A stretch of 63,738 nucleotides of DNA, filler included, from Reclinomonas americana ATCC 50394 (GCA_048213135.1; 20 parts of 20 records of this genome joined end to end with filler, not necessarily neighbours in it), one strand, 5' to 3'. Shown: positions 1-63,738, counted from the whole stretch's first letter. Notes: generated by a model not told the origin, from the letters alone. Program-made: numbers and translations.

Positions 1-514
1 AGAGAGAGAGAGAGACCAGGAGGGAGAGGGGATGTAAGGAGGATGGAAAGAGCGGCCAGTGTGTGAGAAACAGTCGAGGATAGATCGAGTTGAGAGAAGA
101 GATGTCGGGAGCGGAGAAGAAGCGATGGCGACGAGGTGAGGAGAGAGGCCAGAACGGGAGAGGAGGAGAGAAATGTACGCCAGTGAGTGAGAGATGAGTC
201 GGGATGGCAGGATATATCAAGTGGGAAGTGGGGCAGCAGGAAGACAGAAGAGATAGAGAGAAAGAGAGCAAGAGAGAGAGAGACTAGAACGAGAGAGGGA
301 TGTCAGAACGAGAGATAGAGACGCGAGTGAGTGAGAGATGAGAATCGGTATCAGGATAGGTCGAGCTGAGAGACAGAGAGGGAAGGGGAGGAGGCTGGGA
401 GAATACCAGAATTGGAGTTGTGACCGCGAATGTGAAGAAAATCACGACACAAGGGTGTGGTTCTCAGAAAAGATTGGCATTGTGTGGCGTGCTCATCTCT
501 TTTGATTTGCGCAG

Positions 515-1151
515 GCGATGTCCCATTCGTCATTGACTTTGACTTGCGACCGGTGGGCCTGGCTCGGCAAGTCGTGCAGAGTGTGGACGAGGTGGACATT
601 TTGGAGTGGGTCGACTCGCACCCGGCCACCATGCGCAGCGTGCACGAGAGCAACTACTTCAAGACGCTGTTGTCGTTCCCGCTGGGTTCGTGGGAGCGCC
701 AGATCTTGTGGGAGACGGCGCGCGCCATTCACAGCCGTGTCACGTTCATCATCAAGGTGAGCGTGCTGACTTGGTCAAAGAAGGAGAAGAAGAAAAGTCA
801 GGCTGACTTTTTCTTGCGCAGCACGCACTCCCGCTCCCGGCGTCCGAGCGCAAAATGGACCTGCTGGAGGACATGGGTGCTGCGCTGTACGAGTTGTCCA
901 AGTACGACCCGGCGTGGCAGTTGCACAAGAATCTCGGCATCGTGCTCAACCAGCTGGTGACGATGATGCGACACTTTGAGACGAACAACATGTCGTATAC
1001 GCGCAAGCGACCGCCAATCGGCGACGGTGAGTCGTACGTACGACAAATGATCCATCATTTGAGTGTGTACGTGGAGCACGCTGGCGAAGATCGCGAGGTG
1101 GAATCCATCAAGCGGACACTCAACGAGATGAAGAAGCAGACGGCGGTGTGA
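515..1151 (+). CDS. TMEM260: TMEM260-like (DUF2723) protein O-mannosyltransferase, last two exons (515-756, 822-1151); 5' part upstream of window
   Basis: GT-AG intron 757-821 with CTGAC branch joins two ORFs in frame. Product ...RPVGLARQVV..DILEWV..FPLGSWERQILWE..WQLHKNLGIV..IHHLSVYVEHAGED..IKRTLNEMKK* parallels the human TMEM260 C-terminus as recalled (PWG..EEWI..FDPSSWE..NWHKNYAIA..IRHFRLYSQKAPND). Confidence 0.6.
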
Positions 1152-1252
1152 GCCCCCATGAAAGAGTGAGATCAAAGTAAAACAAAGAAATGGTGGTGGT
1201 GATGAGGGGAAAATGTGTGGATTGTAGTACACAATGAATCGCGCGGTGAGTG

Positions 1253-3290
1253 TCACTGATCGCCGGCGGGTCGATCCACGGAAAAGTCGTTCTCGGAGAT
1301 GTTTCCGGCGTGGATTTGTGGCTCGTTGAGGGGTGGAGGGGAGACGTCGGGGCGGATGATGGGTGAGCAGCGGACGGCTGTGGGAGGGGAAGTGAGGGCA
1401 ACGGTGGGGGAAGAAGGCACTGTGCTAACGAAGCAGGGAGAGAGAGAGAGGACGAGCAGAGGGGAGAGAGACGCGAAGAAGGGCTTGGTTGTGAGGAAGA
1501 AGAGGAAGCATGATGGACAGCGAGACAGATGTGTGTGCGTGAGAGAGAGAGAGAGACGCGAAGAAGTGAGAATACAATGTGAATGCGGAGGATAACAATT
1601 GAGAACAGAGAGGACGAGAGGAGACCATGATTGAGGTGGAAGTGAGTGACGAAGGGGGCAAGATGTGAAAGAAAGTGAGAGAAGCATGATGGACAGCGGG
1701 ACAGATGTGAGAGAGAGGAGCGGAGAGAGAGAGAGAGAGCAAGATAAAGAAGAAAGTGCGATAGAGAACAAGAGAGAACAGAGCAGACCAAGATTGAAGA
1801 GGAAGAAAGAAGGAAAGGGAGCAAACTGTGAAGCGAAAGAAAGTGAGAGAAGCATGATGGACAGCGAGACAGATGCGAGAGAGAGGAGGAGAGAGAGAGC
1901 AAGATGAAGAAGGAAGTGCGATCGAGAACAAGTGAGAATAAGATGTGAACGTGGAGGAGAACGGGAGGGAACACAGAAGACAAAGCTTGAGGAAGAAAGA
2001 AGGGAAGAGGAGCAAGATGTGAAGGGAAAGAAAGAGAGAAGCACGGTGAAGGGGGAGGAGAATGAGGAGGAGATAAATGTAGGACGCGCGGGAAGGAGAC
2101 GGAAAGGGAAGCTTGGAGAGACTGAGATCACGAGACTGAGCAAGCAAACAGGCAGAACTGGAGAGAGAACGACGAGAGAGAGAGAGAGAGAGAGAGAGAC
2201 TGAATCAACCGCGAGGAGAGACTGGGAGTCTGGGTAGAGAGCAGAGAGATGTCGGAGAATCCCGAAGATCGCTTCTTCACATGCGTGACACACCTGTGCC
2301 ATAACACAACACCGTCATGAAAGCACCGGAGATGCGATCGACACCGGTCGATGTCTGGTACCGCATGCGCACAATCGCCGTCGCTCCCATCTGCTCCGCC
2401 TGGAAGAAGGGTGAGACAGTGTGAGACACACAGAGAGCCACCAGCTGCCATCTGGCGCAGAACGGAAACCTCCTCAATCGCCCTCCATGTGGCCTCCACG
2501 ACACAGGCGCCCATCAGTTCCGTGTACCTGCAACGATGAGGTACATTCAGCACGCGATGATGCGGAGGGGGGAATGCAGCTCAGCACGCAACGGTCGCAG
2601 CTCGCCACCGACCAGTGCAGCCTTGATCCTCGCTGGCAGAGCAGGAGTGAGAACAGCAACTATCTGCGTCTGTTGTCCAAGGAGAGAAAGAGAGCACGAG
2701 AGGAGGCGAAGGAGAGGGAAAGAAAGACAGAGAGAAACCATGAGAAAGAGAGATAGAGGGAGAGGGAGAGGCAGGGAGGAAGAGAAAATGGAAGAAGAGA
2801 GAAGACAAGAGCCAGAGCGACGAAGAGTAAGAGCGAGCGAGAAAGAGAGAGGCCAAGAGAAGAAGGGACGGAGAGAGGGAGAGAGAGGGAGAGAGAGGGA
2901 GAGATTTGGGAGAGAGAAGACAAGAGCAAGAGCAACGGAGAGTGAGAGCGGAAGGAGAGAAGCCAAGAAAATGAGGGACGGAGAGAGAAAGAGAGAAGAG
3001 AGAAACACCACCAAACAGACAAATAGGAGAGAGAAAGAGACACTCTGTCCCTATCCCTGTGCCTCTCCCTCCCTCCCTCTCTGCCTACTCACCAAAGAAG
3101 CTGCAAAACAGCACCAAACGCAAATGAAAACGCAAATAAAACACAACAAATGCAGCAACGAGCGGTGGCGTAACTGCTGTGCCAGATGCCGACTCTTCAC
3201 ACTCGTTCCCGCCACAATACCAAGCTCTTGCACAATCAGTCGTCCCTCCACTTGATCACTGATGACGAGAAACCGAACATGAGTGACCAT
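1253..3290 (-). CDS. YbjQ/UPF0145 family (heavy-metal-binding domain) protein, ~5 exons
   Basis: Spliced product: FLVISDQVEGRLIVQELGIVAGTSVKSRHL / IKAALVGGELRP / YTELMGACVVEATWRAIEE / AEQMGATAIVRMRYQTS..TVLCYGT / AVRC..DQ*. GGEL.YTEL, GA.AIV.MR and YGTAV are YbjQ hallmarks. The last intron 1378-2293 restores YGT-AV in frame. First junction uncertain. Confidence 0.8.
1495..1960. repeat. Purine-rich minisatellite (~170-180 nt unit, ~3 copies) inside the long YbjQ intron
   Basis: GAAGCATGATGGACAGCG(A/G)GACAGATG recurs near 1505, 1681 and 1849. Confidence 0.8.
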
Positions 3291-3493
3291 CTCACATGCA
3301 CACACACATACGCACACACACACACACACACACACGCACACACACACACACACGTACACACAGAGAGAAGGAGACCTGCACACATCGCTCTTCTTCTCAT
3401 CTCTTCTTTTCTCTCTCTCTGAGTGTGTGCGTGAGTGAGTGAGTGTGAGTGTGTGTGTGTGTATGTGTGTGTGAGTGAGTGAGTGAGTGTGTG

Positions 3494-3551
<58 letters not shown>

Positions 3552-3682
3552 CGCCGCTACGCGTGNNNNNNNNNNNNNNNNNNNNNNNNNNNNNNNNNNN
3601 NNNNNNNNNTTAATTAATTAANNNNNNNNNNNNNNNNNNNNNNNNNNNNNNNNNNNNNNNNNNNNTCCTCCTCCTCCTCCTC

Positions 3683-3758
<76 letters not shown>

Positions 3759-3998
3759 TCTCTTTTCCTGACTCAGTCTCGCTCATGCGCCCCTCCTCTC
3801 ACGAGTACCTTCTTCACACGCACCACTTGCTGTTCCCTCGTTTGAGAGAGATGGAGACAGTTCGCGTGGGTGACAGTGCACTTCGCCCTTCCCTTCATCT
3901 CTCTCGACGTCTCCTTGTTGTGAGCTTTCCTCTCATGCCACAACCGACTTTTGCATCCCCTAACTCCCTCCCCCTTCCCCTCCCCTCCCTCCCCCCAG

Positions 3999-7100
<3,102 letters not shown>

Positions 7101-7169
7101 TTGTGTGTCTGTGTGTGTACATTCGATAGTAGGAGGGTGTAGAAAGAGAGAGGAGATGCGTCGATCATC

Positions 7170-8461
7170 TCAATAGGGCCGTCCCCGAGCGGGCGGGAAC
7201 AATCGAATAATGTAGAATGTGAAAAAGAATGCGAACGTGACGAGCATCATGAGGAAGCACGAGGTGCAGGTGAAGCGGCGCGTAGCGCTGGTTTGCTCCA
7301 CCAGGCGCTGCCGTTGGCGCTTGGTGACCTCGGTGTTGTCGTGCACGGCGCGCTCTGTTTGTGCCAGAGTCTGACGTGGCCAACAGAGAGATGAGCAGCG
7401 GTTGCATGTGGGGCAGAGCGCAAGAGAGAGACGCAACATCACTCTCGCTGTCGAGTACTCTCTGAATCTCCAACGCGTTCTCCTTGAGCGTGCTGACCAT
7501 GCCGCGAATCTCCACCGACATTTTCTCCTGCATCTCTCGCTGCTGCTGCACCTCGCGACTCGCCGACAGCTCCTCCTTGGTGCTGCGCGTTGCAGGGAAG
7601 GGAGTGAGCAGCGGCGAGAGCGACATGGGGTATCAAGCTTGGCGACGGTACCGACTAATGGCTCGAACCAGTCGCCGATCGTGCAACTCCTCGTCCCTCC
7701 GGTGTTGTTGCTGTGCATAGTTCAGAAAGGAGAGTGCTCCCAGCACAAAGAGATTGATGATAAACGCACATCGCCGACCAGCGCCTTGCGCTTGTCCTCG
7801 CGAATCCCACTCGTCATCTTCTCCAGCAGTCGGCGCTCTTCCGGTTGCAGGGGCACGGTGCTCATCACGTGGTCGCCCTGGGTGCGAGGTAAGGAGGGGG
7901 AGGAGGGGGAAGGAGGAGGAGGAGGGGGAGGAGGAGGAGGAGGAGGAGGAGGAGGAGGAGGAGGAGGAGGAGGAGGAGGAGGAGGAGGAGGAGGAGGAGG
8001 AGGAGGAGGAGGAGGAGGNNNNNNNNNNNNNNNNNNNNNNNNNNNNNNNNNNNNNNNNNNNNTTAATTAATTAANNNNNNNNNNNNNNNNNNNNNNNNNN
8101 NNNNNNNNNNNNNNNNNNTCTCTCTCTCTCTCTCGACTCTGTGTGTGTGTGTGCGTGCGAGAGAGAGAGAGAGTGACACAATCTGCGTGCAAGACTGATA
8201 GTGCGTTGTCTCTCAGTTTCTCTCTCTCTCTGTGTGCACCTTCCCTCTCTCACACACCTCCTTCCTCCTTTGTCTCCTCTCTCTCTCTCTCTCTCCTTCA
8301 CTCACCACTCTCAACAACTCACGCTGCTCCTCACGCGCACTGGGCGTGAGCGACGACGAGTTGTCTTCCAGAGTGCGCATGCGATCTTCACAGCGCGTGG
8401 CCATGCGCTCACAGTTGACACGCTCACGCTCAATGCTCGACACAGCACTGCCTGCGCTCAT
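7170..8461 (-). CDS. USE1: USE1 ER Qc-SNARE
   Basis: N-terminal ERERVNCERMATRCEDRM; SNARE coil QQREMQEKMSVEIRGMVSTLKENALEIQRVLDSESD-TLAQTERAVHDN; C-terminal TM anchor ..FAFFFTFYIIRLFPP. Spans the linker at 8019. Confidence 0.8.
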
Positions 8462-8596
8462 TCCTTGGAGGAAAAAGTGAATGACTCAGGAGGAGAGGTG
8501 GGACACGTTGACATGTGTCACCAGCAACGTCGGGCAGGCTGCGATCGCGGCCTGCAAGCTGTCAGTGTCTTCCCTCATCTACCTTTTATCATCATA

Positions 8597-9599
8597 TTAC
8601 TTTCTGTATCTCGTGGCAATGGTCCCATTGCGCGTCAAAACCGTCAATTTGGTGGAGCCTGTGCTTGACTTGCTGACGGCAATGACGTTGGAACGCGACC
8701 CTATTCCCGAGGACGGTGACAGCGGCGAGGCTCTTGACTGTCCGACAGAAGACGACGTTCTTCTCGTGGTGGTGGTGGCGGTCGAGCTGTAGTAGGAGAA
8801 AAAGCTGCTGGATCCGGACGAAGACGGTGACCGCGGCGAGCTGGCGCTGCTACCTGCTGCAGAAAACAGAGAGCGCGCGGGTCCTGCGACTGAACTTTGT
8901 CGACTGTGTGCGGTGCAAGAGTTCAGCTTGGTGCACACGAACGTGCACGTTGGGCAGAGAAAAGAAAAACACACCGCGGGGGACTCGGTGGTGCGCGTTG
9001 TTGAGCAGGCGCGCTGTGCACTACTACAGGTGGCGGTGTCGGTACCGGTGAGTAGCTCCCGTACGAGTACGCCTGCGGTTGCAACGGCGGCAACACCAGG
9101 GCAGAGGCAACGTCAATGCCTAGCGCAGTCTGCGGCAAACGCACGTCAACCAAACAAAACGCTGCAAGTGTGCAACAAACAATTCTCACAGCACCTCCAG
9201 CTCGCCGAGAAGTACACAAACATCACATGTGGTGGGCGGCGCAGGGCATCGAACCCACAACGATCGGAGGTACGTCAGCGACGATAGCCTCGCCGCTGCG
9301 GCCTCTCGTCGAATGTAACTCGACATGCACTGCACAGACAATCAGCCTGCAGCGGTGACGATGACGACACAGCCAGAGGCCAGCACTCACATCGTAACAC
9401 AACACCGGTGGATGGCGGCATCGAGTGGCAGAGAAGGGCACCAACGGACTGCTAGCATCGTCGCCGCAATGCAAGCAGCAAGCCGGCGGATCTTCAACCT
9501 CGATCGCAGCAGGTCGAACTGCTCAAGAAACATCAGTGCACTGCCGGAGAACACCAGCAGTCACATGTGCTTCTCACCTGCAGCATCCACTTGTGCATG

Positions 9600-9659
<60 letters not shown>

Positions 9660-9884
9660 TTGTTGTTGTTGCCCTTGCTGTTGTTGTGCTTGTGCGGGAA
9701 CAGAGACACTGAAGAAGCGCCTCCATACAACCACTGAGATCGACATTATCAACAGTGTGGTGATTGCGCTCACTGTGGCCGCTTGCTGGTACGAGTTCCA
9801 CCAGAGCAGAAGTGTGACATGCGAGGGAAAGCAAAGCGCGGTGACTGCGCCCAGGAGCATGAAGCCAGCAGCAAAGAGAAACAT
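8597..9884 (-). CDS. Membrane-anchored RING-finger-like protein with polyQ tract and Ser/Pro-rich tail (~5 exons)
   Basis: Two hydrophobic segments, a (CAG/CAA)n tract at ~9600-9690, then spliced CLHC..CRHPPVLCYD/CMSSYI..VRCPAPPTTC, a C-x2-C..C-x-H..C-x2-C..C-x-C spacing like RBR RING1. In-frame GT-AG joins reach the stop at 8597. Confidence 0.55.
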
Positions 9885-10029
9885 TCTTCGCGCCAATGCG
9901 TGCAGTGTTGTTATTGTTCCGAACGGGGGGACGCGATCTCGACGTCGAGCACTTCCCCCACTTCACAGGCAGCGTTGCTTTCACTGGGTGCTTATGTATA
10001 CAAAAAACTCTCCTTCTCCATCTCTCTCA

Positions 10030-13000
10030 TTAACGAGCCTCCTGCTGCGAGATCTCCATCGCCAGCTGGATCATCGCTTGCTCTTCGTCGTCCACGTCCA
10101 TGGGCATTGGTGCACCGCGGAAGCCAGAAGCAGAAGCAGTTGAGGATGACTTGGGCTGTGGGAATTGCGGCGGAGTGGCGCCAACGTCGGGCGTGAAGAC
10201 TGCAGATCAGTGAGCACATGCAGTCACACACACAATGACAGGCGATTGTCGTCAGCGTAACTCGGAATGGCCTGCTCCGCCGGCTCGAAGAGTGCGTCGT
10301 AGAAGGTGCGCTCGTAGACATCTGTGTCGCTCAGTGAGTCACGAGAAATCAGTCAGCCACTGGGCGACAAGGTGCGCCCAACCTGCAGGGATGCTCTCAC
10401 GCGGCACACGAATGTACACCAGGCATGTGGCGGTGGGTGTGTCGGGTGGGCCGCCACCCACCGACAGCTTGAGCATCTTGGACTCGTCGCACTGGCGACA
10501 TGAACTGGTAAGTTACTTACGGGAGAGAGTTTCGCAAGCACACACGCACATGGGAAACACGCTCATCGTTGAGCTTGTACCAGAGGTCGTTGGCCTGGCA
10601 GTGAACAAACACGAGGTAGTGGCCCACTGTATATGCAATCAAAGTGAGTGAAGTGGACTGGGAAAGAGCAACCAGTGCGAGAGCTCGAGAATCAAGGTAC
10701 AGACAGGCAGTCAGCTATCCGTGCAAACAGCCACACACCAGCTTCAGCAGACCCACAGAACAGGACAGACATAAGAGTCTAGGCAACATAAACAAAGAGA
10801 AAGTGATGGAGAGCGTAACTGAGAATGAAGAAATGTGAGCGAGACATGAGACATCGAGAGAGAGACTGAGTCAGCCAGCTCGACATCAAGTCAGGTAGAG
10901 AGACAGACAGAAGAGGACAGAGAAATGAAGAGACAGACACTAACTACAGACATCGAAAACACGAATACTCACACAAAAAGTGAGAGAGAAAGTTTGTGAA
11001 TGAGTCGGCCAGCCGATAAAACATTCCCCTCCTCCTCCCCCTTCCCCCTCACTTCCCCCTACCCCCCCTTCCCCCATATCGCACTCTTCGCCACATCGCC
11101 GACATGCACGGCCACCTCATGCAGCTCATACACATCATCCAGCTCATCCTCCTCATCATCCTTCTCGGCCGCGAAAGCATACTTGCGAGCAAGCTCCGTC
11201 ATGTTGTCACGCAAATTCTTCTCCAAATCTGCACATCGCGAGTGAGGCACGGCAAATAAAAACCCCGCTACTCTCCAACCGACGCGTACGCAACCCTCGA
11301 CATGCAGGCGCACTTCGCGAGCATGCTCCATCAGCTGCGCCAGTGCAGCTCGCGTCTGCTCATCCGGCTGATCGCGATCCTCCGAGAGGCAGGCAATGGC
11401 GTCCTGCAGCATGGCCTCCAGCGACAGACCCTGATTCTGCATTCACGCACACACATCATGAGTTCCCTCTAATTTCCCTCTCGCCGCCCTTCCTCCCACC
11501 CCAACTCACGTTCCAATTGCGGAGGCGATACAGCTCCTTCTTGATACTGTGAATGCGCTGGCGCATCTCCGCAATCTGCAGCTTCGCCGCTGCCGTCATG
11601 CGCGCCAAGTTGCGGGCGCGGTACCGGCCTGCGAAAAAGTAGCGGGGGAACTCGAAACGCGTATTGATCTGCAGGCGATGAGACAACACGGGCCTCAAAA
11701 AAGGTCGCCAGACAAAAACTCACCTTGCCAGCACCATCGGCGGTGGTGCGCTGCAGCATGACGACCAGGCATGCGGGCAAGGCGGCGTCGTCGGCAAACA
11801 TGCGCGTCTGCTGTGCGTCGACCTCATCGTCGCATCCATCCGGGCGGTACGTGACCACGGCACTCAACGCGCCATCGAGCGAGTGGTACAGATCGTCGTA
11901 CTCGGCCACGTGCGCAATCAAGTGATCCTCCATCAGCGTGGTCACTGCTCGCTGCTCCGGCGCCTGCGGTCCCGGTCGGAAGCGCAGCTCTTGGTGCATT
12001 TTGATGGCAAACATGCTGTACGGTTGTTTGGTGTCAGAAAGGACCACCACTCTGTTGTTTTTTCTGGCATGTGGAGACTCACTTGGTGACATCAGCAGAT
12101 CGGTCGCCGCCGGCGTGATTCTTGAACGCCGTCAGTGTGCAGAGTAGGACCAGCATGAACATTTCATGGGCGTCCTCTTGCCGACCAGGAATGAATTCGG
12201 TGGCACGCGAGAAGCGCTTCACGAATTCGGCCGGATCCTCAAACTTGGCGACGCTCTGCGACGTGGCAATAGTGGAGAAGAGATACTGCATCTCCACGCA
12301 AGCTGCGCAGGGGCATGCTTTTTGAGGGAGGGAGAGAGGGACAAGACGTCAGCAAAGACGAGTGACGCACCCATCATGTGCTTGGTTTGATCTGCCAAAC
12401 AACGTGGAGTTAGTCACTGCAGAGTTCAACATCGCCTCAAAACATATACACCCACCAAGCGGAGCTCTGACAAGGGTCGCCGGCTCGTACGTGAGGATCA
12501 GGTTGCGGAAGCCGGGCATCCAGAAGAGCATTTGCAAGATGGAGTTGAGGTGGCAGCGATTGTGCGCATTGCGCAGGCCAACTCGCCTGCATTCCCATCC
12601 GACGACACACATTGAGCAGTGCCCGTGATGGTGGGAGAGAGAAAGAGAGGGAAAGAGACGCAACGGCACCGAGTCGGCCAGAATCTCCACAGGCCAGCGG
12701 AAGTCACGCAGGCCCTGCTCACCGGCGGCGAGCACATCGGCAAGCCGCTCGTCGTCTGGCAGCTCACCACGGAGCTTGTTAATGACCGACAGACAGTTTT
12801 GCATCATTTCCGGGTTCAACAGAGAGCTGGTCATGAAGCGTTAGTGAGTGCGGAGGGTCGACCTCATCATCCATGAAAAAGTACGCACCTGGACTTGACC
12901 AAGGAGATCGCCGCCAGCGCGCTGATTCCACGCTTGGTCACACGGTCGCCGGAGAGTGCAGGTGTCGAGGTGCTGGCACCCACACTCCGCGCTGTGTGTG

Positions 13001-13700
13001 TGACACACACAGAAGAAGATGAGTGCGAGCATACGGACAGCGGTGAAGATGCACAACAAGACGCACTGGGTGAATGTGTGCGTGAGGAGCTTTGCTGGCG
13101 GCGCCGCTTCAAAACCGCTGCATGCAATATCGTGTCAATAATGGCCTCTCTGCGAAGCGAGGCACAGCAGTCACAACGAACCGAGCATCTTCTCCTGCCC
13201 AAAGAACTTGCTGATGGTTGCGCTCGGCTTCAGCAGCTTCTCGCGGTCCGCGCGCAACTCTGCGAAGTGACTGCCCGCTGCGAGCGGCTCGTCTGGTGGA
13301 GCAAAGAAGACGAGTGCGGTGAGAGACGAATTCTAAACGTCCACAACAAACAGACTCACGTCGCTGATGTGAGCTGTTGAGCGTCTTGACCAGCTGCGTC
13401 AGCAGCTCCTTGTGCACACGGTACAGGATGCCGTACGGCGAGGCCCTCAACGAGGCAGGCGACGTGAGACCCTCCATGGGCATGCAGTACGCGGCGCGAC
13501 CGTCGTCAAGGAGCACCGTTTGCGAAAAGCCAATGAGCTATGCCTCGAGGTGTGAGAACCGGGCGGCCGGGGTGGAAAGAGGTTTTTTTCGGAGGCGAGG
13601 AGCACGCACCTTCATCAACATGTCGCGAGAAGATGCGTTGAGGCCGCCGAAAGCTTCCAGCAGTTTGGCGTTGGTCGTGGGGATGCGGCGGACACTGCGC
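10030..13700 (-). CDS. USP (peptidase C19) deubiquitinase, USP25/28-like catalytic domain with coiled insertion, C-terminal UIM and possible N-terminal PUB-like segment; 5' end in gap
   Basis: Cys box GLRNAHNRCHLNSILQML; RQEDAHE; FEFPRYFFAGRY; His box YELHEVAVHVGD..GHYLVFV..WYKLNDERV; TATCLVY; final exon DDEEQAMIQLAMEISQQEAR*. Confidence 0.85.
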
Positions 13701-14023
13701 AGAGGGGGAAGGGGAATGGTAAGAGGAAGTGAGGCGAAGGAGGAGAAAAGGCAAAGTGAGACGAAGAAATTGGGGGAGGAGGGGGAGGAGGGGGAGGAGG
13801 AGGGGAAGGAGAAGAAGGAGGAGGAGGAGGAGAAGAAGAAGAAGAAGAAAGAAAAGAGAGAGAGANNNNNNNNNNNNNNNNNNNNNNNNNNNNNNNNNNN
13901 NNNNNNNNNTTAATTAATTAANNNNNNNNNNNNNNNNNNNNNNNNNNNNNNNNNNNNNNNNNNNNCTCTCTCTCTCTCTCTCTCCCTCTTTCCCTTCACT
14001 CCCTCATGCACACACCCACACAG

Positions 14024-17000
14024 TGTTGCCGGTCTCGCCATCGACCAAACCACGGGAACCATCTACGTCGCCGATGTGAGTGTGTGGTGCATGAATCACT
14101 CTTGATTGCCACACAGTCTGCTGACTCTGCCTTCGTGCGTCTTTCACACAGTTGATGAACCACGCTATTCGTACCGTCACCTCCGCGGCCGTGGTCACTA
14201 CGTTGGCGGGAAACGGAGCGTCGGGGAGTGCCAATGCCTCTGGCGCAGCAGCCTCCTTCAATCAGCCTGCGGCGGTGGCGGTGGATGCCACAAATCAAGT
14301 GGTGTATGTGGGTGACTGGCTCAACAACACTGTGCGGCGAGTGACCTATGCTGGTGCGGTGACGACCTTCTGCGGCTCGACAGGCATGAGTGGCACTGCC
14401 GATGGTGCGTGTGCGGGAACGGCACGATTCGGTGGTCCCAATGGCGTGCTTCTCGTTGGAACCACGCTGTATGTTGGTGAGCTCTGTGAGGAAGAGATGA
14501 TGCCTTCCTCCCATTCTCATCCTTCCATCCTGCTTGTGCATGTGCAGCCGATCGCGTGAACAACTCCATCCGAGCCATTGACACAGTGGCGATGACGGTG
14601 ACGACGGTGGCTGGTTCAACGAGCGGCACATCTGGATCCACGGATGCCACCGGTGAGTCCACCTTTGTGCAATCTGTGTGATTCTTTTCATTCATGCCGA
14701 AGGATGCCACCAGGAACGGCCGCGCGCTTCAACACGCCCGTGGGACTGGCATACGACGCAGGAAACAACGTCATCTACATTGCCGATGTTGAGTACCTCC
14801 GCACACTCTGAGCGTTTCGCTTCTTGATTCTCAATGCCTTGTGCTCGACGCAGTCCGTCAACAACACTGTGCGGCAACTCCGAGTGTCAGACTCGTCCGT
14901 GTCGACGATTGGCGGCGCGGCGGGTGTGAGCGGTTCAGCTGATGGCAGTGCTCTGACCGTGGCACGCTTCAACTCGCCTCTCCACCTCGCGTTCGATGCA
15001 TCGACGGCGTCCGTGTTGGTTGCCGACTTCAATAATCACACCATCCGTCGCCTCTCGCTGGCGTCGCAATCGGTGTCGGCCACACCGGCCTCCTCCACTG
15101 GCTCCCTCGCCATCTCCATCACCGCCTCACTCACTGGCTTGGCAAGCAACTGGACGTACAACTATCGCGCCGTCGGCGTCACCTCGACACCCAGCACCAT
15201 CAACGGCACTACTGTGTCATTCAGCACCACCACGAATGTGGCTCCAACCGACATTAGCTGCTCGTCGACGACATACGTGTCGCCATCTGTGGCGAATCAG
15301 GTCGCGTGTGCGCTCCAGACGACGGACGCGAATGCGGGCCAGTCATTCACGTACTCGATTGTCGGTGGCGCCAACAGCGCAGTGTTTTCGATCAGCGGGC
15401 AGTCGCTGGTGATTGTGGCGGCGGGGCAGACGGGCAGCTCGCTGGCGGTGACGATTCGGTCGACAGACAACGGATCGCCGGCGCTGTTCTTCGACAAGGC
15501 GTTCACCATCACCACGGGTGAGGCGATCGGAAGCAGTATGGTCTTGTGTGTCTCTGCTTCTGTCACTCTTCCGTTTTTGATTCTGTTTCTTCTTCCTCCT
15601 CCTCCGCCTCCTTTGCTTCCTTCCCTCATCTCGTGTTGAAATGTTCCTGAACCTTGTTTTTTTTTTTGCATCACAGCCACCCAATCGCTGGCCACGCTGG
15701 CGGCCAGCAGCGTGACGACGTCGTCGGCGACATTGAATGCCGTTGTGGGCAACTCTGTGGCGGCATCGACAATGACGAACTCATTTGAGTGGGCGCCGAC
15801 AATGGGTGCCTTCGGTATTACGCCGGCGGTGTCGACGTGGTTGGGCGTGGCGGGCGTAACTGGAACAACGGATGGCACGGGAAGTGGTGCGCTACTCAAC
15901 AAGCCGACGGTGAGCTGACTGCGGCGGTTGTTTCAGCGTGCACGTTTGTATCTCAATGCCATCTGTGCAGAGCATTGTATTTGACACTTCCGGCATTGCG
16001 TTCGTGTGCGATCAAACAAATCAGACGATTCGGCGAGTGACGAGTGGAGGTGTGACGTCGACGTTCCTGGGAACAGCAGGAGCAGCGGGCATTGTTGATG
16101 GAATCGGTTCGGCTGCGCGGTTTAACCAGCCCACTGGCTTATCGATCGACTTGTCGACAGGGTACCTGTACATTACTGATGTTGCGCGGCAGTGGTGCGA
16201 TAGGGTGCACCTCTAGTGTGCTTTTTCTCACTGGCGTGCTTTCCAGCAATTGAATCATGCAGTTCGCGTAAGTACTCCTTCCGGCTCTGTGTCAACTCTG
16301 GCTGGCAATGGGTCTTCTGGCACTGCGAATGGCACCGGAGCGAATGCGAGGTTCAACAAGCCACATGGTATTGTGGTTGATTCGTCCAATAGAGCGACGT
16401 ACGTGGGCGACTGGAATAACAATTCTGTCAGAAAGGTGTGTGCGTTTGTTGGTGCGCTGTTGGTGCCAGTGAACTCACAGCCTGGTCTTCTACCTTCGCA
16501 GATCACATTCGGTGGCGAAGTTACCACGTACTGTGGTACGATTGGCTCATCGGGCACAGTTGACGGCGCATGTGCAACGACAGCTCGGTTTGGTGGACCC
16601 AACGGCGTGGCTGTGGACACGACGGCCAATTGGCTGTATGTTGGTGCGTGCGTACGTTTGTGTTCTTGAGATGCGTGTCGTGTACTGAAGCCTTTGATGG
16701 GAGCAGCGGATCGCACTCGCTCCAACATCCGAGTAATTGACATGCTGGCGATGACGGTGTCGACGATTGCGGGCTCTATCACTGCTGTTGTAGGATCGAC
16801 AGATGCTACTGGCACTGCTGCTCTTTTCAACAAGCCAATTGGCATCCTGCTTGATCGAAATCGAGGCATTCTCTACGTTTCTGAAGTTGCGTCTCGAAAT
16901 TGGGCTTGTGTATCTTTGTTTTTCGTCCTCTAATGTCGTCTTTTCAAAGTTCATCAACAACACGATTCGCCAAATTGTTGTCAGCACGGGTGCTGTAACG

Positions 17001-20000
17001 ACCATTGCCGGCGCTGCTGGAGTTGCTGGTTCTGCGGATGGGAGCCCGCTCGCAACCGCACGATTGACTGGCCCGGTGTGCTCCGTCGTGCATTTGTCGC
17101 ATCTCCGATTGGAACATTGCCCCTGACCACTATGCCCTATGTCGACTGCAGCATTACTTTGCGTATGATGAATCCTCGTCCACTCTGCATGTCGCAGGTG
17201 CGAATCCTCCTGCAATGCGTGCAGTTACTTTACGTCTCCTACCTGAGCATGTTTCATAACAGACTACAATAACAACACCATCCGCCGGCTCACCATCGGT
17301 TCCACAACCATCTCGGCCACTCCGGCCACCTCTGGCGTCGCATCCAGCACCACCCTCACCGCATCACTGACATCACTTGCCGCCAACTGGACGTACTACT
17401 TTCGTGCCATCTCCACCTCCACTGTGCCGAGCACCCTCACCGGTTCCACCATGGCCTTCTCCACCTCCAACTCTACGCCGACTGACATCACGTGTTCTGC
17501 CACGTATGTCGCACCGTCGACGGCCAACATGCCCGTGTGTACGATGAGCAGCAGCGACAGCAACGGGAGTCAGTCTTACACGTACATCGTCACCGGAGGC
17601 GCGAACAGCAGCGTCTTCTCCCTCGGCGGCGGCGGCGCCCAGTTGCAGATCACGTCGGCGGGCCAGTCGAGCAGTCCATTGGCCGTCACGATTCGTTCGT
17701 TTGACAATGGTACGCCACCGATGTTCTTCGACAAGTCGTTCAGTGTGACGTCGGGTGAGTGGATGATTGATTAATTGTCATGATTGTGTGGATGCTGACC
17801 TTGGTCTTCCACAGTGAATAATGCACCGACAGCAGTAACGCTGAGTGCGACCACATACATCCCACCCAGCGCGGTGGGACAGGCGATCGCCACGATGAGC
17901 ACGAGTGATGTGGACTCGCAGCAGACGTTCACGTATTCGGTGGTGGGAGGTGCCAGCAGCGCATTGGTGACGATCGTGTCTGGCAACCAGCTGCAGTTTG
18001 TGAATGCAGGAGTGACGGCATCGTTGGTGGTGATTGTACGCACGACCGATAATGGCAATCCTGCCATGTCATTCGATCAGACGCTCAACATTGCTGGTTG
18101 CGTGCTGCACTGATTGTGTGTTGTTATGGACGATGATGCTCACCGTTTGACACGTGTGTGCAGTGCCCACTGTAACATCGCTGTCGGCCACCTTCGTGTC
18201 AGCACTGGCTGGCCAAGTTGTGACGCTGACGGGAACCGCGCTGGTGAACAACTCGGCCGACGCATCGGCGTATGTGGTGGCCACTCCCCTTTGTGGCGCC
18301 ACGACACCGCCGACAGCCGTGGCCAGCACCACCGTCAGCAGCGCATTCGGTAGTGCGACCAGCATCACGCTGACAATTGGAGCGGCGGGTGCAGCTGGTG
18401 GAACGTACGAGCTGTGCGCACGATGGACGCCTGCCAAGGGATATGTGGCGGTGTCGGCATTCGCGATTGGTGAGAAATGAGGGGAAGGGAGAGCGCAGGG
18501 AGCATTCTGCTGTTGTTTTCTTGTTTGCTTATATGTGGAGATCTAGAGCTGTGCTTCATTTCCTTCATGTTGCTCTTCTCTCTCTCTCTCTCTCTTCTCC
18601 CTCTCTGTGTATGTATGTCTGTGTGTTTGAAAGCACGCGTGTGTGTGAGTGTGTATGCGTGTGTCAACCAACTGAAACAAGTGTGCAGGGACTGTTGGCC
18701 CGAGCGACATTTTGCTGTCGGGACCGCAGACGTACTCGAGTGCGACGGTGCCATTTACTGTGGGCACACTGAGCATGGTGGATCTCAACACGGGACAGAC
18801 GCCGACATTCAGCATTGCGGGCGGTGTGCATGCGGCTCTATTTAGTCTCGTGGGTGGCAATCAGCTGACGATCTCGGTGGCTCCGCCACTGAGTCGGCGA
18901 CTGCAAGTGTTTGTGCAAGTGAGCGACGGCGTACTGACGTACACCAAGCAGTTCACGATTGTGTATGGTAAGTGGGTGGGGAAGGGAGGAGTCGGGAAGG
19001 GAGGTAGGAAAGATGAAGTGGAATAGTTAGGCGGTTGGCACTTCGCGTCCGAGTGCGTTTTGGTGCCGATCAGTGGACACAAGGGTCGCTCTGGGAGGGC
19101 AGCAGTTTTATGAGTTGGAGGTGGAGAATGCAGGGCCGAATTATCGGAGGTGGAGAAGAGTATTCGCTCGCGCATGTTGGTGGGTGAGCATTTAAATTGC
19201 TCGCTTGATACAAAATGCAGTTGAGAAAGAGATGCACGCTGCTTGTTATCGTCTTGCTTGCTCGCTACCTCCGATTGTCCTATTGCGCCCACAAAACTGC
19301 TGTTGTGGATCCACGTCTCCGCAGCGTTCTTTTGCTCGTTGTGCTCGTACTTTTTTACTGCGACTTGGAATTGTGCTGATAACGATGATTGGGTGCGTGT
19401 GCAGCATCGAATGCAGGTTGTTCCACGGTGCAGAGTGGAGTTGTGGCTCGTTGCGTTTATTTCTTACCGCATGCACCATCTTCTGCCGTCCCACTCTCTT
19501 TTGCACCGAGCAGCTGCGTTGGAAGTGTGCCAGTTCGAGGCAGTGGATCGACCAGGCGGCACGGTTATTGCTGTGGTGGGTTCTGCCTCTAGCGAGGTGG
19601 CATGCTGTGAAGCGTGCGATCGGAACTCCCAGTGCCGATCGTGGACTTTCCTGGATGCTGCGGCGGCGTCGAACACTTCTGGTGTGAATTTGTGTACCAT
19701 GAAGGCAAGTGATCATGGATATGAAGGGCGCGTGAGGTGACAAGCTCATCTACTCTTTGTGTGCAGAGCACTGTGCCGGCGACGGCAGCCAATGCAGAGA
19801 CCAGCAACGTGTGTGGCTCGCATTTCTGCTTGGTGTCAGGACGCAAGACGAGTGCGGCGGCGTACGACAGCAGCGGCTTTCAGACCGGCACGGGTGAGTG
19901 GCTGAGATGAGAGATGAGAGAGAATCATGACTGATGTGTTTTGCTTGTATGCAGATCGACCTGGTGGCGACCTCACGTGGGCCATCAAGACGACGACTGG

Positions 20001-20163
20001 AGCTCAAGCATGCTCGTTGTGGTGCTCGCAACTGACCGCATGCGGCTCGTGGACATTCACGGCGTCGACGAAGCAGTGTGTACCAAAGAGTGGCGTGGTG
20101 GCCTCGTCGACAATGACCGCATGTGCCACGAGCGGGGACTGCACGTCGGGGTTGAAGATTTAA
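14024..20163 (+). CDS. Large extracellular protein: 2x (FN3 with NHL propeller + cadherin-like), further cadherin-like, IPT/TIG-like and two PAN/apple domains; 5' end in gap
   Basis: NHL repeats (FNQP.G.A.D..YV.D..N..IR); FN3 halves TLAASSVTTSSATLNA..FEW and LTSLAANWTYYFRA; cadherin-like N.APTDI..TTDANAGQSFTYSIVGG..TIRSTDNGSP..FDKAFTI; PTVTSLS..GQVVTLTGT; PAN DRPGGDL..C..C..C.SWTF..C..K. More than 20 short introns; stop TAA 20161-20163. Confidence 0.85.
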
Positions 20164-20250
20164 AGTGAAAGGTCGTCCATGGTCGAAGAACTTCGATGCA
20201 CACATCGGTGTCTTGTTGTCCTCGCGATCGCGGGGAGCCGCATCTCTGCA

Positions 20251-26176
<5,926 letters not shown>

Positions 26177-26276
26177 NNNNNNNNNNNNNNNNNNNNNNNN
26201 NNNNNNNNNNNNNNNNNNNNTTAATTAATTAANNNNNNNNNNNNNNNNNNNNNNNNNNNNNNNNNNNNNNNNNNNN

Positions 26277-27635
26277 AATCGACATCCTCCTCAAAGACAT
26301 CATCGTCCAGCTGCGCGGCCGCGGTCTCCTTCTTCTCGTGCACCACAACATTCTCCTCGAATACAGGCACGGCAACAGGGGTCGGCTGATCTTCCAGCTC
26401 CTCGGGAATATCAAACACCACAGTCAGCGAGGTGGCCGTGGTCGACGTGCACGTCGAGTCCACATCTGCGCAGCAAGAGAAAAAATATCTGTGAAAACAA
26501 ACAGAGAAGAGCGAGAGTGCGGGAGGCGCACTCACCAACAGTTCCGAGCGGCTTCTCGCGCTTCGCGTTGACGTGGTCGCGGTGGCAGCGCTCGAGTGTC
26601 GCGCGCAACATCACGTCCTCCTCATCGTCGTCATCGTCGTCATCCACCGCGGCCACGGCCTCATCGTCGTCCTTGACGAGGAAACGGCCGTCGCCGGCGA
26701 GAGGACGAGTCGAGTCCATCGACATGCTGTCGTCCAAGTCGCGTTCTGACTTGCACGGCTCGTCGTCGCTGCCGTGCCCACTGGCGCCATCCAGTGGCGC
26801 CATGCTCAGAGCTCGGTTCAGCTTGGCATCAATGGCATTCAGTTGGTCCTCTGCACGCGCGCGCGGGGGAATCAGTTACATGTGCCCTGAAATAGACTTC
26901 CAACAGGGGAAACAGGAGAGAAAAAGTAACGAGGTGGGAGATCGAGGGGAGAAGCCAGTGGAACAACAATAATTAAAATGATACACCATCACAGCGACGA
27001 CGGGCGGCAACGGTGAATCAAGGAGAAGACCAAAAATAAACCGTGTTCGTTCCCCCGTCTCAACACCCCTCCTCCTCGTGCTCCCCACGCACACATACCC
27101 CACCAACTGTCTCTCACACACGCACGCCTCTGCTACCCCTCAGGACGGACGAAAGAGCGCGAAAACGAGAGAGGAGGAGAAAGACACAAATACTCACCAA
27201 CATCATCTTCCAGACGCGCGCCATCAGTCACGGTGACGCGCAAGCAGCGACGAGAGCCGTCCTCGACAAACACACGCGTGGCCTCGTCCCACTCCTCCTC
27301 AGCGTCCATCATAATCCACTCATCCTCATCTGGTTCACAATTGCAAGCACGAATAATGAGTGGGGGTGTTGATCCACCGATGACACGCAACGCGCACACG
27401 CACCATCAAGGTACGCCAGTGCAATGGCATGTGTGAGGCCAAACAGGCGCATACACCGCTGCTTGATGTCGTGCAGAGAATCGCGGCTTGCCACCGTGCA
27501 CCGGCGCAGCTGCTCGTGGTAGATGAGCTTGAGCGAGATTCGCGACGGGAAGCACGGGGCGGTATCGTCAACGTCGCCGTTGGCGGCAAGGCAGCGCACC
27601 CGCAGGCGCGTGGAGCAGCTGGCGGCGGTGGTCAT
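26277..27635 (-). CDS. PB1-domain protein with acidic low-complexity region; 3' end in gap
   Basis: ISLKLIYHEQLRRCTV..IALAYLD/DEDEWIMMDAEEEWDEA..LRVTV gives the PB1 basic Lys/Arg plus an acidic OPCA-like motif; phase-consistent GT-AG introns. Confidence 0.7.
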
Positions 27636-28001
27636 CGCGTGCAGAGTGGATGCGAAAGAAACGCAAAAGCTATTTTCGGCAGATATTTTGGGAAATTTGA
27701 GGTCGACTTGTGTATTATCAAGACGACGTCGAGGAAGGGCATGCGGGAGAGGGGAAAGTGGTGGGAAGGCACAGTAGGTGCAGCGATTGCGAGAGGAAGC
27801 AGAGGAATAAATACAAATGAGGGAGTTGTCGACGTCAATGTGAACGTCGACGTGCATTCGCAGAGCTCCTGGTGGCCTCTGCATGCTTGCACGAGCTACG
27901 AGGCAGTGTGTATGATCACTATCCGTGGCACACACGCCCTCCACCAGCGTCGATATTCGCCCTCGACGTCAAGGACCGCGCATTCCGTCTCTCTCTCGTG
28001 C

Positions 28002-28743
28002 ATGGAATCGCTTGCCCTCGGCTCCCTGTGCATCAAACTGCCCGCCCCTGCCGCCGACACACTGGTCACTGGCGGCGCAGACGAGTACGGTCTCTTTGTG
28101 TGGCCGTGCGCTGCAGTGCTCGCCGCTGTGGTCAGTGCCGTCGTCGGGCATGACTCATTGGTGCGCGGTCGACGCGTGTTGGAGCTCGGCTGTGGGTGCG
28201 GAGCGGTGGGCGTCGCGTGTGCCATGGCCGGTGCAGAGGAGGTGGTGTTGACTGATCGTGCCGACTTGCCGCATGGTGTGTCTCCCTGCTCTGCTCTCCA
28301 TCTCCACTCGCTCACTCTCCTGTGCAGTGCTGGAGCATGCACGATCGACATGCAGAGCGAATGGCGTGGAGCGTGTCTGTCGAGTGGAGGGCCTCACGTG
28401 GGGCGATGCAGAGCACGTGCAGCGTGTGGATGCGGACGTGGTGGTGGCCGCCGACACACTCTTCGACAAGTCCGTGTTTGAGGTGTTTGTGGCGACCGTG
28501 GAGGCACTGCTGCGGGGAAGGGGTGTCGCCGAGTGCTGGGTGACGTACCAGGAGCGCAGCGACACGCACACGCTCGATTTTCTGCTGGCCAAGTACGCTC
28601 TGCGTGTGGAGCGAGTCAGTGTGCGGAGGCGCGTGGGTGAAGCCATGTGGCGTGAGCTGGTGGCGTGGAGAGACGACGTGCGGCAGGTGCACTTGTTGCG
28701 CTTTGCGTTGGCGAAGGAGGAGGAGGAAGAAGGGAAAGAGTGA
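28002..28743 (+). CDS. METTL23: METTL23-like SAM-dependent protein methyltransferase (Methyltransf_16), intron 28276-28327
   Basis: YGLFVWPCAAVLA, VLELGCGCG, VVLTD, GLTWG, AADTLF, TYQERS..LL.K motifs. Confidence 0.8.
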
Positions 28744-29363
28744 CTGTGGCACAAGGGAGTCCAACCGCGACAGAAGCCTCGCTGTGGTGTGTTATCGTGG
28801 TGATTTGGTGGTGTCGTCAGCAGTCTCCTCACCGGATACGACAGGAAGCTCGGGTTTTGCTCCACAAGCGCGCTTCTATCAACCATGTCCGACGAGTGGC
28901 AAGGGCCTGCCGGTCGCGGAGTGCATGCACGTGTGGATCTACTGATCTGGCAGGTGGCACTGGTAGCGTGCAGCAACGAAGCAGTCAAGCACACGATCAA
29001 GCATACATCATGCAGCTGTTTTTGAAGACAATTGCATGCATGTCGACGTCGATATCGACATTGTCGCTGTGCAGTCTGCAGCATCGCTCCTGCTTCCTCT
29101 CCTGCCCCTCACCACACCAACACCAATAAACAATGGGCCTGTGCATTGTCGCGTTCTTGTCGCATATGGTCCGAATTCGAAGTCGACTCCGATCTGGACC
29201 CTCGTTGCTCACTGCCACTGCGCGCACACCAAATCCCTCTATTCCACCTCACACAGCATCACCCATCCATCGACCGTGCAAGCTTGCCAACGCCACGGTC
29301 AACTTCGACATCGACACGCCAATTGAACCCACCAATCACTTCGACGACGAGAGAGCAAAGGCA

Positions 29364-32300
29364 ATGTCGTCGTCGTCGACAGTGGTCACCGCTGTCGCCT
29401 CGGTCGACTCGAGTGGAGCCAGCTTCCTCGGCCTCGGCGTGCTGCTGGTCGTGGCGGCACTGCTGTGGTGGCTATGTGTGGGCTCGTCGCGTGGAGGCCG
29501 TGGAAGGTGTGTGTGACATGTGATCCACTTTCGACTCACCACCAAACACGCACGCACATGCACGCACGCACGCACGCACAGTGAGAGAGAGAGAGAGAGC
29601 GTTGTTGTCTGCGTTGGGCGGTCAAGGGAGGGAAGAGTGGGGCAGAGAGATTCGTGTGTGTGTGGTGTTTGCCTATGTAGACACTTCTCTTTGTCACGCG
29701 TCTGTGTCTGTGTCTCTCTGTGTTCGTCACAGTGAGGGTCTCGTTGAGTGTGTGTGGCGTGTATTGTTATTCGTGCGCGCGCGTTTCGTCGCGTTGTCAG
29801 ATCGTTCTCTCGCTTTCCCTCCCTTTCTCTCTCTCTCTTCACTCGCACACACGCCATTCGTTGCTGTTGTTGTTGTCAGTCCGTGGTGCATTTCGCTCAC
29901 CGCTTCCTGTGTGCAGTGTGCGCGTGGTCGACTTGTCAAAGACGCGCAGCAATCAAGCAACGGCAACATCTTCATCATCGTCGGTGGCGGCGACGACGAA
30001 CGGCCACGCGCCTGCTCTTGCGCCTCCCGCCTCATCCTCGTCGTTTGTGGGTGAGCGAGAGCGTGCGCAGTTGGATCGCGAGAATCGCTTGCGGCGATTG
30101 CATCGCAGCTCGTCGATGGTGTCGTCGTCTGGCGGCATGTCGAGTTCCATTCGATCGTCGGTGAGCGCCGAGCAGTTTGTGGATGTGCCGGCGCTGTATG
30201 AGCAGCGCCAGTCGGCGTCGGTGCTGTCGCAGCCGCCATCGCGGCCCGCCGATATGCGCATCTCGCCAGACTTTGTGGCGGCTGAGGAAATGGAGGATCA
30301 TCATCATCATCAGCAACAACAACTGCAGCAGCCGCTGCCGCCTTCATTACCGCACACGCCATTCCCGTCGAGTGAGCCGTCGCCGGCGGTGGCGCGTCGC
30401 TTGTTCACCACACCGACTCCGCCGCAAGTGGACTCGCCAATGACGATTGATGTCGCGCCTGCACCTCAACCAGCACCTCAGCCAGCACCACCGCCGACGA
30501 CAATGCAGCCGCCAGTGGCGCCAATACCCGTGACGTCGACTTCAGCTGCGCCACCGCCAGTCAGCGTGCGACGCAGTGTGGTGACGCAAGCGCGCCCTCG
30601 CGCACCGTCGTCGCCCAAGTCCACCGCCGCCGCACAACCGCCGCCACCTCCACCGCCGCCGCCGCCACCGCCACCACCGTCGTCGTCTTCTGACATGACC
30701 ATTGAGTCGTCGCCGGGGGCGGAGCTGCGGGAGGAAAACATGCCGTCGCCCGCCGTGTCGGCGCAGTCACCGACGCGCAGCATTCTGCGCAAAAAGCGCG
30801 CCGGCTCGCACGACGAGGTCGACGGCAGTCCTGGTACGAGTGGCAGCGGAGGGCCTGGCTCGCGGACGCGTAGCAANNNNNNNNNNNNNNNNNNNNNNNN
30901 NNNNNNNNNNNNNNNNNNNNTTAATTAATTAANNNNNNNNNNNNNNNNNNNNNNNNNNNNNNNNNNNNNNNNNNNNAATAAAAAAATGTTAGTGTGCTGA
31001 GAAGTGCGTGAGATGGAAGAGGGGAGGGGAGGAGTGACGGTGCTGACATGAGTGCGTTTGTTGCAGCTGGCGATGGTGGTGCGGCTGCGGCACCTGCTGC
31101 CCCGCGCTTTGGTATGTCGCGACCTGTCGCTCCGGCCACACCGGCGGCGACAGCGGCGGCGGCGGCGGATGATGACGAAGACGACGGCGATGTGCAACTG
31201 TTGCGTTTGGATGTCAGCGTTGTTTTATGATGGTTTGTGTGCTGACCGTTGCCTTCGCCCTTCTAGACCGTCGGCTGATGGGGAGTCGGCACAAAAACTG
31301 CCCTCTTTCAAGGCCGGCTTCGGTTTCAAACCACCCGCTGCAGCTGCAGCTGCGCCGCCACCACCACCTCCCGCCAGCGGTGACGGTGCGGGAGACGGGA
31401 GTGCTTCTGCTGCTGGTGCACCTGCTCCTGCGGCTGGTGGTTTCCGACCACCTGCTGCGGCGGCTGCCGGTGGTGGATTCAAGCCGCCAAGCGCCAGTCC
31501 GTTTGCCAGTGCCGGATTCAAGCCGCCAGCCGCGGCTGCCGCTCCTTCCAGCACACCGACACCCACACCCCTGCCGGGCGCAGCTGCCGCGGCGCCAGTG
31601 TTTGGTATCAAGCCGCCGGCAGCGGCGGCAGCAGCGGCACCGAACCCAGGTGGTGCTGGATTCATGCCGAAAGCGCCACAGCAGCAAGCACCAGCAGCAG
31701 CAGCTGCTGCTGGTGGAGCACCTGCTTTTGGCTTCAAGCCACCAGCGGCGGCGGCGGCGGCGGGTGGCGCGATGCCTGTCACGGCCACGGCTCCCGCCGC
31801 GGCACCAGTGGTTCCCATGGGTGGATTCCGTGCTCCTGGTGCGGGTCAACAACAACCGCAGCAGCAGCAACAGCAGCAACAACCCCAACAGCCTGGAAAT
31901 CCGTTTGGTGGATTCAAGCAGGCGCAAACGCGCTTGGCGCCACCAGCGCAAGTGCAGCAGCAAATGCAGCAGTACCAGCAACAGCAGGGTGAATTCGATT
32001 CCGAATCCATGATGGATGCAGCCGCACCACCGGCATTCAGCGGTGGAGCAGGCGCGGGAATGGGCATGGGCATGAGTATGGGTGGTGGCGGCGGCGGCAG
32101 CGCGGGAGCGAGTCCATTTGGCAACCCGTTCGGTGAGTCGTGTCTATGCGAGCATTGCCCTGCTGGCGTTTAGCTCACAGCGTGTGTGTGTGTGTAACTC
32201 GCAGCCAAGGGCCCGGCGCCTCAGGCTGCCGCACCACCGGCACGGTCGCCATTTGGTGGTGGCATGATGCAACAACAACAACAACAACAACAACACCAGC

Positions 32301-33025
32301 AGCCTCAACAACACCAGCAACAACAGCAGCAGCAGCAGCGGCAGCAGCGGCAGCTGATGCAGCGATCGCTGCCGACGAATCCGTTCTCTTCGCCGACGCC
32401 GAGTCCGTTTGGTGGCGGTGCATCCAGCGTGTCGCCGGGTCGATCGATGACCGGTGGTGGCATGGGTGGTGGTGGTGGCGCCAAGAATCCATTTGGTGCT
32501 CCCGCCGCAGCTCCGGCAGCGCCTGGCAATCCATTTGCTGGCGGTCGCGGTCACCAAGCGTCACCTGCACCCGCATTCGGCGCGCAGCAGCACCAGCAGC
32601 AATATCAGCAACATCAGCAACATCCGCAACATCAGCATCAGCAGCAGCAGCAGCAGCAGCGCGGAGCGGCGGCGGGGAATCCGTTCGGCGCACGAGCGCC
32701 TGCAGCACCCGCTGCGACCACCTTTGGTGGTGGTGGCGGCCGCCCTGTCGGTGCCGTGCAAGCGTCGAATCCGTTTGGTGCACCGCGCGGTGGTGGTGGT
32801 GGTGGTGGTGCGGCGGCGGTGGGAGGCGGAATGGGAATGGGCATGGGCATGGGAATGGGAATGGGTAGTGGTGGTGGCGGTGGTGGAGGAGGTGCTGGCT
32901 TTGGTGTATCTCTGCCAAATAATCCATTTGCGGGCGGCAATGCAGGCGGCGCCGGCGCGAGTGGTGCCGGTGCGCGCAATCTGTCGGCCGGCACGGCTCG
33001 TCCGGCTCGTCGGGCGAGGAGATGA
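29364..33025 (+). CDS. N-terminal TM helix + Pro/Ser-rich region + basic patch + FG/NPFG repeats + basic tail; POM121-like nucleoporin layout (join across linker 30877 inferred)
   Basis: Exon 1 FLGLGVLLVVAALLWWLCVG; intron 29507-29916 in frame; RSILRKKR; then GFGFKPP/GFRPP/AFGFKPP, ~8 NPF motifs and polyQ; ends GARNLSAGTARPARRARR*. Confidence 0.55.
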
Positions 33026-33453
33026 TGATCAACATAGACACAACTCAATGAATGAAAAAGATAAAAGAACGCAACAGGGATGGGGGGAGGGAAGGGAGGG
33101 AGGGAGGGAGAGTGAGAGAGAGAGAGAGAGAGCGCTCGCAGTTGTTGGCTTGTTAATCTGTCTCTTTCTGCATCTGTTTGACTCAGCACACGATTTCTCT
33201 GCGAAGCAGGGGGGAGATTGGTTTGTATCGGGAAGGGGCGTTGGGGAAGGTTGGTTTCATCAGTGTGGAGGTGAAAGTGGGAGATCGGGGTTTTCATCGG
33301 AGGGGAGGAGATGAGCAAGATTCACGGTGATGTGGGAGATTGGTTTCTTCGTCTTCACTTGTACAAATTCGCGTAGAGTGTGTGTGTGTGCGTGTGATAT
33401 GTCGAGGGCCACACAAGGATACAGCGATATGTTTGCCGTCTCGGGGGGTTCGT

Positions 33454-33765
33454 TTAAGCATCCTCGCACCACCTGCCATGCGCAGTGAGATGCAGGTACA
33501 AGTGCACAGCAGGAATGGGGATGCAAAAAACGCAACTTGTTCTCCTCCTTGATGGCGGCCTCCTCTTCGGCAGTAAAGTCGTTCTCAATGTTGAACATTT
33601 GACGGATTTCTTCGGGTGTCTTGCCTGCACACACACACACAACAATGAGCCACCACAGGCAAAAGTGTGGAGAGCGAGAGCCATTGAAACCAACCCTTGA
33701 TCATGCTGGCCACCTTGGCGCACGTCAGGTCGAGCAGGTCCTTAATGTCCATGTAGTTGGCGCCC
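33454..33765 (-). CDS. SKP1: SKP1, last three exons (5' part in gap)
   Basis: [58 protein letters not shown]. Confidence 0.95.
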
Positions 33766-34001
33766 TGGAGGGAGGAGGAGTGAGGGGAAGGGAGGGGAAG
33801 GGAGGGAGGGAGGAGAGGGAGGAGGAGGGAGGAGGAGGAGGAGAGGAGAGGAGAGGAGAGAGAGAGGAGGAGAGAGAGAGGAGAGAGAGGAGGAGAGAGA
33901 GNNNNNNNNNNNNNNNNNNNNNNNNNNNNNNNNNNNNNNNNNNNNTTAATTAATTAANNNNNNNNNNNNNNNNNNNNNNNNNNNNNNNNNNNNNNNNNNN
34001 N

Positions 34002-37000
34002 GAGCCTGCTGGTGGTTGGCCAGGCATGAAAAACTGTGGAGTCGCGGGCGATGCTCCGCCACCACCGCCACCACCTCCGCCACCGCCAAGATGACCACCG
34101 GCACCCGGCATGAGGAACGACGGTGGTGCCGTCGACGCCATGGCCGGCATTGCCGGTGGCGCGGCGTTGGGTGGCATCATGAGCTGCATTGTCAGGTCAG
34201 CAATCACTCTCATCAAGCATCATCCATCATCTGTGTCACTCACCGAGGCGATTCCAAACTGACTCGGTGGCGCAGCCGATGACGACATGCTGGATGAGGG
34301 CGGTGGCGCGCCGAGTGAGTCCATTGGTGGTGGTGCCATGAGCTGCGACAGCATGTCGGCGCCACTGGAGGCCGGCTTGGAAGTGGCCGGCTTGGCGGGT
34401 GAGCTGTGCGTCGGGTTGTGCACTGCAATAAAAAATCGACAAGCGACTGTGGCGTGAGGAGCAAGAACGAATGGAGGAGCGCACATTCACGCGCGCGCAA
34501 GACACACACGCAACTGCGTGCCAGTTCGTCGGCAGTGGGAGGCCGTGGGGCAGAACCACCGGCCGGCTCACCACCGTCGGGCGACACCCATCTCTCCAGC
34601 TCCTTGGACCACACCAGCTGATTCGCCTTGCCCAACTTGGCTTGCTTCGGCTTCGGTTTCGAGCCGCCACCGAGAAGGTTTTTCAACTGTTGCGCCAGGG
34701 GAACAAACAACCAAATAAAATGTGAGCAACCGGAGAGAGACCAAACAGGTAAGGGCAACACTCACCGCGCCAAACAATCCACCACCGCCACTCGATACCG
34801 GCTTGTCCAGGGTCGGAGAGGACGACGATGCGGTCTTTTGTGGGGTGGACGGTGCCGACGATCGGTCATCATCCGAATCCGAATCCGAGCCAGTGTCGTC
34901 CGAGTCGGACTCGGAACTGTCGTACGAGGAGGAACCGGGCTTGGCCGGGCTGCGATCGGACGATGACTTGGAGGGCTGATGATGATGGTGGTGGTGCTGC
35001 TGCTGCTGCGGTGGTGGCTGTCCATAGGTTTGTGGAGGCTGTTGTTGCTGCTGCTGCTGCTGCGGTTGCGGCTGCTGCGGCATCATCATTGGCTGCATCG
35101 GTGGCTGCTGCGGCTGCGTCGGCATGAGGAATGGGCCCGCGGCACCGGCAGGCATCATGAACGGCGCAGCAGGCATCATGCCTGGCGCCGTTGGCATTCC
35201 TGCCGTTGCCATCATCTGCGGCATCATCATTACCGGCTGCGGCGGCTGCGAAACTCCCTGTCGCATCTGACCAATCTGGGCAGTCGGTGACGAGGACGAA
35301 GACGATGATGAGGTGGGTGATGAGTTGCTGGTCGGCACGGTTGGCATGGGTCGCGGGGCCGTGTTGGGCGGTGCGCGGGGACCTGCCGCTGCGGGTGAGC
35401 ACATAGAATCAACAAATCCAGCATATTCTTCACACAAACCGAGTCGCGGATCCGAGTTCTGCCGCCGCTGGCCGCCCTGTGCGGCGCTCGAACCATCCGA
35501 ATCCGACGAGTGATGCGACGCCGGCGAACCAGAGCGTGGCTGGAAGACAGCGCCCACAGCACTGGCAATGGAAGAGAGAAATCCACCACCACTGCTGCTG
35601 CCGGTGCTGCTTGCGCTACTGCGCGCGCTCCGTCCAGAGCTGTTCTCCAGCACCGAGAATACGCGGGAATGCAACTCTGCGGAGGGAGGGAGGGAGAGAG
35701 AGTATGAGGCCATACGAAGAATGCAATCGCACACGGCCACACTTCCATGACAAACCTCGCAGATTGTGCATGAACACGCGACCGTACGGTGCCTGCTTCG
35801 ATGTTGCCTCCACCACCTGCTCAATGTCGACCAAGTAGTCGGCGGCCTTCTCGAGCTCACCGATCTCACAAAGCCAGTGTGCATGCAGGAGACGGAACAC
35901 TGCAATGACCACACGCGTCGGTACGACACACAATAACATGTTTGAGATGCAGCGGATCACACAACAACGGTTTTACCTTGCAGCGACGGCAGCGGTTGCC
36001 CGCCGTTGCGACGATTGGAGAACTCCAGGATCTCGGTGCGATGAATGGCCGCGGCATCGATAAATGTACATGGTCTGTGCGGTGCGATGAGAATGTGGCG
36101 GCGCGGAATCACAGTAGCTAATCACCCCACGCACCTAAACATGTGATCCGCGCCAACCAACACCATGCGAGGGGGCGGATTGCGCAGGCTGTCCACCGTG
36201 CAATGCGCCGTCAAATAACACAAATGCGCCGATTCCACCCTTCCGTCGTGATCCCACAACGCGTCACCCATCGACACAATCGCGCGATCGGAGCCCGGTG
36301 CCCGATTCGCCAGCAACAATGCCAGATTCTCCTTCCATCGCTCCGTCGGAGAGCGCTGCGGCGGTGGCTGCTGCTGCTGTTCTTGCGCTGTCGGCCGGGC
36401 AAAGGCGTTCTTCTCGCGCCGCGCAAACACCATCAGGAGTGCGCGAAGCGGAGAGTCCTCGGGGAACTCGTTCTGTGCAAAGGCCGCCAGCACGGTCTCG
36501 AATGTTTCCTGGGCATGCACGGAATGAGCGCGGCCAGCCTCATACACATCCTGCACAGCCCCTCCCAAGCACACACCTTGTCCGACAAGAAGCACGAGAG
36601 TGCGAGAGCCTCGGCCCACAACTGGTACTGAGCGCACACATTTAGCGCATTCTTCCGCTGTCCAGCAATCAGCAGCGACTCCACATGGCACAAGGCGGCG
36701 GCGCGGTCTTGCGCAGATGTCGGTTCAGCAAGCGTGGTGTACGACTGCGCGGCGGTGTCGCCGTGCACGTCCTGCAACAGAAGCTGCTGCAAGCGCGCCA
36801 CCATGTCCTCATCCTCCGCCGACCGCTCACACATCAAGCGGAGAAGCGTCAGCAGTTCCATCATGGAGCGGTTGCCGAGGTCCGCGTGCAACTTGGCCTG
36901 CGTGTTAATGTAGTGCGAGACCTTGTCCTGTGATGCGAGACATGGAAATGAGATTGGAGAGAGGAGAGTGAGAAGAGAGGGGGGGAGAAGGGAAACAACT

Positions 37001-37833
37001 ACACTCACCACCGACGAGTTGGCCGTGAGGGGACCGGGGAAGGAACGGAGAACGTGGAGATGGTAATCCCACGAAGCGCTTTGCGAGTGCCTGTCGAGGT
37101 TGCGCAGCGGCAGGATTGTCACACGCGTTCCACGATTTTGTGCCTGGCGTACCACACAATGTGGTGAGAAATCGGAAACGCGAAAAAACACCAGGAGGAT
37201 CACAGTGTGTGCGGAGCTCAACTTGTGGTGCCTGGCGTTGTGGTTGGCGCTGCTGCTGCTGTTGTTGTTGCTGTTGCTGACCAGGGAACACCACCACCAT
37301 CTTGCCGCCGAAACCAAACGTCACCACGGGATGCGGGGCGTGCAGTGGATGGGGCGCCACGTGCGTTGGATGCTGCCGACGGACCCCATCACGAGTGAGA
37401 AAACAACCCAAAAGCGGAAAAATTTCACAACACCGACGCAACATACGACCCGTGATACAACATGCCGGGATAGTACGGTTCGGCGGCGCCAGTGTGGACA
37501 CGGCCGTGATGCGCACCGTGTTGCGGGTGCATCTGATGACCATAGTGCGGCTGCGGCTGCGACTGATGATGATGGTGTTGGTGTTGATGCTGATGTTGGT
37601 GCGTGGGAATGAAGGCATTGGGTGGCAGCTGCGCGGCAAACTGCTGTTGTTGCTGGTGCTGCTGGTGCTGCTGTTGCGGCATCATGCCTGGCGGTTGTCC
37701 TGGAATCATCATCTTTGGCTGCTGCGGCTGCGGCTGTGACGATGGCACAGCTCCACCGGGTTGAACAGGCATGAAAATACGAGGCTGCTGCGGCTGCGCT
37801 TGCGGCTGCTGCCCTGGATGCATCGGCGGAGCA
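34002..37833 (-). CDS. SEC16: SEC16 COPII/ER-exit-site scaffold, both ends in gaps
   Basis: PHPVVTFGFGGKMVV, SFPGPL, WAEALALS, SPLRALL, WKENLALLLANR..MGDALW..SAHLCYL, AHWLCEIG, AKLGKANQLVWSKELERWV. Confidence 0.9.
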
Positions 37834-38337
37834 NNNNNNNNNNNNNNNNNNNNNNNNNNNNNNNNNNNNNNNNNNNNTTAATTAATTAANNNNNNNNNNN
37901 NNNNNNNNNNNNNNNNNNNNNNNNNNNNNNNNNTGCGTGTGCGACGTTGGACAATGGACAATGCAATTGTCCAGACCGCAGTTCCCACCGCCGATCGACG
38001 CCGCGACAAGTTCGCCAACAAGCAACAGCAAGAATACCATCTAACAAGCAACAGCTTCATCTGTGACCAGATCCGGAATTCGAATTCGAGTTCGCGAAGG
38101 CTTTGGAAGTCGATTTTTCGAGACCATCGCGAATTCGCTTGAAATGTTGCAGAAGCGCCAGCATTAGCCATCTCGGCTTGTTCCCGAGATGTCTGTGTGC
38201 ACTCAAGATGCTGATCATCATGCTTGCTGTTTGGATTAGTAAAGTTGTTGTTGTTGTCCAACAGGTTCAACAGGTACAAATCGATTTCATTCACCGGCAA
38301 ACAATCGCAGTTCTCGACTTGCTCGAAGCTCCGAGAG

Positions 38338-38386
<49 letters not shown>

Positions 38387-38552
38387 GCACGCACGAACAC
38401 ACACACGCACAAAAATAAGATCCAAGAAACTTATCGCTGCCTTCAAGACTGCGCTTGAGTTGCATCCGCAACATCAACACAAACACCACACTTGACGGCA
38501 GCAGGCTCTTTTCGGCGCCCCACGGCCCAGCCTTTTCTCCGAATCTCTCCAC

Positions 38553-39656
38553 CTACAGGTGCAGTCGAGGATCAGCGGCACACCGATGGACCACAACCGC
38601 AGCCTCCTCCACCACAAAGCAGCGCAGTGCCATCTCTGGCAAGCAGCGCGAGTCCACGTCGTCGTCGTCGCCCTCTCCATGCTGCATCTCCCGCACTGCA
38701 AGCATCGCGAAGCGTGCTGCATGGAGCTCTTGCTTGGCGAGCCCCAGTAACGTGGACCACACTCGTATACTGTTATCCATACTTCCACTGACAATGTGCT
38801 GCCCATCGTGAGAGACGGCGACTGAAGACACAGTTTTGGCGTGCCCCCTCAACTGCAGTACCTCCCGTCCATCCTCGACGGACCAGACTCGCACTGTTCC
38901 GTCATCGCCGCCACTCACAATGTGACGGCAGTCGCCAGTGACGGCGACAGAGAACACATCTTGAACGTGCCCCTCCAATCGCAGCACCTCTTCGCCACTC
39001 GCCAGTGACCACACTCGTACTGTCGCATCCCGACTCCCGCTCACAACATGCTGGCCATCGGGAGTGACAGCGACAGAGTATACATCTGCTGTGTGTCCCT
39101 TCATCCGGCGCACCTCCTCGCCACTCTCCACTAACCACAACAGTACAGTCCTGTCTTCTGTGCCACATGTACAAACAACGTGCTTGCCGTCGGGGGTGAC
39201 AGCAACAGCGGACACCTCACCAGTGTCTCCCTCAAATTCTTGCACTTCCTCTCCACTCGCAAGCGACCACACTCGCACGGTCGTTTCATCACCACCGCTC
39301 ACAACAAGCTGACCATCGGGAGAGACAGCAACACATTCCACCGCATCATAGTGTCCTTCTGGACCCAACTGTCGCACTTCCTCACCGCTCGCCCACGACC
39401 ACACACGCATTGTGCCGTCAGCGCCACCACTCACAATGTGCTTGCCGTCGGGAGTGACGGCAACAGACAATACTCTATCAGTGTGCCCCTCCAACCGTCG
39501 CACCTCCGCTCCACTCGCCAGTGACCACACTCGCACTGTCGCGTCCCAGCTGCCACTCACAACGTGCTGATCGTCGGGAGAGATGGCGACACACATCACC
39601 AGCTCATCGTGCACTACCGGCAGACACTTGCTGATAAAGAGAGGGGGTGTAGACAT
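38553..39656 (-). CDS. Intronless 7xWD40 family member (dispersed copy A)
   Basis: Seven GH..V.SVAVTPDGQHVVSG..D.TVRVWSLASGEEVRRLE-type repeats plus the family C-terminal tail ..DSRCLPEMALRCFVVEEAAVVVHRC..LHL*. Confidence 0.92.
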   Translation of the reverse strand: MSTPPLFISKCLPVVHDELVMCVAISPDDQHVVSGSWDATVRVWSLASGAEVRRLEGHTDRVLSVAVTPDGKHIVSGGADGTMRVWSWASGEEVRQLGPEGHYDAVECVAVSPDGQLVVSGGDETTVRVWSLASGEEVQEFEGDTGEVSAVAVTPDGKHVVCTCGTEDRTVLLWLVESGEEVRRMKGHTADVYSVAVTPDGQHVVSGSRDATVRVWSLASGEEVLRLEGHVQDVFSVAVTGDCRHIVSGGDDGTVRVWSVEDGREVLQLRGHAKTVSSVAVSHDGQHIVSGSMDNSIRVWSTLLGLAKQELHAARFAMLAVREMQHGEGDDDDVDSRCLPEMALRCFVVEEAAVVVHRCAADPRLHL

Positions 39657-40146
39657 GAGAGGCGACTCTGAGAGAGAGAGAGTGAGAGAAAGAGGTGAAT
39701 CAGCTCGCCGCAGCAGCAACAGTAGTAAATAAGATGACAGTGGGACAACACCCCCCGCTTCCACTCCTCAATCAAGCAGCCACGCACAACATCAACAACA
39801 GCTCGTGAAAGGGCTGCAGCATGAAATCCACATGCACATGCATCCATGCATTTATATATATTGAGATATCGAAGCATCCCTTCAAATTCCGCCAGCACGT
39901 GCACTCGCGACTCGCTCTCCCTTCGCCGTCTCTCCACAGTCTCATGCGCTTACAGAACAGCAACACAGCAACGTCAGCAAACAAGGAAAGATTATGCGAC
40001 GGGAAACTCCGCTTGAGACATGCAATGCTTGTGGACAGACAACCCACTGAAAGCGTTTCTGTCGAGTCCCTGATTCTTTCACCGTCACTCAAGCGCGCAC
40101 AGACCACCCCCCTCCTTACGCCCTCCTCTTTCACCATCATCACCAA

Positions 40147-40865
40147 ATGGCCTCCACTGTCACCGGCTCACGCGTGATCATTGTCGGCGCCACCGGCAAC
40201 ATTGGCCGCGGCGTGGCCCTGGCCTTCCTCAAGCACGGTGCCGCGCAAGTGGCACTCGTTGGCCGCGATCAGGCGCGCCTCGACTCGCTTGTCAGTGAGT
40301 ACCTGAGCGAGTACGACTCGGACGGCCGTATTGTTCGCATTGCCGGCGACGTGTCCTCTCCGGAGGGCGCCGAGGCTGTCGCGCGCTCGGCGTATGAGCA
40401 GCTGGGAGGCTCGGTGCAACATGTCGCGGTCTCTGCTGGTCCGTGGGTCCCCGTGCGCACGCTCACCAGTGCCACCCCGCAGCAAGTGCGCTCGTGATCA
40501 CTTGTGTGAGGTATTCGAATCCTCCTCTCACTGCCCTTTGTTCTTCCGCGTGCAGTTTGCTGGCGCTCTCGAGTCCAACGTGCTCTCGCACTTTTACGCG
40601 TACAAGTTGCGCCTTAAGCTGGCAGAGACTCGTTGCGAGAACGAGGCAACTAACGGAGATCTTTCTGCAGGGCGTTCCATGCGGAGATTCTCAAGGCCGG
40701 CACCGAGACCTCGTATACGTTCATGAATGGCACTGGTAAGTTCTCCGTGAAAGCAGAGGAAGAGGAGGGTGAGGTGCTCAGTCTTGCGGTGTGCAGCATT
40801 CCGTGGACTGCCGGGCACATCGGTGACAGGTATTTGCACGACGGCGGTGCAGGCCATGGCCAAGT
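40147..40865 (+). CDS. Atypical short-chain dehydrogenase/reductase; 3' end in gap
   Basis: Rossmann motif VIIVGATGNIGRG, GDVS, VAVSAG, then spliced FAGALESNVLSHFYAYK/AFH..SYTFMNG; no YxxxK seen at the usual position. Confidence 0.8.
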
Positions 40866-41235
40866 GCATTCAGTTTCGTGCTCCGAGAGTGGGCAGTGTA
40901 CGGGCGAGTTGCTTCTCCTCCTTGCTTCTCCGCCTTTTCCGCACCTCCTTCGCTTCCTCCTTTGCCTTTTCCTCCTCCTCCTCCTCCTCCTCCTCCTTCT
41001 TCCTCTTTCTTCTTCTTCTTCTTCTTCTTCTTCTTCTTCCTCCTCTCTCNNNNNNNNNNNNNNNNNNNNNNNNNNNNNNNNNNNNNNNNNNNNTTAATTA
41101 ATTAANNNNNNNNNNNNNNNNNNNNNNNNNNNNNNNNNNNNNNNNNNNNACACAACGAGACTTGTCTGTGTCATCTACTGCTACAACAACATTTCCAGAA
41201 AATATGTACAAAGGGCCTGTACAGCGCCTCTACTG

Positions 41236-42461
41236 CTATATGAGCGGCACTTCCACCTCAACGTCCTCGGTATTGGCGAAAACCAACCTCACCAGCAGCG
41301 TCGCAGGCCACGGCATTTGGTGCAACTGAATATTGACATTTGTCTCGAACAGCTTATCCGCGTTGGGGAGCTGTGCATGCACATTGAGGGCCACAGTACA
41401 ACAATCTCGCGCATCACAGCAAGCAACTCACCGGCGCGATGTAAAACGTTGACGACTTCACCACCGTGGGCGGCACAAACTCCACCGACGTGCACCGGTC
41501 GGGCAGCATGGCCAGCAACGTGATGTAATGCGGGGGGCCCCGGAAAATGTTGAACGGCGGCAACACCCTGCTCCAGCTGGAGCGCGTAATGGGCCCGTCG
41601 CAGGTCGTTGGCGTGGAGATGCGACTAACGCAGTAGACGGGCACGTCGCCGAGCACATCGTGAACCTGCCCTGCGCGTGAGCAACGGGGTGGCGACAGAG
41701 AGGGGTGGGGGTGCGTCAGCATTCCACAGCACCTGAAACACAATCAAGGCACACCCGCCGTTGGTCTGGTTGTTGGCGTGCCACTCCACATCCACACGTC
41801 CATCGGGCTGTCCGCTGACGGTGAATTCGACCTGCCCGGTTTGCTGCAGCCGGCGACTGGGATGCTGGCCCGTGGCAAAGTGCGAAATGGTGAGGGGGCG
41901 CAGGTCGGGAGGGCGACAGACGCGCAGCGAAACGGCGCGGTGAGTGGCCCCCGATCCACCGTTTCGATATTCAACCTTGTGCAGTTGATTTCCATCATGC
42001 GGGCGAGCATTCTTCCACTTGTCTCCACATTGATACTGCACAGTCAAGCCGTCGGCGGCGACACAAACTTGAAAGGCGACTTGCGAGTCGTCGGCCTCCC
42101 GTTTCAGCTTGCGTCGCTTCTGCTGCTTCTCCATTCGCTCGGCCGGCGTCGACGACAGTGATGGAGATGGCGGCGGTGGAGGTGGCGGCGGCGGCGGTGG
42201 TGGTGGTGGTGGTGGTGGCGATGGTGGCGTGGAACTGGCCACACCAGTGATTGCCGTCGGCACTCCCGTATCCGACGCCCATGCAACCGCCGGAATCTGC
42301 ATGGCCGTGGCCTGTGGAACCATGCGCTGTCCGAGGTATGCTGCCGGTGGCAGTGGCGGTGGTGGTGGAGGAGGTCGCCATTGCAGCGGAGGAGGATCCG
42401 GGTACGACTCGCCGCAGTTATACGCCTGCTCACTCCTGCTCAACATGTTCATCAGCGTCAT
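41236..42461 (-). CDS. Uncharacterised protein: Pro-rich N-terminus, NLS-like KRRKLKR, beta-rich globular C-terminal region (3 exons)
   Basis: ORFs 41625-42497 and 41414-41743 plus a terminal exon LPNADKLFET..VEVPLI* can be joined by GT-AG introns; start codon uncertain. Confidence 0.55.
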
Positions 42462-43948
42462 GACAAACAGAGAGAGAGAGAGAGAGAAAATAGCCACTCA
42501 TGCTCATCAGTGCACCTGCTGCTGCTGCTGTTGCTGCTTGCTCTGTACACATCACTCCTCGCGATCGACTCCAGCAGGTAGTTGGGTACGGGTTCTGGAT
42601 GGCGAGCGGCGGCAATCGGAAACGCCGGACAGTGGGTTTTATCGCTATGAATGCACATGAGGCACTCGAGGCACGGGTTGCACTTGAGCGGAGGCGACGA
42701 AAGGGCACTGTGAGATACGAGCGCGCGCGAGATTCCATTGATGAGACACACACCACACCTGCACATGGTCCGCGTCGACATCCATTGATGATGATCTTGT
42801 CGTGGTCAGCGAATGCTCGTCCTCACTGTCACTGTCAGTGAAGGTGTGAGTCTCAACACACACACACAAGCGTTTCATGCACAAATCGCAAGGTGAACTT
42901 ACTGTTCCTCATGATCACTGTCGAGCATGTGCTTATCGCCGTGACCAAACCCACTTGCCATTGCACGGAGAGGAGGGAGAGACACAGACACAAACACAGA
43001 AAGAGAGAGAGACAGAGATACGCGTCTTCTCACATGCAATGATTCGCCGGAAACCAGTTCTGCGTTTGTCCGGTCATGCTCGACTGCTGCATCGTCGAGC
43101 GGTGCATCAGTTCCTGCATGCTTCGCTTCCTCCTCTGCACGATCAGCGCCCTCTTGATCCCTCCACGACCTACTTATTCCGGAACACAAAGTTCGTTGGT
43201 AAGTTTTTTCACTCCATCCATTAACATTTTTTCAAGCGATTACAAAGAAGTTGCTACACAAACACACACACAAACACACACAAACACACACAACCGTCTA
43301 GCTATCGTCGGCGGGCTTGAACTCGTCCAGCCAACACTCAATAACATTGCTCGGACCCGAAACTGACACCACAAAAGTCTTCTTGTCGGCACCCGGTCGC
43401 AACACCAACATGCAGTGACGCACTGCCGTGTCGGTCTGCGCCATGGCACCCGTCTCGCACGCACGTTGGCACAGTACGCGAAGCGCTGTTGTTCAAATCA
43501 GCACCTTGTATCGCAACAACACACTCTCGTCGCCAACCTCCACTCACCATCCACATCCACCTTCAGTCCAAAACCCTCCCGATGCAACTCATCATGCAAC
43601 CTCCTCAACAACCAGTGATTCACCGCCTCGCCAGACTGCTCGCGATACTTCATCGTCCACGCATGACGAAGATCTGTGTGCGTGCACGCGCCAACGGCAA
43701 GTGAGTCGTTCCTCGTGACAATCCCACTGCCCGAAGAAAATTACAAACGACGCACCACTCACCAGGCTGCAGCGTTGGAGACAGGCCGCCGTCAGGCGAC
43801 CGTCTTGTGGTGGAACCCGGACGGTTCGGTGCCAGCGACATCAGCGATNNNNNNNNNNNNNNNNNNNNNNNNNNNNNNNNNNNNNNNNNNNNTTAATTAA
43901 TTAANNNNNNNNNNNNNNNNNNNNNNNNNNNNNNNNNNNNNNNNNNNN

Positions 43949-46900
43949 TCGAGGTGTTGGGTTTCCGGAAGCCAGGAGCCAGCTCACGTCCGCTGCCGAG
44001 CCCAGCCGACCCGAGGGCCAGTGTGCTGGACGCTGTCGGCGAGCCAGCCATGCCGGTTGCCACGGCGTGCTTGGCCAGCACCGACTGAATGAGATTCTCC
44101 AGCTCGGCGGTGCTCCAACCACGCTCCTGCACGGCGACCTCCACCGGGTCGGAGCGCTTGTCATCGCGAATCACGCGGACAGCCGCTGCCACGTTTTCCT
44201 GATCGAGCACTGTGCGGTGTTGAAGGAGACATTCGTCAGCACTCACGTTCATCGACGGTGAGTTGACGAGAAAAAGAAGAAGGCACCCACCGTAGGTGTT
44301 GCCAAAGTTGAAGAGCTTGTTGTAGATCTCGAGCAGGAAGGCGGTGACACGGACAAGGAAGAGCGACACCCAACCAATGATGATCGACGCGATGCGGTTG
44401 TGCCAGACAAAGTTCCACAGCGCAACAAAGAACCTGCAGAGGCAGCAGATTCAGTCAAAGGGAACGGAGAGTGGGAGAGCGATCGCAACGCACCATAGTG
44501 AAAAGATAGTACGGCGGTTCTTGGCCAGGCGATGACCGTGCTTGTCGACCCAGAAGGTGGTGTTGGCCACCAGATCTGAATGATCTTGCATCATGAAGCG
44601 CGACACGGTGCGCATCGGGGTGCGCAGCGGCAGTGTCGACGGGTTGAAGAAGTTGAGCGAGACAATCGTCACAAACAACATCATCCAACCACTCCACATG
44701 ATCAGCTGGTTGCCTGCAGAAAGATAGGAGACATGAGTACACAGGGTGTTCACAGTCCTCAACGACACAAACTACAAACCCAGTGTGAACGCGTTGAGCT
44801 GCAACAGGAAGAGCAACTTCCAGCAGTACATAAAGTGACTGTGATCGAATTGGACCAGAATCTCGCGGAATCGCACATGCTCCATGCCAAATGTTCGACC
44901 CGTCATAATGTACCTGCAGACAGCAAAGGAACGGAAAGACGGAGTGACAGAGGGCAGATCGATAACGAGGGGAAGGGAGAAAGACGACGAAGGAGCGACG
45001 CGACAGGGCAAGAGAGCGAAAATAACAACAGCACCAAGCGGGAAGCCCAACAGACACAAAGACAAGGAGGAGAGAAAGAAAGAAGAGGGGGGAGAGAAGA
45101 GTAATGGAGAGAGAGAAAAACACAGCACATCAGCGTGGTCTGAACGAAGCAAGCGATGCAACAGGCGGGCAACAACGGCACGCAAAAAACACACACATGA
45201 CACCAATCACCACAGGCACAGCACAAAGCGAGAGAAAGACAGACAGAGACAGACAGACAGGCAGGCAGGCAGCGACACGCACTTCTTCTTGTTCTTTGCC
45301 TTCTCCTTCTCCGCTTCTTCTTTCGACATCTGCTGGTATCGTTTCGACTCCACGATTCTCCCACTAACGAAGCCCGCGAAAACGATGGAGAAAGCAGAGG
45401 TGCGGCGACGCAAGACAGAGCAACAGGAGGAGAAGTGGAGAAGATGGGAGAAGCAACAGTCAACGTCAACAACCAGTATGCACCATAACCGTGATTACAA
45501 CCAGCAGCACAGCCAACATCCAACACATCCACCACCACCACAATAGGCAAACATCCACACGAGTGACACCAATGACACATGGAAAAAGTCCCCGAACAAC
45601 AAAACACGAAAATCACATGCACTGAAACCGCGTACGAACCTAGCATCCGAACTTAAACCGACGCCGAAACTGTACGACTTGGTGTTGATGTGGAACAGCT
45701 GGTAGCCCGCTATAGGTATACAGAATTTGATAAAGTACCACGTTCCTCGGAAGATACCGCGGTCGGTCCAAATGCAGAAGATGGCAGGCAGAGAGAGGAA
45801 CACGCCGAGAGCGATAAACCACGCGTCATTCGTGTTACGAATGAACGTGTCCGCCGCCACCCACTACTAAATAGTGAGTACAAATCGGGACGGCAGCAGG
45901 GAAAAAGGGACGCGCGAGACGAAACGGCATTGGCTCCGTTGGTGAACAGTTGAGTGAGAATCCAGATGATGATGCCGTGACGCACGACAAAGTGGTTGAG
46001 GTAGAAACCAACAGTGGAATGGTAGAGAATGTAGCGTTGCAGAGGACCAACGGTACTGGCGCGGAACGACCTCGCAAACTCGCGCGACATTCCCTGTCCA
46101 GCAAATAAGTCAGTGCCAGAGAATACAACACAACGACTCGAGAGGTTGACTCGCAAGCGAGCGACGCACCATCTGCGCCGAACCGCCGGCAATCTTGGAC
46201 TCGAACTTGGCAGTGGTGAGGATGCTGGTATCACGCGCCTTACCCCACTGCAGGTAGTCGACGAGGATGCTCTCTCGATTGTGGAACCACAGCGTGAGTC
46301 CGACGAAAATGTCCTCGGACACATACGAGTTGTTGCTGATGCCGCCGACATTGCGGCAGAAGCGCACGTCGACATAATCGGGGTGACCGTAGTGCGACCT
46401 ATAAAAAATAAAACAGTCAGCACACCGCACTCTTTCGCCCGCGCACAAGCAGTTCACCGCCACACACCTCATGCCCATGATGCTCAGTCCACGCTGAATG
46501 ACCGTGTTGAAGGTGCGCTCGTTGAGGGCAGCAATGCGACCGACCATGTTCCACTTCTCCGTGATGACATACTCGGGGAAGCCGACAACGGCCACACGCG
46601 GCTTGAGACGGAACTCCTCCAGCGCGCACGTCGCAAACACGCACTGCTCAATGTAGGCGTCTTGGTTGCAATCGATGCACTGCAGAATCTCGGCACGGCA
46701 GTGCAGAAGCATCTGGTGCTGATTCTCCGACTTGCCGCTGCCGAGGAAGGGGTTGCCAGGCAGCTGAAAGAGTGCACACGAAAAATGTCAGTCANNNNNN
46801 NNNNNNNNNNNNNNNNNNNNNNNNNNNNNNNNNNNNNNTTAATTAATTAANNNNNNNNNNNNNNNNNNNNNNNNNNNNNNNNNNNNNNNNNNNNCACACA

Positions 46901-48388
46901 CACGCACCGCATCGAGGCCCACTCGCGAATCTTGCGCTGCAGCGTCCCCGACAACGACGACACTGCTTGTGCAATGGTCGAGCCCATGCCTGGAGAAGAG
47001 ACACCATGAATGAGAAGCCTAAATATGATGTGCAGAAACACGACCAGAACGCACCCTCCTCGAGCAACTCGAGAATCGACGGACGACCTCCGCGGCGACC
47101 AAACACCACCTCCATGTCCTTCTGGTTCTCCGTGTCGTTGGCCGGGTCGTTCATGACGCGGTCGCAAAAGTTCTTCCAGTCGTTGGGGAACCTCTCGAGC
47201 ATGTGCTGAATAATTGGCAAGCGATTCTTGCCCGTGTCCAGCAGCTCCTCCAGCGTGTACAAGAACGGCTCGTCGCCAGACGGAATAAAGATGCACAGGC
47301 TCAGCATCTCCTTCACGTTGCGCACCACCGGCATGTCGCTGCGCAGCAGTCCGTCAAAGCACGCCGACAGACGACGGCGGCACTCCCAGTTCTTGGGCGG
47401 GCGACGGCGCAGCAGCGAGACAAAGTAGCGCAGGTTGACGTAGCCGGCGAGGAAGTCGGATCGTGCGGTGTTGCGGATGGCCAGTGCGCGCTTGAACTGA
47501 TTGTACTCCTTTTCCATGATCAGAGATCTGTTGAGGTAAGCATTGAGAAAGGGGAAGTGCCATGATTGTGACCAAGATTTAGAAAAATGTCACCTCTTGA
47601 AAAAGTCGTTGAAAATCATGTTGAGGAAGCGCGCCCAGGCCACGTGGATGCGATTGACGTCGGTCTCGTTGGGAATAAAGTGAAGCGCGAACGACGCCTC
47701 GATCTTGGTGACCTCGTCTGGTGGCGGACCCAGCGGTCGACCGGGTTCGAGCTCCTCCCAGGTGGGATGCACGCCAAAGAGATCCACGTCAGTCGGCGGC
47801 GCCGCCTGCGTCTCGCCCGAGGGCGAACCACCCTCACGACGAGGCGACTGCTGAGCCGCCGCAATGACAGACACACTCGGCTGCGTCTTGCGCAGTCGCT
47901 TGGCAACAGCTGCACTGGCCTTGGACTTGGAGACCGACAGCATGTTGGCCATCTGTGGCGCACCTGTGTGAGCTCCACGACATGCAAGTACGATCAACAA
48001 CTGATAACGACAACAACACACCGTGTTCCACTTGCGCATCGAGTTGAAGCCCTCGACAAAGGCCTTGACGGTGGACACAAAGGACATGCAGAGCAGGAAC
48101 GCAATGCTGCCAGTGGCCGACAGCGTCAACAGGAACACCAGGGCGCGGATGGAGATCATGATGATGATCTGGTACAACTTGGCCGACTCGATCGACTCGC
48201 GAATAATCTTCTCCTCGCTGCGCAGCAGCCAGATGCTGTCGACCCAAAACGTGACCGCCAGCGACATGGCGACAATGAGAATGCGGAAGCCCATTTGCTG
48301 CCACGCGCGCTTGTCAGTGGGCGGCAAGTTGGTGAAGCCCTTGAAGGTGACAGAGACCGACGAGCGTGTCCACAGATGCGCAAAGATC
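43949..48388 (-). CDS. Divergent GT48 1,3-beta-glucan synthase (FKS/callose synthase family); crosses a linker, both ends in gaps
   Basis: GNPFLGSGKSENQ, IDCNQDAYIE, ERTFNT, HYGHPD, GGIS, SEDIFVG, YLQWGKARD, FESKIAGG, SRE, YHSTVGFYLN, RYIMTGRTF; upstream WARF, FPNDWKNF..R, IREWAS.R. Confidence 0.92.
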
Positions 48389-48536
48389 TGCGACACAGAG
48401 GGGTGTGAGGAAAGCATGGCTAATGTCGTACAGTGGNNNNNNNNNNNNNNNNNNNNNNNNNNNNNNNNNNNNNNNNNNNNTTAATTAATTAANNNNNNNN
48501 NNNNNNNNNNNNNNNNNNNNNNNNNNNNNNNNNNNN

Positions 48537-48794
48537 TTTGTCTGCATCACACCCGACCGTCAGCACCTGCTGAGCGGCAGTCGGGACCAAACCGTACGTG
48601 TGTGGTCCACCCCGTTTGGTCTCGCTCGCCAGGAGCTCGAGTGTGCGCGCTCGGCCATGCGCGCTGTGCAAGAGATGCAGCAAGAAGAAGACGAGGAGGA
48701 GAGACGCTGTCTGGTGGAGATTGTGTTGCGGTGCTTCTTGGTCGAAGAGGCCGAGGTCATTGTTCATCGTTGTTTCTCGAATGGTGGTTTTTGA
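48537..48794 (+). CDS. WD40 family member, 3' fragment (copy B)
   Basis: Last blade ITPDRQHLLSGSRDQTVRVWST plus tail ..RRCLVEIVLRCFLVEEAEVIVHRCFSNGGF*. Confidence 0.88.
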   Translation, partial: FVCITPDRQHLLSGSRDQTVRVWSTPFGLARQELECARSAMRAVQEMQQEEDEEERRCLVEIVLRCFLVEEAEVIVHRCFSNGGF

Positions 48795-48971
48795 CTGTGA
48801 TGGTTGTTGCTCCTTGGCTCTTGTATGCTGCAGCAGGGTTCCTTGATGCTTGCTAGGAACTCCCTGCAACTTCGAAGTGAAGTGTCGGAAATTCAGTGTC
48901 CGTCGACGTCTCCCTGCACTGACGCGAGCTCGATCACACACACACACACACCTTCGTCCGCATACAACCGC

Positions 48972-50054
48972 ATGTCTGCCACACCACCTTCTCTGCCATG
49001 TAAATGCCTGCACGGTCGCTCCAATCCCGCTATGGCTGTCGCTGTCACGCCCAACTCCCAGTTCATTGTCACCGGCAGCCTGGATAGATCAGTGCATGTT
49101 TGGTCACTGGCGAGTGGGGAAGAAGTGCGTCGGTTGAAGGAGCACTCCGCCCTTGTGTGGTCTGTCGCCATCTCCGCCGATGGTCAGTATGTCGTGGGTG
49201 CTGGTGGTGACACCGACGAAACGATCCGAGTGTGGTCACTGGCGAGTGGCGAGGAGGTGTGTCAGCTGAAGGTACACGTTGCGCCGGTAATGTCAGTTGC
49301 TTTCACCGTTGACGGCAAGCACGTTGTAAGCGGTGGTGGAGACAAGACTGTGCGAGTGTCATCGCTGGCAGGTGGACATGAAGTACGGCGGCTGGAGGGG
49401 CACGCCGACCGGTTGATGGCTGTCACTGTCACTCCCGATGGTCAGCACATCGTGAGCGGGGGCGTGGACACATCAGTGCGGGTGTGGTCGCTGGCGAGTG
49501 GCGAGGAGGTGCGACGTTTTGATGGGCACGGTGGAACTGTGTATTCTGTCCGTGTCACTCCCGGTGGTGATTGCATTGTCAGCGGGAGTAAGGACGGAAC
49601 AGTGCGAGTGTGGTCTCTGACGAGTGGGAAGGAGGTGCGACGGTTGGAGGGGCACATTGGCGCAGTGTACTCTATCGCTGTCTCCCCCCATGGTCTCCAT
49701 GTGGTGAGTGGAGGCTACGATCAGATCGTGCGTGTGTGGTTGCTGGCAAGTGGCGAGGAGGTTTGGCGATTGGTGGGGCATTCAAGCTTGGTGTATTCAG
49801 TGGCCATCACTCCCGACCTTCAGCACATTATGAGTACCAGCAATGACAGAACCATTCGTGTGTGGTCCACCCCGGTTGGTCTCGCTCGCCAGGAACTCGA
49901 GTGTGCGCGCTCGGCCATGCTTGTTGTGCAGGAGATGCAGCTTGAAGAAGACGAGGAGGAGAGACGCTGTCTGGTGGAGATTGTGTTGCGGTGCTTCTTG
50001 GTCGAAGAGGCCGAGGTCATTGTTCATCGTTGTTTCTCGAATGGTGGTTGTTGA
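48972..50054 (+). CDS. Intronless 7xWD40 family member (copy C)
   Basis: ATG in the conserved CAACCGCATG context; seven blades and the family tail. Confidence 0.92.
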   Translation: MSATPPSLPCKCLHGRSNPAMAVAVTPNSQFIVTGSLDRSVHVWSLASGEEVRRLKEHSALVWSVAISADGQYVVGAGGDTDETIRVWSLASGEEVCQLKVHVAPVMSVAFTVDGKHVVSGGGDKTVRVSSLAGGHEVRRLEGHADRLMAVTVTPDGQHIVSGGVDTSVRVWSLASGEEVRRFDGHGGTVYSVRVTPGGDCIVSGSKDGTVRVWSLTSGKEVRRLEGHIGAVYSIAVSPHGLHVVSGGYDQIVRVWLLASGEEVWRLVGHSSLVYSVAITPDLQHIMSTSNDRTIRVWSTPVGLARQELECARSAMLVVQEMQLEEDEEERRCLVEIVLRCFLVEEAEVIVHRCFSNGGC

Positions 50055-50226
50055 CTGTGATGGTCTTTTTCTTTTGCTCCTTGTCTCTTGCATGTTGTAG
50101 CTGGTACTGTTGGTGCGTACTTGTAACTCCCTGCATATTGATAACTACGAAGTGAAATGTCGAGGTGTACAAAGTGCGTCCTCCCTGCACACACGATCAC
50201 ACACACCTTCGCCCGCACACAACCGC

Positions 50227-51306
50227 ATGTCCGCCACGCCACCTCCTTCTCTCCCGTCCAAGTGCCTGCTGGGTCACTCCAGCATCGTGTGGTCTGTCAC
50301 TGCGACACCTGACGCACGGCACATTGTGAGCGGAGGTGCTGACAAGACCGTGCGGGTGTGGTCACTGGTGACTGGAGAGGAAGTGCGTCGGTTGGAGGGA
50401 CACACTAGTTCTGTGTGGTCTGTTGCCGTCTCTCCCGACGGTCAGTTCATTGTTAGTGCGAGTGGTGACACCATGATCAAGGTGTGGTCACTGGCGAGTG
50501 GCAGGGAGGTGCAACAGATGAAGGGACACACTGCGTCGGTAATGTCAGTTGCTTTCACCGTCGACGGCAAGCACGTTGTGAGTGGCAGTAATGACAAGTC
50601 AGTACGAGTGTGGTCGGTGGAGGGTGGGGAAGAGGTGCGACGGATGGAGGGACACGCCGGCTGGGTGTCGTGTGTCACTGTCACCCCCGATGGACAGCAC
50701 ATCATAAGTGGGTGTATGGACGGCACCGTGCGAATGTGGTCACTTGCAAATGGCGAGGAGGTGCGACGTTTATATGGGCACGTTGGTCAAGGGTACTGTG
50801 TTCGCGTCACTCCCGATGGTGAGTGTTTTGTCAGTGGGGATACGGATGGAACAGTGCGAGTGTGGTCTCTGACGAGTGGGAAGGAGGTGCGACGGTTGGA
50901 GGGGCACATTGGCGCAGTGTACTCTGTCGCCATCACTCCCGATGGTCTCCATGTGGTGAGTGGAGGCTACGATCAGATCGTGCGCATGTGGTCGCTGGCG
51001 AGTGGCGAGGAGGTCCGACGATTGGTGGGGCACTCGATGACAGCGCATTCTGTGGCTGTCACTCCCGACCTTCAGCACGTTGTGAGCAGCGGTGGTGACA
51101 GAACCATCCGCGTGTGGTCCACCTCGTTTGCTCTCGCTCGCCAGGAACTCGAGTGTGCGCACTCGGCCATGCGTGCTGTGCAAGAGATGCAGCTTGGAGA
51201 AGACGAGGAGGAGAGACGGTGTCTGGTGGAGATGGCGCTGCGGTGCTTCTTGGTCGAAGAGGCCGAAGTCATTGTTCATCGTTGTTTCTCCAATGGTGGT
51301 TTTTGA
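50227..51306 (+). CDS. Intronless 7xWD40 family member (copy D)
   Basis: As copy C; tandem unit ~1.25 kb. Confidence 0.92.
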   Translation: MSATPPPSLPSKCLLGHSSIVWSVTATPDARHIVSGGADKTVRVWSLVTGEEVRRLEGHTSSVWSVAVSPDGQFIVSASGDTMIKVWSLASGREVQQMKGHTASVMSVAFTVDGKHVVSGSNDKSVRVWSVEGGEEVRRMEGHAGWVSCVTVTPDGQHIISGCMDGTVRMWSLANGEEVRRLYGHVGQGYCVRVTPDGECFVSGDTDGTVRVWSLTSGKEVRRLEGHIGAVYSVAITPDGLHVVSGGYDQIVRMWSLASGEEVRRLVGHSMTAHSVAVTPDLQHVVSSGGDRTIRVWSTSFALARQELECAHSAMRAVQEMQLGEDEEERRCLVEMALRCFLVEEAEVIVHRCFSNGGF

Positions 51307-51469
51307 CTGTGTTGGCCTTTTTCTGTTGCCTCTCGGTTCTTGTATGTTGTAGCTGGTACTCTTTGGTGCGTACAAGGAGCGCTCTGCGTTTTGATAACAA
51401 CGAATAGAAGTGTCGGAAGCTGTGCGTCCTCTCTCTCACGATCACACACAACTTCGCGCACACAACCGC

Positions 51470-52540
51470 ATGTCTGCCACACCGCCCTCTCTGCCATGCA
51501 AATGCCTGCTGGGTCACTCCAAGCCCGTCATGTCAGTCGCTATCACTCCCAACTCTCAACACATTGTCAGCGGCGGTGTGGATCGATCTGTGCGTGTTTG
51601 GTCACTGGCGACTGGCGAGGAGGTGCGACGCTTTGAGAGACACACGGACACAGTGTGGTCTGTCGCCATCTCTCTCGACGGTCAGTACATTGCGAGTGGA
51701 AGCGGCTTTCTTGACACGACTGTGCGAGTGTGGCGCATAGTGGACGGAGAGCAAGTGCAAGATTTGAGGAGACACTCTTCGACGTCCGTTGCGTTCACCG
51801 TCGACGGCAAGCACGTTGTGAGTGGCAGTAATGACAAGCATGTGCGAGTGTGGTCGCTGGCGAGTTGTGAGATAGTGCGAAGGTTGGAGGGACACACAGA
51901 TGCGGTGAGGGCTGTCACTGTCACTCCCGATGGTCAGCACGTCGTGAGTGGGAGCGCGGACTCGTCAGTGCGGGTGTGGTCGCTGGCGAGTGGTGAGGAG
52001 GTGCGACGAATGGAGGGCGGCGGTGGAACAGTGCTCTCCGTTCGTGTCACTCCCGGTGGTGAGTGTGTTGTCAGCGGGAGTAAGGACGGGATCGTGCGAG
52101 TGTGGTCTCTCGTGAGCGGAGAGGAGGTGCGACGGTTCGAGGGGCACACTGGCACAGTGTACTCTGCCGCTCTCTCCCCCGACGGTCTCCACATACTGAG
52201 TGGGGGTGAGGACGCGACTGTGCGGGTGTGGTCGCTGACGAGTGGCGAGGAGGTTTGGCGGTTGGTGGGACATTCAAGCTTGGTGTATTCAGTGGCCATC
52301 GCTCCGGACCAACAGCACATTGTGAGCAGCAGCAAGGATGAAACCATTCGTGTGTGGACCACTCCATTTGGTCTTGCTCGCCAGGAGCTCGAGTGTGCGC
52401 GCTCGGTCTTGTGTGCTGTGCAGGAGATGCAGCGCGAGGAAGGCGAGGAGCGTTGCTTGGTGGAAATGGCACTGCGCTGTTTCTTGGTCGAGGAGGCGGA
52501 GGTGATTGTTCATCGTTGTTTCTCCCGTGGCGGCTTCTGA
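51470..52540 (+). CDS. Intronless 7xWD40 family member (copy E)
   Basis: As copy C. Confidence 0.92.
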   Translation: MSATPPSLPCKCLLGHSKPVMSVAITPNSQHIVSGGVDRSVRVWSLATGEEVRRFERHTDTVWSVAISLDGQYIASGSGFLDTTVRVWRIVDGEQVQDLRRHSSTSVAFTVDGKHVVSGSNDKHVRVWSLASCEIVRRLEGHTDAVRAVTVTPDGQHVVSGSADSSVRVWSLASGEEVRRMEGGGGTVLSVRVTPGGECVVSGSKDGIVRVWSLVSGEEVRRFEGHTGTVYSAALSPDGLHILSGGEDATVRVWSLTSGEEVWRLVGHSSLVYSVAIAPDQQHIVSSSKDETIRVWTTPFGLARQELECARSVLCAVQEMQREEGEERCLVEMALRCFLVEEAEVIVHRCFSRGGF

Positions 52541-52803
52541 CGCACCGCAACGAGTGAAGTGTTTTGTGTTCTCTCTTTGATTGTCACGATGCTCAGCACA
52601 TGTACGTAGTAAGCTTGGTGAGCAAGGCATTCGCTGTTAGACGTTGCGGACATGCAATAAATGCAATATCAATTCAAAAATTGCCACGCTCGCCGCTGAT
52701 GCACGTGGCCGCAAGTGCGGATCACTAATGCTCCTTCCCCCTTCCTCCCTGGTCCCGTACGCACACACGCACACTATACATTGATCTCGAGCACAGCTCT
52801 CCA

Positions 52804-53220
52804 CTAGCGGTGAACATCGCTGCGGAAGCTGGCGCCGGCGAGCGCCGGTGCCGAGACCACTCGCTTCATGCCGCCGCCTTGGCCAGCCACACGGTGTTGA
52901 TGCACTTGTTCCCACACCGTCACCGGTGTCGTGATCTTCTCGCGGCCACTGTAAAACATCCAGAGACCGAGCGCCGACGCCATCAGACCGAGCAGCAGCA
53001 GCAGCGACGGCGTGGCGAGCAGACGGTCGAGCATGGATGCGGAAGATGTAGGCGAGAAGAGGATGCTCGGCGCCGACCCCGGCGCCACCATCAGCAGTAA
53101 TGCGCAGAGTACGGCGGCGGAGCCGGCGACAGACACACCAATCCCACCCCACGCCAGGATCATGCATTTGATGGTGTGCACCAGCAGATTGAAGAATCCA
53201 GTAACGTCACGCAAGCGCAT
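52804..53220 (-). CDS. Small single-exon membrane protein (2 hydrophobic segments), unknown function
   Basis: 138-aa ORF with host-like codon use, MRLRDVTGFFNLL..LLLLLGLMASALGLWMFY..KRVVSAPAL. Confidence 0.55.
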   Translation of the reverse strand: MRLRDVTGFFNLLVHTIKCMILAWGGIGVSVAGSAAVLCALLLMVAPGSAPSILFSPTSSASMLDRLLATPSLLLLLGLMASALGLWMFYSGREKITTPVTVWEQVHQHRVAGQGGGMKRVVSAPALAGASFRSDVHR

Positions 53221-53435
53221 GATGATCGACAACGACAGCAAGACGAAACGGAGGAGAGGGACAGCACCAGTCCACACGCACTCGCGAGGGCGAGGAGGAA
53301 GGATCGACACGGACGATAGGACAACTCGACAAAGGAATCGTCGCAATCGGTCAGCGGAAATTTATGGAGTTGAACGGCGGCGAAACGCAAAAACACATCT
53401 ACTCTCTTCTACGACTACGGATAGTTTCGCCGCAA

Positions 53436-55099
53436 CTATGGCTTGTAGGCCGAATGCAGCGCCACGATGCCGCCGCTCATGAGATTGTTGTACGAGACGT
53501 CGACAAAGCCGACGTCACGAAGCATGTTGACGAATCGATCCTGCGACGACAGCCATATTGAGGAGGGGGAGGAGGAGGCTATGTGGGAGGGAAAGGAAAG
53601 GGGGAAAAAACAGACGCTACCTGGTCGGGGAACTTGCGAATGCTCTCCACCAGGTACTGGTACGAGTCGCGATCGTTGGCCACCATTTGACCCATCAGTG
53701 GAATCACGTTGAACGAGTACGCATCATACAGCTGGTCCAGCACCGGCCATTGCACCTGACTGAACTCGAGACACATGAAGCGACCACCGGAACGCAGCAC
53801 CCGCTTCGCCTCCTCCAGCGCCCTCCTCGTGTCGGTCACATTGCGCAAGCCAAATGCAATTGTGTACACATCGAACGAGTTGTCGGCAAACGACGACAGC
53901 TGCTCGGCGTTGCCCTCGACCCACGACATTGAGATGCCGGAGTCACGCGGAGGCAGCTGCTGCTCGGTGGCCCGACGCTGCCCGACCTGCAGCATGTTGG
54001 CGTTGATGTCGCACACGACAATCGAGGTGGCTTGCTCGGCGGCCTCCGGGTACGTGGCCACCTCGCGCGCAATGCGAAACGCAATGTCACCTGCACGCCC
54101 AGGCCCACGTGAGGAGGAGGAGGAGAAGGAGAAGGAGGAGGAGGAGGAGGAGGAGGAGGAGGAGGAGGAGGAGAGGAGGAGAAGGAAGAAGAGGGGGAGG
54201 AGGAGAGGGGGAGAAGGAGGAAGAAGAGAAGAAGAAGAGGAGGAGAAGGAGAAGAAGAAGAAGAAGAAGAAGAAGAAGAAGAAGAAGAAGAAGAAGAAGA
54301 AGAACAACGAGAACAAGGAGTGAAGAAGAACAACGAGAACAAGGAGTGAAGAAGAAGAAGGAGGAGCNNNNNNNNNNNNNNNNNNNNNNNNNNNNNNNNN
54401 NNNNNNNNNNNTTAATTAATTAANNNNNNNNNNNNNNNNNNNNNNNNNNNNNNNNNNNNNNNNNNNNAAGAAGAAGAAGAAGAAGAAGAAGAAGAAGGAG
54501 AAGAAGGAACAAGAACAAGAAGAAGAACAAGAAGAAGAACAAGAAGAAGAACAGAAGACCAAGAAGAAGGAGAATAAGAACAATAAGGAGGAGGAGGAGG
54601 AGGAGGAGGAGGAAGAAGAAGCAGACAGCAGGCAACGCACCAGTGCCACCAGCGACATCCAAGAACGCCCATCCCGGCTGCGGTGCCAACTGTGCAATCA
54701 TGGCATTCTTCCATGCCCGATGCACGCCGCCACTCATCACATCGTTCATCAAGTCGTACCGGTCGGCGACGCGGTCAAACACGTTGCGCACAAGTCGCTC
54801 CTTGCATGCCAACAACATGAGGAGGCAGGCAGCAAGACAAGGAATCACACACACAAAACGAAATGCGCACCTTGTCTGCCGACGGCACGGTCTTGAATCC
54901 AAAGTGCGTCGACTCCAGCGGTCTCATGCCACTCTGCGGCGACCACTGAAAGTCTGTGCGCGTGTCACAGTGAGCGTGAGAGATGCGAGTGAGTGCGAGT
55001 GATGCCATTACCTGCATCGTCCTTGTCAACACTGCTCATCCGTCGACGCAGAGGCACACCGCGACGAGAGAGCGGCGAAACAAGTCGCGTAAGGAGCAT
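53436..55099 (-). CDS. COQ5: COQ5/UbiE ubiquinone-biosynthesis C-methyltransferase, mitochondrial; crosses linker 54368
   Basis: Arg/Ser-rich presequence [106 protein letters not shown]. Confidence 0.96.
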
Positions 55100-55167
55100 C
55101 GGTGAGCCCAATTGAACCTACAGGCACTTCGATGATCCGCACTTCAATTGGACCCACGCACGCACTC
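55100..55167. promoter_or_regulatory. Very compact bidirectional promoter (COQ5 / PDRG1-like)
   Basis: 68 nt between divergent ATGs; contains the inverted pair CCAATTGAA (55108-55116) / TTCAATTGG (55143-55151). Confidence 0.55.
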
Positions 55168-55638
55168 ATGGAGGCAGAACTGTTGCGTTTTTTCACTATG
55201 CGCGTCTCTCTCTCTCACTCCTTAGCTTACGTCCTCCTTGCAAGATTCGACGCCATGGTCCGCATCGAGCTGCTCACTGAGCAAGTGCACACCTTGCGAC
55301 GCGAGATGGACGTGTACCGCGCGCGCTTGACCTCTGCGCACCACTCGCTCTCCTCCATGACAAGCACAAGTGGAGGCGCATTGTTCACTGCATTGGGTGT
55401 GCACGCGGGATACGCGCGATTGCCCGTGTCGGTGGTGCGTGGAGCATGTGAGCGGGACCGCGAGGAGCTGGAGGGGCGGTTGAACGAGGCGCAGAGGAGT
55501 GTGGGCGAGAAGGAGACCGAGTTGCGCATGTTGGAGCAGTGGGTGGTCGATCAGACTGCGGACTCGCACGCGCCACAGTTCCGCTGGTTGGCGGAGCTGT
55601 CGCCGGGGGATGTGCGCGCCTTGTTGTGGCAGAGATGA
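55168..55638 (+). CDS. PDRG1-like beta-prefoldin subunit
   Basis: Coil-hairpin-coil: RIELLTEQV..LFTALG..YARLP..CERDREELEGRLNE..K..L, tail LAELSPGDVRAL; resembles PDRG1 as recalled. Possible short intron from 55182. Confidence 0.6.
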   Translation: MEAELLRFFTMRVSLSHSLAYVLLARFDAMVRIELLTEQVHTLRREMDVYRARLTSAHHSLSSMTSTSGGALFTALGVHAGYARLPVSVVRGACERDREELEGRLNEAQRSVGEKETELRMLEQWVVDQTADSHAPQFRWLAELSPGDVRALLWQR

Positions 55639-55710
55639 AGTACATGTATAGGCAAGAACGAAGTCCGAGACTCTCTGTCTGTCTGTCTGTCTGTCTGTCT
55701 GTGCGCGCTG

Positions 55711-56978
55711 TCACTCGTCGGTGGCGGGAGGAGGCGAGGGTGCTGCTGGTGGTGATGCAGCGGCGGCGGCGACGACGACGGAGGGTGACTCGCGAGAGGC
55801 TGTGGAGGGCGAGCGCACTGGTGACTCGGGCTCCACGGAGAGCGACTGGAAGGCGTCGACCACAGCGTCGCCGGAGAGAGTGCGCTGCAGGGGTGCAGGC
55901 GGGGCCAGTGGAGCGGCGGCTGCCACAACAGGAACAGAGGCAGCAGCAGGTGAAGGCGGTACTGCGCTTGCCGAGGACGCTGCTGGTGATACCAGCGGTG
56001 GCAGCGACGATGCGCCTGCGGTGGCCACGGCGGGTGCGGGCGGCAGAGGAGTGGCCATGGCCGGCAACCGCGGTGCCTTGTCCATGTGTACCTCGGGCAG
56101 GCGCTCGTGTACGAGGTGGTGAATGGCCTCGGTCGACTCCTCAAACGAGTGGTTCGAGAAACCGCACAACCGAGCGTACATGCCCTCTGCGTGGCGGCGG
56201 CGGTGTGTGAGAAGCGGACGAGGCACAAAAAAACACAAAGAGCACACACACACCTGGTTCCGATGCATCAATGAGAATGTTGAAGAGTTCCTCCTTGGAG
56301 GTGGCCGCCGCAATCTGCTTCCTCAGATGCTTCTCGTGCAGCGGCAGCAGTCGCTGACCCAACGAACGCAAACACAGCTGCATGAATGTGTCGTCATCGC
56401 GCGCCTCATCCGAGGTCACGAATCGCCTCCACATGGCCAGCAACTGGTCGTAGTCCTCGCCGTATCGATCCAGGTCCCTGGAAGGGAAGAAGAACGTACG
56501 GAATTTGAATGCGGGAGCGGGAGAGCAGGGAAAGGAGAGAGAGCTGTCAATCGCAACTGTTGGAACAGAGCCGACAGTCGCACCAGCAGCCGCTCGGACA
56601 GCTCCACTCGCCATNNNNNNNNNNNNNNNNNNNNNNNNNNNNNNNNNNNNNNNNNNNNTTAATTAATTAANNNNNNNNNNNNNNNNNNNNNNNNNNNNNN
56701 NNNNNNNNNNNNNNTCACACACACACACACACACACACACTCCCCTCTCACTCTCGCTCCCTTGGACATATGACTCACCCCTGTCGCCGACGCAGCGCAG
56801 GCCCGCCAATCCCATGCTTCTGCGCACGCAGACACACACAAAGAGTCGCTTGAGTCTCACATAAGAGCTTCTCTTTATCTTTATCGCTCTCAACTTGCAC
56901 CACAAAAGGTCCGGTTTCGTAGAGGTTGGTCCACCACCGCTTGCCCTCAGTGGTCGATAGCCAGAACCAGTACACCAT
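55711..56978 (-). CDS. Uncharacterised multi-exon protein with Pro/Ala/Ser-rich tail (linkage of the 56780-56978 exons across the gap is inferred)
   Basis: Spliceable coding blocks DLDRYGEDYDQLLAMW.., GMYARLCGFSNHSFEESTEAIHHLVHERLPEV.., stop at 55711; putative start MVYWFWLSTTEGKRWW at 56978. Confidence 0.5.
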
Positions 56979-57208
56979 TGTCGAGCAACACGTGTGAGGA
57001 AAACGCGATCGAAAACGCAGCTCTCACAGTGATTGTCCACGAAGTCGACGTTTTCCTATCTCTTCCGTTTTTTCTTTCTGTGAACGATGATAAAGCATAT
57101 GGCAGTCTCGCTTACTCTCTTTTGTCAACGCATAATCCCGCAGCAAAAGTCAGAAAAGCGCGACGTCTGTCCTCCTTGTTAGAACGCACTCCGTCTCGTC
57201 ACTCAAGC

Positions 57209-58300
57209 ATGTCCACTCTCTTCCTCTGCAAGCACGTGCTCAAGGGCCACACTGGCTTCGTGTTCTCTGTCGCCGTCACTCCCGATGGCCAGCACGTGTT
57301 GAGCATGTGCGCTGGCACGTTGCGTGTGTGGTCACTCGCGAGTGGAGCAGAGGTGTTTGTGCGACAGTTAGAGGGACACGCGGGTGATGTGTACTCTGTC
57401 GCTGTGACTGGAGATGGTCAGCACATTGTCAGCGGTGGTGATGATGGAACAGTGCGAGTGTGGTCACTGGCGAGTGGTGAGGAGGTGCGATGCGTGGAAG
57501 GGCATGATGGCGCCGTGTTCTCGGTCGCTGTCTCCTCCGATGGTCAGTTCATTGTCAGTGGAGGCAATGATCAGACAGTGCGAGTGTGGTCGCTGGCGAG
57601 TGGCGAGCAAGTGCATTGCATGGAGGGACACACCTCGTATGTGAGCTCTGTGGCCGTCACCCCAGACGGCCAGCACGTCATCAGTGGGAGTCGCAGCAGA
57701 GCGGCGCTTGTGTGGTCGCTGGTGAGTGGACAGGAGGTGCGACGTCTCGAGGCGCACGAAGGAGGCAGTACGCAGTGTGTCGCCGTCACTCGAGACAGTC
57801 AGCACGTAGTCTGTGGGAGTTGGGATGGCACGGTCCTTGTGTGGTCCCTGGCAAGTGGAGAGCAAGTGCGACGGTTTGAGGGACACTCGGCAGGAGTAAT
57901 GTCGGTGGCCGTCGCGCCCGATGGTCGACACGTAGTCAGTGGGAGTTGGGATAAGACGGTGCGAGTGTGGTCGCTGGCGAGTGGCGACATGGTGCAACGA
58001 TTGGAGGGATACGGTGACGCAGTTAACGTCGTTGCTGTCACTTCCGATGGGCAGTGTGTTGTGAGTGAAAGTGATGACAGGACTGTGCGGGTGTGGTCCA
58101 CTCCTTGTGGTTTCGCTCGATGTGAGCTTGATGCGGCTCGCATGGCATTGGTGGCCGTCCAGGAGATGCAGCGTAGGGAGGGTGAGGACAAGGAGGTAGA
58201 TTCACGATGCCTTCCAGAGATGGTGCTGCGGTGCTTCATCGTGGAGGAGGCTGAGGTTATGGTGTTCCGATGCCTTGCTGATTCTCAGCTGCACCTGTGA
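57209..58300 (+). CDS. Intronless 7xWD40 family member (copy F)
   Basis: MSTLFLCKHVLKGH..; seven blades; tail DSRCLPEMVLRCFIVEEAEVMVFRCLADSQLHL*. Confidence 0.92.
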   Translation: MSTLFLCKHVLKGHTGFVFSVAVTPDGQHVLSMCAGTLRVWSLASGAEVFVRQLEGHAGDVYSVAVTGDGQHIVSGGDDGTVRVWSLASGEEVRCVEGHDGAVFSVAVSSDGQFIVSGGNDQTVRVWSLASGEQVHCMEGHTSYVSSVAVTPDGQHVISGSRSRAALVWSLVSGQEVRRLEAHEGGSTQCVAVTRDSQHVVCGSWDGTVLVWSLASGEQVRRFEGHSAGVMSVAVAPDGRHVVSGSWDKTVRVWSLASGDMVQRLEGYGDAVNVVAVTSDGQCVVSESDDRTVRVWSTPCGFARCELDAARMALVAVQEMQRREGEDKEVDSRCLPEMVLRCFIVEEAEVMVFRCLADSQLHL

Positions 58301-58830
58301 GCCTGCCTGCGACAAGAGCGGTGCAGGAGGTGTCGCCTGTTGTGGTGCACTTCGTCTTGCTGCTGTTTTTCGCCTTCCTCTTTCTTTTTTTGCTTCTTCA
58401 ACAATGAACACGTCAGCAGCTTCTGGAAGGCAAGCACTTGTGCATAAGCACTCAATCTGCTTCTCCCCCCCCNNNNNNNNNNNNNNNNNNNNNNNNNNNN
58501 NNNNNNNNNNNNNNNNTTAATTAATTAANNNNNNNNNNNNNNNNNNNNNNNNNNNNNNNNNNNNNNNNNNNNGTAACGTACGACGACGACGTCGTTACGG
58601 TACGGTACGGAACGGACGAACGTACGTTCGTCGTACGTAACGTAACAACGTACTAACTACTCACTCTCCCCTCCCCCCCCCCCCCCCCCCCCCTACCTCT
58701 GCGACTCCCTTGCACCATGGCTTGTACGCTTCAACGTCGAGAAAAATCCCGCATTCACAGGACACAAAACCCCCACCGACCGCATCTCCCACACCCCGCT
58801 CTCACGCACACACAGTCACCTTTCAACACC

Positions 58831-59925
58831 ATGTCCAGCGCCGCTCATCCTCTCTTCCTCTGCAAGCACGTGCTTGTGGGTCACACTGCAACGGTGAGAT
58901 CTTTGGCCATCACTCCCGACGGACAGCACGTTGTGAGTGTGGGTGATGACAAGACAGTTCGAGTGTGGTCACTGGCAAGTGGAGCAGAGGTGCGACGGTT
59001 GGAGGGACACGCTGAAAGAGTGTGGTCCGTCGCTGTCACTCCCAATGGTCGGCACGTTGTGAGCGGTAGTGCTGACAAGACGGTGCGTGTGTGGTCGCTG
59101 GCGAGTGGCGAAGAAGTGCGACGGTTGAAGGGACACACTAACTGGGTGTACTCCGTCGCCGTCACTCCCGACAGTCAGTTTGTTGTGAGTGGAGGTGCCG
59201 ATAATACGGTGCGAGTGTGGTCGCTGGCGAGTGGTGAGGAGGTGCGACGACTGGAGGGAAACACGAGTGCAGCATATACTGTCGCCGTCTCTCCAGACTG
59301 TCAGTTTGTTGTGAGTGGGGGTGCAGACAACACTGTGCGGGTGTGGTCTTTGGCAAGCGGTGAGCAAGTGCGCCGGCTGGAGGGACACGCTGAGTCGGTT
59401 TATAGTGTCACCGTCACTCCCGAGCACGTCGTGAGCGGAGGTTGTGAGGGGAGAGTGCGAGTGTGGTCACTCGCAAGTGGCGAAATGGTGCGACGGTTGG
59501 AGGGACACTCTGGGCCAGTAACGTCTGTCGCGGTCACTCCTGACGGCCGGCATGTAATTAGTGGGAGTTGGGATAAGACGGTGCGAGTGTGGTCCATGGC
59601 GAGTGGAGAAGAGGTGCAACGATTCGAGGGACACATTGGGTGGGTGAACGCCGTCGCCGTCTCTCCCGACGGGCAACACGTCGTACATGGCAGTGACGAC
59701 GGGACTGCGCGGGTGTGGTCGACGCCATGCGGTTTTGCTCGATGTGAGCTCGACACGACTCACGTAGCACTGCGGCATGTCCAGGAGATGCAACGCAGGG
59801 AGGGTGGGGAGGAGGAAGAGGTGGACTCGCGGTGCCTGCCGGAGATGGTGTTGCGGTGCTTCATCGTGGAGGAGGCTGAGGTTGTGGTCTTCCGGTGCCT
59901 CACGGATCCCCAGCTGCACATGTGA
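58831..59925 (+). CDS. Intronless 7xWD40 family member (copy G)
   Basis: MSSAAHPLFLCKHVLVGH..; seven blades; tail ..LTDPQLHM*. Confidence 0.92.
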   Translation: MSSAAHPLFLCKHVLVGHTATVRSLAITPDGQHVVSVGDDKTVRVWSLASGAEVRRLEGHAERVWSVAVTPNGRHVVSGSADKTVRVWSLASGEEVRRLKGHTNWVYSVAVTPDSQFVVSGGADNTVRVWSLASGEEVRRLEGNTSAAYTVAVSPDCQFVVSGGADNTVRVWSLASGEQVRRLEGHAESVYSVTVTPEHVVSGGCEGRVRVWSLASGEMVRRLEGHSGPVTSVAVTPDGRHVISGSWDKTVRVWSMASGEEVQRFEGHIGWVNAVAVSPDGQHVVHGSDDGTARVWSTPCGFARCELDTTHVALRHVQEMQRREGGEEEEVDSRCLPEMVLRCFIVEEAEVVVFRCLTDPQLHM

Positions 59926-60221
59926 GCTTGTCTGCGACAAGCGGTACAGGAGGTGTCGCCTTTCGTGGTGTACTTTGTCTTGCTGCTATATTCTTTCTCT
60001 CTCTGTCGCACTTTTGCTTCTTCAACAATAAACGCACTTCAAGAGACGTCGACAGCTTCTGGGAGGCCAGCGATTCTGAAGCTCACGTTCTGCATCTCCC
60101 CGCCAGCTACGACTTCTCGAGCCAACGAGTCCACAACGTCGATAAATCCCGCAATCGCAGGACCTGTCGGTACTCACACCCCGCTCTCACGCACAGGCAA
60201 TCACCTTTCAGCTCCATGTCC

Positions 60222-61126
60222 ATGTCCAGCGCCACTCGCCCTCTCCTGCTCCCCCAGCACGTGCTTGAGGGTCACACTGCGCCGGTTATGTCTGTTGCCA
60301 TCACTCCGGACGGACAGCACGTCATCAGTGGCAGTCATGACATGACAGTGCGAGTGTGGTCTCTCACGAGTGGAGCACATGTGCGACGGCTGGAGGGACA
60401 CACTGGAAGAGTGTGGTCTGTTGCCGTCACTCCCGATGGTCAGTACATTGTGAGCGGCAGTGATGACAACACGATGCGTGTGTGGTCATTGGTGAATGGA
60501 GATGAGGTGCGACAGTTGAAGGGACACACAAGCGAGGTACACTCTGTCGCTGTNNNNNNNNNNNNNNNNNNNNNNNNNNNNNNNNNNNNNNNNNNNNTTA
60601 ATTAATTAANNNNNNNNNNNNNNNNNNNNNNNNNNNNNNNNNNNNNNNNNNNNTGCTAGTGTGGTCGCTGGCGAGTGGAGAGATGGTGCGCATTTTCGAG
60701 GGAGAGGCACAGGCTGTGCAGCCTATCACCATCACTCCCGATGGCCAGTACCTTGTCAGTGGTGGCTACGACAGGACAGTACGCGTGTGGTCGCTGGCAA
60801 GTGGCGAAGTGTTGCAACGGTTGGAGAGGCACACTGACTGGGTGTGGTCAGTCGCCGTCGCTCCCGACGGTCAGCAGGTGGTGAGTGGGAGTGAGGATAT
60901 GACGGTGCGGGTGTGGTCCACTCCATGCGGCTTCGGTCGATGTGAGCTTGACGCTGCGCGCATGGCACTACAGGTTGTTCAGGAGATGCAGCACAGGGAG
61001 GGCGAGGAGGAGGAAGAGGAGGTGGATTCACGGTGCTTGGCAGAGATGGTGCTGCGGTGTTTCATCGTGGAGGAGGCTGAGGTTGTGGTCTTCCGGTGCC
61101 TCACAGATCCCCAGCTGCACATGTGA
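60222..61126 (+). CDS. WD40 family member split by a gap (copy H; the halves could belong to two different copies)
   Basis: 5' half 60222-60553 and 3' half 60654-61126 are both open and carry the family N-terminus and tail. Confidence 0.85.
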
Positions 61127-61365
61127 GCATGGATGCGCCTTGCCTACATGCGTCGTTCACGATCTCGATCTTTTGTCTTTCTCTCTCTTTGCGTCAATGA
61201 ATGAACAGTTGTAAGACGTTGACACCAAGAAGAGCTCATTCTGGTCCTCCCCGTCAGCTGCGACTCCCTTGAACCAAGGCTTGTGCGCTTCAACGTCGAG
61301 AAAAATCCCGCAATTAGAGGACTAACTTTTATTTCCGTCTACGCACACGCAATCACCAATCATCC

Positions 61366-62466
61366 ATGTCCAGCGCCACCCATCCTCTCCTCCTCTGCAA
61401 GCACGTGCTGGAAGGGCACTCCGGCTTCGTGTGGTCTGTCGCCATCACTCCCAATGGCCAACACATCGTCAGTGGCAGTGATGACAAGACAGTGCGCGTG
61501 TGGTCGTCGATGACTGGTGAGGGAGTGCGACGGTTGGAGGGACACACTGAAAGAGTGTGGTCTGTCGCCGTCACTCCCGATGGCCAGCACGTCGTGAGTG
61601 GGGGCGGTGATCGAACCGTGCGAGTGTGGTCACTGGCAAGCGGAGAGGAAGTGCGACAGTTGACGGGACACGCGGGTGGGGTTGTTACGGTTGCCGTCAC
61701 TCCCGATGGTCAGTACATCATAAGCGGGAGCAGAGACAAGACAGCGCGAGTGTGGTCGCTGGCGAGCGGAGAAGTGGTGCGATTGCTGGAGGGTCACACT
61801 AATGATGTACGCTCAGTCGCTGTTACTCCTGATGGCGTGCATGTTTTGAGCAGCAGTTTGGACATGACTGTGCGCTTATGGTCGCTGGCAAGTGGCGAAG
61901 AGGTGCGACGGTTCGAAGTCGAAGGACACGGGCGGCGTGTGTGTTCCGTCGCTGTCTCGCAAGACAGTCAATTTGTTGTTTGTGGGAGCGGAGTGTGGTC
62001 ATTGGCGAGCGGTGAAAAAGTGCGACAGCTGGAGGGACGCACTCAGGCGGCAACAACAGTTGCCGTCACACCCGATGATCGGCACGTAGTCAGTGGGAGT
62101 TGGGACGAGACGGTGCGGGTGTGGTCCTTGGCGAGCGGAGAAGAAGTGGGGCGACTGGAGGGACACGCTGGGTGGGTGTTGTCTGTCGCTGTTTCTCGCG
62201 ATGGCCAGCACATCGCCAGTGGGAGCGGAGACACGACTGTGCTTGTGTGGTCGACGCCGTGTGGTCTTGCTCGATGTGAGCTCGACGAAGCGCGCTCGGC
62301 ACTGCACGTTGTCCAGGAGATGCAGCGGCGCAGGGAGGGCGAGGAGGAGGAGGAAGAGGAGGTGGATTCACGGTGCCTGCCGGAGATGGTGCTGCGCTGC
62401 TTCGTCGTGGAGGAGGCTGAGGTTGTGGTGTTCCGGTGCCTGGCTGACGCCCAGCTGCACTTGTGA
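61366..62466 (+). CDS. Intronless 7xWD40 family member (copy I)
   Basis: MSSATHPLLLCKHVLEGH..; seven blades (blade 5 shortened); tail ..LADAQLHL*. Confidence 0.92.
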   Translation: MSSATHPLLLCKHVLEGHSGFVWSVAITPNGQHIVSGSDDKTVRVWSSMTGEGVRRLEGHTERVWSVAVTPDGQHVVSGGGDRTVRVWSLASGEEVRQLTGHAGGVVTVAVTPDGQYIISGSRDKTARVWSLASGEVVRLLEGHTNDVRSVAVTPDGVHVLSSSLDMTVRLWSLASGEEVRRFEVEGHGRRVCSVAVSQDSQFVVCGSGVWSLASGEKVRQLEGRTQAATTVAVTPDDRHVVSGSWDETVRVWSLASGEEVGRLEGHAGWVLSVAVSRDGQHIASGSGDTTVLVWSTPCGLARCELDEARSALHVVQEMQRRREGEEEEEEEVDSRCLPEMVLRCFVVEEAEVVVFRCLADAQLHL

Positions 62467-62705
62467 GCCTATCTGTGCCTCGCCGTGGTGCTTTGTCTCA
62501 TCGTCTTGTTGTTGTTTTCTCTCTGTTTCGCTCTCTCTCTCGACAATGAAAGAATGAACTTTTAACATCAACTTCATTCACCAACAAACAAGCAACAGCT
62601 GTTTTNNNNNNNNNNNNNNNNNNNNNNNNNNNNNNNNNNNNNNNNNNNNTTAATTAATTAANNNNNNNNNNNNNNNNNNNNNNNNNNNNNNNNNNNNNNN
62701 NNNNN

Positions 62706-62739
<34 letters not shown>

Positions 62740-62803
62740 AACACAACGAGAGAGGCAACGAGAGAGCGAGTGAGAGAGAGAGAGGCGGCGATGTGGACGA
62801 AAC

Positions 62804-62868
62804 TGAGCCGGTTGGGAGCGTCTGCTGGAACTTGAGGTAGACTTGCGTCAGCGTGTCGTTGTGGTTCC
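62804..62868 (-). CDS. Possible small internal exon of a gene extending beyond the window
   Basis: cccag acceptor, then NHNDTLTQVYLKFQQTLPTGS with host-like codons, then a GT. Confidence 0.3.
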
Positions 62869-62949
62869 TGGGATGAGGGAAGAGCGTGAGCAGCAAATCC
62901 GCAACAGAAATGGACAGGGAGAGACAAGGAGGAAAACAGAGACTCGATA

Positions 62950-63239
62950 ACGACAACAACAGCATCAGCAGTAGCAATGACAACGACTGAAAAAGTGCAA
63001 GCACGACATACGCCCCGTTACAAGACACACAGGAAAACGGAAACACGACAACGACAGAACAACAACAGCAGCACCAACGACAACGACTGAAAGTGCAAGC
63101 ACAACATGCATGCGCCCCGTTGCAAGACACACAGGAAAACGGAAACATGACAACGACACAACAACAACAGGAACATCAACGACAACGACTGAAAAAGTGC
63201 AAGCACGACATGCGCCCCGTTGCACGAGAGAGATGACAA

Positions 63240-63277
<38 letters not shown>

Positions 63278-63370
63278 GAGGCACCGACAACGAGGATACA
63301 TATCGCGAAACTAATGAAACGTGCAAGCACAACAGGGATGCGACCTGTTGCACAAGAGAGAGAAACGCAA
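62950..63370. repeat. Minisatellite, ~100-nt unit, 3-4 degenerate copies
   Basis: ACAACGACTGAAA(AA)GTGCAAGCAC.ACAT..GCCCCGTT.CA recurs near 62980, 63079 and 63182, with a degenerate copy near 63320. Confidence 0.85.
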
Positions 63371-63738
63371 ACGACAACAACAATAACAGCAGCAGCAACA
63401 ACAATAGCATGTGCAATTGAGAACTCGGCGACACAGAGATAGCACCGTAAAGCGCAAGCACAACAAGCAAACGCCACCGTTAGAGAGACATGCAATCGCA
63501 CGAGCAAAAACCACACACAGCGAAAGGACAACGATCGTACAACACAAAATATCAGAGACACAGCTCACGTCAAATACAGTGCAAGAAGAGAAGACATTGC
63601 CAAAGAAAAACACGCGATTAGCACACACCATCGCCGCAAACACACACACACACACCCTCTCTCCCTCTTACTCTCTCTCTCTCCCTTCTCACTCTTTCTC
63701 TCTCGCTCTCTCTCTCTCTCTTTCCCTTCCCCTCCTTT

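What the first reader, a model, noticed from the sequence alone, without database searches (positions are those of the whole stretch)
38553..62466. Expanded intronless 7xWD40 family with fixed scaffold and hypervariable binding face: candidate diversifying receptor repertoire
Seen: at least 9 copies (one dispersed at 38.5-39.7 kb, tandem arrays at 48.5-52.5 and 57.2-62.5 kb). All are intronless although nearly every other gene here has many introns, and no in-frame stops are visible. The blades share a near-constant frame (SVAVTPDGQHVVSG-x-x-D-x-TVRVWSLASGEEVRRLEGH). The residues just after GH (TDR, YDA, VQD, SAL, AGW, VGQ, SMT, TSY, TNW, IGW, TDW, GRR...), the residue after the following V (L/E/Y/F/W/M/R/N/T) and those around SG-x-x-D-x (W, A, R, M, Y, K, N, H, E...) change from blade to blade. 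Known: these loops form the top binding face of WD40 propellers. Highly self-similar WD repeats with variation concentrated there are the signature of fungal HNWD/HET-E non-self receptors. Inference: this is a standalone (no NACHT) protist recognition repertoire, possibly immune- or prey/pathogen-directed.
Basis: partly seen in the sequence, partly recalled or inferred. Interest (0 to 1): 0.85.

Follow-up and report, generated by a model that had tools for sequence, protein, structure and literature searches.

The report
Tandem WD40 propeller family with tail
A protist scaffold carries nine single-exon copies of a small seven-bladed WD40 propeller protein whose binding-face residues differ between copies while the frame and a previously undescribed C-terminal helical tail stay constant; it is a real new gene family, but nothing yet shows that it is an immune-type receptor set.

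Summary
There are nine paralogues: seven whole ORFs, one split by a scaffold gap, and one 3' fragment at a contig edge. Each encodes a short N-terminal strand, 7 WD40 blades and a conserved tail of about 65 aa.

Across 53 blades, six positions of the 42-residue unit are hypervariable (2.6-3.7 bits; all others 1.8 bits or less). In an AlphaFold model (pLDDT 92.6) they lie in the D-A loop, the start of strand A and the B-C turn, which form the top face.

- Blades are about 64% identical in DNA, with no concerted evolution of the HET-E kind.
- dN/dS at the variable sites is 1.5-2.5 if the synonymous rate is shared with the frame. It falls to about 1.0-1.4 (not significant) with its own synonymous rate, and to 0.7-1.3 in a tree-free nearest-pair test.
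- The tandem copies are recombination mosaics, which undermines tree-based tests.
- The closest propellers are bacterial. A Gemmatales protein is 60% identical, shares 29 of 36 frame residues and varies at the same positions. This pattern is already described for repetitive WD40s.

What is new is the tail, a two-helix hairpin under strong purifying selection (dN/dS about 0.16). It has no Pfam or PDB match and only three database relatives, one of them a Reclinomonas americana EST.

My best reading is a modular adaptor family with a constant docking tail and a variable binding face.

The parts
38553..39656 (-). c1, the dispersed copy: 367-aa ORF with 7 WD40 blades and the C-terminal tail
48537..48794 (+). 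c0, a 3' fragment (end of blade 7, tail and stop) at a contig start; the rest is lost in the scaffold gap
48972..50054 (+). c2, 360-aa ORF, array A
50227..51306 (+). c3, 359-aa ORF, array A; this is the copy that was modelled
51470..52540 (+). c4, 356-aa ORF, array A
57209..58300 (+). c5, 363-aa ORF, array B
58831..59925 (+). c6, 364-aa ORF, array B
60216..60553 (+). c7, 5' part (N-terminus to blade 3), cut by the scaffold gap
60656..61126 (+). c7, 3' part (end of blade 5 to the stop)
61366..62466 (+). c8, 366-aa ORF, array B; blade 5 lacks 5 residues
62245..62463 (+). Example of the conserved C-terminal tail (in c8): a two-helix hairpin. The same module ends all nine copies.
50055..50226 (+). 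Example of a short (172-nt) spacer between tandem copies; spacers are conserved within an array, so the whole unit was duplicated

Best explanation
This is a lineage-restricted family of small, single-exon proteins with two modules. The first is a seven-bladed WD40 propeller of the repetitive type, whose closest relatives are bacterial. The second is a family-specific C-terminal alpha-helical hairpin.

The family grew by tandem duplication of the whole gene-plus-spacer unit. Neighbouring copies later exchanged segments.

I infer that it works as a modular adaptor set. The hairpin and the propeller frame are held constant, and the hairpin serves as a common docking or oligomerisation handle. 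The six top-face positions of each blade evolve at about the neutral rate or faster and are rich in Trp, Tyr and Met. Each paralogue therefore presents a different binding surface.

Shown: the architecture, the location of the variability, purifying selection on frame and tail, the mosaic exchange, and transcription of a relative in a jakobid. Inferred: that the tail binds a shared partner, that the top faces bind different ligands, and that the proteins are intracellular. The ligands are unknown.
For: Architecture:
- 7 of 7 proteins hit PF00400.
- The AlphaFold2 model of c3 has mean pLDDT 92.6, with 7 blades and helices at 300-322 and 328-355.
- The tail modelled alone has pLDDT 86, with helices at 4-32 and 39-66.

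Selection:
- Whole-gene dN/dS is 0.19-0.40 over 28 pairs; IQ-TREE GY omega is 0.36.
- All 36 frame positions have omega 0.02-0.47; the six variable positions have 0.87-2.29.
- Tail median omega is 0.16 over 36 pairs, with dS of 1.3 to over 4 between arrays. Its conservation is therefore not due to recent origin.

The tail defines the family:
- A tail profile searched against 1.84 billion representatives found only 3 proteins.
- P0122 and P0123 have propellers only 23-30% identical to the window copies but carry the same tail.

The binding face looks functional, not merely loose: at the four core sites Trp is 9.1%, Tyr 7.7% and Met 6.2%, against 3.1%, 1.9% and 1.6% expected from base composition.

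Growth and exchange:
- Spacers are conserved within arrays.
- The c2/c3/c4 informative sites fall into 136 runs against 201 +/- 8 in shuffles; 0 of 5000 shuffles were as low (sliding windows).

Expression of a relative: P0121 comes from an EST of Reclinomonas americana.
Against: - No partner of the tail and no ligand is known. The tail's fold search returns only generic alpha-hairpins (best E about 2).
- No RNA or protein evidence exists for these nine copies themselves.
- Omega near 1 at the variable sites is also what unconstrained loops would give.
- Several blades are irregular, so some copies may be decaying: c8 blade 5 lacks 5 residues, c5 blades 1 and 4 lack the Asp, and c4 blade 3 lacks 2 residues.
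- I had no model coordinates. The top-face placement rests on secondary-structure order and textbook WD40 topology, not on measured positions. I also cannot say whether the hairpin packs on the propeller.
Confidence: 0.55

Rival explanations
1. One reading: a NOD-less, diversifying non-self, immune or prey-recognition repertoire in which positive selection drives the top-face residues.
For: - The variable positions match the positively selected HNWD codons.
- With shared synonymous rates, omega at the four core sites is 1.5-2.5 with LRT 13.6-37.3.
- Position 16 (omega 2.29, 2dlnL 15.2) survives correction for 42 tests, and position 34 is borderline.
- The copies form tandem arrays with segmental exchange.
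- The sites are enriched in Trp and Tyr.
Against: - Omega is 1.0-1.4 and not significant once the variable class has its own synonymous rate.
- The tree-free ratios are 0.69 (0.33-1.00), 1.26 (0.79-2.02), 1.03 and 1.01.
- Recombination inflates tree-based tests.
- The duplicates are old (dS 0.43-1.46) and blades are only 64% identical. There is no fast repeat turnover as in HNWD.
- No signalling or death domain is present, and no defence genes lie nearby.
- No polymorphism or induction data exist.
Confidence: 0.15
2. The copies are ordinary duplicates whose surface loops simply tolerate change. The top faces drift neutrally and the copies are largely redundant, or share one conserved function carried by the frame and tail.
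For: - Omega at the variable sites is close to 1 in the assumption-light tests and 0.69 in the four youngest blade pairs.
- The same positions vary in every repetitive WD40.
- Some blades are irregular.
Against: - Trp, Tyr and Met are 3-4 fold enriched at the core sites.
- Some top-face residues are kept within sub-clades, for example Trp at position 18 of blade 2 in 6 of 8 copies and identical blade-6 sets in c2 and c3.
- All complete copies keep open frames and a whole-gene omega of 0.19-0.40 despite dS up to 1.46.
Confidence: 0.2
3. A hypothesis about origin, compatible with any of the functions above: the propeller module came from bacteria by horizontal transfer, which would explain the missing introns, and was then joined to the eukaryotic tail.
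For: - The best relatives of the propeller are bacterial: a Gemmatales MAG at 60% identity over residues 10-301 and Gimesia at 54%.
- The blade consensus matches at 29 of 36 frame positions and the same positions vary.
- Metagenome proteins carry the same frame.
- The nearest solved structures are prokaryotic or designed repetitive propellers.
- The genes are intronless among split neighbours.
- GC3 is 0.60-0.65 against 0.70-0.83 in neighbouring exons.
Against: - The tree is unresolved. The window copies and L001 form a polytomy (SH-aLRT 89 against the rest), which gives no direction of transfer.
- Consensus-like repeats can converge. The bacterial protein is as similar to c6 as c6's own paralogues are.
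- Tail-bearing relatives P0122 and P0123 have ordinary divergent propellers.
- 0 of 79 bacterial loci carry the tail.
Confidence: 0.3
4. An assembly or scaffolding artefact: one or a few genes appear as many copies.
For: - The window is 20 short contigs joined by fixed linkers.
- Two copies are cut by gaps.
Against: - The copies differ by dS 0.43-1.46.
- Three whole copies and a fragment lie on one uninterrupted contig (48537-54367), and c6-c7 and c7-c8 junctions also lie within contigs.
Confidence: 0.03

Closest known systems
Repetitive bacterial WD40 propellers: the Gemmatales MAG protein at locus L001, T. curvata PkwA (PDB 5yzv) and the Nostoc repetitive propeller (PDB 2ymu)
   Same: - Same blade frame: 29 of 36 consensus residues match L001.
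- Same variable positions: 14, 15, 16, 18 and 34.
- 60% identity over the whole propeller.
- Best structural matches: Foldseek E 1e-35 with TM 0.97 on the target; VIA Z 49.5, rmsd 1.0 over 288 residues.
   Different: - The bacterial proteins are long multidomain proteins. L001 is 1230 aa, with hydrophobic segments and four roughly 95-aa repeats before the propeller. Its N-terminal 935 aa gave no kinase hit in Pfam.
- Their blades are 0.82 identical internally, against 0.52-0.66 here.
- None of the 79 loci has the tail.
WD domains of fungal HNWD/HET-E/HET-D NLRs
   Same: The frame is constant, and the four most variable positions flank the conserved Val of strand A and the Asp of the B-C turn, on the top face.
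   Different: - There is no HET or NACHT domain.
- Repeats are 64% identical in DNA, not up to 100%.
- There is no concerted evolution within or between genes.
- Positive selection is not robustly shown.
- The number of blades is fixed at seven.
Substrate-receptor families of cullin-RING ligases (F-box/WD40, SOCS-box/WD40, DCAF). This is an analogy of logic only; their architecture is recalled, not tested here.
   Same: A variable propeller is joined to a small, constant helical module that would dock onto a shared partner.
   Different: - The tail gives no F-box or SOCS-box hit in Pfam at E up to 10.
- The tail is C-terminal and is predicted as two long helices, not a three-helix box.
- No partner is known.
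Gcp1-3, the WD40 proteins of jakobids and heteroloboseans linked to the mitochondrial T2SS (PMC8134430)
   Same: They are WD40 proteins reported from jakobids.
   Different: - The paper describes them as Pex7-like, many with a PTS1 signal (passages).
- None of four motifs of this family occurs in the paper's 6 supplementary text files.

Membership tests
WD40 repeat / seven-bladed beta-propeller | Repeated matches to the Pfam WD40 model above the gathering score | tested here: met
   7 of 7 proteins score 210-262 bits against a cut-off of 27, with 6-7 stretches each.
WD40 repeat / seven-bladed beta-propeller | Closed propeller fold of four-stranded blades | tested here: met
   The model has pLDDT 92.6 and 28 strands in 7 blades, with the N-terminal strand 12-15 closing blade 7. 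VIA Z is 45-49 against solved propellers.
WD40 repeat / seven-bladed beta-propeller | [quoted passage not shown] | tested here: met
   Over 53 blades: His13 87%, Ser31 89%, Asp35 92%, Trp41 98%. The tetrad definition comes from Hu et al. 2017 (passages).
Highly-Repetitive (HR) WD40 class of Hu et al. 2017 | Internal repeat identity above the 0.7 cut-off | tested here: not met
   Blades 2-7 are 0.52-0.66 identical in the 7 whole genes. This places them between the paper's 0.4 and 0.7 cut-offs.
Highly-Repetitive (HR) WD40 class of Hu et al. 2017 | Conserved repeats with diverse hot-spot sites | tested here: met
   Six positions have 2.6-3.7 bits; the rest have 1.8 bits or less.
Fungal NWD/HNWD NLRs | NACHT NTPase domain (with or without HET) N-terminal to the repeats | tested here: not met
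   The proteins are 356-367 aa and are fully accounted for by the N-terminal strand, 7 blades and tail. None of the 16 of 266 neighbouring ORFs with Pfam hits carries NACHT or NB-ARC.
Fungal NWD/HNWD NLRs | Near-identical repeats evolving in concert within and between genes | tested here: not met
   Mean blade DNA identity is 0.637 within a gene (153 pairs) and 0.641 between genes at a different blade index (1050 pairs). The maximum over all pairs is 0.903.
Fungal NWD/HNWD NLRs | Positive selection at the codons flanking the conserved Val and Asp | tested here: inconclusive
   Omega is 1.5-2.5 (LRT 13.6-37.3) with shared synonymous rates, and 1.0-1.4 (LRT 1.07 or less) with its own rate. The tree-free ratios are 0.69-1.26 with intervals spanning 1. 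Recombination is present.
F-box or SOCS-box substrate receptors | Match of the constant helical module to the Pfam F-box or SOCS_box models | tested here: not met
   Three tails were scanned at E up to 10. The only hit was DUF4761 at E 0.074, below its cut-off. The tail profile has no PDB sequence match at E up to 10.
F-box or SOCS-box substrate receptors | Binding to Skp1 or Elongin B/C | not tested
   No complex prediction could be run and no full Skp1 sequence was available.
Gcp1-3 (miT2SS-associated WD40) | Sequence membership in the published Gcp sets | tested here: not met
   0 of 4 family motifs were found in the 6 supplementary text files of PMC8134430. No alignment to Gcp sequences was made.

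The most novel reading that the evidence does not exclude
A jakobid-type protist has turned a bacterial sensor-type repetitive WD40 propeller into a stand-alone intracellular recognition repertoire. Tandem arrays with segmental exchange would shuffle and diversify the Trp/Tyr-rich top faces. A private C-terminal helical hairpin would couple every receptor to one shared downstream partner or oligomer. In effect this would be an NLR-like sensor set without a NOD domain, in one of the deepest-branching eukaryotic lineages.
Probability: 0.12. Interest if true: 0.8.

Novelty: new variant of a known kind. Interest (0 to 1): 0.42.

Why it matters
A constant frame with variable hot spots is already documented for repetitive WD40 domains in bacteria, fungi and protists. 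That part is not new.

Three things appear to be new:
- The architecture: a bacterial-type propeller with a strongly conserved, database-orphan C-terminal hairpin.
- Its expansion into tandem, intronless, recombining arrays inside an intron-rich protist genome.
- The near absence of relatives: three hits in 1.84 billion representative proteins.

If the tail proves to be a docking handle, the family would be a compact, tractable example of a modular adaptor repertoire arising in an understudied eukaryotic lineage. It might also be a clean case of a bacterial sensor module being reused.

I found no paper on such a family in four full-text searches.

Tried and rejected
- Whole-protein homology search: 6146 hits, swamped by generic bacterial and fungal WD40s at 29-59% identity. 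It gave no informative names.
- Word-indexed searches with the tail. One tail in the near length range found nothing. The 12-sequence tail alignment with 'longer' lengths found only P0122 and P0123 again.
- ESM Atlas with the tail: no usable hit.
- Pfam and PDB sequence searches with the tail: nothing.
- Foldseek with the tail model: no match at E 0.001 or better, only generic alpha-hairpins such as AcrA-type and designed hairpins at E about 2.
- VIA-align on the whole model covers only residues 2-301, so the tail's fold relations remain barely tested.
- No whole genome is held for this window, so a genome-wide copy census was impossible.
- Sequencing runs: none was listed for the 5.8-kb array contig, and no RNA holder was listed.
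- Earlier findings of this scan: nothing by place or by sequence.
Self-association of the hairpin is untested.
- Tree of propellers (quick method; 51 rows; only the 40 best of 77 usable bacterial segments were used): unresolved around the window copies. P0122 and P0123 sit on very long branches. I draw no direction of transfer from it.
- I considered an F-box reading of the 'LPEM.LRCF' stretch, given the Skp1 exon 5 kb from c1. I rejected it for lack of any profile match and because the predicted helix is continuous.
- I considered calling the N-terminus of the Gemmatales protein a kinase. Pfam gives no such hit, so I do not.
- NG86 dS at the variable codons alone is saturated (infinite in 6 of 28 pairs) and was not relied on.

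Full report
THE WINDOW. The window is not continuous sequence. It is 20 contigs of 1.0-6.8 kb joined by 19 identical 100-nt linkers (N44-TTAATTAATTAA-N44), and many of the breaks fall in microsatellites. No whole genome is held for it.

THE OBSERVATION. A tblastn of one copy against the window, together with the translations, gives nine paralogues.
- c1 lies at 38553-39656 on the minus strand.
- c0 (48537-48794) is a 3' fragment that starts at a contig edge.
- c2, c3 and c4 (48972-50054, 50227-51306, 51470-52540) lie head to tail on the same contig as c0.
- c5 (57209-58300) and c6 (58831-59925) follow.
- c7 (60216-60553 and 60656-61126) is split by a gap that hides roughly 100 codons.
- c8 lies at 61366-62466.

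The seven complete copies are single ORFs of 356-367 codons, and none of the nine has an internal stop in the sequence present. All 7 proteins scanned hit Pfam WD40 at E 1e-64 to 1e-80 with 6-7 repeats.

Neighbouring genes look split. Among 266 other ORFs of 90 aa or more, 16 had Pfam hits. Most of these cover only a slice of the domain model: GH47 172-242 of 455, UCH 1-36 of 254, glucan synthase 263-380 of 819, and Sec16 spread over three ORFs. I built no gene models, so 'many introns' is plausible rather than shown.

Spacers between tandem copies are only 164-290 nt where they are not broken by a gap. They are conserved within each array, so the duplicated unit was gene plus spacer.

BLADE ANATOMY. 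I cut the proteins into 53 blades and aligned them. Positions 14, 15, 16, 18, 34 and 36 have 2.58-3.65 bits of entropy and 9-15 residue types. The other 36 positions have 0.14-1.77 bits. The tetrad residues are nearly invariant: His13 87%, Ser31 89%, Asp35 92%, Trp41 98%.

An AlphaFold2 model of c3, built on 15 aligned sequences, has mean pLDDT 92.6 and pTM 0.89. It shows seven four-stranded blades, with the N-terminal strand (residues 12-15) closing the ring. By the model's strand order:
- positions 14-16 lie between strand D and strand A;
- position 18 is the second residue of strand A;
- positions 34 and 36 lie between strands B and C.

These connections form the top face of WD40 propellers, as stated in the passages of Paoletti et al. 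2007 that I read. I had no coordinates, so this is a mapping by topology, not by measured surface.

All nine copies end in a conserved tail of about 65 residues (72% mean column identity, 26 invariant columns).
- It is predicted as a two-helix hairpin, both in the whole model (helices 300-322 and 328-355, pLDDT 70-89) and alone (pLDDT 86).
- Its dN/dS is low, with a median of 0.16 over 36 pairs. Its synonymous divergence between arrays is 1.3 to over 4, so it is conserved by selection and not by youth.
- It has no Pfam match, no PDB sequence match, no Atlas look-alike and only generic alpha-hairpin fold matches (best E about 2).

A profile of the nine tails, scored against 1.84 billion representative proteins, found three proteins.
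- P0121 (E 8e-28) is a 116-aa product of an EST of the jakobid Reclinomonas americana. It is 59-66% identical to the window copies.
- P0122 and P0123 are unnamed proteins of 394 and 381 aa. Their propellers are only 23-30% identical to the window copies, but they end in the same tail.

Two word-indexed searches added nothing further. The tail therefore defines a small, essentially undescribed family. One relative is transcribed in a jakobid.

HOW THE FAMILY EVOLVES. Whole-gene dN/dS is 0.19-0.40 and dS is 0.43-1.46 over 28 pairs. A GY94 fit gives omega 0.36. The copies are therefore old and under purifying selection. They are neither pseudogenes nor recent duplicates.

Blades are about 64% identical in DNA whether they come from the same gene (0.637, 153 pairs) or from different genes (0.641, 1050 pairs). 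The same blade index in different genes is only slightly closer (0.671, 175 pairs). There is no sign of the concerted evolution that keeps HNWD repeats up to 100% identical.

The tandem copies do exchange segments. Along c2, c3 and c4 the closest pair switches repeatedly. Informative sites fall into 136 runs against 201 +/- 8 in shuffles, and 0 of 5000 shuffles were as low. A control triplet of distant copies shows far weaker clustering (246 against 276.5; 6 of 5000).

IS THE VARIABLE FACE UNDER POSITIVE SELECTION? I wrote a codon-likelihood model with site classes on the IQ-TREE topology.
- With synonymous branch lengths shared between classes, the four core positions (16, 18, 34, 36) have omega 1.5-2.5 under four model variants (LRT against 1: 13.6-37.3). 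Positions 14-15 have 1.2-1.6, and the frame has 0.24.
- A per-position profile is cleanly bimodal. All 36 frame positions have omega 0.02-0.47. The six variable ones have 0.87, 1.66, 2.29, 1.27, 1.90 and 1.06. Only position 16 clearly survives correction for 42 tests.
- When the variable class gets its own synonymous scale (estimated at 1.5-1.7 times the frame's), omega drops to 1.0-1.4 and the LRT to 1.07 or less. The extra scale parameter is itself not quite significant (2dlnL about 3.6).
- The frame's dS (0.7-1.4 between arrays) is lower than the tail's (1.3 to over 4). This suggests the frame's synonymous sites are homogenised and make a poor neutral yardstick.
- A tree-free test on disjoint nearest blade pairs avoids the recombination problem. 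It gives dN(variable)/dS of 0.69 (bootstrap 0.33-1.00; 4 pairs), 1.26 (0.79-2.02; 10 pairs), 1.03 (0.71-1.47; 15 pairs) and 1.01 (0.79-1.30; 25 pairs).

My reading is that these sites evolve at about the neutral rate, four to eight times faster than the frame, and that omega above 1 is not robustly shown.

One point argues against plain neutrality. The core sites are enriched in Trp (9.1%), Tyr (7.7%) and Met (6.2%), against 3.1%, 1.9% and 1.6% expected from base composition. Some top-face residues are also retained within sub-clades.

RELATIVES OF THE PROPELLER. The nearest solved structures are prokaryotic or designed repetitive propellers: T. curvata PkwA 5yzv, WRAP-T, and Nostoc 2ymu (Foldseek E 1e-35 to 1e-31; VIA Z 47-49.5). 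They rank ahead of WDR5 and LIS1.

A scan of one genome per prokaryotic species found 513 related stretches. The best is in a Gemmatales MAG, at 60% identity over residues 10-301, followed by Gimesia at 54%.

The Gemmatales protein is 1230 aa. Its seven blades are 0.82 identical to one another. They share 29 of 36 frame residues with the window consensus and vary at positions 14, 15, 16, 18 and 34. Metagenome proteins show the same frame. None of the 79 loci kept holds the tail.

Hu et al. 2017 already noted that highly repetitive WD40s of prokaryotes, protists and fungi are conserved except at the predicted interaction hot spots (passages). Planctomycete membrane kinases with WD40 sensor arrays are also described (passages), although Pfam gave no kinase hit for the L001 N-terminus.

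The window genes' internal identity is 0.52-0.66, below that paper's 0.7 cut-off.

A bacterial origin by transfer would also fit the missing introns and the lower GC3 (0.60-0.65 against 0.70-0.83 in neighbouring exons). However, a 51-row tree leaves the window copies and the Gemmatales protein in an unresolved polytomy. Consensus-like repeats can also converge. I give this origin about 0.3.

CONTEXT. Neighbouring genes are housekeeping types: GH47, Use1, UCH, CLU with TPR, a lysine methyltransferase, Skp1, Sec16, an SDR, glucan synthase and COQ5. No NACHT, NB-ARC, TIR or other defence-type domain turned up.

LITERATURE. Four searches found no description of such a family. The jakobid WD40 proteins Gcp1-3 are Pex7-like (passages), and four motifs of this family are absent from that paper's supplements.

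VERDICT. The most economical explanation is a lineage-restricted, tandemly amplified adaptor family. A constant propeller frame and a constant, selected helical hairpin are combined with paralogue-specific, aromatic-rich top faces. The hairpin is probably a shared docking or oligomerisation handle.

The immune-repertoire reading remains possible (about 0.15) but lacks its key supports: robust positive selection, rapid turnover, a signalling domain, and induction. The novelty lies in the tail-bearing architecture and its genomic behaviour, not in the hypervariable-face pattern.

Noticed in passing
window, 19 sites, e.g. 48437-48536, 60554-60653: Every assembly gap is the same 100-nt linker: 44 N, then TTAATTAATTAA (stops in all six frames), then 44 N. 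Many gaps are flanked on both sides by the same microsatellite. True gap sizes are unknown. At c7 at least about 300 nt are missing.
   Followed up: partly
window 38553-62466 (WD genes) versus neighbouring exons: The WD genes have GC3 of 0.60-0.65. Pfam-matched exon pieces of seven neighbouring genes have 0.70-0.83, although overall GC is similar. This could reflect weaker codon adaptation, low expression or foreign origin.
   Followed up: partly
window 33263-33700 (-): An exon encoding the Skp1 dimerisation domain (E 5e-15) lies about 5 kb from copy c1. I have no evidence of any link to the WD family, whose tail gives no F-box match.
   Followed up: partly
window 58573-58700 (+), upstream of c6: A contig starts with an ACGT-rich, partly palindromic low-complexity stretch (repeated GTAACGTACG-like units), followed by a long C run just before the c6 upstream region.
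   Followed up: no
window about 60120-60190 and 61270-61340 (+), and the equivalent site upstream of c6: Array B copies share a conserved block of about 35 nt, 60-90 nt upstream of the ATG. They also share a CAATAAA/CAATGAA-like motif about 100 nt after the stop. These may be promoter or polyadenylation signals for each unit.
   Followed up: no
window 48600-48794, 49860-50054, 51112-51306: The tails of c0, c2 and c3 differ by dS of only 0.09-0.18, whereas c4 differs from each of them by about 0.9. This points to a recent conversion or duplication limited to the 3' ends.
   Followed up: partly
window 41625-42497 (-): A long ORF with extended proline runs and no Pfam match. Several other long ORFs at 44.8-46.5 kb and 55.4-56.3 kb are low-complexity and overlap on both strands, so they are probably non-coding.
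   Followed up: no
locus L001 196-3888: The Gemmatales protein closest to the family has four tandem repeats of about 95 aa between its hydrophobic segments and the WD40 blades. Its first 435 aa have no Pfam match.
   Followed up: partly
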